The position numbers and the translations under genes were made by a program. DNA of 64,000 nucleotides, from positions 620,001 to 684,000 of the forward strand of contig NW_024704770.1 of assembly GCF_018977255.1 (NCBI RefSeq), written 5' to 3'. The notes below the pieces were generated by a model that was not told the DNA's origin, did no database searches, and saw only the letters and a program-made list of their open reading frames with translations. Positions 1 through 64,000 of this stretch are shown piece after piece; within the stretch, counting starts at the first letter, position 1; each line of letters opens with the position of its first letter. The DNA comes from Callorhinchus milii (taxonomy: Eukaryota).

Positions 1-139
1 GCCTTGCCTTCGGCATGTCCCTTGCCCGCTTTGCTCTGCCATCGATGACTGGGGTTTCAGCCGCTACTCATCTCAAACTCTGGAACTCTCTGCCTCAATC
101 CCACGACTGTGTTCCTCTAAGGTGACAGAGACATAGCGC

Positions 140-310
140 ATTTGGGGATTGAAGAGGAAAGGAGATCAGTATATGAAGGATAGAGCCTCGAAAAGGTATG
201 AGGGTAACAAGAGCAGCAAAGCTCAATGCACACCTTCATCTGTCAGTCCGTGCAGACTCGATGGGCCGAATGGACTCCTTTGTGTTATACATTTCTCTGA
301 TTCTGTTATA
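140..310 (+). mobile_element. CR1-type LINE 3' end fragment (also at ~12615-12785)
   Basis: gatgggccgaatggactcc...attctgt resembles the CR1 3' terminal motif. ORF 149-391 is incidental. Confidence 0.45.
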
Positions 311-1365
311 CCTTCTCTGAATTTGAATGGTTTCAAAGCTGCCATAAGATATGTGGCTCTTAAACCAGGTTTTAGGAAAGGAACTGATTAAGTGTGAGTC
401 TGGCTGACATGTCACACTGAGCCACATTGTACAGCAAAAGCTCCATACATCGAATCATTCCTTGTGAAACAGATTTCTTTTTTAAAAATCCTGATATTGG
501 TGTTTTCTGGTCTTCCACATCCCTATTATACATAGAGAAGAGGCCTTAGAGTTCCAAAGCACAGTAGCAATAATGGGCAATGTGTTTTAACATAACGAGG
601 GTTTATTTATATAATTCAGTGGTTAATTTTGCTTATTATGGATGATAAATAATTACACAAATTTATAAAATTGTTATTCGCCATTTCTTGGTTTACATAT
701 TTCATCTGATTTTTGAAACACTGTCGAAGTTAACAAATTCAAAAATCATCACCGTTCCTCTTGGAATATTACGCAGTGGTTTCCTCAGTACCAGACTGCT
801 ATTTGCTGAGGTATTGTGCACTTGGTATATGTGAGAAGATAATAATAATAATCCTTCATTTAATAATTGGTATCAAGATGACATTTCAGAAGATCACTGG
901 ATTCTGCATTTTACAGGATGATAAAAATCCAAGAGAGGTCGGAACGTTAGGCCCCAATTTGCTACTGCAAATAATGTATTGATTCAATAACGTTTACTGA
1001 ATTATTAAAGGTGAGGCTATTCGACATACGTGAATGAGATGTGCAAGTATTCTGGGATAGTCACTGAGTTCGAAAGCAATTGAAACAATTTGAAGAAAAC
1101 GCTGCTGAACATCACACAGAATTACATTTCTAATCAAACACTTTAATGCAAATGAATAATTCCCGTTGAATAATCAATAATCCTTTGAGGATGTCCCTCA
1201 GCACTTTACAGGATTTACTGCAAAATGCACGAACTATATTTTGTGTACGAACATATTAGAAACAAATTAAAGACAACACAACAGAATATGATATAGCTTC
1301 ACACTTTTTACCTCACAATTTCTATTGATATAAATTATTTTTTCTGTGCTGATTGTTTCTCACAG

Positions 1366-2288
1366 TTAATTTGCTGGCGATTGTGATCCTGTCAAGAGGA
1401 AAGTGCGGACTCTCCAAGTACATCACTCAGTACTTGATAGCCATGACAGTGGCTGATCTCCTGGTTGTCCTTGTGGATGTTTTGTTGACCAAAATTAACA
1501 ATCTGTATTTCCCATTAACTATCTTATTCTACACTCCAGTGTGTAGTGTTAAAGCTGTGCTGCTGACTGCAACTCTCCACAGCTCTTTGTGGTTCACTGT
1601 CGCTTTCACTTTCGATCGTTTTGTGGCCATTTGCTGCCAAAAGCTGAAACCAACATATTGTACGGAGAGAACGGCCACAGTGGTTATTGTAACTCTGTCT
1701 GTTTTCAGCTGCTCAGTGAACATTCCCTGGTACTTTACAACTGATCCTTACATTATACTTAATGATACGCCGTGGTACTGTGTCTTCAAACCAAGCTTTT
1801 ATACCTCGGCCCCCTGGAAAGCGTTTGAAAGGCTTCACCGTGTTGTTGCTCCCATGTTTGGTTTTGCTTTGATTTGCCTGTTCAATGCTCTGATTATCCG
1901 GCACATTCTGATGGCCAGTAAAGTCCGCAGGAGGCTTCGCGGTCAGAGAAATGCTGAGAAAACTATTGATCCCGAGTTAGAAAGCAGAAAAAAATCCGTT
2001 ATTTTACTCTTCGCCATATCGGGCAGTTTTATACTGTTGTGGATAACGCAAATCATATTTTCTTTGAAATGGCAACTTTCCAATTATAATTACAGCAAAA
2101 CATTGGTCAGTAACACGCGGTTTATCGTCCAAGAAACCGGAGTCATGCTTCAAAGGTTGAGTTGCTGTACCAACACCTGTATTTACGCATTGACTCAGAC
2201 TAAGTTCAGAGACGAGCTTAAGAGAGGGTTAGTTTATCCATTTCGTATTATTGCCGAATTAATGATAAAACATCGTAAACGCAGGTAA
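1366..2288 (+). CDS. Rhodopsin-class GPCR (GPR139/GPR142-like family), copy A, main coding exon; exon 1 lies upstream of the window
   Basis: Acceptor ttctcacag|TT, phase 1. Open frame VNLLAIVILSRGKC...AMTVADLL...FTFDRF...IPWYF...SCCTNTCIY...KRR*. Hydrophobic helices, DRY-like DRF and NPxxY-like NTCIY. Confidence 0.92.
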
Positions 2289-2504
2289 GAAAGAAGTTGG
2301 CTTCACACACTGTTGAACTTCAGGGACATTGGTGAATGTCTCCACAAGCAGAGACGCCTTCCAACATCATGAGCAGATATCAATAAAGCATCGTTTCCTT
2401 CCAAATCTTGTGACTATCTGTAAAGTTAAACTCCTGCCCCCGAAACATTGAAGTGAATGTCCTTTGACTTGATGAAGGAATGTTTGATTTTGGTTCAGGT
2501 GTGT

Positions 2505-2607
2505 GGAGTAAAGGAAAATACCCAATGTTTCGCTCTGCCCGGGAATCAAACCCATGTCCTCTCGCTTACGAGTCAAGCGCTCTAACCACTGAGCTACAGG
2601 ACTCCAC
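2505..2607 (-). mobile_element. tRNA-derived SINE head (copy at ~14971-15073)
   Basis: Minus strand gtggagtcctgtagctcagtggttagagc...gggtttgattcc has A-box and B-box. Same head occurs at 33758, 44456, ~45038 and ~49855. Confidence 0.85.
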
Positions 2608-2759
2608 ATTCTGCTGGTAATAAACGGGGAGAGAAGGTGCCTTTTGCCCTATAATATATAGTGAAGTGATGTGAGCCTCGACAGCGGAGGCCACGACCGG
2701 TGTCAGTGGGGACACACCGGCTCTCATTTCTCACCGTGCAATTCTGTTATACTCTCCAG

Positions 2760-3004
2760 CAGCGACACACCTGGTGACAGCCTGACATGTGCACAACAGC
2801 CACGTGTGTGTGAGGTCCTGCAGGAGATGGTGGTTCCCCAACACGTGGTCAGGAGAGAAGGGCACAAACTGTCAGACCGGTGTCTTCACTGTGAGTCACT
2901 GGTGTTGGATCAAGTGGATGTACTGTCCACATCAAACTACTACTGTTGTTTCCTTCACTTCCCAAAGCATCTTCTCATGTGGGCGGTGAACAGCACCGAC
3001 TCCG
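2760..3004 (+). CDS. Candidate internal exon of unknown product (phase 2 to phase 1), copy A
   Basis: Branch-like ctcac, acceptor actctccag|C, 245 nt open (SDTPGDSLTC...NYYCCFLHF...NSTDS), donor CCG|gtaaag. No recognisable domain. Confidence 0.35.
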
Positions 3005-3109
3005 GTAAAGCTTTCCCACTGCAACGGCATCTTTCACAGCATTTGTGATCTTTCAGACTGACTCTCCAGTGGCAGCACTGAGGTTTAGCACCGCATTGAC
3101 CTTAAAATG

Positions 3110-3395
3110 ACCATAACCTGCCCAACCCGCCCAACCCGCCACCATAACCCTCCCAACCCGCCCAACCCGCCACCATAACCCGCCCAACCCGCCCAACCCG
3201 CCACCATAACCCTCCCAACCCGCCCAACCCGCCACCATAACCCGCCCAACCCGCCCAACCCGCCACCATAACCCGCCCAACCCGCCACCATAACCCGCCC
3301 AACCCGCCCAACCCGCCACCATAACCCGCCCAACCCGCCCAACCCGCCACCATAACCCGCCCAACCCGCCCAACCCGCCACCATAACCCGCGCAA
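3110..3395. repeat. Minisatellite, ~31-bp unit ccataacccgcccaacccgcccaacccgcca (copy at ~15577-15868)
   Basis: Direct tandem repeats; they generate the repetitive spurious minus-strand ORFs. Confidence 0.95.
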
Positions 3396-3489
3396 CCCAC
3401 CTATCCCTCTCCCCCCACCGGTCGCTCTTAGTCTCAGTGCATTTTTGCTGCCGTCACCGACAAGAGCTGTTACCCCAAAATGCTCCCAC

Positions 3490-4360
3490 CCCCGTCCCCA
3501 CCTCTGTGACCTCCTCACCCCCCACCAACCCGTCCGCTCCCTCTGCTCAGTGGCCTCCGGCCCCCGCCTCGCCAGCCTTCAGCCTCTCTGCCCCCACCCT
3601 TTGGAACTCCATCCGACTCCCACTCCGCCTCACCCCCTCCTGTGCCTCTTTCAAGACCTGTCTCAAGACCCTCCTCCTGGACCGAGCCCCCACCCTCCGC
3701 GCCCTCCACCCCTCCTGATCCCAACCACCTGCCCGGGTGCGGATCCCTGACTGTCGGGCGCCTCGGACGTCCTCCTGACGTGAAAGGCGCTTTACAAATC
3801 TAATTTGTTATTGTTGTGTTTCTCACAATATCTGTGTCCCCGCACTTTCCGCCCCACCATTGGGTCGGACATTCAGCATCTCCGCCCCCACCCTGGAACT
3901 CCATCCCCAAATCCCTCCACCTCACCCCCTCTCTCACCTCCTTCAGGTCGCGTCTAAAGACCTTCCTCTTCGACCGTGACTTCAGCCCCAACTCCTGTCC
4001 TCCACCCCCAACCCCCAGCCCTCCACCCCCAACCCCAGCCCTCCACCCCAACCCCCTGCCCTCCACCCCCAACCCTCTGCTCTTCACCCCCAACCCCAGC
4101 CCTCCCCCAACCCCAGCCCTCCACCCCAACCCCCTGCCCTCACCCCCAACCACCTGCCCTCCACCCCCGACACCCTGCCCTCCAACCCCAACCCCCTGCC
4201 CTCCACCCCAAAACCCCTGTGCTTCACCCCAACTCCCAGCCGTTCACCCCTCCTGACCCCAATATCCAACTCAGGTCCAGTAACCCCTGACTGTCCAGTG
4301 CCCTGGAACGTCTTTCTGACATGAAGAGCGCTTTACAATTGTCTGTAAAGTGTTGTTGTT
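3490..4360 (+). mobile_element. Two L2-type LINE 3' end fragments with internal C-rich repeats (copy at ~15955-16860)
   Basis: Remnants reading AFSLSAPTLWNSI...SFKTCLKTLL and PWNSIPKSL...SFRSRLKTFLF, with tails gtgaaaggcgctttacaaat plus (ttg)n. Confidence 0.75.
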
Positions 4361-4565
4361 GTTGTTGTTGTGTGTCCCAATATCTGTGTGTGTGTGGGAG
4401 GGGGTGGAGGGCCTTTTACACGGTTGGTGTGGAATGAGGAATTATCCCCTACAAACTGCAGTTGAGGCTGCGGCCGTTGATGGTTTATAAAAGAGAATGA
4501 GGCGGATGATGGATGAGGGAATATTAAAGGCTTCTGGGCAGTGATCGCGGGAGAGACGAGGGCAG

Positions 4566-4857
4566 ACATTTCCTGAGGTTGTGGGCGGTTGCCATCAAAC
4601 CCACACTGCCCGGCGGTGCTGCTCGTGTGCAGCTGTTCCCAACCGTTCACTCTGTCATTTGGAGCAAAGTGGTTGGTTTCGAGGCCTATGTTGTGGCCGT
4701 GAGCTGATGCCCCAGTGCAGGCGGGGGAGCAGCGCCGTGTTGGGGAGGCCGACCTGTGGATGGGATGGTGACCTGAGGTCCTGTCTGACAGCTCCAGGAG
4801 ATGTCAGAGATCCCAACACATACACCACACTGAGGACACTGAGGAAATAACCTGAGG
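4566..4857 (+). pseudogene. Decayed SRCR (scavenger receptor cysteine-rich) exon, copy A
   Basis: With frameshifts it reads LRL-GG...KVV/RGLCCGREL...GSSAV..PTC..DGDLRSC...HTED..IT(stop), echoing SRCR LRLVGG / AxVVCRQLGCG / C...L..C / HxEDxxVxC. Acceptor is poor. Confidence 0.45.
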
Positions 4858-4989
4858 CTTGTGGTTGGTAAGAAATCTGGAGACTGCGGTCTTTATTCAA
4901 TGCTGCATTTTTGATAACTTTAAACTATTTAAATGAGAAAAGCCATTGTGCGGTACAGGGGGCACTGTGTGTGCTAATAACTAAAGGGG

Positions 4990-5815
4990 TGACGCTGTGG
5001 GGTGTGAATGGGGTGTGGGGTGTGTACTAGTTATGGTGAGTGTGTGTTATTCACGAGGGTTGTGTGGTATTAATGTGGCAAATATGCTTTATAGCATTAA
5101 ATATACATAGGAATTGTGGGGTATTAATGGGTGTGGGGTATCAATGGAGTTGTGGTAAGAATGGAGTTTGTGGTATCAATGGAGTTTGTGTGGGGTATCA
5201 ATGGAGTTTGTGGTAAGAATGGAGTTTGTGGTATCAATGGAGTTTGTGCTATTAATGTGGTGTGTGGAGTACTAATGGGGAGTGTGGGGTATTAATGGGG
5301 TGTCGGGTATCAATGGAGTTTGTGGTGTCAATGGAGTTTGTGGTATCAATGTGGTGTGTGGAGCATTAATGGGGTGTGTGGGGTATTATGGGGTGTGGGG
5401 TATTTTTGTGAATGGAGTGTGAGTTATTAATGGGGTTTCGGGTATTAATGGGTTGTTTGATGTAATAATGGGGTGTGGGGTATTAAGGGGGTGTGGGTAT
5501 TAATGAGGTGTGGGATATGAATTGGGTGTGGGGTATTATTGGAGTGTGGGCTATGAATGGGTTTGATGTAATAATGGGATGTGGGGTATTAATGGGTTGT
5601 TTGATGTAATAATGGGGTGTGGGGTATTAAGGTGATGTGGGTTATTAATGAGCTGTGGGATATTACTGGTGTATGTAGTGTTAATGAGGTCTGTATTATT
5701 AATGGGGTGTGGGGGGTATTAATGGGGTGTGGGGGTTATTAATGGGGTGTGGGGGGTATTAATGGGGTGTGGGGGGTATTAATGGGGTGTGGGGGGTATT
5801 AATGGGATGTGGTGA
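4990..5815. repeat. Degenerate attaatggggtgtgggg satellite (copy at ~17480-18195)
   Basis: Many imperfect tandem copies; length differs between the duplicates. Confidence 0.9.
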
Positions 5816-5819
5816 TGTG

Positions 5820-6128
5820 TGGGAGGAATTGCCTCACAAGCGAGAGGACGTGGGTTTGATTTCCGGGCAGAGCAAAATGTTCGGAATATTCCTCACTCCC
5901 ACACACGCTGCTGTTTCCCGGCAGTGAGGAGCAGAACAATAATCCTTCAAACAAAATGTAAGAATCCCTTATTCCATGACTGTTTGTGGGACGCTGCTGT
6001 GCGCAATTGTCTGCCGTGTTTCGCCCACAAATTATACATCAATTGACTTTACAGTGCACTCTAAAGCACTTTGAGATGTCTCGAAGATGTGATAAGGCTC
6101 TGTAGCAAACGTAAGGATTATTATTATA
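5820..6128 (+). mobile_element. SINE of the dominant family (tRNA head, conserved body, (att)n tail)
   Basis: Body gactgtttgtgggac...gcaatt...cccacaaa...aagcactttgaga is shared by many copies in the window. Confidence 0.8.
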
Positions 6129-7315
6129 TCTCAGTCAAAAGTGATCAGTGTAAATGTGTATTGTCTCCTCGCTGGGCCCCACTGTCTGCTCGTGCGTCAA
6201 CTCCCCGACCCTCTTCCTGACCTCAGATTCTTCATGGTCTCACTCCTTCCTACCCCGGCTGTCTCCGGCCTCGGCCTCTGCTCTGACACCTCTGCTCTAC
6301 TGCTCACTGCTCTCTTCCTCCAGTGACGGCACCTTCAGCTTTTACTCTGGACGGTGCTCTACATTTCCCTCTCTCGAAAGACGTTTCTCTCTGACTCTGC
6401 ATTTGGCCAACACCCTGACCCCGTTTCCACTTTTGAAGCCACCCGCGGGTTTGCTCCTCCCTCCCTCTGCCCCCTATTAACAGCAAACCTTTCCACTCCC
6501 GCTCCCCCCGCTCCCCCCGCTCAGTGGGCACTGGGCTGTTGCATGTTCCCTGCTCTGCCGACTTATACAACAATAATAATAATTTTGTCACTCATTCCAC
6601 TACTGCTTGTAGGGTAATACCTCGTGCAATTAGCTGCCGTGTTTCTCCCACAAAATATATACAATTCACAGAATATTCTGTCAATCGCTTTGAGACAAAT
6701 GTAAGGATTATTATTACTATTACCCCCACACCACAGGAGGTTGGGTGTTCAGCTTTGCTGCCTCCACCCTTTAGGACTCCATCCCAGAATCCCTACACCT
6801 CGCCCCCACGCTTCCTTCCTTCAAGGCACATCTCAAGACCTTTCTGTTGGACTGTGCCTTCAGTCTCCCTCCCACCCCTACCCCCACCCTTCTTCATTCC
6901 AACCCCAGCTTGTGTGCAAATCATTAAATGTCCAGCGCCCTGGACGTGCTTTGGAAAGGCCGTACTTAGATGTAATTTGTTATTGTTGTTTGTCTTCTTA
7001 TTTGGGAATTCCCGTTGGCAGATGAAGTGTTTTGGGACTTTAATCGTCCAGGAAGGGTACTGTCTAACAGTACAAGTTGTGAAGAGTTTGAGACAGTCAT
7101 TCATGAAAGGCGCTGTGTGAATAATAATAATTATAATAATAACAATAATCCTTGCATTTGATATAGAGCCTTATCACGTCGCTGCAACAGCTCAAAGCAC
7201 TTCACAGGATATACTGTAAAGCGTAGTAACTGTGTGATTTTTGGGCAAAACGTTGTGTTAAGTTCTGAAATGCAGTCAGGTTTGTAAACTTGTCTGTAAC
7301 ACAAACTGATTTAAT

Positions 7316-7350
<35 letters not shown>

Positions 7351-7647
7351 CCTCTCTGTGTAGCTGAGGCCTCCACTGCGATGTAAAACCAAGATAGCGA
7401 CGGATTTAATCAGATTGGAAACTGCGGCTGGTGCTGAGCTAAAGAGCCTGTGGTGAGAGCTGTGTCTCTGGTCCCTTCTCCTGATCAGGTTAAACTTTAC
7501 ATTGAGCTGAAATGCCATCTTATTACACTGACTTGATCAACACGTGATCTCTCAACCCAGGTCCTGGCAGCCACACACTTGAGGCAAATGTCTGATGGAA
7601 ATGCACAGAGATTCTCTGATCTCTACACAGTTACATGGTTTTGTCAG

Positions 7648-7985
7648 CGTGGCTCAGTTGGCTGCGTTCTTCCCTCTGAGTCAGATGTTTGTGGCTTCAA
7701 ACCCCACGTCAGGATTTGGAACTCACATAGTCTAAGCTGGAATTCCAAAGCTGATGCTGGGAGTGCACTGCATTTGTTGAGGTGCCGTCCTTTGGATGAG
7801 ATGTTAAACCAAGGCCCTGTCTGTCTGTTCAAATGGATCTTAACGATCCCACCATTGGGAAACAGGGGAGTTTCTCCCGGTGTCCTGGCCAACAATCCCC
7901 CCAAACATTGGCCACTCACTTCATGGCTATGTGTGGGATGTTGCTGTGTGCAACTTAGCTGCTGTGTTCCCAATAAAGTGCAGTC
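7648..7985 (+). mobile_element. Deu-domain tRNA SINE (DeuSINE/SacSINE1-like; copy at ~20030-20367)
   Basis: tRNA-like head gtggctcagttgg...ggcttcaaacc followed by gaggtgccgtcctttggatgagatgttaaaccaaggccctgtctg, the Deu central domain as I recall it. Confidence 0.65.
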
Positions 7986-8497
7986 CTGTAGCTTAATGGT
8001 TTGATCGCTCGCCTGGCAAGCACCAGTACCTGGGTTCGATTCCTGGCACGGCAAAACATTGGGCAAGTTTCCTTACGCCACACCCTCTGTCCTGCCTGAA
8101 GTCCTTCCTGTTCAGCAGTGCCTATGGTCACTTCGCGCCTCTTCCTGGTTCAGCAACATGTTCCGCCACTGTCAAGCGTTCTGGGACGCTATCCTGCGTG
8201 AGGGCGCTATATATATATGCAAGTTGTTGTGTGTCTGTTTAATGTGGTGAGTGACAGTGTATGTTGTGGACATAAGCAGCAGCCAATTTGCAGACATCTG
8301 TGGAGTTAGTGACCAACTCTGAGAGAACCTCATTGAGGTGTAAACATTTCAAATGGGATTCAAAATGTACAGTCACATACGGAGTATCTGTAAAGCTCAT
8401 TGGGACTCCCTCCCAATGTGAGACACTGCACCAAATGTCAGGACTATTGTTGTTGTTTTATTGCGATTTTGTGACTGTTATGTTTTGTGTCACAAAG

Positions 8498-8623
8498 GGC
8501 ACCGAGTGCGGAGAGGGCAGGTGATGTCCACACTTGATGCCGTGTGTGTAACGCTGGGAACGCTGCTGGCCCTCGTGCTGATGGCACTCGCTGTACAAAT
8601 CAAACACAATGTGCCCAGAGGAG
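8498..8623 (+). CDS. WC1/SCART/CD163-like transmembrane exon, duplicated copy A (no cytoplasmic exons follow in this copy)
   Basis: cacaaag|GG...AGAGGAG|gtgaga, 126 nt, phase 1-1, GHRVRRGQVMSTLDAVCVTLGTLLALVLMALAVQIKHNVPRG. Same translation as 20883-21008. Confidence 0.65.
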
Positions 8624-9357
8624 GTGAGAGCCCGACACGTGCCCTGGAGTCAGGCGGAGCCGTGTGGGGAGTGAACTGTATCAGTTAGAGAATCGGTGAC
8701 AAGGGACAGTCACGGCACTGTTAGCAGAACAACAGCGGAGACTTTAGAGAAGATTTCTTCACTCACAGGATTGTTAGTGTCTGGAATTCTTTCCCATGTG
8801 GTATTGAGGCTGATCCACAAGATCACACAATGGTTTCGATGAAGAAGGCTCTTTGCCTCTTCCGATCTCATCTCTCCAGAACACCCACCCGAACATCAAC
8901 CCCCCCCCCCCACCAACCCCCCACCTCCATCACCAAATGGAGCTGCTTTTAACACAGGATACTCTTTGTGTTCGTCAAATAGAAATTGCCATTTCCTGTC
9001 GCGAGTATGTTCCAAGATGTTTGACTTTTGTGGCTTGGCCCCTGAGCTGGGGTTGGGTCCATGGGCGGGTGAGCCGGGGAAACATGATCAAAGTCATAGT
9101 CAAAGAGGAAGGTCTTGAGATGGGACTTTAAAGAGGTGAGGGAGGGCCCGAGTCTGAGGGATTCCAGGATGGAGTTCCAAATAGTGTGGGCAGATCGGCT
9201 GAAAGCCGGACCGCCAATGGTGAGGCGGGCAGGGCAGGGGATGTGAAGCAGACCAGTGCCCACTGAGCAGGAGTGGGCAGGATGGCAATGATTAAGGAGG
9301 TCACAGAAGTAGAGTGGAGCAAGACATTGGAGGGCTTTAAAGTGAGTACAAGGATCT

Positions 9358-10115
9358 CCTCCTCCACAACACCCTCTACTCCACACTTGACCCTCACCTC
9401 CCGTACTGTCTCCTGCTCTCGCTCCTCCCCTGGCTCACAACGCACCTCCGCTCATTGAAGAGCCAGGTGCGGGCCGTTGAATGCACCTGCCTCAAATCTG
9501 GGCTAACGGTCCACTGACAAATCTGGCTGGACCTCCTCAGAATCTATCACTCCACTCTAGCCTCGGCCAAGTCATCCTTCTACTCCAGGATAACTCTGGA
9601 GGCGAAGAACAACCCCAGGCTACTGTTTTCTACCACATCCTGACTCCTCCGTCCCCCCCGCCACCCCGCGCAGGTCATCTCCTCCACCCTTCACTACGAG
9701 GAGATGTTGGATTTCCTTGAATCCAAAATCAAGGGAATCCGCTCCATGGTCACTACCCGTCCAACTTCCACCCACCACCCACCCCTTCTCTCCCACACTC
9801 CAACTCCCACCCACCACCCACCCCTTCTCTCCCACACTCCAACTCCCACCCAGCCCCTCCCCTTCCCTCCCACACTCCGACTCCTACCCATCCTCCCCTA
9901 CACCCTTGGTCTCCTCCTCTTCACCCTCTATATGCTCCCCCTGTGGTGACATCATCCGCAGACATGGGGTTAACTTCCACATGTATGCGGATGACACCCA
10001 ACTCTACCGTTACTCCAAGGTCCTTGAAAGAGTTGTCACCTCCCAACTGCGCACTTTCCCCTCCAGCCGTGCATTATTCGAACCCCTTCAGTCGGGTTTC
10101 CGCGCTGCGCACAGC
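9358..10115 (+). mobile_element. Scrambled L2 LINE reverse-transcriptase fragments
   Basis: Translates to GDIIRRHGVNFHMYADDTQLY (YADD motif) and FEPLQSGFRAAHSTE, in rearranged order. Confidence 0.8.
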
Positions 10116-10251
10116 ACAGAACCATTCACTGTGAGTTCCTTTCGGTTCAAATTCCAAATAAAAACCTACAGTTCCACTTTGCTGCCGCCAGAGGGCGGTG
10201 TTGCACTGTGTGACTTCCCACCAGATTCTCAGTCACTTCACTTGTCCTCCT
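10116..10251 (+). repeat. ~136-bp element with CTCF-like core; inverted copy at 26448-26583
   Basis: Reverse-complement match with few mismatches. Contains ccgccagagggcggtgttg. Confidence 0.85.
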
Positions 10252-11566
10252 TGAGGGGAGGGGAGCAGTGTCTGTGTCTGTGTGTCTCTCTGTCTCCCTT
10301 ATAGGTATCTGAGATGGAGAGGAGACCCCCCCCTCCCCCCGCACACAGGGCTGTTGGAGAGGGAGAGGAGCCGCCATGGCCCCCACTCTCTCCTGGACTC
10401 CTCACTGTCGCTCTGATGGTCAGTGTGGATGAGGTGAAGGACACATGACTATCACTTGATGATCTTTGACCCTTATCTGTGTGTATTACCAGTTGTGTCC
10501 CTCTGTCCTGTGGACTGCATTGCACCCACAGAGAGGTGAGCAGCTCCTGCTCAGGAGCAGCATCTGTGATGGTGGAATCATTGCTCAATGGAGAGCGGTG
10601 TGTGGACCCACGACAAACAGCAAGATCATGGCACTGCTCCCACACATTTCATGCTGAGTTGTGTTGGCCACCAGAAGCTCGGAGGGAGTTACTCTAACCT
10701 GCCATCAGCCGAGTGAGGGCTGAAACCCGCACTTGTCTGATATCGAATGACAAACTGGACTGTGCGGCTCAGGACACATACGTGGGTGTCCATGGAGCTC
10801 AACTGGCTCCAAGTTAACAGCCTTCAAGACCTTTATGAAGTTACCACTGCAATCTCCTCAACCAGTAGTGACCTGCGTGCTTCCATCACCCAGCAAGCCT
10901 CGGCATGTTTAATGATCCCGCCCTACCGGTCCCACCATCAGGTCATGGGCTTTCGGCCAATCTGCCGCCCATCCTCTATAACTCAGCCCCAGAGAACCCT
11001 CAAACCCTTCATGAGGGGCACTTTATTGATGCAAATTGTTGTTGTTATTGTCTTTGAACCCAGGATTCACTCGCGCACACACCCCTTTACGGTCCGTATC
11101 AAGAGCTCCCGCATTGACCACATCCTTGTTTATGTTTCCCTTCCCTGACCCCATGTCGGGTCTCAATGATTCATGTTCAAGTGTCTGAATGTAATGTGTT
11201 TATAAACTCGATGAGATCCCATGCTCTATCCCTCATGAATTTGCTATATAGATGCAATTTATATTTCTTGTCATTTCTGTAAAACGTTTCAATAATGTTG
11301 TTCTGCTCGTTCTGTATTTAGTTTATTCGACGCTTTATTTTTTATGTATTTATCTTCAATTCACAATAACCAATGTAATCGAGTATAAGATGTGCAATTC
11401 TCAAGTGAATACATTATGTTGTTTGTTCACATGTCTGGAACTAATTGCATTTGTGATCCACGCTGTAGATTCGTTGCTTCAAGTACAAATGTCTTTGAGT
11501 GTGACCTCAGAGTGTTCATTGAAGCCTCTGCCTTCAGCCACACAATGTCGTAGTGTAAAACAGAGT

Positions 11567-11636
11567 ATGGAACTTCCAATACTGTACGCAATATTGGCCA
11601 TTTACTACCCCATTCTTGTAGCGTTTGGAATTCCAG
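11567..11636 (+). CDS. GPCR copy B exon 1 (MELPILYAILAIYYPILVAFGIP)
   Basis: ATG, YYPIL...GIP N-terminus/TM1 motif, donor CCAG|gtatgt phase 1, in frame with acceptor at 13830. Confidence 0.85.
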
Positions 11637-13829
11637 GTATGTCTATTTGGTCACATTTATTAGCAATATTCAGTAGATTACTGCAATGGGCAGAAGAAGT
11701 TTTCTGAAGTGACATATCAGGTTATTCAAGTTGGTCGGGAAAAGGAGAGAGAGGAATATGTATTGAATATTGTAAGGTGCAGAGCAGCAAATGGATTGGG
11801 GAGTGCAGGTACATAAGTCCTTGAACATAGTGACATAAGTGGAAAAGACGGTGATTAAAGGTTTACAAAGATTTAGAAAAATTTACAAAGAAAGTACAAC
11901 ACAGAAACAGGCCACTCAGATCAACCAGTCCGTGCCGGTGTTTATAACCACTTGGGTCTTTACTCCCTCCCATAGCCTCTATTCCTCTCTCTCTCACGTG
12001 AAGGTCTATGTTCCTCGTGAATGCAGCGAATAAAATCATCGATTCAGGCAACAACTCCTGCCCTCTGTGTGAAGCAGTTTCTTCTCCTTGCCCTCTGCGG
12101 GGCAATCTCCCTCAATCTCTCTGCCCTCTGCGTGAAGCAGTTCCTTCTAATTTTTATTTTTTATCCCATCGTCACTGTCCCTGGTTACTGACTCCCCCAA
12201 AACAGCCCCAAATTGGCACAATCCTCACGACAGGATAGATCCCCAACTGTCGTTCCTACCCCACATCCCTGACCACAATCACTCGACTTCACGTCCACCC
12301 GTTGCCCACCTCAGACCCTGTCTCACACTCAACAGCTGAAACCCTCGTTGATTGACGGATTGATTTCAAAGTCCTGAATCTCACTCACAAATGAGTTTGG
12401 GTCCCAGCACCTCCTCAGGTCCCTACTTCTCTGACCTGCTTACACCACACAGCTCTAAGCCCTTTCACTCAGCTGCCTTGCCTTCGGCATGTCCCTTGCC
12501 CGCTTTGCTCTGCCATCGATGACTGGGGTTTCAGCCGCTACTCATCTCAAACTCTGGAACTCTCTGCCTCAATCCCACGACTGTGTTCCTCTAAGGTGAC
12601 AGAGACATAGCGCATTTGGGGATTGAAGAGGAAAGGAGATCAGTATATGAAGGATAGAGCCTCGAAAAGGTATGAGGGTAACAAGAGCAGCAAAGCTCAA
12701 TGCACACCTTCATCTGTCAGTCCGTGCAGACTCGATGGGCTGAATGGACTCCTTTGTGTTATACATTTCTCTGATTCTGTTATACCTTCTCTGAATTTGA
12801 ATGGGTTTCAAAACTGCCATAAGATATGTGGCTCTTAAACCAGGTTTTAGGAAAGTAACTGATTAAGTGTGAGTCTGGCTGACATGTCACACTGAGCCAT
12901 ATTGTACAGCAAAAGCTCCATACGTCGAATCATTCCTTGTGAAACAGATTTCTTTTTTAAAAAATTGGTATTTTCTGGTCTTCCACATCCCTATTATACA
13001 TAGAGAAGAGGCCTTAGAGTTCCAAAGCACAGTAGCAATAATGGGCAATGTGTTTTAACATAACGAGGGTTTATTTATATAATTCAGTGGTTAATTTTGC
13101 TTATTATGGATGATAAATAATTACACAAATTTATAAAATTGTTATTCGCCATTTCTTGGTTTACATATTTCATCTGATTTTTGAAACACTGTCGAAGTTA
13201 ACAAATTCAAAAATCATCACCGTTCCTCTTCGAATATTACGCAGTGGTTTCTTCAGTACCAGACTGCTATTTGCTGAGGTATTGTGCACTTGGTATATGT
13301 GAGAAGATAATAATAATAATCCTTCATTTAATAATTGGTATCAAGATGACATTTCAGAAAATCACTGGATTCTGCATTTTACAGGATGATAAAAATCCAA
13401 GAGAGGTCGGAACGTTAGGCCCAATTTGCTACTGCAAATAATGTATTGATTCAATAACGCTTACTGAATTACTAAAGGTGAGGCTATTCGGCATACGTGA
13501 ATGACACCTGCAAGTATTCTGGGATATGAACTGTGTTTGAAAGTGATTGAAACAGTATGAAGAAAACGCTGCCGAACATAACACAGATTTATATTTATAA
13601 TCAAACACTTTAATGCAAATGAATAATTCCCGTTGAATAATCAATAATCCTTTGAGGTTGTCCTTTGGCACTTTGCAGGATTTACGGTAAAATGCACGAA
13701 CTGTATTTGTGTACGAACATATTAGAAACAAATTAAAGACAACACAACAGAATATGATACAGCTTCACACTTTTTACCTCACAATTTCTATTGATATAAA
13801 TTATTTTTCTGTGCTATTGTTTCTCACAG

Positions 13830-14754
13830 TTAATTTGCTGGCAATTGTGATCCTGTCAAGAAGAAAGTGCGGTCTGTCCAAGTGCATCACTCGCTACTTG
13901 GTAGCAATGGCAGTGGCAGATCTCCTGGTTGTCCTTGTAGAATTATTGTTGAACAAAATTAACAATCTGTATTTCCCATTAAGTTTCTTATTCTATACTC
14001 CAGTGTGTAGTGTCAGACTTGTGCTGATGTCTGTAACACTCCACAGTTCTTTGTGGTTCACTGTCGCTTTCACTTTCGATCGTTTTCTAGCCATTTGCTC
14101 CCAAAAGTTGAAACCAAAATATTGCACAGAGAGAACGGCCACAGTGGTTATAGCAACGCTGTCTGTGTTTAGCTGCTCTGTGAGCATTCCGTGGTATTTT
14201 ACTCTTGATCCTTATGTTATAGTTAACGATATACCGTGGTACTGTGTCTTCAAATCAAACTATTATACGATGGCCTCCTGGAAAGTGTTTGAAAGGCTTC
14301 ACCGTGTTATTGCTCCCGTGTTTGGTTTTGCCTTGATTTTTGCCTGTTCAATGCTCTGATTATCAGGCACATACTGATGGCCAGTGATGTCCGCAGGAGC
14401 CTTCGATGTCAAAATCATTCTGAGAAAACTATTGATCCAGAGTTAGAAAACCGAAGAAAATCTGTCATCTTACTCTTTGCGATGTCGGGCAGTTTTATTC
14501 TGTTGTGGACCACTTTTATTGTATATTCCTTCAAATGGCAACTTTCCAATTTCAGTTATAGCGAAACTTTTGTCAATAACATGCGTTTTATCGTCCAAGA
14601 AACCGGAATCATGCTTCAAAGGATGAGTTGTTGTACCAACACCTGTATTTATGCAATGACTCAGACTAAGTTCAGAGAAGAGCTCAAGACAGGGTTAGTT
14701 TATCCATTTCATATCATTGCCGAATTAATGATAAAACATCGTAAACGCAGGTAA
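13830..14754 (+). pseudogene. GPCR copy B exon 2, frameshifted (+2 T at ~14337-14341)
   Basis: ttgatttttgcctg versus ttgatttgcctg in copy A. Exon is 925 nt versus 923 nt. The frame continues in ORF 14377-14754. Confidence 0.8.
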
Positions 14755-15225
14755 GAAAGAAGTTGGCTTCACACACTGTTGAACTTCAGGGACATTGGTG
14801 AATGTCTCCACAAGCAGAGACGCCTTCCAACATCATGAGCAGATATCAATAAAGCATCGTTTCCTTCCAAATCTTGTGACTATCTGTAAAGTTAAACTCC
14901 TGCCCCCGAAACATTGAAGTGAATGTCCTTTGACTTGATGAAGGAATGTTTGATTTTGGTTCAGGTGTGTGGAGTAAAGGAAAATACCCAATGTTTCGCT
15001 CTGCCCGGGAATCAAACCCATGTCCTCTCGCTTACGAGTCAAGCGCTCTAACCACTGAGCTACAGGACTCCACATTCTGCTGGTAATAAACGGGGAGAGA
15101 AGGTGCCTTTTGCCCTATAATATATAGTGAAGTGATGTGAGCCTCGACAGCGGAGGCCACGACCGGTGTCAGTGGGGACACACCGGCTCTCATTTCTCAC
15201 CGTGCAATTCTGTTATACTCTCCAG

Positions 15226-15470
15226 CAGCGACACACCTGGTGACAGCCTGACATGTGCACAACAGCCACGTGTGTGTGAGGTCCTGCAGGAGATGGTGGT
15301 TCCCCAACACGTGGTCAGGAGAGAAGGGCACAAACTGTCAGACCGGTGTCTTCACTGTGAGTCACTGGTGTTGGATCAAGTGGATGTACTGTCCACATCA
15401 AACTACTACTGTTGTTTCCTTCACTTCCCAAAGCATCTTCTCATGTGGGCGGTGAACAGCACCGACTCCG
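15226..15470 (+). CDS. Candidate internal exon (phase 2 to phase 1), copy B
   Basis: Same as 2760-3004, with the same splice sites. Confidence 0.35.
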
Positions 15471-17058
15471 GTAAAGCTTTCCCACTGCAACGGCATCTTT
15501 CACAGCATTTGTGATCTTTCAGACTGACTCTCCAGTGGCAGCACTGAGGTTTAGCACCGCATTGACCTTAAAATGACCATAACCCGCCCATACCCACCCA
15601 ACCCGCCACCATAACCCTCCCAACCCGCCCAACCCGCCACCATAACCCGCCCAACCCGCCCAACCCGCCACCATAACCCTCCCAACCCGCCCAACCCGCC
15701 ACCATAACCCGCCCAACCCGCCCAACCCGCCACCATAACCCGCCCAACCCGCCACCATAACCCGCCCAACCCGCCCAACCCGCCACCATAACCCGCCCAA
15801 CCCGCCCAACCCGCCACCATAACCCGCCCAACCCGCCCAACCCGCCACCATAACCCGCGCAACCCACCTATCCCTCTCCCCCCACCGGTCGCTCTTAGTC
15901 TCAGTGCATTTTTGCTGCCGTCACCGACAAGAGCTGTTACCCCAAAATGCTCCCACCCCCGTCCCCACCTCTGTGACCTCCTCACCCCCCACCAACCCGT
16001 CCGCTCCCTCTGCTCAGTGGCCTCCGGCCCCCGCCTCGCCAGCCTTCAGCCTCTCTGCCCCCACCCTTTGGAACTCCATCCGACTCCCACTCCGCCTCAC
16101 CCCCTCCTGTGCCTCTTTCAAGACCTGTCTCAAGACCCTCCTCCTGGACCGAGCCCCCACCCTCCGCGCCCTCCACCCCTCCTGATCCCAACCACCTGCC
16201 CGGGTGCGGATCCCTGACTGTCGGGCGCCTCGGACGTCCTCCTGACGTGAAAGGCGCTTTACAAATCTAATTTGTTATTGTTGTGTTTCTCACAATATCT
16301 GTGTCCCCGCACTTTCCGCCCCACCATTGGGTCGGACATTCAGCATCTCCGCCCCCACCCTGGAACTCCATCCCCAAATCCCTCCACCTCACCCCCTCTC
16401 TCACCTCCTTCAGGTCGCGTCTAAAGACCTTCCTCTTCGACCGTGACTTCAGCCCCAACTCCTGTCCTCCACCCCCAACCCCCGCCACGCCCTGCTCCAC
16501 CCCCAAACCCCAGCCCTCCACTCCCCAACCCCCCCTGCCCTCCACCCCCAACCCTCTGCTCTTCACCCCCAACCCCCCTACCCTCCACCTCCACCCCAAC
16601 CCCTGCCCTCCACCCCCAACCCCCTGCCCTCCACCCCCCCCCAACCCCCTGCCCTCCACCCCCAACCCCTGCCCCCACCCCAAACCTGCCCTCCACCCCC
16701 AAACCCCTGTGCTTCACCCCCAACTCCCAGCCGTTCACCCCTCCTGACCCCAATACCCAACTCAGGTCCAGTAACCCCTGACTGTCCAGTGCCCTGGAAC
16801 GTCTTTCTGACATGAAGAGCGCTTTACAATTGTCTGTAAAGTGTTGTTGTTGTTGTTGTTGTGTGTCCCAATATCTGTGTGTGTGTGGGAGGGGGTGGAG
16901 GGCCTTTTACACGGTTGGTGGTGGGAATGAGGAATTATCCCCTACAAACTGCAGTTGAGGCTGCGGCCGTTGATGGTTTATAAAAGAGAATGAGGCGGAT
17001 GATGGATGAGGGAATATTAAAGGCTTCTGGGCAGTGATCGCGGGAGAGACGAGGGCAG

Positions 17059-17350
17059 ACATTTCCTGAGGTTGTGGGCGGTTGCCATCAAACCCACACT
17101 GCCCGGCGGTGCTGCTCGTGTGCAGCTGTTCCCAACCGTTCACTCTGTCATTTGGAGCAAAGTGGTTGGTTTCGAGGCCTATGTTGTGGCCGTGAGCTGA
17201 TGCCCCAGTGCAGGCGGGGGAGCAGCGCCGTGTTGGGGAGGCCGACCTGTGGATGGGATGGTGACCTGAGGTCCTGTCTGACAGCTCCAGGAGATGTCAG
17301 AGATCCCAACACATACACCACACTGAGGACACTGAGGAAATAACCTGAGG
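17059..17350 (+). pseudogene. Decayed SRCR exon, copy B
   Basis: Same as 4566-4857. Confidence 0.45.
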
Positions 17351-19698
17351 CTTGTGGTTGGTAAGAAATCTGGAGACTGCGGTCTTTATTCAATGCTGCA
17401 TTTTTGATAACTTTAAACTATTTAAATGAGAAAAGCCATTGTGCGGTACAGGGGGGCACTGTGTGTGCTAATAACTAAAGGGGTGACGCTGTGGGGTGTG
17501 AATGGGGTGTGGGGTGTGTACTAGTTATGGTGAGTGTGTGTTATTCACGAGGGTTTGTGTGGTATTAATGTGGCAAATATGCTTTATAGCATTAAATATA
17601 CATAGGAATTGTGGGGTATTAATGGGGTGCGGGGTATCAATGGAGTTTGTGGTGTCAATGGAGTTTGTGGTATCAATGTGGTGTGTGGAGCATTAATGGG
17701 GTGTGTGGGGTATGGGGGGTATTTTGTGGTGTATGAATGGGATGTGGGGTGTGAATGGAGTGTGGGTTATTAATGGGGTTTCGGGTATTAATGGGTTGTT
17801 TGATGTAATAATGGGGTGTGGGGTATTAAGGGGGTGTGGGTAATTAATGAGGTGTGGGATATGAATTGGGTGTGGGGTATTATTGGAGTGTGGGCTATGA
17901 ATGGGTTTGATGTAATAATGGGGTGTGGGGTATTAATGGGGTGTGGGGTATTAATGGGTTGTTTGATGTAATAATGGGGTGTGGGGTATTAAGGTGATGT
18001 ATTAGGGTGTGGTATTAATGAGCTGTGGGATATTACTGGGGTATGTAGTGTTAATGAGGTCTGTATTATTAATGGGATGTGGGGGGTATTAATGGGGGTA
18101 TTGTGTGGGGGGTTATTAATGGGGTGTGGGGGGTATTAATGGGGTGTGGGGGGGGTATTAATGGGGTGTGGGGGGTATTAATGGGATGTGGTGATGTGTG
18201 GGAGGAATTGCCTCACAAGCGAGAGGACGTGGGTTTGATTTCCGGGCAGAGCAAAATGTTCGGCAATATTCCTCACTCCCACACACGCTGCTGTTTCCCG
18301 GCAGTGAGGAGCAGAACAATAATCCTTCAAACAAAATGTAAGAATCCCTTATTCCATGACTGTTTGTGGGACGCTGCTGTGCGCAATTGTCTGCCGTGTT
18401 TCGCCCACAAATTATACAGTCAATTGACTTTACAGTGCACTCTAAAGCACTTTGAGATGTCTCGAAGATGTGATAAGGCTCTGTAGCAAACGTAAGGATT
18501 ATTATTATATCTCAGTCAAAAGTGATCAGTGTAAATGTGTATTGTCTCCTCGCTGGGCCCCACTGTCTGCTCGTGCGTCAACTCCCCGACCCTCTTCCTG
18601 ACCTCAGATTCTTCATGGTCTCACTCCTTCCTACCCCGGCTGTCTCCGGCCTCGGCCTCTGCTCTGACACCTCTGCTCTACTGCTCACTGCTCTCTTCCT
18701 CCAGTGACGGCACCTTCAGCTTTTACTCTGGACGGTGCTCTACATTTCCCTCTCTCGAAAGACGTTTCTCTCTGACTCTGCATTTGGCCAACACCCTGAC
18801 CCCGTTTCCACTTTTGAAGCCACCCGCGGGTTTGCTCCTCCCTCCCTCTGCCCCCTATTAACAGCAAACCTTTCCACTCCCGCTCCCCCCGCTCCCCCCG
18901 CTCAGTGGGCACTGGGCTGTTGCATGTTCCCTGCTCTGCCGACTTATACAACAATAATAATAATTTTGTCACTCATTCCACTACTGCTTGTAGGGTAATA
19001 CCTCGTGCAATTAGCTGCCGTGTTTCTCCCACAAAATATATACAATTCACAGAATATTCTGTCAATCGCTTTGAGACAAATGTAAGGATTATTATTACTA
19101 TTACCCCCACACCACAGGGGTTGGGTGTTCAGCTTTGCTGCCCCCACCCTTTAGGACTCCATCCCAGAATCCCTACACCTCGCCCCCACGCTTCCTTCCT
19201 TCAAGGCACATCTCAAGACCTTTCTGTTGGACTGTGCCTTCAGTCTCCCTCCCACCCCCTACCCCCCACCCTTCTTCATTCCAACCCCCAGCTTGTGTGC
19301 AAATCATTAAATGTCCAGCGCCCTGGGACGTGCTTTGGAAAGGCCGTATTTAGATGTAATTTGTTATTGTTGTTTGTCTTCTTATTTGGGAATTCCCGTT
19401 GGCAGATGAAGTGTTTTGGGACTTTAATCGTCCAGGAAGGGTACTGTCTAACAGTACAAGTTGTGAAGAGTTTGAGACAGTCATTCATGAAAGGCGCTGT
19501 GTGAATAATAATAATTATAATAATAACAATAATCCTTGCATTTGATATAGAGCCTTATCACGTTGCTGCAACAGCTCAAAGCACTTCACAGGATATACTG
19601 TAAAGCGTAGTAACTGTGTGATTTTTGGGCAAAACGTTGTGTTAAGTTCTGAAATGCAGTCAGGTTTGTAAACTTGTCTGTAACACAAACTGATTTAA

Positions 19699-19732
<34 letters not shown>

Positions 19733-20882
19733 CCTCTCTGTGTAGCTGAGGCCTCCACTGCGATGTAAAACCAAGATAGCGACGGATTTAATCAGATTGG
19801 AAACTGCGGCTGGTGCTGAGCTAAAGAGCCTGTGGTGAGAGCTGTGTCTCTGGTCCCTTCTCCTGATCAGGTTAAACTTTACATTGAGCTGAAATGCCAT
19901 CTTATTACACTGACTTGATCAACACGTGATCTCTCAACCCAGGTCCTGGCAGCCACACACTTGAGGCAAATGTCTGATGGAAATGCACAGAGATTCTCTG
20001 ATCTCTACACAGTTACATGGTTTTGTCAGCGTGGCTCAGTTGGCTGCGTTCTTCCCTCTGAGTCAGATGTTTGTGGCTTCAAACCCCACGTCAGGATTTG
20101 GAACTCACATAGTCTAAGCTGGAATTCCAAAGCTGATGCTGGGAGTGCACTGCATTTGTTGAGGTGCCGTCCTTTGGATGAGATGTTAAACCAAGGCCCT
20201 GTCTGTCTGTTCAAATGGATCTTAACGATCCCACCATTGGGAAACAGGGGAGTTTCTCCCGGTGTCCTGGCCAACAATCCCCCCAAACATTGGCCACTCA
20301 CTTCATGGCTATGTGTGGGATGTTGCTGTGTGCAACTTAGCTGCTGTGTTCCCAATAAAGTGCAGTCCTATAGCTTAATGGTTTGATCGCTCGCCTGGCA
20401 AGCACCAGTACCTGGGTTCGATTCCTGGCACGGCAAAACCTTGGGCAAGTTTCCTTACGCCACACCCTCTGTCCTGCCTGAAGTCCTTCCTGTTCAGCAG
20501 TGCCTATGGTCACTTCGCGCCTCTTCCTGGTTCAGCAACATGTTCCGCCACTGTCAAGCGTTCTGGGACGCTATCCTGCGTGAGGGGCGCTATATATATA
20601 TATGCAAGTTGTTGTGTGTCTGTTTAATGTGGTGAGTGACAGTGTATGTTGTGGACATAAGCAGAAGCCAATTTGCAGACATCTGTGGAGTTAGTGACCA
20701 ACTCTGAGAGAACCTCATTGAGGTGTAAACATTTCAAATGGGATTCAAAATGTACAGTCACATACGGAGTATCTGTAAAGCTCATTGGGACTCCCTCCCA
20801 ATGTGAGACACTGCACCAAATGTCAGGACTATTGTTGTTGTTTTATTGCGATTTTGTGACTGTTATGTTTTGTGTCACAAAG

Positions 20883-21008
20883 GGCACCGAGTGCGGAGAG
20901 GGCAGGTGATGTCCACACTTGATGCCGTGTGTGTAACGCTGGGAACGCTGCTGGCCCTCGTGCTGATGGCACTCGCTGTACAAATCAAACACAATGTGCC
21001 CAGAGGAG
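20883..21008 (+). CDS. WC1/SCART/CD163-like receptor: transmembrane exon
   Basis: AG/GT sites, phase 1-1. CVTLGTLLALVLMALAVQ matches the CxxLGxLLxLVLxxLxxQ pattern I recall for WC1/SCART TM segments. Confidence 0.7.
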
Positions 21009-22393
21009 GTGAGAGCCCGACACGTGCCCTGGAGTCAGGCGGAGCCGTGTGGGGAGTGAACTGTATCAGTTAGAGAATCGGTGACAAGGGACAGTCACGG
21101 CACTGTTAGCAGAACAACAGCGGAGACTTTAGAGAAGATTTCTTCACTCACAGGATTGTTAGTGTCTGGAATTCTTTCCCATGTGGTATTGAGGCTGATC
21201 CACAAGATCACACAATGGTTTCGATGAAGAAGGCTCTTTGCCTCTTCCGATCTCATCTCTCCAGAACACCCACCCGAACATCAACCCCCACCCCCCCCAC
21301 CAACCCCCCACCTCCATCACCACATGGAGCTGCTTTTAACACAGGATACTCTTTGTGTTAGTCAAATAGAAATTGCCATTTCCTGTCGCGAGTATGTTCC
21401 AAGATGTTTGACTTTTGTGGCTTGGCCCCTGAGCTGGGGTTGGGTCCATGGGCGGGTGAGCCGGGGAAACATGATCAAAGTCATAGTCAAAGAGGAAGGT
21501 CTTGAGATGGGACTTTAAAGAGGTGAGGGAGGGCCCGAGTCTGAGGGATTCCAGGATGGAGTTCCAAATAGTGTGGGCAGATCGGCTGAAAGCCGGACCG
21601 CCAATGGTGAGGCGGGCAGGGCAGGGGATGTGAAGCAGACCAGTGCCCACTGAGCAGGAGTGGGCAGGATGGCAATGATTAAGGAGGTCACAGAAGTAGA
21701 GTGGAGCAAGACATTGGAGGGCTTTAAAGTGAGTACAAGGATCTTAAACTCGATCTTCTGGGGGATTGGAGTCAGTGGGTACAGATGAATGTGGGGGATG
21801 AGAGTGGGGGGAGATGTGGGGGATGGAGCCCAGTGGGAGAGAGTTCTGGATAGTAATGACTGGATGTGTTTGTATTTATATAGTGCGCTTCACATAGGAT
21901 AGTGTCTCGGCTAAAACATTAAGAGATGTGGGGCAGAGCCGGGACTTCAGACTCATGATAAAAACACAGAAATCCACAGGTAACAGATACAGGGGGTTAT
22001 GGCCTCCTGGGAATGTGGGATCTTCTGCCCCAACATTGGTTGAGGCAGATTCTGTGCTGCTTTTGATGGGAATTAAAATCCAGTAGTTACCCCAACCCAC
22101 ATGTCTTCGGTCCTGCGCCTAATACACTGTAGAATTTGGTAAGTGGGTCATCGCTCCAGTGAGAGACAACACATTTCATTCCAATAAATATCTCAGGAAT
22201 TTCCAAGTGTAGTTGGGATACATGGAGTTCTCGATTTCGTTTGGATGCTCTTGCGCATAGTGACTGGGTTTCCGCATGTGTCAGACGCCCGGGTGACCAA
22301 AAAATATTCCCCATAAGGGAACAGCCCAAGTGCTTTGAGAATGTTCTTACATGAGGTGCTGTAAAATACCAGGATTATTCTTTATGATTCCAG

Positions 22394-22498
22394 GGACTAA
22401 AGGCCGAAGATATGTGTCTCTTGGTTCACATCAAGGACTTTACGCAGAAATCGATGACCACCTGCCCAGGAGAGGCTCCCGTCAGCCACGACCTTCAT
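22394..22498 (+). CDS. WC1-like receptor: cytoplasmic exon with paired tyrosine motifs
   Basis: gattccag|GG...TCAT|gtgggt, 105 nt, phase 1-1, GTKGRRYVSLGSHQGLYAEIDDHLPRRGSRQPRPS. LYAEID resembles WC1 VYEELD. Confidence 0.7.
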
Positions 22499-23129
22499 GT
22501 GGGTATTTTACAAACTGTGTTTGACATCGCGGAGGAGGGAAAATTGTGATGTTTCCAAACGCATTGTGTGAAAATAGTGACATTGAGTGTGTTCTGTCCC
22601 TGTGGACCTCAGTGACTGATGACGCTGCTGTCAGGTGTCACACACTTTGTTTGGCGAAAGAAGTTTAATCCCAAACTGAGCATTAAGTGCATCACAAAAA
22701 CAGGTGCATTTTCTGTCTTGTGTAAATTCGCACATCGATGGCCTGAACTTCTGGGACCCAAAGACTGATAGAGTTAATGTCAGTTTGATGGGTATTTTAG
22801 TCAGGGTTCAGTATTCAGTGAGAGGAGAACATCTTCACTAAAAACTGGCAGCGAGTGAGGAACCACAGACATCACATCTAAACCTTGATCCGCAATCTAA
22901 ACATATTTATTATTACTAATGTTCTGTACAGATATCTCTCACAGAATAATAATTATTATTAATATTCTCTGCTCTGATATCTCACACACACTGAATATTT
23001 AATATTATTAACATTCTCTGCTCTGATATCATCCACTGATTATTTAATCTTATCAATGTTTTGTGCTCTGATATTTGATGAAATTCCCCTCTAACCTGGT
23101 AATGAACGGTGTGTGTTTCTTTTGGACAG

Positions 23130-23174
23130 TGTCTGGACCCAACAATTCTCTGTGGAAGCTGGAATATTACACAG
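23130..23174 (+). CDS. WC1-like receptor: short cytoplasmic exon (LSGPNNSLWKLEYYT)
   Basis: ttttggacag|TG...ACAG|gtaaaa, 45 nt, phase 1-1. Confidence 0.65.
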
Positions 23175-23829
23175 GTAAAAGGTTAAAAACAGAAACACAC
23201 ACTTGTTTGTCTGCAGTGAAGAGAGAGAGAGAGAGAAAACAATATTTTTCAGCATTTTATCAGGTCTCAGTGCCGTCTGACAGCACTTTACAGCGATCGC
23301 TGCTGTGTGACGGTCTCCTGTGGGCAAACACAGTGAGGTGCTGAGCACAGGCAGAGGGTGAAGGAACATTAATGTGGGGGATGTTGGCCCCGGACACTGG
23401 GAGAAACATTCTTCTCTTTTCCCGTAGCTTCACAGGATGTTTCCCGCACTCCTGCACAGGCAGACAGTGATTCCCCATTAAAACACAGACCATCCACTTG
23501 GGGTCTGAAAGGGCTGAGGCCCAAACCTGTCATTATACACAGCGACAACGACAGGTTATAGTGTAGAGTCCTGCACTTGGGTTAGAGCCCTCCCCGAGCA
23601 GCGAGAGACCACAGCCCCATTCCCGGGCAGGTCAACACCTCAGGCAAGTTTCCTTACTCCACACTCCAACGAGGAACCCGGTTGTTCGTGGATTGGAGGA
23701 TCGCTTTCCGGCGGTAAAAATCCCTTCAATGAATGAATGAATGAATCAATCAGTTGATCAGTGAGTGAGTGAGTGAATCAGAAAGTAAATAAACAGATTA
23801 TTTAATGAATGAATTGACCATCGAATCCA

Positions 23830-24322
23830 CGGCTTTGTGGCTTTGTGGCGGTTTGTGGCTTTGTGGCTTTTTGGCGGTTTGTGGCTTTGTGGCTTTGTGG
23901 CGGTTTGTGGCTTTGTGGCGGTTTGTGGCTTTGTGGCTTTGTGGCGGTTTGTGGCTTTGTGGCTTTGTGGCAGTTTGTGGCTTTGTGGCGGTTTGTGGCT
24001 TTGTGGCGGTTTGTGGCTTTGTGGCAGTTTGTGGCTTTGTGGCTTTGTGGCGGTTTGTGGCTTTGTGGCGGTTTGTGGCTTTGTGGCGGTTTGTGGCTTT
24101 GTGGCGGTTTGTGGCTTTGTGGCGGTTTGTGGCTTTGTGGCTTTGTGGCGGTTTGTGGCTTTGTGGCTTTGTGGCGGTTTGTGGCTTTGTGGCGGTTTGT
24201 GGCTTTGTGGCTTTGTGGCTTTGTGGCGGTTTGTGGCGGTTTGTGGCTTTGTGGCTTTGTGGCGGTTTGTGGCTTTGTGGCGGTTTGTGGCTTTGTGGCG
24301 GTTTGTGGCTTTGTGGCGGTTT
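23830..24322. repeat. Intronic minisatellite of gtggcttt / gtggcggttt modules
   Basis: Direct tandem 8- and 10-mer modules. Confidence 0.95.
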
Positions 24323-24429
24323 GAGGAACGGAGTGGGTTAAGAAATGGCGGTTGTGCCGTTGGGTGTTGTTCAGTGACCACTTTGCTGCCGCTGCTCGGG
24401 TTCAATGTCCATCTGTTCTTGTCTGACAG

Positions 24430-25118
24430 GTGACGGCTCCTCATCTGCTCATAACTCCCAGGACCAGGAATCTGTGTGTAACTCCATGACCAGTGACGCC
24501 GCGTGTAACCCCGTGACCAGTGACGCCGCGTGTAACCCCGTGACCAGTGACCCCGCGTGTAACCCCGGGAGCATTGACGCCGCATGTAACTCCGTGTCCA
24601 GTAACCCTGCATGTAACCCCGTGACCAGTGACGCCGCGTGTAACCCCGTGACCAGTGACCCCGCGTTTAACCCCGTGACCAGTGACGCCGCGTGTAGCCC
24701 TGTGATCAGTGACGCCGCGTGTTGCCCCATGACCAGTGACGCCGCGTGTAACCCCGTGACCAGTGACGCCGCGTGTTGCCCCGTGACCAGTGACCCCGCG
24801 TGTAGCCCCGTGACCAGTGACGGCGCGTGTTGCCCCGTGACCAGTGACGCCGCATGTTGCCCCGTGACCAGTGACGCCGCGTGTAACCCCGTGACCAGTG
24901 ACGCCGCGTGTTGCCCCGTGACCAGTGACGCCGCGTGTTGCCCCGTGACCAGTGACGCCGCGTGTTGCCCCGTGACCAGTGACGCCGCGTGTTGCCCCGT
25001 GACCAGCGGTGCTGTTACTCACACAGGGACACCTCGGGCTGAAGTGACGGTGTCGGCCATTGCCCATTGTCATGGCCGGGATGAGGATGAGGATGTTCTG
25101 CCTCTGTCCCCACAGTGA
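24430..25118 (+). CDS. WC1-like receptor: terminal exon with 19 x 27-bp coding repeat (VTSDAAC[N/C/S]P)
   Basis: Acceptor cttgtctgacag|GT, phase 1, in frame with the preceding exon. Open to TGA at 25116-25118. Repeat spans 24486-24998. Confidence 0.6.
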
Positions 25119-25299
25119 GAACGGAGCCACTGAATCCCCTCAGTGTGAAGCGCCGCTGTCGTTCTGAGCGTTTCCTCTGCACCAAATACCCACTGTGACC
25201 ATCAGTGGCCAAAGCACTGAGTCCGTCAGATCTTTAATAGCGACGCTTGAACTGGAGACATTTCAAAGGGGTTCTGCGGGGGGAGGGGTGGGGGTGGGG

Positions 25300-25605
25300 G
25301 AGTGTGTGGGGGGGCAGTGTGTGGGGGGGGGCAGTGTGTGGGTGGGGGCAGTGTGTGTATTTGGGGGGGGGCAGTGTGTGGGGGGGCAGTGTGTGGGGGG
25401 GGGTGGAGCAGTGTGTGGGGGGTGGAGCAGTGTGTGTGTGTGGGGGGCAGTGTGTGGGGGGGGGGACAGTGTGTGGGGGGGGCAGTGTGTGTGTGGGGGG
25501 GCAGTGTGTGGTGGGGGGCAGTGTGTGGGGGGCAGTGTGTGGGGGGGCAGTGTGAGGGGCAGTGTGGGGGGGGCAGTGTGTGGGGGGCAGTGTGGGGGGG
25601 TAATG
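25300..25605. repeat. cagtgtgtggggggg minisatellite
   Basis: Imperfect tandem repeats. Confidence 0.9.
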
Positions 25606-26447
25606 GCGGGGGGGGGAGGGGGAGTAGCCGAGGTGTCTCGTGGCACAGACGAGAAGATCTGAATGGGGTTTCCGTGGTGGACATTCAGTGGTCGAGCGCC
25701 TGAGGCTCAGGTCATTGTGACTGACGGCTTCACACAGACGCGGCTTTGCTGATAATATTTGAGTCCAATTGGTTCTGTTTGTAACGAGACTTGAACTGCG
25801 TTTCTTTAAAGGGTAAACGCTTCTCACATTTCCGGTGGACAAAGCTGTCAAAAAGCCAATGAAATTTTCGGTGTATAAACGGTTTTGCTTTTGTGGTTTG
25901 GGTTAAAATCCTCACTTTGGGACATCCTTCTGACGGCGAAGGCTCTGTACTCGTCAGCGCTTCTTTTTGCCGATCGCTTTGCGAATATAACTGTGGAGTA
26001 GATTTTATATGATGTAAAATAAAACTTTCTCATAAACCTCCCGACTGAGCGTTACGTATGTTTTACAGATAGAGACCGACATTTTGCTCACAAAATACAC
26101 AGTCACTACACTTTACAGTGCAGTCCGTGAAGCGCTTTGAGACGTCTCAAAGATGTGATAATATCAAAGATGAGATCGGGCGCTTTCTCAATAATAATAA
26201 TCGTCGCATTTGAACGCGACTCAGGAACCTGACGGCCGAGACCTCCACAGGGGCCGCGCTCGATTCTGACCAAACATGTCACCTTGGGGCCAGTTCAGCT
26301 CCATGGAGACCCCTCACACCCCCCGCCCACGGACAACAGTCACCACACGGTGTTTGACATCCGACAAGTCCCTTTGAGCCCCCACTGGGTGGACGGCCGG
26401 TACCAGGAGCTCCTGTGGGCTTCACGGTGGGCAACACGGCTCAGTGG

Positions 26448-26583
26448 AGGAGGACAAGTGAAGTGACTGAGAACCTGGTGGGAAGTCACACAGTGCAACA
26501 CCGCCCTCTGGCGGCAGCAAAGTGGAACTGTAGGTTTTGATTTGGAATTTGAACCCAAAGGAACTCACAGTAAATGGTTCTGT
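26448..26583 (-). repeat. Inverted copy of the 10116-10251 element
   Basis: Reverse-complement alignment. Confidence 0.85.
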
Positions 26584-27193
26584 TCCTCAAACCCACAACA
26601 GCCACCGCGAGAGATGGAGGAGAAGGGATGTCTCTGTCTGACCGCTCTCAGCATTAGATGGTGATAACCAGACCGAGGGCCCGAGGGGTAAAGTGACTGT
26701 CGTGGGATTCAGTCTTTATTGATATAAACGCAGGAAAAGGACAACAACGGATGTGTCACTTATAACACAACACTGAGGAAAAGCTCCGATGGCGACACTC
26801 CGTGAAGGAGGAGAAATAAAGGCCGTTTGGTGTCGGTGATGGAAAGGGAAGAATTGATGAAGTGACTGTTGGAGCTGTAATACCGCCGTCAGCCACTGGG
26901 GGCGGTGTTGTACTGTGAACACAGGGAGGAGTTCCAGTGCCGCACCGCCACCTGCGGCCATGTGCGGTACTGCAGCCGCACCGCCATTGCTGTCCCCGGG
27001 ACTTGGGAGCATTCCCAGTGAAGTGACTGTTGTAGTTGTGGGGAACCCGGAAACTGGTAATCAGTGGTTTCCTGCGGTGACTCCGAGATGGCGACAGTCA
27101 CGAGTCGCTCCTGAGCCTCGAGGCACATGGGGGCGGCGGTGGGGCGTCCGGACTGAAGTTGGGGCATCGGGAGCGCCGGGGCCGCCCTGCCCC

Positions 27194-27385
27194 NNNNNNN
27201 NNNNNNNNNNNNNNNNNNNNNNNNNNNNNNNNNNNNNNNNNNNNNNNNNNNNNNNNNNNNNNNNNNNNNNNNNNNNNNNNNNNNNNNNNNNNNNNNNNNN
27301 NNNNNNNNNNNNNNNNNNNNNNNNNNNNNNNNNNNNNNNNNNNNNNNNNNNNNNNNNNNNNNNNNNNNNNNNNNNNNNNNNNNNN
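27194..27385. other. Assembly gap within a ccctgccccg repeat
   Basis: Run of N. Confidence 1.
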
Positions 27386-27952
27386 CCTACCCAGCCCTGC
27401 CCCGCCCTGCCCCGCCCAGCCCTGCCCTGCCCCTGCCCTGCCCCGCCCTGCCCCGCCCTGCCCGGCCCAGTGGACTAACCATGTCTCGCTGAGCCCTCCT
27501 GTCCGCTCCGAGTCTCAGAGTGTGCACATTGGCTGCTGCAATGGACCTGAGCTGTTACGGTCAATTGTCAATTGAACTCCCGCTCCACCCTCCTCTCCCT
27601 CCGCTGCCCCAACTCCTGACCCTCCTCGACTCCCCCACGGCCTCCCTCTGCTCCTCCCTTCACATCCTTTGTTGTGCCCACCGTGGTGCACACCGTCGGC
27701 TGTCTGACAGCGCCTGTGCTGATTGCCCCTTCCCCCACTCTCACCGCAAGGCCACCGGCCCTCACTCACGGGAGCCAACCTGTCCTCCCTCACTCACATC
27801 CCCATCCAACCCGTCTGCCCACCCCCTCCCACCCCTCATCCCTCGGCCGTTCCCCTCCCCCTCCGGAGCCCAACGCCTTGGGATGTCCTCCCGATGTGAA
27901 AAGCGCTATACAAATGTAATATTGTTGTATACTTTCGTCCCCGACCCCAACC

Positions 27953-28716
27953 GTCAGTGCAACCGAGTCATTCTTATCGAAGGATGGAATGTCTCTGTGT
28001 GTTTAATGTTAGAGAGCACACGGCTGAGGTCCAGTCCTCCATCTCCTCCCCCACCAACTGCTTCCGATGTTAAAAACAGGTGACAGATCAATAAACCCTC
28101 AGTGACATCACAGCCCATCACAGGGGCAGAGGAAGGACCACACGGCTCCTGTCGCTGTAATACCGCGTTCAGCCACAGAGGGCGGTGTTGCACTGCGGAG
28201 CCAACAATTCACAGCCAACACCGCCCTCTGCTGGTCACACCCCCTCCTCACCCTCACCAGCCCCGCCCCCTCCCCACCCAGCCCCGCCCCCTCCCCACCC
28301 AGCCCCGCCCCCTCCCCACCCAGCCCCGCCCCCTCCCCACCCAGCCCCGCCCCCTCCTCACCCAGCCCCGCCCCCTCCCCACCAGCCCCGCCCCCTCCCC
28401 ACCCAGCCCCGCCCCCTCCTCACCCAGCCCCGCCCCTCCTCACCCAGCCCCGCCCCCTCCACACCCAGCCCCGCCCCCTCCCCACCCAGCCCTCCCCCCC
28501 GCCCCCTCCCCACCCAGCCCTGCCCCCCGCCCCCCCCCCCGCCCCCCTCCACCCAGCCCCCCTCATCACAGCCCCGCCCCCTCCACACAGCCCGCCCCCT
28601 CCTCACCAGCCCGCCCCCTCCACACCCCGTCCTCCCCACCTCACACAGCCCCTCCCCCTCCTCACACAGCCCCTCCCCCTCCTCACACAGCCCCTCCCCC
28701 TCCTCACACAGCCCCT
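27953..28716 (+). repeat. Left arm of the inverted repeat bracketing the IgM locus (~300 bp unique plus GC-box minisatellite)
   Basis: Reverse complement of 53316 to ~52140. Contains AGTGACATCA (28101-28110), a 15-bp inverted pair (28176-28190 / 28216-28230) and (cccacccagccccgccccct)n. Confidence 0.9.
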
Positions 28717-30681
28717 CTCAGAGTGAAAGAGAAAGACAAACATTTTATTCTTTATTGAAAAACAAATATTAAGATATTTCCGTATTAAAATTTGAGAAAT
28801 AAACAGAAAATCTGTGAATGTTGTAAATGTGACGGAGGAAGGTTGAGGGATGACTTGATAAAGGCCTTTAAATTGGTAAAGCTGATATCGGGAATTTATT
28901 GCCAATGTTCAGTGAATTAGTGATTAAATGGCATCAATTTAAGATAGTTTGCAAATGAGCAAATGCTGACGTTAGGAGATTGTTTTTCACACTCAGATTT
29001 GTTTGGGTACGGAATGGGCCGATGGGAACAGTTGTTATGAAAGAATCCATATTATTTTTGAACATTGAGGCAGAAACAGAGATTAAAAACATAGTCATAT
29101 GTAGTGAATATGAAAAGGGAAGTAAATGGGACAGAAGATTTCTCTTAAATGAGCCGCAGACATACAATGGACAAATTAACTTCTCTGCACTGTAAATTTC
29201 TTTGGTTCTATGATTCAGGGAATAAAAGACACTAAATTATTGTTCTCTCAGATGTTGTTTCACATGAGGTAATCTTTCAAAGTATCTGCTTTAACACCTG
29301 TAGTATACAGCACATCCACACGCAATATAATAATCTTTACATGTTAGAGCACATGGTTCTTATCCAGAAGACGTGTTAAACGCTTCACATGATACACTGC
29401 AGAGTTTAGTGGCTGTATTTAGCACCGGCCATACAGTGTGTATCAGTCTGTTTCACACGGCAGCAGCTTTCGACAACATAATAAGACGCTGTCTGTACAA
29501 TTCAAACACTATTATCATATCCAGTAAAAGACTGTGTTGTGTTGTGGGGATTGTGGGTCTGAATATCTGGAGACATTCACTGCTGACTTTTCCAAACAGA
29601 GGTTCGGGATCTTTAATGTCCACAGAAACAGAGCGACCAAACCTCCGTCAGTACAGCTCAGCCCCTGCACTGCGTTGCAGTGCCAGACAGAAGTTCATCA
29701 GTTCACGTGCAGACGTGGGGCTTGAACCCACGGTGTCTGACTGACGGGCGAGAGCTGCCATTGAGCCGGGTTAATGCACACAGTTAGTGGTCGGCTCTGA
29801 GCTCAAAGTCTCAGTGTGGGGATTGAACCCACAACCTTTTGGCTCAGAAGAGAGAGTCCGGCCCAATGAGCCATGTGAATGGGCAGAGTTCAGGGGGTCC
29901 TCAGCTTTCAGACAGACAGAATTCAAGCATTTTAATGATTACATTTCTGGAAGATTTAAGCTTTGTAACATATGTATTCTGGTATTTGTCAGTGGTTTGT
30001 TATCAGGTAATATTAATGCTGTCGTGTGAAGTGTTCCCCGATAGTGATAAATGCCGATCAAGTTTTTATATCCTCTGCAGAACAATATCTGATCCTTTTA
30101 TTTGACAATTATTTGATTTCCACAGACATAAGGCGTGTGTGGGAGAACGCTCCGTGTTGTTGGGTGGAGTATTTGTAACCAGTTTCCAGCAGATGGTTTC
30201 AGGTCAGGTTTATATTATATTAAGAAGAAGCCGCTCTAATTTAGTGTCAGACAGTGCAGGTGTTTCCTGCGGATCAGAAACCGACTCCTTCTCAGATCAT
30301 CACGTGGCCAATGTCAATGATTTCTTGTAAATGTTGTTTGAACCACAGTGACCCGGGACAGCAGCATCCAGTCCAGTGTTTGTCAACGTCAATTTCTCTC
30401 CAAGTTATACATTGTAGACACATTTGTTGTTTTCTAATTTGCCTTTGGTTATAATAATAATAATAATAATAATAATCCTTGGCTTTGATATACCGCTTTT
30501 CACGTCGGGAGGACGTCCCAAAGCGCTTCACAGAACACACTGTAAAGTGAATTGACTGTATATTTGTGGGCGAACGCGGCAGTCAATTGCGCACAGCAAT
30601 GTCCCACAAACAGTCGTAGATTGAAAATGACCAATTTATTATTGTTTTGGGTTTTGGAGGGATTATTATTTATGGAGACCA

Positions 30682-30845
30682 AGGGAGGTGTGCGGGGGGA
30701 GAGGAGGGTGTGTGTGGGTTGGGGAGGTGTGCAGGGGGAGAGGAGGGTGTGTGTGGGTTGGGGAGGTGTGCAGGGGGAGAGGAGGGTGTGTGTGGGTTGG
30801 GGAGGTGTGCAGGGGGAGAGGAGGGTGTGTGTGGGTTGGGGAGGT
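30682..30845. repeat. 39-bp minisatellite, ~4 copies
   Basis: gggaggtgtgcagggggagaggagggtgtgtgtgggttg in tandem. Confidence 0.9.
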
Positions 30846-31759
30846 GTGTATGTGTCGGGGAGGTGTTCGGGTGGTGGAGAGGGTTTTGGTATCTCATTGG
30901 TGGTGAACTGACTCCAAGATATACACTTTGCAACAAAATACAGCATTTCAGTCAACCCTCTGTGGGGGTCTCGATCATTCTGTTCCTGAGCCAAGTGTCT
31001 CCTCGGTATTCCAGACGCTGCTGTTGACAAACCCGCCAGCCGGCCAGCCTGCCTCATTGGCAGGACCAGAGGGGCAAACTGGTCAAAGGGGGCATTGGAG
31101 ATTTGTTCAGTTCAGGTCCTGTTAACCCCTCAGGCCAAAGCACCAATGGATAGGAAAGTTCTAACTGCTCAAGAAATAGCAAACTCGCCAGACACGGCAT
31201 CCAATCTCCAGCTGTGGAGTTTAACTTGTTAGACTCCAGTAGTTGCACATCCCCAGCCTGAGCCTTACTAACCAGCGCCCACTGAATTACGTCGGATAGA
31301 TCTGTTCATCAGAGAAGGCCGTTACACATTCCATTCCACACAAAAAGAGTTTCCACTACTGTTGGTTTCCTGAAAAATAATTGAAATTAAACTGTTCCCT
31401 AAACAAAGCTCTGTCTCTTGTATCTCTGCTTAATGCAAATTCTTCATCAACCATCTTCTCTCTCTCTCCCTCCCACACACACAAACACATATAATCATAA
31501 TATAGTATAACCTCCAGATATATATTATGCCTCTCGATATATCTGATTTTATTCATTGTTCCTCATAGAACATGACTCCGACTGAGGGAATGAGTCTCTT
31601 TGCTCTCTGTCCAGTCTATTGCCCAGACCTTTACTTTGGACAATCAGTGATGGCCATTTGCAGTCTGAACAACTTCTGTGCAGCTTCATGATGATTTCTG
31701 AGGATTTGAGCCTTAATTGGCTCAGGATGTCGCCCAACATCCTGTGTGTCCTCTCGGCG

Positions 31760-32545
31760 CCATATCATGGCATGGTCTGTGCTGCTGTGGGATCATAGAG
31801 ATGAACATCCTTCTCTTGTTGCTGAATTCCTTTCTGCTAAGACATCTTTAACAAGATGTAAAATGCTTGGATTTCTACACCTGAATACAACGGTCGGAAA
31901 GTTAAGAAAGAGTTGTATTGGAAGTTTGAATCTCCTTGATATGGAAATGATTCACGGTCAAAATTCCACGAGGGTCGAGATTTACTCTATTGATGTCACC
32001 TTTTGATCATTGCAGAACTTGGCTCACTTTAGAAGCCAATACAAATGCTGTGACCAGTTGGCAGTCGCTGATACAAGAAACTTAACCAAAACTGGCTTTA
32101 AATTTATGGCAGTATTTCCAAGTTCTGGAAACACCAAAATTCTGCATCAAACAGTAAAGCGCAACAGAAGTGAGATTCCTGCCCTGTTGTGCTCATTCTC
32201 AGGGAGGGTATTGGGAGGAGGCAAGTTACACATACAGATTGGAGAGCTTACCAGAGGACATGGGCTGTCACCAAAAATCAAAACAAATCTGCAGAAACAC
32301 TCTCAGTCAGCGAGCAGTACATGTGTGGACACGGTCCCTGGGTAGACGGTTGAAGCTGAATGTGTTGATTCTTTCAAAAGCAAATGATCAATTTGTTGAG
32401 GAAATAATATGTTGGGATACAACATAGAGTTTGGGACAAGACTTGTGCATGTGACTGCCAGGATGGTGGACGGTGAACTGGATGGACCACAGTCTTCTTT
32501 TGTCCAGCAATTCTTATGTTCTTATGTTCCTCTTATATTCTATCT
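31760..32545 (+). mobile_element. Decayed CR1 LINE 3' region
   Basis: Ends in ggatggaccacagtcttc...(ttcttatg)n, a CR1-like terminus. Upstream RT C-terminal remnants. Confidence 0.55.
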
Positions 32546-33757
32546 GATCTCTTACAATGGATCCGATCAGATTAAAAGGGGATATAACTGAGGATATTAA
32601 AATACTAAGCGCAGGACAGATCAAGGGCTGTGCTTTATCTTAGAAGAATAATTAAGATAAATGTTACATCACATTTCTGTACTAAGAGGGTTACCAGTAC
32701 TCATTAACTACTCATTAACAACAACACAACTTGTGCTTATGTATCACCCTTCACACGGGGCAGTGTCCTGGAGCACTTAATGAACAGAATTGACTGCCGA
32801 GGCTTGATGAAAAGTCGGCAAAACTGAACTGGGTAAAAAGATAAAATTGCGGGTATATGGTGAGAGCGCTGGGAAATGGTTAATATGTGAGATATGCAAA
32901 CAGCAACTTAGAAAAAAACAACAGGTAACAATGGGCACAGAAAGGTCAGACCAAATGTGCTTCTGTGCGGTCAATGTCTGCGTTACTGAGCGATGATGAC
33001 AATTTTAATTCTTGATCTGTTCATTTTCTTGAAGTCAATTAAATTGAAAAGGGTAAAACGGTCAAGTGATTATTGCACGTGTCTGTCTGGGAAATAAATC
33101 ATTCAAATTAAATTAATGAAAGATGTACTTATTGTTCCTATTTTCTGAAAATAAATCATCTCAGTAATAATCCTTCGGGTTTGGTGTGACGAGTTTCCCA
33201 GCAAGAGAATGTCTGAAAGCGTTTCAAGGGTTTATTGACAAGGGAGAAGGACTGAAGGACTGAACCTCCAACAACACAGCGCAGCCCCAGCACAGCATTG
33301 GAGTATTTTACAACCACAGACTCCATTATGTTCAAGTCCTGATGTGGGTTTGAACCTAAAACCTGTGTCTCAGAGAGAGGACGTGTCAAGTGGCAGATAA
33401 ACATTCTCCCAACTTCAATGATTGGATCGAATGAGTAACCAGTTTCAGGGAAGATTCATGTCCCTAATTGTGAACTGTACAGTGTAAAATGTCTGACACA
33501 GAGACTTCATTACGACAGCAAAAACATCTCGAGGTTCAGTGGCTGAGAGCCGGTGTGCAGCGTGAATGAGAGGCTGTTTAAAACAGCAATGGGCTGTTAC
33601 CTTTATAACCACATTCAAGTGGTTGATAACCTTTTCTCCTTTTGTATTCACACTGTTTACTTAATTCTATACCTTCCAGACTGTATAGCAGCATTACTGT
33701 AACATTAATAAAATAATTACGATTGAAAAACTTTTATTGCCTGCAAGATCCTTAATT

Positions 33758-34076
33758 GTGGAGTCCTGTAGCTCAGTGGTTAGAGCACTCGCTTTGCAAG
33801 TGAGAGACCTGAGTTCAATTCCCGGCAGAGGGCGAAACCTTGGGCAAGTTTCCTTACTCCACACAGAGCCTAATAATAATCCCTCCAAAACCAAAAACAA
33901 TAATAAATTGGTCATTTTCAATCTACGACTGTTTGTGGGACATTGCTGTGCGCAATTGGCTGCGGCGTTCGCCCACAATATACCGTCAATTCACTTTACA
34001 GTGTGTTCTGTGAAGCACTTTGGGACGTCCTCCCGACGTGAAAAGTGCTATATCAAATGCGAGGATTATTATTATT
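33758..34076 (+). mobile_element. Full-length young tRNA-derived SINE
   Basis: A/B boxes (tagctcagtgg, gagttcaattcc), family body and (att)n tail. Confidence 0.9.
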
Positions 34077-35784
34077 AATACTTTACTTTCCCAGGAAAAT
34101 ATTGCTCCACATATCTGAATGATGTGTTATCAGATGTGGGTGAGGATGAGTTTATCTTTTGTGCTGAAGTCAGCGCACACTGTAGAAGCCGGAGAGACAC
34201 TGTGTGTAAACTCAGCCTGAAGGAGGGAGCGCCCGGAGAAAGTCAGTGGCTACTCAGCAAATACCAAAAGCTGAAACCACACACAATAATAAATCATGAC
34301 AGTAATCATTAGAAGGGAATGTTTTATATAACTATTCACACAACAGGGGATAAAGGGATTCAGATCAAATTGACACCGAGAGACTTTAGGCCACCAATCC
34401 TATCCGGTTTCAGCCTGGGAGGTTTATGCTGTTATTAATAACAATGATAATAATTGCCTTTGGTTTAGTGCCTCTCATGTCCGCAGGACGTCCCAAAGAG
34501 TTTCACAGATTAAACTGTGAAGAGGATCCTGAGCCAACGCGGCAGCTCAACTGCCCACAGCTGGAATTTGGGCTTTATGGTCTCCCATTGAGGTGCTGCC
34601 CGGCTCAGGTTGTCCAGCTCAGCACAGGCAGGAGATGAAGCTCTGTGAATGTAGTAAACAGATACCACTCACATTGTGCTATAAATACTCTAACACAGAG
34701 CTGTGTGTTACTATATTAGAATAGCCATGTGTCTGAAGCTGTATCTGGGTGTGGATCTGATCACCGGGGGACGGAAACAGCTGCTGGTCACTGAAGCCAA
34801 GAAGCTGCTCAAGTGAGAAATATTGTTGCCCATAAATGTTCTCAGCAAAACCTTAACTGAAGTTGGACGTTCATTCAACAGCTTTTGTTTAATGCTGAGC
34901 TTCTGTGAGTCTGAAGGATTTGGAAATCAGGAGGCAAGACACAATTGACACAAAAGAAAGAGGAAAGAGAGGATTCAAACAGCTCTATAAGTTTGATCAC
35001 TTTTATTGATATTTCAGGCAAACAATACACAGAATCTGTAGACTTTTCAAACAGGATCAGAACACAAAAGATCAACTTCAGATTAAAATCAAAGGGCAGA
35101 GTAGCTCAGCCACCGTATTTCTGGATCGTTACACCACACAAATGTTAAACAGCAAATAAAGAATATCAGAGACACGTGAGGGACGTTATATGAAATACCA
35201 ACATTAATTATTATGACCAAAAGGCACATTGCAAAATAAACTAACAATAAGGAAAGTCACTAAAGTTCACGAAGTTGCACAATACAATGTTTACTTCCAT
35301 CGAATTTGTACAATGGGTGAAAAAAGAGATCAACAACAACAAGATTACATTTGTACAGCGCCTTTCATGTTGAGAGGACGTCCCAAGGTGCTGGACAGAC
35401 AGACTTACGGACCTGAGCTGGGGATTGGGGTGGGGACAATGTGGAGGACAGGGGGAGAAGCAGGGAGATCAAAAGCACGGTCGAAGAGGAGGGTCTTGAG
35501 GTGGGTCTTAAAGGTGGCGAGGGAGGGGGTGAGGCTGAGGGACTGCGGGATGGAGTTCCAGAGGGTGGGGGCAGAGTGGCAGATTGTCCGCCTACCAATA
35601 GTGAGGTGAGCAAGAATGGGGACGTGATGTCAGCTGGAGCCCACTGACCAGAGGGAGCAAACAAGATGGTCGGGGGTTAGGAGGTCTGAGAGGTGCGGGG
35701 GGAGCATATCACATCATCTTTCGCAAGACATTGATATTAAACACAAACTGACCAGGACCATCGGTGAAGCTGATGTTAAGAAGC

Positions 35785-35793
35785 TCATATTAC
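35785..35793 (-). CDS. IGHM: IgM membrane exon TM2 (V-I-stop)
   Basis: Acceptor cttttattttccag|GTA ATA TGA, phase 0 after TM1. Confidence 0.7.
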   Translation of the reverse strand, partial: VI

Positions 35794-36304
35794 CTGGAAA
35801 ATAAAAGTAAAGATATGATGAATAATTTTAGCCTGGGTGGAGAGTTAGTATTTAAGCTGTGTTTATTGGTGTATATATCTCCACACATGCACACCAGCAA
35901 ACTCACACACAAACACATGCACACACACAAACACACACAAGTCCAATTGATACTGTATGAATGGGTTTGGAGCTGCCGGGGACTGACACAGGCAGAAACC
36001 CTTCTCTCGGCGGCTTTAAAGTGTCCACAATACATCAAAAGATCCACATAATGTGTAAATGAGTCTTGCCCCTGGCCTGTGTCTATACCAGGTGAGCATA
36101 TGTCAGGTGTAATGGGGTGTGTAAGGTGATAGGATATGTTCATCGCCCTCACACAGTCTGGTCACAGGGATACCTGCCCTATAGGGACAGGGGCAGTGTC
36201 CCAGCAGTGGCTGCAATGAGCATCACTGTCATGTTCCCATGGAACAAGTATTTAACAGCAGCTGTCACATCACATCAGGGCCTCAATGAATTTACTCTCC
36301 TCAC

Positions 36305-36435
36305 CTTAATTAGAGTGATGGCTGCGCTGTATAAAATACTCAGGAAGAAGAGAATGATGAAGGTGGAAGCAGTTGGCCAGAGGTTACCACTTCCATCTTC
36401 TAGAAAACCTTCCAGCATCATCTCGTTTGGGTACT
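36305..36435 (-). CDS. IGHM: IgM membrane exon TM1
   Basis: ctcacag|AG...ATTAAG|gtgagg. EYPNEMMLEGFLEDGSGNLWPTASTFIILFFLSILYSAAITLIK carries the conserved antigen-receptor TM (CART) residues. Confidence 0.95.
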
Positions 36436-37329
36436 CTGTGAGGATAAAAAAAGAAGAAATATATTGAGATGGGTTTGAAATCTGAAACTTTTCTTCTTTT
36501 CCCTGTTTGAGTATTAATGTGTACAAAGTTTCCCAGTTGATCATGGGTTCCCTCCCTCTATTGATCCACAAGACGTCTCCTGCCAGTTATTGCAAGCCTT
36601 TGATTTTCAGGGAAATAAAGAAAAAATTGATGGTATTGTTTGTTTATTTGTTCAGAAAAAGTATTGAATTCAGAGGAGAATTTTGGGAACACTTTGAGAA
36701 AATTGAATTTGTGGAATTTCAGAATGAAATCCTCCCACTGAGACTCTGTTGGTAGAAAAAGGACAGATCTTCCCCAATCCTCCAATTCCACCTTCCTGCC
36801 CTGTTTTTCTACACGATCATACAGTAACAACAACAACAACAAAATTACATTTATATAGCGCCTTTCACGTCGGGAGGATGTCCCAAGGTGCTGGACAGAC
36901 AGAGTTAAGGACCCGAGCTGAAGGTCGGTGAGGGGGAGGGGGAAGGGCAGAGGGTGACGTACAGAGATCGAAAGCATGATCAAAGAGAAGGGTCTTGAGG
37001 TGGGTCATGAAGATGACAAGGGAGGGGGCAGAACGAAGGGACTGCGGGATGGACTTCCAGAGGGTGGGTGCAGAGTGGCGGAAGGCCCACCCGCCGATAC
37101 TGAGGCGAGCGAGGCGGGGTACGTGATGCAGGCCAGAGCCCACTGAGCGGAGAGATCAAACAGAATGGAGAGGATGAGGAGGTCAGTGAGGTAGGGGGGG
37201 AGCAACAGCATGGAGGGCTTTGATGGGAGGACCAGTATCTTAAACTGTATCCACTGTGTGATGGGAAGCCGGTGGAGTTGGGCAACGTGACACCGTCATT
37301 AATCAAATAGCAATTCACATTCCTCTACA

Positions 37330-38050
37330 TTATGGTATTGTGATGAAGAATCCTATATTCTAAAAGATCCCGACATAAAAAATCTCCTCTTTATATTCTA
37401 CAGTGACTTTCCTGGATGTTTGATCCCGTGTGTATGGATACAATCGCCTTTCACGACATCAGTCTTTCAAAAGCTTCGTACATTTGAGAACTTGTATCTG
37501 CTTCTCTTCCCTATATTCTCTTTTATCTTCTCTTATCACCAGAACAGCCACAATGTTTGAAGCTAATCCTCATCACTGTAATGCCAATCACAAGCATCAT
37601 CTTTGTGATCTTTGTGAAACGGCCTTAAACCGCCTCAGTGGCTCTTATGTCCTTTGTATAATAGTGTCCAGAGCCACACACAGTGCTCCACCCACAATCC
37701 TACTAACTTTATATGTAATTGGCAATCGATTCCTACGAGAAAAAGACAGAATCCATGTTTATGATCTTTTGATATTGTCTCCCATCGATTTGTACTCTCC
37801 AAGTTTTCCCCGTTCCACTACTATCATCATTATTTTCCTGTATTTCCTTTAGTGATTATTTTTCCAAAATATACTTTAACAAACTGCTGTCTCAATATTG
37901 AACTGCATTTCAACCTTTCTGCCAATTCAGCTAAAGGGTCTGTAACTTCATGCAATTCCCCCACGATCTCCCTGACTGTGTCCCTTCCCCCTGTTATGTC
38001 ATCATAAACATTTTGTTGATAGATGGCATTGCCTGTTTCAAGATCGTTAA
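37330..38050 (-). mobile_element. CR1 LINE RT C-terminal fragment, decayed
   Basis: Minus-strand remnants of the CR1 RT C-terminus (EYCVQFW..Y..KDI-type and RFT motifs) with stops and frameshifts. Confidence 0.55.
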
Positions 38051-38439
38051 TGTTGTCAATTTACTTTACAGTGTATTCGCTGAAGCATTTGAGACATCTC
38101 AAAGATGTGATAAATATATCAAATGCAAGGAATATTATTATTATTGTTGTTCTAAAGCAACAGTGGAACCAGCACAAATGTCTAGTGAATCACCTGAAGG
38201 GATTGAGGATTAAGTGTAACAGGAGTCAGCCCTGAGCTCCATTGATTACCGCCTTTGCTGCTTGTGGCCCAGTGAGACTGATTGGGGACGGGATCTGAGA
38301 CTGACCCTCACTGTCAAGGTGATGTTTCGTGGTTCAGAGATTAAAACTTGTGCCATATTATCACAATCTGCAGATTCACTTCAGGCAAAATGGTGACAAT
38401 AATCTGTATTTATCACTGCAATGTATAGAAGGGGTGTGT

Positions 38440-39012
38440 GAGGTGCGTGTGTGTGAGTGTGTGTGGGCCTGGGTGGGTGTGAGTGTGTGTGGGCCTGGGT
38501 GGGTGTGAGTGTGTTTGAGTNNNNNNNNNNNNNNNNNNNNNNNNNNNNNNNNNNNNNNNNNNNNNNNNNNNNNNNNNNNNNNNNNNNNNNNNNNNNNNNN
38601 NNNNNNNNNNNNNNNNNNNNNNNNNNNNNNNNNNNNNNNNNNNNNNNNNTGAGTGTGTGAGGGCCTGGGTGGGTGTGAGTNNNNNNNNNNNNNNNNNNNN
38701 NNNNNNNNNNNNNNNNNNNNNNNNNNNNNNNNNNNNNNNNNNNNNNNNNNNNNNNNNNNNNNNNNNNNNNNNNNNNNNNNNNNNNNNNNNNNNNNNNNNN
38801 NNNNNNNNNNNNNNNNNNNNNNNNNNNNNNNNNNNNNNNNNNNNNNNNNNNNNNNNNNNNNNNNNNNNNNNNNNNNNNNNNTGAGTGTGTGAGGGCCTGG
38901 GTGGGTGTGAGTGTGTGAGGGCCTGGGTGGGTGTGAGTGTGTGTGAGTGTGTGAGGGCCTGGGTGGGTGTGAGTGTGTGTGAGTGTGTGAGGGCCTGGGT
39001 GGGTGTGAGTGT
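38440..39012. repeat. gagtgtgtgagggcctgggtgggtgt minisatellite with two N-gaps (38521-38649, 38681-38881)
   Basis: Tandem units on both sides of the gaps. Confidence 0.9.
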
Positions 39013-39472
39013 CTGTAAATGTACGTGTCACCGGGTGGATGTGAGTATGAATGAGTTTCTTTGTTTGCAATGTGCGAGTATGGCTGACCGTGTGTTTAAG
39101 AGAATATGTTGTTGTATCTGCATTTGTTTCTGTTTGTAAGAAGCATTGATTTTAAGAGGAAATGTAGACATAAAGATTATAGTTTACATCCGCGATGTTG
39201 TTATGTGTTACGCGATGTTATTCAGTGAAAAAGAACGTCTCCTGGAAGGGAACAGGTGTAGATGTGCGGCACAATTCCAAAACAAGAGGCAAATAAAATC
39301 CAGTGTGAGATTGGATTGTAACTAGTGATGGACAACGATTTGGGACTGTTCTATTAACTTGATACCAAGGACCCTTCAAACAAAAATGTCTCATTCCTCA
39401 CTCTGGAAATTGTCAGTGTAATTAATTGTAAATCATCCCCTCTGTACCTGACTCATAAATACAACAATGATC

Positions 39473-39478
39473 TTTATT
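39473..39478 (-). promoter_or_regulatory. Poly(A) signal for secreted IgM mRNA
   Basis: AATAAA on the minus strand ~90 nt after the secretory stop. Confidence 0.7.
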
Positions 39479-39567
39479 TGAGTTAATTTTTCGGAACTCC
39501 CAACTGACAATGCAATGGTCGGGAGGCGGGTGCACAAAAGGCTAAGCAAAATGGTATTGAGCGACGC

Positions 39568-39959
39568 TCATTGACACGCATTCACGGTGTCCATCAGGAC
39601 CAGAGAAATGTTTACAAAACTCGGTTTACCGCTGGATTTGTTAACGGTTCTGGTCAGGGTCTTCAGTGGGAAAGCCTCATGTCCGACCACACAGGAGTAG
39701 GAGCTTCCTCTGTCCCACTCTCCGGCTGAGATGGATAACATGCTGTACATGGAGTAGTGGTGATGTGCACTGTCTGCCATCACCTCAGTGCTCTTGTAGT
39801 TTGTGGCATCAATCACCTGGTCATTCACAGTCCACTGCACAAAGATCTCTTTGGGAGTGAAGTCCTTGACCAGGCAGGTGAGGGTGACAGACAGCTGAGC
39901 AGACAATTCTTCTGCCGAGGGGAGGAGGAGATACACTGAAGGTTGTTTTGTGTACTCAA
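39568..39959 (-). CDS. IGHM: IgM Cmu4 plus secretory tailpiece
   Basis: cccacag|TT. C1-set domain ending [20 protein letters not shown] with NIS glycan site and penultimate Cys. Internal donor AGCG|gtaaa at 39630 serves the membrane form. Confidence 0.97.
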
Positions 39960-40426
39960 CTGTGGGAAGAACACAATCAAATCAATACACTGATGCCGTC
40001 AATCAGAGAAAACTTTCAAACAGAAGATTCTGCAGATAAAGGTTAGAATAATGTGTGTCTGTGTTCAGGCTGTGCTCAGTGGTTTGTAACTGTTGGTGTA
40101 ACTGGGAACACTGGTGTGGATTGAAATCTCCCGACAGATCTTTATTATTTGCCCCCAGTGGTTTACATGTGATACCTTTTCTCCTGAAAACATGTATAAA
40201 TATCCTTCAGCAACAAAGATTGGATTATTTTTGATATTATTCATGTGAGTGAATCAACTTATATCTATATATATTTTCTGACCTTTGTGAGAGGGGACAA
40301 ATCTATCAATACAAACAGGAAAAAAACAGAGGCATTTTATAATTGTTTTCACAATTGTATCTGTTGTTGACATTCTGAAACTACAATATACAAATAAAAT
40401 GTTTCTCCTGAATCCTGACTGCTCAC

Positions 40427-40738
40427 CTGTCCTCTTAAATGTCTTCTCTCTGATGGGAGTCGGCATATCGTCATGGCTAGCAATGCAGAAGAATTCTTTC
40501 CCATCATTCCAGTCTTGTGTAGAAATGTTTAATTTACTGATGACTTCCTGAGGATCATTGGCAGATGGTTTCCCATATCCAGACTGTAAATGTGTCTTTC
40601 CTTGCGTCCAAGTCACATTGACGTGAAGTGGTGCGTTAGCCACTACACATGTCAGCGTTACATAGCATTCCATCAAAACCTGTTCCTGTGACGGTGGCAG
40701 GAAATAGACCTTAACATCTCCACAGGGATCCATGCATT
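40427..40738 (-). CDS. IGHM: IgM Cmu3
   Basis: ttttctag|AA...ACAG|gtgag. ECMDPCGDVKVYFLPP...TLTCVV...W...FFCIASH. Confidence 0.95.
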
Positions 40739-41046
40739 CTAGAAAAGGAAAAGAAACTTGAAACACAAATAACAGCCAATATCCAGGATTTCATATTCGT
40801 TCAAGTTAAACAATGACTGAACATGAAGGTGATGAACACGTTGTATAGTTTGATAAACTTTGGTTCAAAGCTGACATGTGCATTGCTCCCAGTAAAATAT
40901 CCAAAAGGGGTGCAATGCAAAGTGCCGTTCGAGCTCCCACAAGCAATAATAATAATAATAATGCTTGCATTTGATATAGAGCCTAATCACATCTTCGAGT
41001 CATCGCAATTGACTGTATATTTTGTGGGCAAAATGCAGCCTCTTAC

Positions 41047-41376
41047 CTGAGGATTTGGTGATGTTCTTGACAATGATGGTCTGGGTGGGTCCATGGGACA
41101 CCTGGCAGGTGTAAACCGCGCCACTCCCCCACTCTATGGCGGGGACAGTCAGACGGCTGCTGGTGCTGAATGTCCCGTTGTCTTCTTTAACCGACGGAGA
41201 GGTCACAGCACCTGAGGTTATGGGCTGCCAGTCTTTCAGCCATTTAACACTGAGTTTGTCCGGATGGAAACCGAATATTGAACAGACAGCAGTGGCCGGT
41301 TTGTGCATTGTGATGTCTTCAGGTGAAGACTGTGTGAGGATAACAATTGGGGGCAACGGTTTCTGGAATACATGAT
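41047..41376 (-). CDS. IGHM: IgM Cmu2
   Basis: gttgcag|AT...TCAG|gtaaga. [10 protein letters not shown]...[10 protein letters not shown]...WLK...YTCQVSH. Confidence 0.95.
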
Positions 41377-42008
41377 CTGCAACACATTAAATAATAGGTT
41401 AGGTTTTGTTCAATGGAAATATTATTGTTGTGTACAATTGATATTGATATTAATCTTGAAACAGATATTGATCTCAGCCACAGAGTGGAAACTTCCCACT
41501 AAATACTTATCTCTTTCAATCTTCCCATTAAATCCCTACCATTAGAAAGATAAACACTGAAATCTCCTCAATCATTGCATCCAATATATTGCACTAAACT
41601 CTAAAGTGGGAGTTGAAAACTTTTCTATTCTCCTTCTCTTGTTGCCTATCATTGAGCATTCCTCAAGTCTTGCTCTCCAAAGCGAGTTCACTCTCCTTCT
41701 CTGAGTCTCACCTTCCCTCTGTCCAGTTTGTGTTGTATCTGTTCCTTGTCATGCTATTTTCCTATCTATCCCCATCCATTAAAACTGTTTCGAGTACTTT
41801 CTATCGTGTTCATATCTGCCCATTATCTCCGGATAAAGCAGCACTCGGGAAATCACATCATGAGGCCATTGCAGATGCTCTGTGATGGGAGAGTTCAAAT
41901 AACCGAGCAAGAAAAGTGACATTCCCAATCCTACAACGTTGAGTGTTCTACCCTTAATAATGTGGGAGCAACATGTTTGATTGCTCTGTAACTTGGCACC
42001 ACACTGAC

Positions 42009-42317
42009 CTGGCACGGGGATAGCCACGGGTGGCCAGTTGTTGCTTTTCTGCTCAACCTTACAATGGATGTTGTCATTTTCCAGCTGCGATACAGCGATT
42101 GTTAACTCGCTGCTCAGAGTGTAGAGACCGTTCTTGTTGAACACTGAGGGATAAGTCTTGACTTGGTCAGTGATGAGGCCTTTATCTGACGTCCAGGTGA
42201 GAGTGGCCGGTTCGGAGTTGTATTCGGTGGCCAGACACCCGAGAGTCACTGAGCCGCTGGAAGGGGATTGTCCACAGGTTGGCAACAGGAAGTAAACACT
42301 GGGAGGAGACGGGACAG
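42009..42317 (-). CDS. IGHM: IgM Cmu1
   Basis: ggtttccag|CT...CCAG|gtcagt. PSVYFLLPTC...LGCLA...W...KTYPSV...YTLSSEL...HC. Confidence 0.95.
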
Positions 42318-42471
42318 CTGGAAACCAAGAGGGAAATAACCAAATTACATTCCAGGTTCTACACCTCTCCAATTTGGTCAGTCACACAGATAAACTGAAC
42401 TGAACCTGTGATCCAAATCAATCCAAATGTACGTATGTGTGTAGGTATGTATGTATGTATGTATGTATGTA

Positions 42472-42502
<31 letters not shown>

Positions 42503-43310
42503 ATGTATGTATGTGTGTATGTATGTATGTGTGTTTTGATTTGAGATGTTAAACTGGGACCCTTTCTGCCTTAAGTTGAATGTTAAAGATCCAATGGGAC
42601 TATTTGAAAACAGAAAGGAGTTCTCTGTCTCTTTCTTTCCGGATGTCCTGGTCAACAATTCCCCAAATATTATTGGCCACTCCCTCTACACCTGTTTGTG
42701 GGACATTGTTGTGCACAACTGCTTCTGAGTTTTGCCACAAAATACAATCAATCCACTTTACATTATATCCAGTGAAGCGCTTTGAGACGTCTCACTGACA
42801 TCATTGGCTCTGTACCTGAAGCAATGAATATTATTGTATTAATGTGTGCATGACTGTGTGTGTACTGTGTGTGCACGCTCGCTGGAGTTGTGCACTGAGA
42901 CAGAGGTTTTCATTCAAGGAGAAAAATAGACTTAATGTTTTTTCATCTTTGTCTTTGTTTGTATGTATAAACACAGTGAATGGAGGTGGTGTGGGGGTGT
43001 CGAGGGGTGTGGGGGGGTGGGGGGGTTGGGGGTGGTGGTGTGGGGTGGGTGGGGTGGGTGTGGTGGTGTGGGGGGGTGGGTGGGGTGGGTGGGTGGCAGG
43101 AGCTGCATGGTCTCCAAGGTCACACACATTTGCAAATACTGTTTAAATTTAAGATCCCAATAATGTTGGTTCAGCTGTGTCTGTCTGTCTGTGAAAGCGA
43201 GAAACTGCTCATCTACACAACTAAGTCTCGACTGTCTGTCTGTCTGTCTCTGTGCTGTGGATCTCACTCTCAGTTCCCTGAGCTATAGCCGGACATTCTC
43301 CGGCTCATTT

Positions 43311-43385
43311 CAGCTGTGAAATGGTTAAATAAAGGCAGAGGTGTCTGTCCGGGAATCTGTTGTCAGTGACGCTGCATCGACTGAG
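43311..43385. repeat. ~75-bp element repeated in the J-C intron (second copy 44632-44704)
   Basis: Shared blocks cagct.tgaaatggttaaataaaggcagaggt and tgtcagtgacgctgcat.gact. Confidence 0.8.
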
Positions 43386-43737
43386 TAACAGCTCAAAGTC
43401 CCCTCGTGACCAGTTTAATGCAGAGAATCAGACAGTGTCTCTGTGGTTATAACATTAATTATAAACCATCCCAGACTCAAATATTTACTGCTCTTCCTCC
43501 GAGGAACTTTGTTTAAAGATTTAAGGTCTTGTGGCATTTTGAAAAGCAGCTGAAATCAATTGCTTTCCTTTAATTTGCAAATCCTCTATTGAATTAGACA
43601 ATAAATATTGATTTCAAGATTATTCAGACTCAGCATAATCTTATATTTTTATGCAATCATCTGAAAATGAAAAACACGAGCCTTTCAGGCTCTGACATGG
43701 ATTAAAGCGGTTACTCTGTTCAGATTGGTTACAGAAT

Positions 43738-43939
43738 AAACCCTCCAAAAAAACAAAATAATAATAAATTGGTCATTTTCAATCTACGACTGTTTGTGGG
43801 ACATTGCTGTACGCAATTGGCTGCCGCGTTCGCCCACAAATATACAGTCAATTCACTTTACAGTGTGTTCTGTGAAGCGCTTTGGGACGTCCTCCCGACG
43901 TGAAAAGCGTTATATCAAATGCAAGGATTATTATTATTA
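43738..43939 (+). mobile_element. 5'-truncated SINE with 27-bp target-site duplication
   Basis: ttactctgttcagattggttacagaat at 43711-43737 and 43940-43966. Confidence 0.85.
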
Positions 43940-44121
43940 TTACTCTGTTCAGATTGGTTACAGAATCGTCACAGCCAATTTCGCACCTGACAGCTGCTGT
44001 GTGGTGTTAGAAATAGTACATTCATTATTTATCTGATTATTGATGGATTTTGGTCTCTATTTAACTCTTTTATCCACAAAACTAGAGAGACCGTATATTG
44101 GTCAGGTTCAGTGTTTCACAT

Positions 44122-44456
44122 AATAACAATAATAATAATAATAATCGTTGCATTTGATATAGCGCTTTACACGTCGGGAGGACATCCCAAAGCGCTTCAC
44201 AGAATATACTTTAAAGTGAATTGACTGTATATTTGTGGGCGAACGTGGCAGCCAATTGCACACAGCAATGTCCCACAAACAGTCGTAGATTGAAAATGAC
44301 CAATTTATTATTTTTTTTGTTTGTTTTTTGGAGGGATTATTATTAGGCTCTGTGTGGAGTAAGGAAACTTGCCCGAGGTTTGGCCCTCTGCCTGGAATTG
44401 AACTCAGGTCTCTCACTTGCAAAGCGAGTGCTCTAACCACTGAGCTACAGGACTCC
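44122..44456 (-). mobile_element. Full-length SINE, inverted relative to 43738-43939
   Basis: Same family as 33758-34076. Confidence 0.9.
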
Positions 44457-46815
44457 GAGGCTATATACATGAGGAATGAAGGACTGTTCTCAGTGTTGTG
44501 CCCAGGACAAGCCTCTCACAGGGAATCCTGTCTGACTGGTGACTGTGATCAGGGGAACCTGCAGCAGCCGCAGCCCAGCGCGGAACGGAGACACAGAAAT
44601 AGCCACATTTACGAGTATCTGTGTCACACATCAGCTCTGAAATGGTTAAATAAAGGCAGAGGTCGCTGTGCGGGGGTTTGATGTCAGTGACGCTGCATTG
44701 ACTAAGGAGCAAAACACTTTTACATTCATATATCGGAATATAATTATTATAATAATTCCTGCATTTGATGTAGTCCCTCACCACATCTTCGAGACGTCTC
44801 AAAGCGCAACACAGAATATAATGGATTCAGTCACCAAATTATTATTATTTTGAAGGGATTATTAGCCTCGGAAAAGCGATCCGTGAATGCACTGAAAATG
44901 GGTTCCTGCTGACTGCTGGTAAACAGCGGTGTGTGGGGTCAGGAAACTTGCCCAAAGTTTGGCCCTGACCTGTCGGGAATCAAACCCGGGGCCTCTCGCT
45001 TGTGCGGCGAGTGCTGTAACCACTGAGCTACAGGACTTCACAGAATGGATAACATTCTGCTTTGCTTCACAGTCTGTATTAACCTGAATTGTCTCAGATT
45101 TCTGGGGTGACAGTTAGATGTCCTGTTGTCATGTTGTGGTCATGTCACCCAGACTGACAGACAGAGGCAGTGGTGTAGACACTGGACAGCAAGTGGGATG
45201 GGATCTGTGGGGCTGTTCCCTGACCCCCGGACACCGGGTTGTTAGTGATAAATAAATTGAATAAAACGTTGATTTGATAAAACCAGAGACTAATCTCACA
45301 CTGGAAGACCATTCTCTCTTTACCTTCAGATTTGGTGGAAGTGTTTAATAACCTTAAATTCACTTTAAATTTGGAATCCGGTTCTCCTTAAGGACTCAGG
45401 AAACCTGTTTCAGACATCACACGGAATATAACAATTGTTCACAATTCTGCGCGATTTTACACTTTACCACAAAATGGTCTCCACACGGCCTGAGGGTCAG
45501 TGGGTTTCTCAGCCTCTGGGAAGATATTTATCAAAACAAACCTTCCCATTGCCCTTTCCTCCCCCGGGGTCTGAGGGTCAAACATGAACCCAACTCCACA
45601 CAGTCAGACATCGCGGTTCAGCCGTTTGCTGTTCCACCGCTCAATGCCGTTTAATCACAACGCGAACTCTCACATCTCAAACACAAACGGTTTCCATCCA
45701 ATAACCCACATGTTACTCTATATTCCCTTTCCCTCTGAGAGCGGAAGCCCTCAGTAACTGCACAGCAGCGCACACACTGTCCTTCCACATCACACATGAA
45801 GCACTGGACACTGTGCGATGTCACTCACACTCACAATTCCCCGCAGCGCAAACAGTGACACAGAACAACTAAATCATATATTTACAGTCAAATGACAAAC
45901 TGCTTCCTTTCACCCTCATCTCTGCCGACTCTGGAGTGTGAGCTGATCATCTCTGAAATCATTAGTTTGGTGTCAGTGACCAGTGTCACTGTGTGTTAAC
46001 CATCTCATAAACAACTGGATCTCTGACATTGCAGCTGTAATTCAGACTTTACCATTTGTTTATTGATAAAATCTGTGTTTTTCTGCAGAGCAGTTGGTGT
46101 AAAACAGGAAGATGATGATTATAGATCAACACCGACCTCTTGTGTCTGATCACTGTGAGGAATCGAGGTCTTGTTCACTCGATTGCTGTTAAAATCAATT
46201 GAAATGAAGTCTGAGCTCAAACTGTCACTGACTAAAATTCGCTATTATTTCTGTAACATCCGTGTAGATTGAGTCGCTGTATTTTCAATCACATCCCCGC
46301 AGTATAAACCCGTTTTACTCTCAGACTCACCCCCACTCCCAGATGAGCAGCTTTAAACCGCAGCCAAGTTCCTTATATTAAATGATGGATTGAAATACAC
46401 GTTGGAAGTGATCAGATAACCTTCCGTCACTCATCCGCAACATTCAGGCCCTGATTCCCAACACGTGGACATAGTTTCAAACAGATTTATACATTTCCTG
46501 ACGATATTATACACGAAAAACACAGCCATCAGTCACTGCGACCAGACATTGAGGAAAGTCCATCAGTTAAACCTCAGCTGATATTCACAAACCACCAAAA
46601 ATATCACCATCAATGAATTAAACATTGAGAGAATAATTCATAAAGGAACAGTGACTGTTGAAAGCAACAACAGCTGAACCCCTTTAACGTGCATTAAACT
46701 CTGAGAAAGCCGAGCAACGCGGAGCTCATTAAATGCAATAGCTGTTAAAGTGAACAAAACAAACGTATAAAGAGACAAGTTCAGTGCAGTGAGTGACTCA
46801 GTGTCTGTTTCTTAC

Positions 46816-46863
46816 CGTTAGTCACAGTCACGATGGTGCCTCGTCCCCAGTAGTCAAGGTAGT
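46816..46863 (-). CDS. IGHJ: JH segment (YLDYWGRGTIVTVTN)
   Basis: WGxG motif; donor AACG|gtaag, phase 1 to Cmu1. Confidence 0.95.
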
Positions 46864-46901
46864 CACTGTGCTCCAGTCAGTGGCCGCCCACTGCAACAAC
46901 C
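46864..46901 (+). other. JH recombination signal (22-nt spacer)
   Basis: cactgtg-22-gcaacaacc. Confidence 0.85.
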
Positions 46902-47244
46902 TACTGTGAGGGCAGAGCACACACACACAATATTACTGTCAATGTTGGCTTCCCCCAAACCAAATGCAGGTCACCATATATTGCTGTAATGTTCTGAGAA
47001 CTATTGCCCCTCTCTCTCAGTGTTTACCTGTTAAATGTTTGTGTGTTTGCCAGTTTGCAGTGTTCCTGCCAAACACCTTTTCTTGTCACCATCAGATTCA
47101 AGATTACATTTTATGTTTTATGTCCATTAAAATATGGTAAAATCCTCAGCGATCGGCACCATTTTCAAAAGACCAAATCCCCGCACATTCATTGGGACCC
47201 ACACAAGCGAACAGTGAGAGAGATTGTCTGGTTTGGTGTTGAAG

Positions 47245-47311
47245 AGTTTTTGTATTGACAGTGAATGCTGTGGTCCATGTTGACACAGTGATACTCACTG
47301 TGACACAAACT
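47245..47311 (-). other. IGHD: D2 segment (47273-47283, tcaacatggac) with 12/12 RSSs
   Basis: agtttttgt-12-tgctgtg [D] cacagtg-12-acacaaact on the + strand. Confidence 0.9.
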
Positions 47312-47621
47312 CCTGAACAGGATGATCTAATAAATATTGACCTGGAATTTCAGACAACGACTGGACCTCAGCTCAGATTCTCCAGTGAAGCCTCAAGTGA
47401 TGTTTCAGTCAAAATAAATGCTGCTGTTTATCAAAGACTTTGGATTAATGTTCGGGCAGAATCCCAGACCTCAATCTTGTTATCAACATCCTGTAATCTA
47501 ATTTAATCTGAAATCATCTGTAAAATACCAGGTTCGTTCTGAGAATGCCCACGTTCAGTAACATTTATTTTGGTGCTGTGGGTGTTGTAGTGATGACTGG
47601 GGTCAGCGGGCTCTCTGGTGG

Positions 47622-47699
47622 GGTTTTTGTATGAGGAGGTGACTGTGTGCAGCATTGTGACTCCCGGTACACACAGTGACACAGTCCCATACAAATACT
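47622..47699 (-). other. IGHD: D1 segment (47660-47671, tgtaccgggagt) with V-side 12-RSS and J-side 22-RSS
   Basis: ggtttttgt-22-cattgtg [D] cacagtg-12-acaaatact on the + strand. Confidence 0.9.
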
Positions 47700-48116
47700 G
47701 ACCCCCAATGTTGGCTCAGTACCGGCTGCCAAAATTGACTGAAAGGGACTATTGTCCTCTGACGTGACGTAGAGTCTGTCTAATAGTTTCTTCATATCCA
47801 GAGAAACAGAAAGCAATGATGTCCAACAGCTTGTAACAAGATGATGTGTGTGAACCGTCACATAGTCAGTCTCCAATCGCAGTCCTTCCCACCTCAACAG
47901 TAGTGTCACTGACCATCTGAAATCACAGAATATTACAGCACAAATCAGCAGCTCATTCACCCCAATCAAACCACGATTCACTGTGTAGGTTTAGTCTGAG
48001 AATAAATCCATCTTCAGCTTTTCCTTCAAACTTGGCTACAGACACAGCATTGACACCATGGATGTCCATCAGTCAGTTTAGGGTGGGAGGGGCTGCCTTA
48101 GCCTTTCCACCCCTTG

Positions 48117-48155
48117 AGTATTTGTAGGAGTTTAGCCCCATTTCCTCTCACTGTG
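48117..48155 (-). other. VH recombination signal (23-nt spacer)
   Basis: cacagtg-agaggaaatggggctaaactcct-acaaatact on the minus strand. Confidence 0.95.
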
Positions 48156-48461
48156 AGTTTCTTGCACAGTAATAGATGGCGGTGTCCTCCACTGTCGGGC
48201 TTTTGATGATCAAATCGAAGATGTTATTGGAATTCTCTTTGATGACAGTGACACGGTTTTGAATACCAGGCGCATAGTACTGGTAGGCTGAGCTGTGATA
48301 CATGAGGAGCCATTCCAGCCCCTTCCCAGGAACCTGCCGGACCCAACTCATGTAGTAGCCACTGAGATCAAAGCCGCTGGTTTTACAGGTCAGTAGCAGG
48401 GCCTGGCCAGGCTTCCCGGTTAGAGACGACGGCTGTGTCAGCACCACATCGGCCTGGACAT
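48156..48461 (-). CDS. IGHV: VH exon, intact
   Basis: ccttacag|[13 protein letters not shown]...LTCKTSGF...[12 protein letters not shown]...[10 protein letters not shown]. Confidence 0.97.
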
Positions 48462-48577
48462 CTGTAAGGAATAAATGACCGAAGATGAATGATGGCGAAA
48501 TCTCCTGTCTCTGTGACGTTGCAGAGAGAATAACACCAACACAGGAACAGTGAGACTGTCAGAATAATAGTACTCAC

Positions 48578-48623
48578 GGGAGAAGACAGCCAGCAGCAGA
48601 CTGAGAGACATCAGGGACCTCAT
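48578..48623 (-). CDS. IGHV: VH leader exon (MRSLMSLSLLLAVFS)
   Basis: ATG, hydrophobic signal peptide, donor C|gtgagt phase 1. Confidence 0.93.
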
Positions 48624-48714
48624 GTTTCTGGCCACTTGTCAGAACTGAGACTTGTGCCGAATAACCGAGGGCCAAAGAGCTGCCGGACAGATGGCCTCAG
48701 TCCCCAGTGACCGC

Positions 48715-48786
48715 TATTTAACAAGGCCCAGTGGGGCAGGGGGTTGAGAATGGACCAATAGCTCCAGGACTGAGGGGAGTCACGTG
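48715..48786 (-). promoter_or_regulatory. Putative VH promoter: TATA-like TTAAATA (48715-48721), CCAAT (48755-48759), E-box CACGTG (48781-48786)
   Basis: Motifs lie 90-165 nt upstream of the ATG. No exact octamer seen. Confidence 0.5.
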
Positions 48787-48959
48787 TCACATTCCCTCTG
48801 ATCTGCACAGAGCAATAATTGTACCTTTACATTCTGCATTTACAGCAAATTAATATTAATATAAGTCTCAATAGTATTAGCCCTCGCGCTCACCCTGAAG
48901 CATCGGCAATTGCTTCCTTCCAGGTGTTTGTGTGTATGTGTGTGTGTGGGGGGGTCGGG

Positions 48960-49215
48960 GGGAGGGGATCAACTCTAAATAAAACTGCAGAAGCACTATC
49001 CAGGGAGCGAGTGGTAAAGGTTCGGAACAGACTCCCTGAGGAGACGGTGGAAGCAGAAAGTCTCAATTCTTTCTGAAGCAATTTAGTTCATTACTTTTAG
49101 TAAATAATAACATGGGATACAGTATATTGTTTGGGACATTGCGTGTTCCTGTGACACCCAGAATGGTGGATGGTGAGCAAAGTGATCTTTTTTGTCGAGC
49201 AATTCTTATGTTCTT
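48960..49215 (+). mobile_element. CR1 LINE 3' end fragment
   Basis: Degenerate RVV..WN.LP..VEA-type remnant and ttcttatgttc tail. Confidence 0.55.
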
Positions 49216-52139
49216 CGAATACTACTGATTATTATTATGATAACCGTTGCATCTGATAGAGCACCTTATCACATCGTTGAAACATCTCAAAGTGCTTTCC
49301 AGAATGTGTGTTCAAGTGCAGTGACTGTGTATTTTTTGGGCAAAAATTAATACTGTATCTTAATATAAAATATTCAGTATTTCCTACGGTTTAGCGAAGT
49401 TCTGATCTATTGTAGATGATTGTCCTCTATTTCATATCCTCCAATCTTGATTTCATATCCCACTTGGGCATAAAGACAAGAATCTTATTGCTTCCCCAAC
49501 CGCTGTTTTTCCGGGGAAAGATTTATAAAAGACTTTCATTTTAATCTTTATTTTAATCTACATTCCTTGTTATTTTAATCTATCTTCTATTCCACCTGTT
49601 GTCAGTGTGCTTTACCTTACACCTATTTTCCTCTCTGTTCTCATGCCTTGAGGAAGCCTCTTTTGGAGACTATATCGGTGTTATGTTTGGCCACAATGTT
49701 TATTTCTGTTCTCATGGAAATCGCGTAAAATTCAGCATTTAACACACTTCCCATTCTAATCCTTCCTGTTCTCAATCTCTGTATTTACTGAAATCACAAA
49801 CTTGATTGTCCATTTCACAATGTAATGGTTGTGAATGGTTTGATGTGGTGGCTTATGCTCTCAAGCCGGGCATGAAACCGTGTCACGTTTGCAAGCGAGA
49901 GACCCGGGTTCGATTCCTGGCAGAGTGAAACCTTGGGCAAGTTTCCTTACCCCACACGCCTGATAATATGATAATAATACCTCAAAAAAATAATAAATTG
50001 GTCATTTCAATCCACGACTGTTTGTGGGCTCTGCTGTGTGCAATTGGCTGCCGTATTTCGCCCACAAATATACAGTCAATTCACTTTACACACTATTATG
50101 TGAAGCACTTTGAGAAGTTTAGAAGACATGAAAAGCGCTGTATCAAATGCAAGGATTATTATTGTTAAACCATCACTTGGGGTGAGAAGCCGGATGGCGA
50201 GGGCTGCTGGTGCAGTCGGAGCCCAGTGAAATGTAAGGACAGTAACACTCCTTCAGGACAAGGAGAGAAGAAACTGGAGGAGAAAACTGCAAAGAAAACA
50301 CGTGAAGTTTGAATCAGAAGTGGATTCAGTGCGGCTTTCCCCCAACTCCCGAATCCCTGAAGCTGTCAGTAACTGCGAGGGAGAGAGTATCAGGGAGTGT
50401 GTGTAGAGCGCCCTGACTGTCTGATGCTGATGTCCGGTTACCTCATGGATTGTTGACCAGTAAACTGACAAAAACACCTTTACCTTTTCCAAGTGGTGTT
50501 ATAGGATTTTCAAAGCCACTTGACCCGGGAGAGAGGACTCGGAACCTGTAACAACATCTACAGGAGCCGATAATTTACAGCAAATCTGTCAGAACACAAC
50601 AGAAATCTCCACATCAGGAAAGACATCAATGTCACGGCTCCTAAACAACAGGACACAGAACAGCTCCGTGTGTGGCTCCTCACAAAATACCCCGACTTTG
50701 AGGGAACCTGAAGCTCAACATCATTCCAAGTTATTTTCATTCTTGTTCTTGATGATTGTTGTTGGAGACACTTTTCTCCTGACATGAACAAGGTTTGTAT
50801 TTGCTGAATGTCAGGACAATCCTGGTGATCAGTCTCTCGGTGATGTGTGACTATTTCTAATCACATCTTGTTCTACATCAGTGTGTTTCTGGTTTATTGA
50901 GAGTTTTTCCCGCCCAGTGGTTCATATTGTTTCTTGTTCCATTGAAGGAATGGCCAAGGCGGCTGGAGCCGGCACCGGCTTCTGTGGGAATTCCCTCTAA
51001 CTCCATTTCCCAGCGTTGTCTCCATGTACCTTCATGTCCTGACTTATTAAATACCAATTCTTCCCTCTTCCCAACGTCCCAAATGGCTGTGTCTGTGGCC
51101 TCCTGAGGCTGTTGGTTCCATCCAATGTGTATCTCTACACAGTCTCATTGTGAAAATGTCATCAAGTGTTGGAGTATCTGAACAGTGGACAGTTTCTATT
51201 GTGCAGTATATCTCTGGTGTAATGTGGCAGAGACGGACAGATTAATTACCCAGAAAATAGTCTACCCTCAGCTTGTGATATGGCTTTTTATTGTCCGGTT
51301 GCCTTTGTTAACCCATTTTCTGCATTGTCTGTAATTTTCTTACATAATAAATGAATCAATAAGAGGCGATGGCTTTATTTAGCAACTTACATAAATGCTG
51401 GAAAGTTCTGTGTCTTTATATTGTTATATTGTTTTGTGTTTCTTTCTGTTACTGACAATTCAAGACGGTGAGTTTACAGGAAATGATTGTTTGCCGACGT
51501 TACAGCACAGTGGACGTTGCTGAGCAGCTCATTAGCAAAGTGCGGAACACGATGCTGTTCTGTGTGTGTGGAGTCTCCGGTTGAGCGCAGTCTGGACAGT
51601 GGCTTCACACAGGAGGAGTCCGACTGCCTTCAGGTGGGGCGGCCGCACAGAGCACAAGTGTCAGGAAGCGGCTGTGACTGTGCTCCGTCAGTCAGTGATC
51701 AGCTTCCGGCGCTCACACCCGGAGCCACAGTCTGACCTCTCGTACACTATTCCCCTTCACACCAACAGCGACAACAGCAGCAGCAGCTGTCGGGGCATCG
51801 CAAGTGGCTGCGATTGGTAAACCATTGATGGCAGAATAAAACGTAACAACAACAACTTGCACTTATACAGCGCCCTCCACGCAGGATAGCGCCTCAGAGC
51901 GCCTCTCAGTGCCGGAGCCTGACTCCGAGCCCAGGGGTGGGACGTGGCCGTAAGCACCGTTAGAAAGGAAGGCTTTCAGGCGGGACTTGAAAAAGGGGAG
52001 AGAGGGGGCGGAGGGATTGAGGGACAGTGTTCCAGGGTTTCAGGGCGTAGTGGCTGGAAGTGCGACCTCCGATGGTGGGGCAGAGGGTGTGAGGGACGAG
52101 CAGGAGACGGGGCCAGTGAGGAGCTGCATGAGGAGGCGG

Positions 52140-53316
52140 AGGGGCTGGGTGAGTAGGGGGAGGGGTTAGGTGTGGAGCGGGCGGGGCTGTGTGAGGAAGT
52201 GGTGGGGCCCGGTGAGGAGGGGGCGGTGTTGGGTGAGGAGGGAGCGGGGCTGGGTGGGGAGGGGGCGGGGCTGGGTGGGTTTGGAGGGGGCGGGGCATGG
52301 TGAGGAGCGGGATGTGCTTGGTGAGTAGGGGGAGGTGTTAGCTGTGGAGGGGCGGGACTGGGTGAGCAGGGGGAGGGGCTGGGTGAGTAGGGGGAGGGGT
52401 TAGGTGTGGAGTGGGCGGAGCTGTGTGAGGAAGGGGTGGGGCCCGGTGAGGAGGGGGCGGGGCTGGGTGAGGAGGGGGCGGGGCTGGTTGAGCAGGGGGC
52501 GGGGCTGTGTGAGGAGGGTGCGGAACTGGGTGAGGAGGGTTAGGGGCTCGGTGAGGAGGGGGCGGGGCTGGGTGAGGAGGGGGCGGGGCTGGTTGTGGAG
52601 TGGGTGGGGCTGGGTGTGGAGTGGGTGGGGCTGGGTGGGGGGGTGGGGCTGGGTGAGGAGGGGGCGGGGCTGGGTGTGGAGTGGGCGGGGCTGGTGGGGG
52701 GTGGGGCTGGGTGTGGAGGGGGCGGGGCTGGGTGTGGAGGGGGCGGGGCTGGTTTGAGGGGCGGGGCTGTGTGAGGAGGGGGCGGGACTGGGTGGGTGTG
52801 GAGGTGGAGTTGGCGGGGCGGGGTGTGGAGGGGGCGAAGCTGGTTGGTGAGGGGGTGGGGCTGAGTGAGGTGTGGGAGGGGCTGGGTGAGTAGGGGTTAG
52901 GGGTTAGGTGTGGAGGGGGCGGGGCTGGGTGAGGAGGGGGCGGGGCTGGGTGGGGAGGGGGCGGGGCTGGGTGGGGAGGGGGCGGGGCTGGGTGGGGAGG
53001 GGGCGGGGCTGGTGAGGGTGAGGAGGGGGTGTGACCAGCAGAGGGCGGTGTTGGCTGTGAATTGTTGGCTCCGCAGTGCAACACCGCCCTCTGTGGCTGA
53101 ACGCGGTATTACAGCGACAGGAGCCGTGTGGTCCTTCCTCTGCCCCTGTGATGGGCTGTGATGTCACTGAGGGTTTATTGATCTGTCACCTGTTTTTAAC
53201 ATCGGAAGCAGTTGGTGGGGGAGGAGATGGAGGACTGGACCTCAGCCGTGTGCTCTCTGACATTAAACACACAGAGACATTCCATCCTTCGATAAGAATG
53301 ACTCGGTTGCACTGAC
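52140..53316 (-). repeat. Right arm of the inverted repeat bracketing the IgM locus (longer GC-box array)
   Basis: 53316-53015 is the reverse complement of 27953-28255 with very few mismatches. Decamer at 53159-53168; 15-bp inverted pair at 53039-53053 / 53079-53093. Confidence 0.9.
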
Positions 53317-53859
53317 CTCCGGGGCCGGGGACCCACAGCCCCAACCTGCGAGATGGCCCCCCACCCGTGTTTAGGAAATTGAATCTGGGTTTAAGGGCAT
53401 CGGAATTCTGTGCTGCAGTTACAGGAGGAGACCATTCAGACCACCGAGTCTGTATATCACATTTCACTGCCTTTCTGAGCGACGGAATGACCGACCAATC
53501 GACCAAACAAGCGATGGACTGATGTACCCATAGACCAATTGATTGATTGACTTGGAAGGTATTTCCACACCAGAAAGCGATCTGCTCATTGATTGACAAT
53601 CAAGTTCCTACTTACTGCTCGATAAACAGAGGCGTGAGGGGTATGGAAATTTAGCTCAGGTTTCGCCCTGACCCGGTCTCAAACCCGGATTCTCTGGCTT
53701 GAGAGGGAATTGCACTGATCACTACGCCTCAGAACTCCACTGTGGATGTCCCTTCACTTACCGTCTCTACAACTATCATTGGGAAGAGGCTGAAGATGGC
53801 CCAATGTTTCCAACTCTTTTCAATCCTCCGCGGCTTATTTCTTCTTTAGGAAATGGCTC

Positions 53860-54360
53860 AGCTCAACCTGCTGTGAGATACAGAAAGTCATGGCAATATC
53901 TGAGGTGGGTGTGATCCTGGGCTGGGCAGGGGCTCACACCTTCCTGCAGACTGACAATGCAGTTTGACAGATGCAATGTTGTGGGTTCTGTCCTTCTTCC
54001 TCTGTCAGTGAGGATAGCGAAGGATGACTTCAAATGTTCCATTTGTGTAGTGCCTCTCACGTGAGAAGAACCTCCCAAGGTGCTGGCGGTCCAGAGATCT
54101 CGTGTGGGCAACAGGCGACACCCAAACCTTATTGCTTGGTTCTGGATGTGCTGGAGTCTCTTGACTTGGGTCTGGCTGACTGTGCACCAGGTTGTGTGGC
54201 TTTGCTCCAGTACTGGACGGATGTACACTGTGTTGTTCTTACACTGACCCCATTCTTCCTTCCACAAATGATCAGAGTTGTTTCGGCCGCACTGTTGGGC
54301 TGGACACCACGTCACCAATGTGCTTTCCTGAACCGGAGAAGACTCACAGTTCACCAATCA
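53860..54360 (-). mobile_element. Non-LTR retrotransposon RT C-terminal fragment
   Basis: YIRPVLEQSHTTW...QVKRLQHIQNQAIRF motif. Confidence 0.55.
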
Positions 54361-55629
54361 CACAATTATTGATGATCACAGATCTCTCCGTGTGGTTCGT
54401 GTCCACGAGACAATCAAACTCACACAGACAGGTGAACATTAAAGTTTCAACCTTTATGCAGCAATATGCATGATAAAGACCGGTCAAGTTACTGATCTGG
54501 ACAAAGTTGCAGGAGGTTTATTCTAAATAGGTTCTTCTTTCTGCTGGACATTTATATATGTGAACAAACAAGTTATTGCGACCTTCAAGATCATCTGGTT
54601 TGTCTCGTAGATATCGTTTCCTTGTTTTTACTCCTCACCCCTTCAAAGACCATCTTATTAAAACATTCTTTCTCCCTTATCTACAGCACTGATATAAGAA
54701 AGGGACAAAGACAGAAGTCTCTGGGAACACTCAGCAGGTCAGGCAGCATCTATGGAGAAAGGAAAGTGAGTCAACATTTCGGGATCACGACCCTTCGTCA
54801 GCACTGGGGAGCAAAGGGATGAGAACGGGACTGCAAGTCACCTACTAAAATACACAGCACCACTTCTTCACCTTACTTTTCAATTTCCATTCAATATTTG
54901 TCCTTGTTCACCCAACGCTGTGCTCACAGGACCCTGAATCCCACCCTCATCACAATCACAGTTCAGCAAATAATAATAATAATCCTTGGCCTTTGATCCA
55001 GCACCTGATCACATCTTCGAGACGTCTCAAAGCGCTTCATAGAATATAATCAAAATGGCTGAAACAAGATCAAATTAAAACAAAGTTTTAAGAAACCAAT
55101 TTAAACTGAAATTCTTATGCAAATGCTACAGCCCCACCCCAATACACTGTTTAAAACAGTGGTGTCACAACATGCAATGAGTTGTTATTCTGACAAGTGG
55201 CCCTGTAATTCCGAGCTCACACTCTACCCCAACCCTCCTCGCCCTCCACCCCTCCTGATCCCGACCACCTGCTCTTCTCGGGTGCGGATCTCTGACCGTC
55301 CAGCGCTTTGGGACGTCCTCCTGATGTGAAAGGCGCTAAGGTGCAAATGTCATTTGTTGCTGTCGATTCTATGACTTCACGATCGTCCTTCTTTGATGAT
55401 AGCGCCCGAGTGTTTGGGTGTTTTATTCCAGTTGGATACAATGGGCAATATTTGCCATTATAGAGCCACATCCCAGCACTTTATAATGAAGATTCTGCAC
55501 ATTGTCCCCATTGCAATAATTGTATTAACAAACAATTCACAATTATAACTGACTTATTGAGACCAAACTGAGCCTTTCACATCTGCGGCAACCTGAGTTT
55601 CTGGCCAGGAGGGAACAGTGGAGGGCAGG

Positions 55630-56350
55630 GGGCGATATGGCAGAAATCACGTGAAAAACAAAGTGACTATGGGAACTCTCTCCTCGCCGACCTTCCCGCC
55701 ACCTCCCTCCACAAGCTGCAGGTCATTCAGAACTCTGCAGCTCGTGTACTGTCCCGCACCAGGCTTCGGGACCGCATCACTCCCACCCTCGCTCGCCTCC
55801 ACTGGCTCCCCATCCCCCAGAGGATTGATTTCAAGATCCTCATCCTCACCTACAAGGCCATTCACGGCCTTGCTCCCTCCTACCTCTCCAACCTACTATC
55901 CCCCTACCTACCTGCCCGTACCCTCCGTTCCTCTGGCTCCGGTCTGCTCCACGTCCCCCGCCCCAACCGCCCTACCATCGGTGGTCGGGCCTTCAGCCTC
56001 TCAGCCCCGAGGCTCTGGAACTCCATCCCCCAGTGCCTTCGCCGCTTCCTCCCTTTCCTCCTTCAAGGCCGGTCTCAAAACTTTTCTCTTTGACCGTGCC
56101 TTCAGCTCCCCTCTCGACTCTCTTCCCACTCCTCGCTCCCTCCCTCCCTTCCCTCCCCTCACCCTGACCATTTCCCCCCGCCTCGCTCCCTCCCTTCCCT
56201 CCCCTCACCCTGACCATTCCCCCCTCCTCGCTCCCTCCCTCCCTCCCCTCACCCTGACCATTCCCCCCCTGCTCGGGTCATGACCCAACTGTGCAGCGCC
56301 TTGGGACGTCCTGACGTGAAAGGCGCTTTATAAATGGAATCTTGTTGTTG
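55630..56350 (+). mobile_element. L2 LINE 3' portion, relatively young
   Basis: One frame reads LQVIQNSAARV...LHWLPIPQRIDFKILILTYKAIHGLAPSYL; family tail with (ttg)n. Confidence 0.85.
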
Positions 56351-57080
56351 TTGTTGCTGTTGTGGTTAAGAGAAGATTTTGGCGGCAGAAAGATTGCGGG
56401 GAGCACAATAGTAGTCCTCCATGGACAGAATGGCTGAAAGCTCACCCACTGATGGTGGGGAGGAAGAGCCAGGGCATGAGGCGCCTGTGTTTGGGATCCG
56501 AACACCGCCTCCAGGCTGCAGGTTAGGGGCACATTCAGGTTCACTTCAGCTTTGTCAGCAATCCAATCACAAAGGAATGTCTCCATTCCAGGCAATGCTT
56601 GAAGGTGTTTCTGGGTGTTCCTGTTGCTGAGCCGGGCAGGTCCGCAGTGCTCGGGTCAGCACTGATGTCAGACCGACCTGTCTCACCTGTACTACTTGTT
56701 GGGGCTTCTGCCAAGAACCTTCAAAACTGGGATAAGCTTCAACACGGTGCCAAAACCAGAACATTCAAAAAGGAAAAAGAAATAGAGTAAAATCGACATC
56801 AAGATGGCATTTCACCCCCGTATTGGGAAGCAAAGATTTAATCAGTGTGACATTTCCACAGTGTTCATGAGCAATGTAACCTCGCACAACACTTAACAAC
56901 TGTGCCGTTTGCTGTCAAGCTGATGATAATAATAAACATAATCCTTGCATCTTGTAATGAGCATTTTGAGTAGAGAGGATGTATCAGACGTCTTGAATAC
57001 GTGCTGAGGCGCTATATCAAATGCAAGGATTATTATTATTATTATTGTTTTAACACCGGCTCTATGTGTATTTGCCATGT

Positions 57081-57979
57081 TCATGATTTGACTAATCTGA
57101 ATGTCAACGTAAAGGGATATTTCACCATATTCTTCAAATGGTCCCTGAATCTGGACTGAATTATCATGTAAATAAATGTGTTACTGCAGCAACTAAAAAG
57201 TCTCAGCATTTGACCGATCGAAGGGGGGAAAGGCAGAACGATGCCGTATGCAGCACGATATGCCATTCGATTCCTTATGGAAACCGTAATGTCCGTGATC
57301 CACAATAATACAAAAGTGCCCGATATGGTGAATAGTAAAACTATAGATTTCCGTCGGCTCTCCATCTCCGGGTCCCTGTGACTCTCCACGTTACTGTGGC
57401 CTCGCAGTTTCCTGCAAACTCGACTGGCTACAAGAATGTGCTCGACGGTCAGTGAATTGAGCAGAATGATCACCACAAATGGGATCAGTGGTGTGACGAT
57501 AGAGTGGAACAACTGAAATGCTGCCCACGCATGGGAAGTGTAAAAGCTTTGGTCAACTGAACATTCTCTCAATCCAGTGTTACTTGCAATGTGAAAGATA
57601 TTCCGAAAGTACCAGGGAATGTTCTTTACACAGCCCAGAAAACCCACCGTTGATACCACGACTGTCACTGTTCTCTCGGTGCAATATTGTGTTTTCAGTC
57701 TCTGACAACAAACTGCTACCCAGCGATCAAAGGTGAAAGCCACTGTGAGCCACACAGAGATGTCTGTGGAGGCATAAATCATGATGGTGTGGAGGCTGCA
57801 TACGGGATAGATGTACATGGTACGTGAGTAAATCGGGTAATTACTAAGAATCCATTGCAATATCACTTCAAATATAATGACCAGTAAATCGGCCACAGCC
57901 ATGGCCTCCATGTACCAAGTGATGCATCCGGAGAGACCACACTTTCCCCGAGAAAGGATTACAATGGCCATCACATTAA
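57081..57979 (-). CDS. GPCR C (GPR139/GPR142-like family) exon 2, intact
   Basis: ctttctttacag|TT. VNVMAIVILSRGKC...ADLL...FTFDRW...NIPWYF...CCSNTFIY...VKS*. Confidence 0.92.
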
Positions 57980-59487
57980 CTGTAAAGAAAGAGACAAACA
58001 GTGGCAATAACTGATGCTGATTGCATCACGGTCAGTCACCTTGAGGTATTCCAGGGTATCTGTGAACCTGACTCGGTATTTATACCAGTCTATCAGTATT
58101 TCACAGTCATGTCATTACCATCTAATTCACATGTCCAGAAAGTAGTCAATAAATCAGTTGCCCTTTGTTGTGTTTGTTAGAAAAATCTTCTGGTATATAA
58201 AGATAGGAAATGGTCGATATTTCATGAGATGAATGTTGGAATTCTCGTCACCTCCTAAGGTTTCTTTACTCCACACACCTCTGTTTATCTGGTGGAAAGT
58301 AGGAATTCTATGGATAGTGGATTAGCGGAATGCTTTCCGGATGGTAATAATCTCTTCAAAAATAAATTTGCAGTGAAGTTTGGTCATTTATTTTACCCCT
58401 GTTTGTGGGACACTGCTCTCCGTAATTGGCTGCTACACACAAAATGTAGAGTCATTAAACTGGACAGCATGTTCTGTGAAGTGCTTTGAGATGCCTCAAT
58501 GATTTGATTCGGTGCTATATCAAATGCAATAATTATTATTAATAATATTGCCTTATTACTTTGTTCAAATATCTCAAATAATATCACTTGGCTTCCCACA
58601 CAGTGAGTAATTGTAAATCTGTGGGCGAACGCATCAACTAACTTGTGCACATCTATGTCCCGAGACTCCCAGTCCCCGACCACTGTCCACCCTCTCTCGG
58701 CATTCCATCCTCTGACACATCTCTTTCATATCCCTCTGAGCTTTCTCAGCACCAAAGAAAAAAGCGCAGTCTCTCAAGCCTTTTCCTATTGCTGGATTTC
58801 CTGATTCCAAGCAATATCCTGGTGAATATCACTTGGTTCTAATCAAATAAAATATTACAAGATTTTAAACAAGGGAGAATAAATCTTTGGAAAATCTGAG
58901 AACCACTGACTGAAACACAAAACAGGTAACATTATCATTTAGAGATTGTTGGAGCAGAAAAAACATCTACATTTTAAAGCAATCGATTGTGTGCACAGCA
59001 GATGTGAAACATAAGACATATTGATGTGGGAGGAAGAAAACAGAAGTGGTCACAACATACAAGGAAACGTACAGTACAACACAGCACATCAAGACAGGTT
59101 GTGGGATTTGAAGCAGCAGTTTTTCCTGGCAAAGCTTTCAAGTTCCTTGTCCACCTCGGAGCACCCTACCTGTCAGGACTTTGGCTTGTGCATTTAACAA
59201 GAGTTGAATGAGAAGCTCCCTACCCCCATGACTGGCCCTCCAAATCCCACTGATGAGCCAGGCTGGCCTGACCTGTCTCCATCCGTGCCCTGGAGTACTG
59301 CGGGGCCACCTGGCTCAGGAACCAGACCAGACACAGAGGGTGGCTGACATACTTAGATTTCTGTGGCCAAACCCATCACCCTGGACCACTTTGACTGTGA
59401 GGACACCACGTTTATCTCCCCAACAAACCAGATACAGCAATAACAGCAGGTGAGCGAGAGAGAAAAAAAGATAAATTGATGCCTTAC

Positions 59488-59572
59488 CAATAATGCCAAC
59501 TGCTGAGAGGATAGGATAGTAGAATGTCACTATGTCTGAAACTATCATAACTAAAGCAAAGTAATTGTTCAT
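59488..59572 (-). CDS. GPCR C exon 1 (MNNYFALVMIVSDIVTFYYPILSAVGII)
   Basis: YYPIL..VG motif as in copy B exon 1; donor G|gtaagg phase 1; joined CDS is 984 nt (327 aa). Confidence 0.85.
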
Positions 59573-61009
59573 TTTCTTTCAGAGGAGCTGGTGCTGTTGA
59601 TGCTGCAGGTCAGTTCCGCACTGGAGCTCTGATTTGCTGACACAGCACAGCCTTCATATGTATAGAGGGTAAATTTCCCATGAGAGAACAACATTACACA
59701 ATCTCTGAGATTAGTTCAGTGTTGTACACAATGATTGTGAGAGAGAACAGCACTGCAACATGTTTAAACATTTCACATGTCCATCAGACTGTCAGCCCAA
59801 CCTTAAGTCAACACTTCAAACTCACAGCATTTCTGCCCTTCTGAACTCTCTGGAGATTAATTTACATTGTCCATGATGTCTGTCTGTTAACAGCAAGCAT
59901 TTCCATAAAGCAGATTATTCCGAGGGTTTTGAAGCCGATCTCAGGTGCACACCACACTCACACATGTCATCATTTCCCTGTGGGATTTACGCTTTTCAAT
60001 CCAGTTGGGAATTTGCAATGACTATCGTGGGAGCATAAGGCCACACTCTTACTGTTCCCACTTTTACTCTGTTTGAAATGAGATCTCCAGGTACTGAGGA
60101 TTATTCCAATCATTGCATTTTGAGAGAGCACCTTTCCCATCGGGAGGATGTCTCAGAGCGATACTGTAAAGCATAGGTACTCTATTTTGCAAGTGAGCAC
60201 AGCAGCCAATTTACTTCAAACACTTTTCCAAATAGAGCGCTGCATGTTGGAAAACCCTCTGTGTAAACAATTCTATTGTTTTTATGTGTGCAGTTGGTAT
60301 TTGTGTGATGGCCTGGTTTGGTTGGTAGTGGCCGTACCTCTGAGTAAAATGGTTGTGGATTAAAGCCCACATTGGGGGCTTGGACTCACACGATCTCACC
60401 AGACACTGCAAAAGATCATTAAATCCTTTGGGCACCATGTCACACTTAAACCTCTCAGAAAGTTCTGACTTATTTCCTGGAGAACTCCGGTACAAAATCA
60501 AACACCTCATTGGAGGTTAAACCTTTTTTGTTGGCGACGTAAAACTTAATAGTTAGGGACTTTTACTGTGTAATTTGCAAATCATATAAATTCAAGCTAG
60601 ACTATAAACCAAAGGCCCTTTAATATGCAACAACAACAACAACATTACATTTGTATGGAGCCTTTCATGATAGGAGGACATCCCAAGGCACTGGACAGAC
60701 AGAGTTACGGACCCGAGCTTGAATTGATGCAATTTTGGATGCCAGAACGTATGAAATTTGAATGAAAGCGCGTGATTCATGCTATCATTCAAATCACAGC
60801 TCAGCCCCACCCAGCACATCGGCTCTAAACGCGTCTGAAAAAAGATTGATACGATCTCCGCTCCGTGTAGACAAGGCAGATGGAGAATGTTTGGCGGCTG
60901 GAGGATATTATCCCAGGGCCCGACACAGCCCTGTGGGCACCCAGTTGGACCACCCTATATTTATTGGTAACGTTTCAAAAGGATTGGAAGAACAGAGAGG
61001 CGCAGTGTG

Positions 61010-61270
61010 TCGGCCTGGCTCAGTTGGTAGGGCTCTCAGCTTTCAATCCAGAGGTGGTGGGTTGGAGTCCCATTTTTGGAATTGGAACTCATATTGTCTA
61101 ACATGACAGCGCAGCACTGGGAGTTGTTGCATTGTCGGAGGTGCCGTCCATCAGTTGAGATGTTAAAGGACTCCCCTTTTGACTGTTCAGGTGGTTGTAA
61201 AGATCTCATGGCAATGTTCGAAAAGAGAAGGGATTTTCTCCGTGCCAGTCTCCTGGCCAACAATCCTCCA
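61010..61270 (+). mobile_element. Deu-domain tRNA SINE, older copy
   Basis: ggctcagttggtag head plus gtcggaggtgccgtcc...gagatgttaaa. Confidence 0.6.
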
Positions 61271-61769
61271 AATTAAGTTGGTCACTCACCCCACGGTGGT
61301 CACTCACATTAATAATAACACTATTAATAATAAACCTTGAATTTGATATAGAACCTCATTATGTCATTAAGACATCTACATCTCACAGGATCTACTGTAA
61401 AGTGGTTTGACTGTATTTTGTGGGTGAAACATAGCAGCCAGTTTGCACACAGCAATACCCCACAAATGGCCTTGGGGTGAATGAGCAATATAATTTGGGG
61501 AATTGTTCACCAGAAACCGGGAGAAACTTCCACCTCTTTTTGAACAATGCCATGAGCTCCTTAATGTCCACCTGAAATACTTCAAATGATCATTATTTTA
61601 GACCAGAAACAATCACTTTGAACTTTAAAAAGAGGCAGTTTGTAGTTCATTGTATTTTTCTGCAGATTCTATGTGTGATTTCGTTAGTTATGAGACACAA
61701 TATATTTCAAAGGTTTCAGATTGCTCTCTTTTCCAAGTTATCAATAGCTTTGTCAAAGGGGTGGGGTGG

Positions 61770-62800
61770 GGGGTGGTGTGAGGTGCCTATAAACATGGTC
61801 GAAGAGAAACGTTTTCAGCAGGACAGGAAAAAGGGGAGCGAGGGGACAAGGCGGGGGATTGAGGGAGTGTGTTCCAGCGTTTTCAACGTAGTGGCTGAAA
61901 GCGCAACCTCCGATGGTTGGGCGGAGGGTGCGAGGGATGAGCAGGAGCCGGGGCCAGTCGAGCGGAGGTGTCAGGCGGTGGATTGGGGAGTGAGAAGGCA
62001 GGAGAGGTTGGGAGGTGCCAGAGAGTGAAGGGATTTGAACACGAGTGTGAGAATCTTGCAGTCAATGTGTTGGGTGATGGGGAGCCAGAGGAGCCTGGGC
62101 CAGAGCTGGTGAGGTGTGGGGACGGAGTTTGGTCGGCTCAGGATGTGGGCGGCAGAGTCTGAATGAGCTGATCTTGTGAATAGTGGAGCTGGGGAGACCC
62201 GTGAGGAGTGCATTTGAATAGTCCAGGTACGAGGTGACAAACACATGGACGAGGGTTTCAGCTGGATTTGGGGTAATGGTTGGAGAGTGTCTTCTATCTT
62301 GTCCACATTCAGCTGCAGGAAGTTTGCACTCATCCAGGCACTGATATCTGCCAGACAAACTGATAGACCATCGGGGACCTGGAGTTGGTGCTGGAGGAGG
62401 CAAAGTAGATTTGTGTGTCATCCACATACATGTGGAAGTATACTGGTGTCTGGGGATGACATTGCCCAGAGGGAGCATATAGATAAGGAAAAGAAGAGGC
62501 CAAGGATGGAGCGCTGGGGTACCCGCAGGTGCCTTGCGGGGGCAGGGGCATGTGAGTGCGGTCCGACTAACGATGGTGAGGGAGGAGCGGTGGTGGAGGA
62601 GGACGGCCTAGTCGACTGTGTTAAACACGGTAGAGAGATCCCAGTGATCGTCGAGGCAGAGGAAGCCCTGGTCACAGATAGAGAGGATGCTGTTTGTAAC
62701 TTTGACAAGTGCTGCTGTGCGCTGTGGGCAGTCCGGGCAAAAACCAGACTGTAGGGGCTCGAGGAGGGAATGGAGGGAGAAGTGGCTTCTGGGTCCATTG
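61770..62800 (-). mobile_element. L2 LINE RT region, decayed
   Basis: Fragments LEPLQSGF, VPQRSILG, FHMYVDDTQIY, SYLDYSNALL. Confidence 0.85.
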
Positions 62801-63409
62801 GCTGTGGTCACAAGAGAGAGGAAACTGTACAAGGTACTGGTATTACACTGTATGTTGTACATGGTGACAATAGTCCAGAATCTCGGTCAAAGGTTTGTTA
62901 GCTACCAAGGTAGGGAGAGCAAACAAGTTAATAATTATTTCATTATAACCTCCCTTTGATCTTGCAACACGTTGACAAGCTGTTTAATGACTTGCTGGAA
63001 ACCAGGTGTGGTCAGTTATATCACCTGTTGTGTCCGAGTTTCTCAGCCACAGTAGTTATTTATTGTGTACCAGCAGTAGGGGATGAGGGGCTGTGGACCT
63101 GTCAGGTTCATGTTCCTCCGTCAAGCCAAGATTTCATTTATCACCAAAGTCGATGTGTGATCACATCTAATATTTATTTTAGTATTTTAAAAAATACGTC
63201 ATGTGCACAAAGTGGCTTTCTCCGCTGCTGGTGGGGAGAGAATGGGGACATGGAGTTAGGATGGGAAGCGAGTGGGTGGACCCCCACAAATACAGAAGTG
63301 GAAAGAGGGGCGGGCAAGGGCATGGAGGCAATTGAAGGTTAGAACAGGAATGTAAAGCACAAATCATAATCTTACTGAAATATCAGTGTGGATCCTGGTG
63401 TATTGGGGA

Positions 63410-63600
63410 AGGAGGGGAGGATTGTGTAGGGAGTTTGTGTAGGGAGGGGGAGTTTGTGTAGGGAGGGGGAGTTTGTGTAGGGAGTGGGAGTTTGTGGAGG
63501 GAGGGGGAGTTTGTGGAGGGAGGGGGAGTTTGTGGAGGGAGGGGGAGTTTGTGTAGGGAGGGGGAGTTTGTGTAGGGAGGGGGAGTTTGTGTAGGGAGAA
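63410..63600. repeat. 19-bp minisatellite gggagggggagtttgtg(t/g)a
   Basis: About 9-10 tandem units. Confidence 0.9.
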
Positions 63601-64000
63601 GGAGATTGTGTGGCGAGAGGACAGAGATCGATGGTGCGGATGTGGGAAGAGGAAGAGTAAATACTGAAAGGTTGGATTAACCAGACATTATTAATCAGGA
63701 GAGTAAATACCCCGGCCCCTCCCGATAGGGAATGTCCACGTGTTCAGGAGAGAGATCGGGATTATTGTTCTCAGGGTCTATTCCTGGTTCCACATTTACT
63801 GGGTTTCTTACCTTCTCCCTCTGGCTCTTCGCCCATATTGTTTTTACACTGAACTTTGCTCCATTTCCACATCAATCTCTTTGCCGACCAATCACTGGCA
63901 TTGTTCACAGTCCCCGAAGGTGTGTCAATCGGAGTGGAGTGAACTCTGTCACAGGACGGGACACACAGCAGCAACACTGACACTGAAGCAGTTTAACCCA

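Follow-up and report, generated by a model that had tools for sequence, protein, structure and literature searches.

Interlocus gene conversion reportedly operates in olfactory receptor gene clusters, and the introns of the primate red and green opsin genes are said to be more alike than their exons. Independent histories of coding and non-coding parts, shaped by gene conversion, have been described for the BEX/WEX/GASP genes on Xq22 (PMC1274310), while interlocus conversion has produced mosaic divergence between the tandem HMA4 paralogues of Arabidopsis halleri (10.1101/2025.10.29.685298). Here we examine a window (the whole 64,000-nucleotide stretch analysed, from Callorhinchus milii) in which two tandem copies of a GPR139-like receptor gene are near-identical everywhere except across most of their coding exon and the adjoining intron. 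As in olfactory receptor-type clusters, a sharp-ended tract of ~1 kb lies within differently related sequence, and the family is large, tandemly arrayed and includes pseudogenes among the sequences involved, so donors are abundant. Unlike in those clusters, the tract sits in a very young segmental duplicate and is therefore visible as an excess of divergence rather than of similarity; its donor is putative. The opsins are likewise tandem GPCR genes with conservation inverted between exon and intron, but there the introns have been homogenised while selection holds a few exon sites apart, whereas in the present pair divergence is highest at synonymous sites and one copy is frameshifted. The non-coding parts of the BEX/WEX/GASP paralogues are likewise far more similar than their protein-coding parts; there, however, a short 5' UTR motif was homogenised repeatedly among old genes, whereas here an 11 kb flank is young and the coding part would be the imported piece. 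In HMA4, too, divergence of the tandem copies shifts sharply along the gene, although exchange among the copies lowered divergence in that case, while the present patch would have come from outside the pair.

Self-BLAST and MAFFT alignment place copy A at 1-9357 and copy B at 12475-21744 (window positions; features lie on the forward strand unless stated otherwise), the period being 12,474 bp when taken on the left and 12,387 bp when taken on the right. Outside the diverged patch the copies are ~99.3-99.9% identical over 9.3 kb of alignment, gaps falling in tandem-repeat blocks; the flanks are colinear, repeats included, and the alignment shows no large copy-specific insertions. Both methods thus agree with the first-pass annotation, made from the sequence alone, that this is, as assembled, a young 12.4-kb tandem duplicate with near-identical flanks. 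Substitutions outside the patch number 56 in 7906 sites (0.71%), or 24 in 6889 (0.35%) once two repeat blocks (copy A 3901-4300 and 5001-5800) are left out. This divergence is uneven. The left flank, consisting of distal intron 1 (1-992 in copy A, near-identical to 12475-13459 in copy B), carries 9 substitutions in 984 sites (0.9%), six of them bunched with two indels at 267-502, whereas the right flank (2250-9357, near-identical to 14716-21744), which comprises the last 12 codons, the stop and 7 kb of downstream sequence, is 0.12-0.34% diverged outside the repeat blocks. The history of the locus is therefore more complex than a single duplication followed by a single conversion. Copy A is truncated by the window and runs on leftward beyond its start. 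The left part of the second unit (9358-12474), whose partner would fall to the left of the window, carries exon 1 of copy B and opens with a very high-copy repeat (summed contig k-mer depth up to ~5x10^5 at 9888-10084). The duplicated unit ends at 21744, and the sequence at the 9357/9358 junction departs from that at 21744/21745.

A maximum-likelihood two-breakpoint fit delimits the patch at 993-2249 in copy A and 13460-14715 in copy B (likelihood-ratio statistic 376), with 147 substitutions in 1254 aligned sites (11.7%). Sliding comparison of the copies had been proposed as a check; identity proves to be non-uniform, with two abrupt breakpoints at almost exactly the limits first estimated by eye (~990-2250 and ~13460-14716). 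The patch is not confined to the exon, as had been supposed: it takes in 373 bp of intron (993-1365), and its 3' end lies 39 bp short of the stop codon. Both edges are abrupt, the 3' edge being followed by 870 bp with zero differences (A 2250-3118), and the resulting mosaic identity is as expected of an interlocus gene conversion tract. Internally, the maximum-likelihood breakpoints and the list of differences resolve the tract into an intronic sub-patch (993-1236, partner B 13460-13703; 28 of 244 sites differ, 11.5%), a near-identical island (1237-1378) and an exonic sub-patch (1379-2249, partner B 13843-14715; 118 of 871 sites substituted, ~13.5%). The island, with one substitution in 139 bp against 11.7% in its surroundings (permutation p<0.0002), takes in the splice acceptor (CAG, 1363-1365) and extends 13 bases into exon 2. 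The intronic sub-patch falls within a stretch (B 13150-13734) that is absent from a paralogue elsewhere in the family, L001, hereafter D.

Exon 2 of copy A (1366-2288, TAA stop at 2286-2288) encodes a GPR139-like class A GPCR in an intact frame, the open frame spanning 311 codons from 1353. Its translation matches Pfam 7tm_1 (E=3.9e-18, 66 bits against a cut-off of 30.5) and carries the class A (rhodopsin-type) landmarks DRF, N1.50 and D2.50. An AlphaFold2 model (mean pLDDT 81) places seven helices as expected, and a Foldseek search with this model returns class A receptors at TM 0.6-0.7. The closest database relative of the exon, also from Callorhinchus, is 79% identical. By sequence, the closest solved structure is that of the human orphan class A receptor GPR139 (7VUG-7VUJ), after which databases automatically name the family; both proteins lack the proline of the TM7 NxxxY motif in the alignment. 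Membership of the GPR139/GPR142 orthology group is at most putative, however: identity to GPR139 is only ~20-25% (E=3.7e-8), and the cartilaginous-fish genes form a large separate expansion; a literature search for GPR139 with shark or cartilaginous fish returned no study of it. Coding exon 1 of copy B (11567-11636) consists of 23 codons and a single further base ahead of a GTATGT donor; its translation, MELPILYAILAIYYPILVAFGIP, matches the N-terminus of P0002, and the region is colinear with D at ~70% identity. Exon 2 of copy B (13830-14754) is not intact. Two extra T at 14337-14338, in the run 14334-14338, turn the TTT of copy A into TTTTT and break the frame, such that tblastn covers the exon only via two frames (13817-14338 and 14341-14751). 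A third family member with an intact exon-2 frame (57081-58007, reverse strand) is 49% identical to copy A and was rejected as a donor, being too diverged (dS >1.6 to both copies).

The two receptor exons are identical at 253 of 311 residues (81.4%), and the 58 differences reproduce exactly an earlier manual count that gave ~81% identity. Within the patch dS is 0.32, or ~90 times the flank divergence, and dN is 0.105; at four-fold degenerate sites of the exonic sub-patch, 25 of 98 positions differ (25.5%), against 0.35% in the flanks. The dN/dS comparison suggested in the first-pass annotation gives 0.33 overall and 0.21-0.57 across all 60-codon windows, below 1 throughout. Together with the patch dS, this ratio shows that the divergence is old rather than accelerated. 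Exon dS between A and B is close to the values for A and D (0.35) and for B and D (0.45), and the upstream region, intron and flanks of D are 65-70% identical to the A/B unit. Where the copies differ, D shares the state of A at 60 sites and that of B at 49, and a similar split is seen with outgroup proteins; both lineages have thus changed, with family-conserved residues retained in each. A runs test gave no significant sign of mosaicism of the exon relative to D (49 runs, 54.9 expected, p=0.15). Differences are ~2 times denser in extracellular loops (15/43 against 43/268, p=0.006, with helix limits taken from the AlphaFold model), which is what relaxed loop constraint would give. The suggestion that the pair represents an immune-gene-like mode of diversification finds no support, given the dN/dS ratio, the retention of family-conserved residues and the frameshift in one copy.

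We consider it moderately probable that a tandem duplication took place recently and that a diverged family member then served as the DNA template for replacing a patch in one of the two copies. The whole ~12.4 kb gene unit, in which exons 1 and 2 are separated by a 2.2-kb intron and followed by 7 kb of downstream sequence, would have been duplicated recently, flank divergence being ~0.35%. Subsequently, ~1.26 kb of one copy (the proximal intron together with almost the whole of exon 2) would have been rewritten by interlocus (ectopic) gene conversion, presumably through break repair by synthesis-dependent strand annealing, from a much older member of the large GPR139-like family; this length falls inside the range reportedly usual for interlocus conversion tracts. 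Because the patch contains 373 bp of intron, the template would have been DNA rather than a transcript. Conversion or cassette exchange from a paralogue had been among the explanations offered at the outset, and it is the best supported of them, since the dS of the patch is near that to D; the presence of intron in the patch means that the replacement would not have been limited to the exon, contrary to what was then proposed. If conversion occurred, the 58 residue differences represent inherited paralogue divergence under purifying selection, and not new change at the locus. The island may have been left unconverted by patchy heteroduplex repair or may separate two events, and the 2-bp frameshift could have been acquired later by copy B or imported with the patch. 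The intronic sub-patch is less diverged than the exonic four-fold sites (11.5% against 25.5%, p=0.003); a single event from a uniformly diverged donor therefore fits poorly, and two events or a mosaic donor would be needed.

The mosaic, its limits, the contrast in age and the selection regime are direct results; that conversion took place, which way it ran and that there was a donor are inferred. Old duplicates could not appear 99.7% identical in their flanks, and a short exchange in a conserved exon region is feasible. A first BLAST had hinted that homology to D stops just where the patch does on its 3' side; this was set aside on finer alignment, in which D aligns as far as B 14872, 157 bp past the tract end. 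When short-read contigs of individuals were aligned to the unit at 80% likeness (~13,000 contigs per individual, from paralogues and repeats), ~3-35 contigs per individual covered any exon position at at least 80% likeness. At the 5' end, each individual has several contigs covering 13237-13827 at the same threshold, an indirect sign that family homology also runs past this edge and so leaves room to resolve the event. Potential donors thus appear, on contig similarity, to be many. Among annotated proteins none exceeds 79% identity to either exon, an exact-protein look-up of P0001 and exon A returned no match, and a protein search with the C-terminal piece of copy B, intended to reach short ORFs from run assemblies, yielded only distant shark proteins. 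Neither patch shows the GC excess of GC-biased conversion (0.43 against 0.40; weak/strong changes 45 against 60).

The same mosaic would arise if an assembly artefact had joined both haplotypes of a single locus in tandem as A and B, in which case the patch would be an allelic difference, itself requiring conversion from a paralogue on one haplotype. A flank divergence of 0.35%, accompanied by small indels, lies within the allelic range. Furthermore, the B-specific letters at 13231, 13252 and 14416 were not recovered in contigs of two to three other individuals, individuals differ in their share of A-exon words (0.70, 0.56, 0.43, 0.35), and the 9357/9358 junction, which sits in high-copy repeats, is bridged by no contig among those listed. 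However, Logan contigs are built with bubbles popped and are interrupted at repeats, and a variant missing from them therefore proves little. The assembly has no run of N between the copies, and the second unit contains 3.1 kb of its own, exon 1 included, with a clean junction. In addition, per-contig depth over the unit is ~2.3-2.6 times higher in individual X1 than in X2 and X4, against repeat-based coverage ratios of ~1.4-1.5, which hints at more copies in X1 and so at a real, possibly polymorphic duplication. We accordingly regard a haplotype artefact as unlikely. It is distinctly unlikely, in our judgement, that the patch was written during the duplication itself, by replication template switching (FoSTeS/MMBIR type) into a paralogous exon and out again. 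This would leave an identical end state, and high-copy repeats, a setting for replication-based rearrangements, lie on both sides of the duplication junction; yet both tract ends fall inside extended homology, whereas joints of this kind are more typically found at microhomology beside unrelated sequence, and a tract split by the 139-bp island would demand four switches.

Two further explanations were weighed. In the first, A-B conversion or unequal exchange would have homogenised the flanks of old tandem duplicates but not the exon, which selection for different ligand specificities may have protected. Precedents exist in separate coding histories (PMC1274310) and mosaic tandem paralogues (10.1101/2025.10.29.685298), and both the uneven flank divergence and the enrichment of differences in extracellular loops would fit. 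Set against this, exon dS between the copies is as to D, and paralogues of such an age are 65-70% identical in non-coding DNA, so conversion over >11 kb is not credible. The A/B flanks are also colinear and free of large copy-specific insertions, the intronic sub-patch escaped too, for which protein selection cannot account, and neither the frameshift in copy B nor the dN/dS of 0.33 suits a pair kept apart by selection. Homogenised flanks around diversifying exons, as the first-pass annotation also entertained, are thus disfavoured, and we think this history very improbable. The second is rapid, exon-confined change after duplication, through diversifying selection or local hypermutation tied to a neighbouring antibody locus. 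The loop enrichment and an IgM gene 25 kb away speak for such change. It is already contradicted, however, by synonymous and four-fold sites being the most diverged class, by the 11.5% divergence of 244 bp of intron and by most differing sites having one state in common with other family members; nor is there a significant excess of adjacent substitution pairs as a hypermutation signature (23 against 17 expected, p=0.07). We give it almost no credence.

If the patch was acquired by conversion, the mosaic is ordinary multigene-family evolution, neither a new mechanism nor a new diversification system. Its wider significance is that a paralogue-derived tract can mimic explosive evolution of a coding exon in a very young duplicate. 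Work that dates duplications or looks for positive selection among the GPR139-like genes of cartilaginous fishes, a large and unstudied expansion, must allow for such exchange. A bolder proposal, which we find very doubtful, is that the exon-2 cassette is repeatedly exchanged among paralogues and still segregating; if true, the cassette found at a given tandem slot would differ from one individual to another, a standing polymorphism in a large orphan receptor family physically interleaved with IgM clusters. The locus is possibly variable between individuals in both copy number and cassette. Hints of segregating cassettes come from the B letters missing in contigs of two of three individuals, the unit depth, which differs between individuals, the A-exon word share, which runs across five individuals from 0.70 down to 0.35 or less, and a contig form skipping from 13178 to 13820 that was found in all three individuals.

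Positions 1-9357 of the window recur at 12475-21744 on self-comparison, and the two copies, A and B respectively, differ by 203 substitutions over the 9160 ungapped columns of their full alignment. The period of the duplicate is 12,474 bp at its left end and 12,387 bp at its right end. Copy A is truncated by the left edge of the window; 9358-12474, which has no partner in view, would therefore pair with sequence to the left. A two-breakpoint likelihood fit delimits a diverged block, or patch, at A 993-2249, equivalent to B 13460-14715 (likelihood-ratio statistic 376). Inside it, 147 of 1254 sites are substituted (11.7%), against 56 of 7906 outside (0.71%), or 24 of 6889 (0.35%) once two poorly aligning repeat blocks are set aside, and the 870 bp past its 3' edge contain no A-B difference. 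The block is made up of two sub-patches, 993-1236 (11.5%) and 1379-2249 (13.5%), parted by an island of 139 bp with one difference (permutation p<0.0002). The first-pass annotation had claimed that the receptor exon is far more diverged than its flanks in a young tandem duplicate. This observation and its numbers are confirmed as correct, and 58 of 311 aligned residues differ by exact count. Three details of the description require correction: the block is not the exon as such, since it takes in 373 bp of intron and falls 39 bp short of the stop codon; it is split in two by the island; and one of the two receptor exons described, that of copy B, is frameshifted.

Each unit carries one two-exon gene of a family labelled "probable GPR139/GPR142" in databases. 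Exon 1 of copy B (11567-11636; 23 codons and one base, with a GTATGT donor) matches the N-terminus of P0002, an annotated Callorhinchus protein, and is followed by an intron of 2.2 kb. Exon 2 begins after a CAG acceptor at 1366 in copy A and at 13830 in copy B, with TAA codons ending at 2288 and 14754. The reading frame is intact in A and broken in B, where five T at 14334-14338 replace the three T of copy A, so that tblastn needs two frames to cover the exon. Copy A exon 2 matches Pfam 7tm_1, and its AlphaFold model is a confident seven-helix structure (mean pLDDT 81) for which Foldseek returns generic class A receptors. Among solved structures, the best match by sequence is GPR139, yet at E=3.7e-8 only, and the nearest proteins in a protein database search are from Callorhinchus milii, at no more than 79% identity. 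Our literature search found no paper on GPR139-like receptor expansion in cartilaginous fishes. A weak internal repeat (1065-1161 against 1242-1339, ~64-65% identical, period ~177 bp) lies in the proximal intron just 5' of exon 2 in both copies.

The data say that the exon divergence is old, and not the outcome of fast evolution. Nei-Gojobori counts between the A and B exons give a dS of 0.30-0.32, a dN of 0.10 and a dN/dS of 0.32-0.33, with a range of 0.21-0.57 over all 60-codon windows. At four-fold degenerate sites 25 of 98 positions differ, making the neutral class the most diverged of all, ~90-fold above the flanks. Had a young duplication been followed by positive selection or local hypermutation, the reverse would be expected. 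Adjacent A-B substitutions show no significant excess. Differences are about twice as dense in the extracellular loops (15/43 vs 43/268, p=0.006), which, with dN/dS far below 1, reflects the looser constraint typical of loops. Where the nucleotides of A and B differ, the independent paralogue encoding P0002 (D) sides with A at 60 sites and with B at 49, and eight outgroup proteins split similarly; A and B each have their own derived states. Among alignment columns with ≥90% conservation across 29 homologues, A deviates at two and B at four, so B was under constraint for most of its history. The frameshift in B is probably recent.

Comparison with D also bears on how so old an exon pair came to lie within such similar surroundings. 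Synonymous divergence is 0.32 for A-B, 0.35 for A-D and 0.45 for B-D, and these similar values place the divergence of the A and B exons almost as far back as their separation from D. In a sensitive alignment, D is colinear with the B unit through its upstream region, exon 1 and intron, with just 65-70% identity, and it lacks B 13150-13734 entirely. We consider the patch to be somewhat more probably than otherwise a paralogue-derived tract, placed in a young tandem duplicate by interlocus gene conversion or a comparable template-driven replacement. The entire unit would first have been duplicated, in recent times; a short, DNA-templated replacement would then have followed, confined to the one segment in which family members are still 80-90% identical. 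Such a sequence of events is mechanistically easy, and it is the ordinary explanation for multigene families. The inclusion of intron in the patch identifies DNA, rather than a transcript, as the template, and homology to D continues for 157 bp beyond the 3' edge of the patch, leaving room for the replacement to resolve. Candidate donors are plentiful, as single exon positions are covered by ~3 to 35 contigs per individual at ≥80% likeness. Separate histories of coding and non-coding parts have a precedent (PMC1274310), as does mosaic divergence in tandem paralogues (10.1101/2025.10.29.685298).

The age of the exons might instead be that of the copies themselves, A and B being old tandem neighbours whose flanks were homogenised by conversion. 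We regard this as highly improbable: more than 11 kb would have to be overwritten at ~70% identity, dotted with lineage-specific insertions, which is not credible, and two distinct islands, one lying in the intron, would have to escape. An assembly artefact behind the tandem copies is unlikely, if less so, and the patch would still demand conversion on one haplotype. Templated replacement in a single simple event does not account for every feature. The divergence of the intronic sub-patch, at 11.5%, is significantly below the 25.5% found at four-fold sites in the exon (p=0.003), and the left flank differs by 0.9% against 0.12-0.34% for the right. To cover the low intronic divergence, the island and the uneven flanks, one has to invoke several exchanges, a donor that was itself mosaic, or mismatch repair that was patchy. 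Within the otherwise near-identical left flank, A 267-502 differs from B 12741-12970 by six substitutions and two indels, of 7 bp and 1 bp, in 236 bp (~2.5% divergence against 0.35%); this cluster may mark another exchange tract, smaller than the first. No significant mosaic structure relative to D was detected within the exon.

Five resequenced Callorhinchus milii individuals carry the region as short-read contigs. The share of sampled copy A exon words present ranges from 0.70 to 0.35 across the five, while that for a 5.9-kb stretch of B is 0.63-0.69 in all. Contigs from three individuals and one RNA run were compared with 9100-15000 at 80% likeness, a cut-off that proved too permissive, yielding ~13,000 matching contigs per individual, mostly repeats and paralogues. 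None of the contigs listed bridges the 9357/9358 junction, a result explained by the high-copy repeats on either side. Contigs listed over 12578-13808 show 30-35 differences from B, where A-type sequence would be expected to show 33-38; the B letters at 13231 and 13252 are absent from the contigs listed, and that at 14416 is absent in two individuals. For matched contigs of the unit, depth in individual X1 is 2.2-2.7 times that in X2 or X4, against repeat-based coverage ratios of ~1.4-1.5. One contig form (depth 22-31), present in all three individuals, fits as far as 13178 and resumes at 13820. The ~640 bp of proximal intron that it skips may represent an insertion, either polymorphic or paralogue-specific, containing the intronic sub-patch. 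The skipped interval overlaps B 13150-13734, the segment missing from D. Taken together, these patterns hint that individuals differ in copy number and cassette; owing to bubble-popping in short-read contigs, they are hints at most. In any RNA run with some copy A exon words, at most 14% are present, and the RNA contig on the exon has further differences from both A and B, which assigns it to another paralogue.

The second unit opens, in 9358-10300, with a very high-copy repeat (summed contig depth ~5x10^5 at 9888-10084), and a reverse-transcriptase-like frame lies at 9717-10304 (..YADDTQLY..). A contig from an RNA run begins to fit exactly at 9358, indicating that a repeat ends right at the duplication junction. 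Further along the window, four open frames on the minus strand at 39568-42372 read as IgM heavy-chain constant exons: CH1 (41779-42372), CH2 (41000-41356), CH3 (40254-40766) and CH4 (39568-39936), the last ending in a secretory tail. A third GPR139-like exon 2, also on the minus strand (57081-58007), has an intact 308-codon frame and a Pfam 7tm_1 match; it is 49% identical to A, with a dS above 1.6 against both A and B. Receptor genes thus lie on both sides of a shark-type IgM cluster. Minisatellites form long arrays at 23758-25130, where both strands carry open frames, and a proline-rich, low-complexity block forms an inverted pair (27937-28716 against 53332-52542, 88% identical), the second block region extending over 52118-53332.

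What the first reader, a model, noticed from the sequence alone, without database searches (positions are those of the whole stretch)
20883..25118. Hidden WC1/SCART/CD163-like receptor 3' half with an ITAM-spaced tyrosine pair, next to an IgM minilocus
Seen: four exons with canonical AG/GT, all joined in phase 1, splice into one frame: RVRR-...-CVTLGTLLALVLMALAVQ (TM)-...RRYVSLGSHQGLYAEIDD...-LSGPNNSLWKLEYYT-GDGSS...repeat tail. YVSL-x6-YAEI fits the established ITAM consensus YxxL/I-x6-8-YxxL/I. The TM and YxEI/LD pattern resembles the bovine gamma-delta T-cell co-receptor WC1 family (from memory). An RxRR furin-type site precedes the TM, suggesting ectodomain shedding. Inference: a cartilaginous-fish WC1-like signalling receptor with its own activation motif, not visible in single-ORF annotation.
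Basis: partly seen in the sequence, partly recalled or inferred. Interest (0 to 1): 0.8.

Follow-up and report, generated by a model that had tools for sequence, protein, structure and literature searches.

The report
Unannotated membrane-tail exons, family unproven
Four small exon-like pieces beside a shark-type antibody gene do join into a membrane anchor plus a tail with an activation-type tyrosine pair, and a related copy elsewhere in the genome is transcribed, but nothing shows that it belongs to the WC1/SCART/CD163 scavenger-receptor family or that this copy is used.

Summary
The literal observation holds. Segments 20883-21008, 22394-22498, 23130-23174 and 24430-25118 are AG/GT-bounded and phase 1. 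They join into one frame with a 21-residue membrane helix, RVRR, YVSL-x6-YAEI and a stop at 25116.

Sequence alone is not beyond chance. Such chains of 4 or more arise in half of simulated 64-kb sequences.

Support from outside the window is thin:
- A DNA run holds roughly 85%-identical copies of exons 1 and 3, and extra depth over exon 2 suggests a third.
- One low-depth RNA contig of a paralog matches exon 1 exactly from border to border.

Against this copy being a working WC1-like receptor:
- No SRCR or other ectodomain exon lies in the 20.9 kb upstream.
- Exon 1 sits in a 12.5-kb tandem duplication with GPR139/142-like GPCR ORFs.
- Exon 4 is a 27-bp minisatellite with no coding constraint.
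- No RNA covers exons 1-3 in four runs, and no RNA run in the index holds exon 1.
- No protein resembles exon 1, 2 or 4.
- YAEI misses the family's Y-(Q/E)-(D/C/E)-(I/L) motif at +1.

Best reading: a real but unannotated membrane-tail gene family, family unresolved, with this copy silent or decaying. An in-frame ATG five codons before the helix allows an adaptor without an ectodomain. The scan did not note these exons on other DNA.

The parts
20883..21008 (+). Exon 1 (copy 2). Short N-terminal flank with RVRR (20888-20899), an in-frame ATG at 20909, a membrane helix at 20924-20986 and a basic stop-transfer flank.
   Evidence: In one search, RNA contig X6 record 17 (180 nt) matches 20882-21009 only, with 19 differences and 25 and 27 nt of unmatched flanks. 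DNA contig X2 record 10 is a paralog of about 85% identity.
8498..8623 (+). Exon 1 (copy 1), inside the first unit of the tandem duplication. It is followed by no copy of exons 2-4.
   Evidence: 1-9357 matches 12475-21744. (278 nt around the exon are identical in both copies)..
22394..22498 (+). Exon 2, the membrane-proximal tail, with YVSL-x6-YAEI at 22411-22452.
   Evidence: In one search, extra DNA depth from a paralog appears to be confined to roughly 22380-22508; this is my estimate from 81-nt depth bins.
23130..23174 (+). Exon 3, 15 codons, containing LEYYT.
   Evidence: In one search, paralog DNA contig X2 record 16 matches 23077-23210 with 22 differences.
24430..25118 (+). Putative last exon. 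A unique start, then 19 units of a 27-bp minisatellite (about 24477-24989) coding a 9-residue repeat, then an acidic end and TGA. This is the weakest part of the model.
   Evidence: No similar protein of 125-399 aa. No Pfam match.
12475..21744 (.). Second unit of a tandem segmental duplication (the first unit is 1-9357; 94-98% identity). It carries a GPR139/142-like GPCR ORF and exon 1, and it ends inside intron 1.
23820..24325 (.). Microsatellite-like repeat that fills most of intron 3.
26018..26023 (+). First AATAAA after the stop codon, 900 nt downstream. A possible polyadenylation signal, untested.

Best explanation
Exons 1-3 are most likely genuine exons of a low-copy gene family that gene models miss. 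The genome is a cartilaginous fish, apparently the elephant shark.

The encoded part is a single membrane-spanning helix, oriented N-out and C-in, followed by a tail made of small phase-1 exons. The tail carries two YxxL/I tyrosines six residues apart.

If it is expressed, the inferred mechanism is the usual one for such tails. Src-family kinases phosphorylate the tyrosines after clustering, and a tandem-SH2 kinase (Syk or ZAP-70) or a single-SH2 partner docks on them.

The copy in this window is probably silent, narrowly expressed or decaying.
- Its anchor exon has been duplicated in tandem together with GPCR ORFs, one of them frameshifted.
- No ectodomain exon lies within 20.9 kb upstream.
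- Its last exon is an unconstrained minisatellite.
- No RNA was found for it.

What the outer part of the protein is cannot be decided from this window. It could be SRCR, immunoglobulin-type, or absent.

Shown: the frame, the motifs, the duplication, the paralogs and one border-exact RNA contig.
Inferred: membrane orientation, phosphorylation, signalling, and the status of this copy.
For: - The frame and motifs are verified.
- Splice signals are good.
- At 80% likeness, RNA run X6 has a 180-nt contig that matches 20882-21009 and nothing else. It has 25 and 27 nt of unmatched flanks. The genomic paralog in DNA run X2 stays alignable 76 nt further upstream, so the RNA contig looks spliced at exactly the predicted borders.
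- X2 has contigs about 85% identical over exons 1 and 3. Extra depth over exon 2 fades within about 15 nt of the exon by my estimate from depth bins.
- Copy number is low, so this is not a transposon (X2 depth).
- Positive charge is greater after the helix than before it (sequence).
- Against this copy being in use.
Against: - The RNA support is one contig of depth 2.4 from a paralog, and I could not read its sequence.
- No junction was seen.
- By sequence statistics alone the chain is not unusual.
- No protein in very large collections resembles exon 1, including any model of the paralog.
- In exon 1 the paralog is no better conserved than its immediate flanks (about 15% against 14% divergence).
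- Two exact-match contigs of RNA run X1 lie in the introns (22736-22917 and 23251-23422), not on the exons. This looks like DNA carry-over or unspliced RNA.
Confidence: 0.5

Rival explanations
1. One reading: this is the 3' half of a WC1/SCART/CD163-type group B SRCR receptor. Its SRCR exons would lie upstream of the window, with the GPCR ORFs and the duplication sitting in a long intron.
For: - The layout matches bovine WC1: a membrane exon followed by several small tail exons. WC1 has one membrane exon and a tail of 4-6 exons (PMC2681482).
- YAEI followed by acidic residues resembles the phosphorylated Y-(Q/E)-(D/C/E)-(I/L) motif (PMC2906472).
- From memory only, the helix resembles the WC1 helix. 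This is a lead, not a test.
- Earlier notes of this scan report an intact WC1/SCART-like gene elsewhere in this genome (unchecked).
Against: - No SRCR-like ORF was found in the window by a motif scan, and ten of the larger upstream ORFs have no Pfam domain. An intron of more than 20.9 kb would be needed.
- No hit of exon 1 in 1.84 billion representatives, which should include SRCR receptors.
- Position +1 of the motif is Ala, not Gln or Glu.
- Phase-1 small exons are common to nearly all immune type I receptors, so the layout does not discriminate.
Confidence: 0.12
2. This is a small transmembrane adaptor with no ectodomain. Translation starts at the in-frame ATG at 20909 (8524 in copy 1), five codons before the helix. 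The upstream exon seen in the paralog RNA would be non-coding. The product would work like LAT/NTAL-type adaptors or like DAP12/FcR-gamma, as a membrane-anchored tyrosine scaffold.
For: - The in-frame ATG has a purine at -3.
- This reading explains why no ectodomain or signal-peptide exon is found in 20.9 kb upstream.
- With this start the charge balance strongly favours N-out, C-in.
- The tail has three tyrosine sites.
Against: - There is no juxtamembrane CxxC palmitoylation motif of the LAT type.
- No small protein of 48-154 aa shares words with exon 1.
- The reading frame also stays open upstream of the ATG back to the acceptor, so the start cannot be told from the sequence.
Confidence: 0.15
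3. There is no gene. The chain is a chance set of open AG/GT-bounded segments in repeat-rich intergenic DNA between a GPCR array and an antibody cluster. The paralogous matches are only an older segmental duplicate, and the RNA contig is background.
For: - Chains of 4 or more arise in 50% of simulated windows.
- A membrane-like ORF plus an ITAM pattern arises in 22%.
- The window is one of very many scanned.
- Exon 4 is a minisatellite.
- There is no RNA on the exons and no homolog.
Against: - The RNA contig ends within 1 nt of both predicted borders of exon 1, while the genomic paralog continues to match.
- Paralog similarity around exon 2 appears confined to the exon, by my estimate from depth bins.
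- All four frames have stayed open in a region that is otherwise full of decayed repeats.
Confidence: 0.23

Closest known systems
WC1 / SCART (CD163c-alpha) / CD163 group B SRCR receptors
   Same: - Single-pass anchor on its own exon, with the tail split into small exons, as in bovine WC1 (PMC2681482).
- A Y-x-E-I tyrosine followed by acidic residues, near the conserved phosphorylated motif (PMC2906472).
   Different: - No SRCR exon in the window.
- No detectable sequence similarity.
- Position +1 of the motif is Ala.
- A second tyrosine at ITAM spacing, which the two WC1/CD163 papers I read (PMC2906472, PMC2681482) do not describe as a family feature.
- A minisatellite-coded tail.
Receptors with an ITAM in their own chain, for example Fc-gamma-RIIA and CEACAM3. 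CEACAM-like ITAM receptors are noted elsewhere in this genome by earlier notes of this scan (unchecked).
   Same: A type I layout with an activation-type tyrosine pair in the receptor's own tail, rather than in a partner chain.
   Different: - Here the whole pair lies in one exon. In the CEACAM-like genes the earlier notes describe it as split over micro-exons.
- The spacing is the minimal 6 residues.
- Basic rather than acidic residues precede the first tyrosine.
- The ectodomain is unknown.
ITAM adaptors DAP12, FcR-gamma and CD3-zeta
   Same: A very short outer part, a cysteine and an aspartate near the outer end of the helix, and an ITAM-pattern tail (comparison from established knowledge of these proteins).
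   Different: - The Asp lies at the edge of the helix, not inside it.
- The order of Cys and Asp is reversed.
- No similarity to the sequences of solved structures.
- Those adaptors have 7-residue spacing.
Transmembrane adaptor proteins of the LAT/NTAL/LIME type
   Same: A possible start codon a few residues before the helix, no ectodomain, and a tyrosine-bearing tail.
   Different: No juxtamembrane CxxC, and far fewer tyrosine motifs.

Membership tests
CD163 / WC1 / SCART (group B SRCR receptors) | One or more group B SRCR domains, each on its own exon, upstream of the membrane exon | tested here: inconclusive
   A motif scan of all ORFs of 60 aa or more found no SRCR-like ORF in the window. 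Ten of the larger plus-strand ORFs upstream of exon 1 have no Pfam domain. Only 20.9 kb upstream is available, half of it a duplicate, so exons further upstream cannot be excluded.
CD163 / WC1 / SCART (group B SRCR receptors) | Sequence similarity of the membrane region and tail to family members | tested here: not met
   Exon 1 gave no hit at E 0.001 or better among 1.84 billion representatives. Exons 1 and 2 gave no match in Pfam or PDB sequences. The power of 34-41-residue queries is low. The spliced peptide could not be submitted because it has no reference.
CD163 / WC1 / SCART (group B SRCR receptors) | Conserved tail motif Y-(Q/E)-(D/C/E)-(I/L) (PMC2906472) | tested here: not met
   The sequence reads Y-A-E-I. 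Positions +2 and +3 fit, but +1 is Ala. This is a near miss.
CD163 / WC1 / SCART (group B SRCR receptors) | Membrane region on a single exon and the tail on several small exons (WC1: 4-6; PMC2681482) | tested here: met
   One membrane exon plus three tail exons, all phase 1. This feature is shared with many other immune receptor genes.
ITAM-bearing signalling chains | YxxL/I, then 6-8 residues, then YxxL/I, on the cytoplasmic side of the helix | tested here: met
   YVSL, six residues, YAEI, at nt 22411-22452 and 16 residues after the helix. The pattern alone occurs about 2.7 times per random 64 kb in six frames.
ITAM-bearing signalling chains | Tyrosines are phosphorylated and bind the tandem SH2 domains of Syk or ZAP-70 | not testable with these tools
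   This needs a phosphopeptide binding assay or a cell assay.
ITAM-bearing signalling chains | The gene is expressed (in immune cells) | tested here: not met
   No depth on exons 1-3 of this locus in RNA runs X1, X6, X7 and X10. No indexed RNA run holds exon 1 words. Only a paralog contig was seen. Tissues of the runs are unknown, and contigs show presence, not absence.
Transmembrane adaptor proteins (LAT type) | Start codon just before the helix, with no signal peptide or ectodomain | tested here: inconclusive
   There is an in-frame ATG at 20909, five codons before the helix. The frame is also open upstream of it.
Transmembrane adaptor proteins (LAT type) | Juxtamembrane CxxC palmitoylation motif | tested here: not met
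   After the helix the sequence is basic and has no cysteine.

The most novel reading that the evidence does not exclude
Cartilaginous fish may have an undescribed, unannotated family of small membrane adaptors without an ectodomain. These would carry a complete ITAM-type tyrosine pair in one exon, be encoded beside antibody heavy-chain clusters, and serve as a signalling partner distinct from CD79, DAP12, FcR-gamma and CD3-zeta.
Probability: 0.1. Interest if true: 0.6.

Novelty: new member of a known kind. Interest (0 to 1): 0.3.

Why it matters
If the family is real and expressed, it adds an immune-type signalling chain to the oldest jawed-vertebrate lineage that gene models have missed. That bears on how early activation motifs were placed in receptor chains or adaptors.

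If it were shown to be SRCR-linked, it would place a WC1/SCART-type co-receptor tail with an ITAM-spaced pair in a chimaera. That would interest those who study gamma-delta T-cell co-receptors.

As it stands, the copy in this window is more likely a silent or decaying duplicate. The finding is a lead to the expressed paralog rather than a result.

Tried and rejected
- RNA at this locus. Laying RNA runs on 20500-23800 at 92% likeness gave no depth on the exons and only repeat-derived joints. A second index search with exon 1 alone found DNA-type runs only.
- Protein searches, all empty. Exon 4 against candidates of 125-399 aa. Exon 1 by phmmer against 1.84 billion representatives. Exon 1 region against candidates of 48-154 aa. 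Pfam on exons 1, 2 and 4. The protein atlas on exons 1 and 2 gave only chance-level hits below 0.85. PDB sequences gave one E 9.8 chance hit to a phycobilisome linker.
- Search for the paralog locus. I fetched the two elephant-shark GPR139/142-like gene loci on record (L001, L002). Neither holds exon 1-3 relatives. No database protein equals the window's GPCR ORFs, so annotated gene calls around the exons could not be retrieved.
- Search for a signal-peptide first exon upstream. Nothing was found with strict settings. With loose settings the only strong candidate is the ATG inside exon 1 itself.
- Candidate upstream phase-1 segment 19553-19663 (copy 1: 7169-7279). It has no Pfam match and is treated as noise.
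- The supplement of PMC2906472 holds accession numbers only, no tail sequences.
- Rejected: exon 1 as part of a transposon, because DNA depth is low-copy.
- Rejected: exon 4 as constrained coding sequence.
- Not done: a search with the spliced exon 1-3 peptide. It has no reference and I did not type it in.
Full report
**What is in the sequence.** I read 20700-25300 and joined the four proposed segments in a script.
- Every segment is preceded by AG. The first three are followed by GT.
- Their lengths are 126, 105, 45 and 689 nt, so every junction is phase 1.
- Only one frame is open through all of them.
- Exon 1 reads: a short basic flank with RVRR, an in-frame Met, a 21-residue hydrophobic helix (nt 20924-20986) and a basic stop-transfer stretch.
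- Exon 2 carries YVSL, six residues, then YAEI followed by two Asp (nt 22411-22452).
- Exon 3 has LEYYT.
- Exon 4 has a short unique start, 19 units of a 9-residue repeat, an acidic end and TGA at 25116-25118.

**Surroundings.**
- A self-comparison shows that 1-9357 and 12475-21744 are two units of a tandem duplication, 94-98% identical. The window starts inside a unit, so its full extent is unknown.
- Each unit carries a rhodopsin-family GPCR ORF (Pfam 7tm_1). Its best database relatives are cartilaginous-fish proteins named probable GPR139 or GPR142, with elephant-shark proteins on top at 79% and 69% identity.
- The first GPCR copy has no Met before its first helix. The second is split over two frames.
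- Each unit also carries exon 1. The copies at 8498-8623 and 20883-21008 are identical over 278 nt.
- The duplication ends inside intron 1, so exons 2-4 exist once.
- The antibody heavy-chain cluster is on the opposite strand at 36.3-48.6 kb, with one V-set and four C1-set exons. It converges on the candidate gene.
- Earlier notes of this scan call the genome elephant shark and report GPR139-like arrays beside other IgM clusters. The GPCR hits agree with that species.

**No outer domain.**
- A motif scan of all stop-free segments of 60 residues or more, on both strands, found nothing SRCR-like.
- Ten of the larger plus-strand ORFs upstream of exon 1 have no Pfam domain, apart from a weak reverse-transcriptase trace.
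- A scan for a start codon plus hydrophobic leader ending in a phase-1 donor found nothing strict.
- With loose settings, the only strong candidate is the ATG inside exon 1 itself, five codons before the helix.
- So there are three options: the outer-domain exons lie more than 20.9 kb upstream, this copy lacks them, or the protein has no ectodomain.

**Is it more than chance?**
- The donors are in the top 4% of GT sites by a simple consensus count. The acceptors are in the top 9-17% of AG sites by pyrimidine content.
- With those thresholds the window has 35 candidate phase-1 segments on the plus strand. Chains of 3 or more occur only at this locus and, on the minus strand, at the true antibody constant exons.
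- In 150 third-order Markov simulations of 64 kb, however, chains of 4 or more occur in 50%.
- An ITAM-pattern match occurs 2.7 times per simulated window in six frames. One lies within 3 kb downstream of a membrane-like ORF in 22% of simulations, before any splice constraint.
- Given how many windows are scanned, the sequence alone does not establish a gene.

**Exon 4.** It is a 27-bp minisatellite, open in 4 of 6 frames. Differences among its units fall 17, 15 and 5 on codon positions 1, 2 and 3. They give 25 non-synonymous against 4 synonymous codon changes. This is no sign of coding constraint. No protein of 125-399 residues resembles it.

**RNA and paralogs.**
- The run index gave RNA-type runs of the same species from 2011, 2013 and 2022, and DNA-type runs from 2025.
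- At 92% likeness, RNA runs X1, X6 and X10 have zero depth on exons 1, 2 and 3. DNA run X2 covers the stretch evenly at about 30.
- X1 has two exact-match contigs inside introns 2 and 3 (22736-22917 and 23251-23422). This points to DNA carry-over or unspliced RNA, not to the exons.
- A second index search with exon 1 alone found DNA-type runs only.
- At 80% likeness, X2 shows further contigs of normal depth: one over 20807-21025 with 32 differences, and one over 23077-23210 with 22 differences.
- X2 also shows extra depth over exon 2 that fades within about 15 nt of the exon. That figure is my estimate from depth bins; no exon 2 contig is listed. The genome therefore holds a relative of about 85% identity for exons 1 and 3, and probably for exon 2.
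- In RNA run X6, a 180-nt contig of depth 2.4 matches 20882-21009 only. It has 19 differences and leaves 25 and 27 nt unmatched at its ends.
- The genomic paralog stays alignable for 76 nt upstream of the exon. The one extra matched base on each side is a G, which a neighbouring exon could supply by chance; on the 3' side exon 2 does begin with G. So the contig behaves like a spliced message that uses exactly the predicted borders.
- This is the only positive evidence for transcription. It concerns the paralog, not this locus. I could not read the contig's letters, and low-ranked joints were cut from the table.

**Family.**
- phmmer of exon 1 against 1.84 billion representatives found nothing at E 0.001 or better.
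- A word-based search of the exon 1 region found no candidate.
- Pfam, the protein atlas and PDB sequences gave nothing meaningful.
- Such short queries have little reach. An identical or 80%-identical model would still have been found, so neither this gene nor its paralog seems to be in the protein collections.
- The literature gives two testable family marks.
  - WC1 has one membrane exon and a tail of 4-6 small exons (PMC2681482). This locus meets that mark, but so do many immune receptor genes.
  - WC1 and CD163c-alpha share a phosphorylated Y-(Q/E)-(D/C/E)-(I/L) motif (PMC2906472). YAEI misses it at +1.
- The defining SRCR exons are not in the window. I therefore do not file it under WC1/SCART/CD163. 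I also cannot exclude that family.

**Mechanism.**
- If expressed, the product is a single-pass protein with its tail inside the cell, because more basic residues follow the helix than precede it.
- By analogy with every known tail of this pattern, the two tyrosines would be phosphorylated by Src-family kinases on clustering. They would then recruit a tandem-SH2 kinase, or single-SH2 partners at YAEI, which is close to the preferred Src-family SH2 ligand.
- All of this is inference.
- The RVRR site would allow furin cleavage only if it is translated and luminal. With a start at the downstream ATG it would be untranslated.

**Verdict.**
- The exon model for exons 1-3 is probably right for a small gene family that annotation misses.
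- Exon 4 is doubtful.
- The copy in this window shows no use.
- The WC1-like label rests on resemblance only and failed the tests I could run.
- The scan did not note these exons on other DNA. I found no paper on such a gene in cartilaginous fish.

Noticed in passing
window 1353-2285 (+), 13691-14751 (+), 57084-58025 (-): Three intronless rhodopsin-family GPCR ORFs of the cartilaginous-fish GPR139/142-like expansion. The first has no Met before its first helix within the ORF. The second is split over two frames near 14340. None equals a protein in the collections, and the best match is 79% identical.
   Followed up: partly
window 1-9357 and 12475-21744: A tandem segmental duplication, 94% identical in its first part and 98% in its second. 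It starts at or before the first base of the window, so more units may lie upstream.
   Followed up: partly
window 36278-48558 (-): A complete-looking antibody heavy-chain cluster: a V-set exon at 48151-48558, four C1-set exons at 41782-42381, 41003-41386, 40257-40790 and 39571-39981, and a membrane exon within 36278-36586. Assembly gaps lie at 38521-38881 between the last constant exon and the membrane exon.
   Followed up: partly
window 22736-22917 and 23251-23422: Two contigs of RNA run X1 match these intronic stretches almost exactly (1 and 0 differences, depth 2.5-5.9), while the exons have no depth. This could be unspliced RNA, an antisense transcript or DNA carry-over.
   Followed up: no
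window 27937-28716 and 52542-53332: An inverted pair of proline-codon-rich repeat blocks, 88% identical. They flank the antibody cluster region at a distance of about 24 kb.
   Followed up: no
window 9594-10301 (+): An ORF with a weak reverse-transcriptase trace (Pfam RVT_1, E 0.037), in the unique spacer between the two duplication units. Probably a decayed retroelement.
   Followed up: no
window 25260-25700: A G-rich repeat block directly after the putative stop codon. It is open in several frames on both strands, and an assembly gap follows at 27194-27385.
   Followed up: no

Follow-up and report, generated by a model that had tools for sequence, protein, structure and literature searches.

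Inverted copies of a non-coding module around an IgM cluster of Callorhinchus milii: evidence favouring upkeep by local recombination

The IgM cluster described here lies between two copies of one non-coding module in inverted orientation, and this duplication is real. The evidence favours two arms that are kept alike by local recombination over an Ig-specific boundary element. The window, that is, the whole stretch of DNA that was analysed, is 64 kb of Callorhinchus milii (NW_024704770.1 of GCF_018977255.1, 620,001-684,000 of the forward strand), and the coordinates below are positions in it. The arms pair as an inverted repeat, 27937-28369 with 52900-53332, over 433 nt that are 98% identical without gaps, and BLAST lengthens the pairing to 27937-28716 versus 53332-52542. 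It had been claimed that the sequence at 27953-28255 recurs inverted and it does, at 53316-53014, where the 303 bp of this unique module carry a single mismatch (T/C at 28010), that is, 99.7% identity and a K2P distance of 0.003. Five further mismatches between the arms are grouped in 27937-27952 and, therefore, the module boundary is truly at 27953. At the other end the identity persists into the first 4-5 units of a minisatellite, with one extra unit in arm L. The near-identical tracts of the two arms are as follows.

27953 to 28360, plus strand: arm L, the 303-bp unique module and the first 5 minisatellite units
52928 to 53316, minus strand: arm R, the unique module (53316-53014) and the first 4 units

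The differences across this tract of ~390-410 bp are one substitution and one 21-bp indel, and it is to this length, not to the full 0.8-1.2 kb, that the description of the arms as near-identical applies. Past unit 4-5 no register of the two arrays aligns above about 82% identity and just 7-14% of the 30-mers of distal arm L are present in the arm R array; the distal minisatellite arrays of the two arms are not orthologous. No homology was found in the outer or the inner flanks of the arms, and a search for a larger palindrome taking in the receptor genes on both sides gave dispersed SINE tails only. Within the 64-kb window there are two young copies of the module and one old copy, and no others. 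The arrays themselves are the following.

about 28252 to 28716, plus strand: 21-bp C-rich GC-box minisatellite of arm L, 22.7 copies
about 52129 to 53017, minus strand: 21-bp minisatellite of arm R, 42.2 copies, many of them degenerate variant units

The GC-box minisatellite expected in each arm is thus present, with 15 perfect GC-box nonamers in arm L, 17 in arm R and a single one in the rest of the window. The arrays have 74-81% G+C and a CpG o/e of 0.62-0.68, and so they have the GC boxes and the CpG o/e of >0.6 over >200 bp by which Sp1 GC-box/CpG-island sequence is recognised. The CpG o/e of the unique module is 0.50 versus 0.48 for the whole window.

Between the arms is an intact minus-strand cluster with RSSs, in the order L-V-D-D-J-Cmu1-4-TM1, which confirms that a complete V-D-D-J-C-TM unit is bracketed. 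Its parts are listed here.

48156 to 48622, minus strand: VH segment, with the leader exon at 48622-48577 and the V exon at 48461-48156
48155 to 48117, minus strand: VH 23-spacer RSS
about 47671 to 47660, minus strand: D1, with RSSs (D-J block 46816 to 47699)
about 47283 to 47273, minus strand: D2, with RSSs
46863 to 46816, minus strand: J, with RSS
approximately 42318 to 42009, 41362 to 41048, 40738 to 40427 and 39960 to 39568, minus strand: Cmu1-Cmu4 exons
36305 to 36399, minus strand: TM1 exon
38521 to 38649 and 38681 to 38881: two assembly gaps inside a 26-bp GT-rich minisatellite of the Cmu4-TM1 intron

Since both gaps lie between the Cmu4 stop (39568) and TM1 (36399), the reading frames are unaffected, and the GT-rich repeat has the same register and orientation on both sides of the gaps and in the 31-bp island between them. 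The gaps leave only the arm-to-arm distance (about 24.5 kb) uncertain. Searches with VH and Cmu1 returned UniRef entries of Callorhinchus milii only. Rhodopsin-type receptor genes are found on both sides of the cluster and there is a neighbouring 12.4-kb tandem duplicate whose copies, at 93.8-98.0% identity, are less alike than the unique modules of the arms; the locus is in a region rich in duplications.

We propose that the arms are an older local inverted duplication, the unique part of which has been homogenised by gene conversion or re-copied, an explanation towards which we lean without holding it firmly. The duplication would be local and would not be brand new because the distal arrays have diverged. 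Ectopic gene conversion between the arms would keep the unique part identical; alternatively, recent re-copying by recombinational repair may have begun inside the G-rich, break-prone arrays. The abrupt switch from near-identity to non-orthologous arrays is the pattern that a conversion tract of a few hundred bp would leave (for the lengths of such tracts see PMC3961182). The pattern would look the same whether the arms were copied once, very recently, or have long evolved in concert. The native copy is probably arm L, and the original duplication could have been a by-product of an inversion with staggered breaks. Rejoining the presumed ancestral junctions restored no split repeat, a result that is uninformative for inversion. 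Inverted duplications at one or both inversion breakpoints are on record with lengths of 46 bp-1.9 kb, the median being 321 bp (Ranz et al. 2007, PMC1885836). Like these staggered-break duplications, the arms are non-repetitive sequence inverted at the two ends of a segment and their size is in that range; in that system, as may be the case here, often only one breakpoint region is duplicated (PMC1885836). The Drosophila duplicates, however, are about 88% identical, whereas the arms are 99.7% identical and end inside a minisatellite, and a past inversion of the enclosed segment is hypothetical here.

The same arms bear on what may happen to the cluster. They are on one chromosome, are inverted relative to each other and are nearly identical over several hundred bp, as inverted-duplication/NAHR pairs are, and judged by length and similarity they are adequate candidate substrates for inversion. 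NAHR between them could flip the roughly 24.5-kb cluster, and flipping a self-contained V-D-D-J-C unit should be harmless. The original prediction also had the arms serving to multiply Ig cassettes, and this part falls away because inverted repeats flip a segment and cannot multiply it, while the part on inversion is plausible. Among human polymorphic inversions, segments of 5-226 kb have been inverted recurrently by way of the inverted repeats around them (Aguado et al. 2014, PMC3961182). Like those human inverted segmental duplications, the arms stand on either side of a segment that is tens of kb long and contains genes, and they have a stretch of very high identity, where exchange is likely to take place, and are otherwise diverged; the tract of identity here is only about 0.4 kb, versus 1.6-24 kb for the human repeats (PMC3961182).

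The abrupt switch also raises the question whether the bracket is an assembly artefact, in which case the contig at 27386-38520 would be chimeric, joined inside the minisatellite, and the left module would belong elsewhere. The identity switch does fall in a repeat of the kind that short-read and Sanger assemblers collapse, and 567 bp separate arm L from a contig end beside a gap (27194-27385), with the switch 950 bp from that end. However, arm L runs on without a break into an outer flank unlike that of arm R, the two arms are set apart by one substitution and one repeat unit, and TM1 is in the same contig and correctly oriented relative to Cmu4. The context is also coherent, with the same C-rich minisatellite on both sides of the gap and a diverged copy of the module just left of it. 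We therefore regard an artefact as very unlikely.

It is somewhat less improbable, although still unlikely in our view, that a young dispersed repeat, a transposable or TE-derived element ending in tandem repeats of variable number and carrying a CTCF-type motif, was inserted twice independently to give the arms, and that they are in opposite orientation by chance. CTCF sites borne on TEs are known in other vertebrates. The arms have a common sharp 5' boundary, near-identical unique parts and tails of variable length, and SINEs have been recently active in this genome, the copies in the window being 94-97% identical. Against this, the arms are without target-site duplications, terminal repeats, a tRNA-like head or coding capacity, and when their flanks were read directly no TSD, TIR, LTR, poly(A) or pol III boxes were found at them. 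No Rfam or tRNA match was accepted in the arms, and tRNA-derived SINE heads are present elsewhere in the window. There are no copies or fragments of intermediate divergence elsewhere in the 64 kb, whereas the real transposon families in the window have at least five copies across a range of identities, which the module does not resemble. Both distal arrays are old and degenerate, unlike those of young insertions. In addition, a search of 5.8 billion proteins with the arm's 79-aa ORF gave no match; because the ORF did not recover even itself, that database is without ORF-level data from this genome.

The remaining alternative is that the arms are dedicated boundary and regulatory modules, with a CTCF insulator and a GC-box plus CRE promoter-like part, of an independently regulated IgM minilocus and that they recur at other IgH clusters. 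We find this unlikely. The core consensus CCASYAGRKGGCRSY was scored and sequences with up to one mismatch were counted as matches. The sites in the arms are these.

28220 to 28234, minus strand: perfect CTCF core match of arm L, 0 mismatches, pointing outward from the Ig cluster
53035 to 53049, plus strand: perfect CTCF core match of arm R, 0 mismatches, pointing outward from the Ig cluster
28176 to 28190, plus strand: weaker opposing CTCF-type half-site of arm L, 3 mismatches in the 5' part of the core
53079 to 53093, minus strand: weaker opposing CTCF-type half-site of arm R, opposing the perfect match at 53035

The 15-bp inverted pair with a CTCF-like arm that had been reported is exact, 28176-28190 with 28216-28230 across a 25-nt spacer, and one of its halves matches CCASYAGRKGGCRSY with 0 mismatches. 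The predicted sites in one arm are one E-box, one ETS-like site and one CTCF-type site, and on its sequence the module may bind CTCF. Under the duplication that we favour, too, each edge of the cluster would then have one consensus CTCF-type site and one weaker opposing site, and these predicted sites may insulate the cluster from the rhodopsin-type receptor genes on either side. Matches to the core are enriched in the window, with 4 versus 0.59 expected, all four of which are inside two inverted pairs, and predicted CTCF-type sites are in every intergenic interval of the window (10185, 26500, 28220 and 53035). These findings, with the perfect core match in both arms, argue for a boundary. On the other hand, both strong sites face outward: the two perfect arm sites are divergent across the cluster, unlike the convergent motifs of CTCF loop anchors, and only the 3-mismatch half-sites (28176, plus strand, and 53079, minus strand) converge. 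Moreover, the uniform 99.7% identity across 303 bp suggests recency or conversion and not selection on a motif, and two bamboo-shark IgH loci, scanned from 10 kb 5' of V up to and including the C exons, have no match to the CTCF consensus.

Three related elements to the left of arm L also bear on the boundary explanation.

26622 to 26960, plus strand: older direct copy of the module, diverged, with two anchor blocks kept in collinear order
10116 to 10251, plus strand: element e1, with an RSS-like signal at 10127-10166 and a CTCF-type core at 10185-10199, forward, one mismatch
26448 to 26583, minus strand: element e1', an inverted copy of e1, with a CTCF-type core at 26500-26514, reverse, one mismatch, and a degenerate heptamer

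The old copy is 1.3 kb left of arm L, a position that speaks for the local duplication that we favour, and a C-rich minisatellite then spans the gap at 27194-27385. Its anchor blocks are 26622-26640 (84% identity) and a 42-bp CTCF-type block at 26874-26915 (88%), which scores 59 versus 19 +/- 2 in shuffles. Most of the rest cannot be aligned and the CTCF-type block is the only part of the module that is retained, which gives some weight to a functional site and hence to a boundary, with the limits that this is one old copy and that gene conversion is possible. The elements e1 and e1' are 97% identical over 136 bp (K2P 0.030, versus 0.003 for the arms), and e1 has the 20-mer CAGAGGGCGGTGTTGCACTG in common with the arms. 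Because e1 and e1' bracket non-Ig genes as an inverted pair, the motif is not restricted to Ig genes in this window. In e1 the RSS-like signal and the CTCF-type core are 18 bp apart, which again favours a boundary by its resemblance to the arrangement in mouse, where the proximal VH genes carry RSS-adjacent CTCF sites.

Mammalian IgH loci have several CTCF-binding elements (CBEs), namely, IGCR1, the 3' CBE cluster and the VH RSS-associated CBEs. The locus described here is like them in that predicted sites with the consensus CTCF-type motif flank an antigen-receptor unit on both sides, several predicted sites are grouped on the 3' side of the constant region (26.5-28.2 kb), as in the 3' CBE cluster, and one related site is 18 bp from an RSS-like signal, as in the VH RSS-associated CBEs. 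It is unlike mammalian IgH in that the strong sites face outward, the unit is a 12-kb minilocus and not a translocon, and the motif also flanks non-Ig genes. Taken as a boundary module, then, each arm has its CTCF-type motif and GC-box array, as was proposed, and has against it the outward perfect sites, the motif around non-Ig genes and the two bamboo-shark loci.

The promoter part of that proposal did not hold up. The decamer AGTGACATCA occurs once in each arm.

28101 to 28110, plus strand: decamer of arm L
53159 to 53168, minus strand: decamer of arm R

At least two matches to AGTGACATCA were obtained in 16 of 100 shuffles and, therefore, the count is not above chance. The decamer was found only in the arms, 3.4-4.7 kb away from the V leader; arm R has it about 4.5 kb upstream of the leader ATG (48622) and arm L about 8 kb beyond TM1. 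A TCR V-beta decamer/CRE is AGTGAYRTCA within about 100 bp upstream of the V-gene start site, and there was no AGTGAYRTCA in the 700 bp upstream of the VH leader and no perfect octamer near the VH promoter. A decamer that is at chance level and absent from the cluster's own VH promoter is not borne out as a promoter element, and this too counts against the boundary explanation.

The local inverted duplication that we favour has consequences of its own. Two identical inverted arms of 0.4 kb predict an inversion polymorphism, and the locus is a concrete test case for the independence, movement and orientation of multicluster IgH in cartilaginous fishes. If the module is private to this locus, the finding is an ordinary inverted segmental duplication. 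At the other extreme, and we give it little credence, CTCF-type elements may already partition antigen-receptor DNA per IgH cluster in the chimaera, with a palindromic pair of sites insulating each end, a relative 18 bp from an orphan RSS, arms made identical by conversion and a cluster that can be flipped. If this were true, loop-extrusion-type control of V(D)J loci would predate translocon loci.

Three other origins or functions of parts of the arms were considered and dropped. Arm R as the 3' end of a LINE fragment (54357-53863) fails because the intervening sequence is unrelated and composite. The inner end of the arm R minisatellite adjoins a 5'-truncated SINE copy (51966-52170), and growth of the minisatellite from the 5' part of this SINE was discarded because the alignment is suggestive for one unit only. 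The palindrome as an RNA gene was rejected since its miRNA-like Rfam match is sub-threshold (23 bits versus a cut-off of 95.5). The palindrome folds well (z = -4.6), and it is the palindrome that drives the fold z-scores of the whole module.

The inverted repeat predicted around the IgM cluster is borne out: one such cluster is genuinely flanked by an inverted duplication. Self-comparison of the window placed the starts of its two copies, arm L and arm R, at 27937/27953 and 53332/53316 in inverted orientation, and base-by-base comparison of 27953-28255 with 53316-53014 gave one mismatch in 303 (28010, T/C). In a 433-nt ungapped match the remaining five mismatches all fall within the outermost 16 nt, and therefore the true edge is 27953, as had been predicted. 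When the flanks were compared within the window, no homology was found between the outer flanks of the two arms or between the inner ones. The unique part of each arm passes into a 21-bp C-rich minisatellite.

Features of the two arms
28220-28234, minus strand, CTCF core consensus match with 0 mismatches, one half of the 15-bp pair of arm L
28252-28715, minisatellite of arm L, 21-bp C-rich unit, 22.7 units
52129-53017, minisatellite of arm R, 21-bp C-rich unit, 42.2 units
53035-53049, plus strand, CTCF core consensus match with 0 mismatches, one half of the 15-bp pair of arm R

Perfect GC-box nonamers number 15 and 17 in the two arrays, and just one more occurs elsewhere in the window. The initial 4-5 units are common to both arms, arm L having one more; past these the arrays have no common register (best diagonal at most about 82% identity), and of the 30-mers in the distal array of arm L just 7-14% recur in arm R. 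Telomere-like CCTAACCCCTAACCCC variant units are present at 52880-52905 in the arm R array and absent from arm L.

Between the arms lies a complete, unrearranged heavy-chain cluster, encoded on the minus strand, with every component of the expected V-D-D-J-C-TM series.

Immunoglobulin and receptor genes
1353-2288, plus strand, intronless rhodopsin-family receptor ORF
13709-14359, plus strand, intronless rhodopsin-family receptor ORF
36399-36305, minus strand, TM1, normal splice sites
stop at 39568 (Cmu4), minus strand, Cmu1-4, normal splice sites
minus strand, D1, D2 and J, each with RSSs
48461-48156, minus strand, V exon, with 23-spacer RSS
ATG at 48622, minus strand, leader
57081-58007, minus strand, intronless rhodopsin-family receptor ORF

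At the protein level, VH (75%) and Cmu1 (70-96%) best match Callorhinchus milii entries. The leader ATG is 3.5 kb downstream of the end of arm R, and arm L starts 7.6 kb past TM1. Receptor ORFs in convergent orientation flank the cluster on either side, and it sits embedded within a receptor gene array. The gaps at 38521-38649 and 38681-38881 are both within one GT-rich 26-bp minisatellite, whose unit and orientation are unchanged to the left and right of them and in the 31-bp island that separates them. Both are intronic, lying between the Cmu4 stop and TM1; they interrupt no reading frame, and the arm-to-arm distance alone is estimated. Copies of a tRNA-Ala-derived SINE occur in and around the cluster (30451-30670, 33760-34080, 43735-43942, 44108-44456 and 49888-50167); with identities of 81-97%, they show that SINEs have been active recently in this genome.

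The inverted pair, two 15-bp halves separated by a 25-nt spacer, proved exact, and its predicted CTCF-like character holds for one half, which matches the core consensus perfectly, while the opposing half has three mismatches in its 5' part. Four core matches with at most one mismatch occur in the window, against 0.59 expected, and all four are located in inverted-repeat pairs. The putative CTCF-type content of the arms is credible. The decamer AGTGACATCA, likened in the original prediction to a promoter element, did not fare as well: in the window it is found in the arms only, yet 16 of 100 shuffles gave at least two matches, and neither it nor a perfect octamer was found within 700 bp upstream of the leader. 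The unique part also has one each of an E-box and ETS-like, RUNX-like and CRE-like sites, which are not evidence because these motifs were picked after inspection. A 23-bp stretch of the J-Cmu1 intron (46127-46149, minus strand), some 700 bp downstream of J, resembles the CTCF-type word of the arms, with G changed to T at one core position; it could be a decayed site or a chance resemblance.

The perfect CTCF-type sites point outward, in reverse on the left and forward on the right, instead of forming the simple loop that had been implied; toward the cluster only the weak halves of the 15-bp pairs converge. If these sites bind CTCF, the cluster would lie between two outward-facing anchors, an arrangement compatible with its insulation from both neighbours. 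No match to the CTCF consensus was found in two bamboo-shark IgH loci, in a span that starts 10 kb upstream of V and ends with the C exons, and therefore this would not be a general rule across cartilaginous fishes.

The 20-mer CAGAGGGCGGTGTTGCACTG of the arms recurs at 10189 (plus strand) and 26491-26510 (minus strand), and these further copies fall within a second, likewise young inverted pair, e1/e1'.

Elements related to the arms
10116-10251 and 26583-26448, inverted pair e1/e1', 136 bp, 97% identity, sharp edges, 16 kb apart
26622-26640, surviving block of a diverged module copy
26874-26915, surviving 42-bp CTCF-type block of the diverged copy, 88% identity, score 59 versus 19 ± 2 in shuffles

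The CTCF-type cores of e1 (10185, forward) and e1' (26500, reverse) are convergent, and the second receptor gene and tail exons at 20883-25118 lie between them. Within 10127-10205, e1 has an RSS-like signal, CACTGTG followed by a 24-nt spacer and ATAAAAACC, the top nonamer match of the entire window; the CTCF-type core begins 18 bp past this signal. The RSS scan picked up the genuine signals of V, D1, D2 and J, and at the stringency of the e1 signal it gave 0 matches in 200 shuffles. No V coding sequence was found upstream of it, and this orphan signal may be what is left of the 3' flank of a V segment. An ORF upstream has, by eye, a reverse-transcriptase-like YADD motif and no Pfam match.

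The diverged module copy is a direct one, 1.3 kb left of arm L, of which two collinear blocks remain, followed by a C-rich minisatellite. Arm L thus belongs to a small group of related modules clustered locally, and for this reason is probably the native copy. Four diverged units of about 160-230 bp, each opening with GAAGTGACTG (26460, 26690, 26859 and 27020), span 26446-27193; they take in e1' as well as the older copy of the arm's CTCF-type block, and make up a group of CTCF-type sites on the 3' side of the Ig cluster. A third gap (27194-27385), 567 bp outside arm L, is also within the C-rich minisatellite. It is unlikely that a chimeric assembly join lies inside the minisatellite of contig 27386-38520, because the C-rich minisatellite is the same on the far side of this gap, the old module copy adjoins and TM1 is correctly oriented.

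In the arms and their flanks we looked for a target-site duplication, a terminal repeat, a tRNA-like head, coding capacity and an Rfam match, and found none. The window has no copies of the arm module of intermediate divergence, whereas its true SINE families have many copies at 70-97% identity. Duplications left by staggered-break inversions have a median size of 321 bp, reach 1.9 kb and often sit at a single breakpoint (PMC1885836), and the original inverted duplication of the arms fits these in size and form. Joining the presumed ancestral junctions restored nothing. The distal arrays of both arms are degenerate and unlike each other, and thus the 0.3% divergence of the unique part understates the age of both loci. 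The near-identity covers a few hundred bp, with one limit at the edge of homology and the other inside the repeat array. Gene conversion, with tracts that usually extend over a few hundred bp (PMC3961182), would yield these limits; recombinational repair begun in the arrays would give the identical pattern. Most likely, the inverted duplication is local and was homogenised by recombination, and the structure is a new example of already known kinds. Fragility of loop anchors has been reported (PMC6066925), and one may speculate that this explains the CTCF-type site at the centre of both inverted pairs. We infer that the arms suffice as substrates of non-allelic homologous recombination and that such an exchange would flip the cluster; the suggestion that Ig cassettes are multiplied in this way does not hold, because recombination between the arms would only invert. 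Elsewhere in the window, C-rich minisatellites at 3986-4250, 16495-16741 and 56123-56275 start right behind a conserved SINE-family body, and therefore minisatellites in this genome seem to be seeded by SINE 3' regions.
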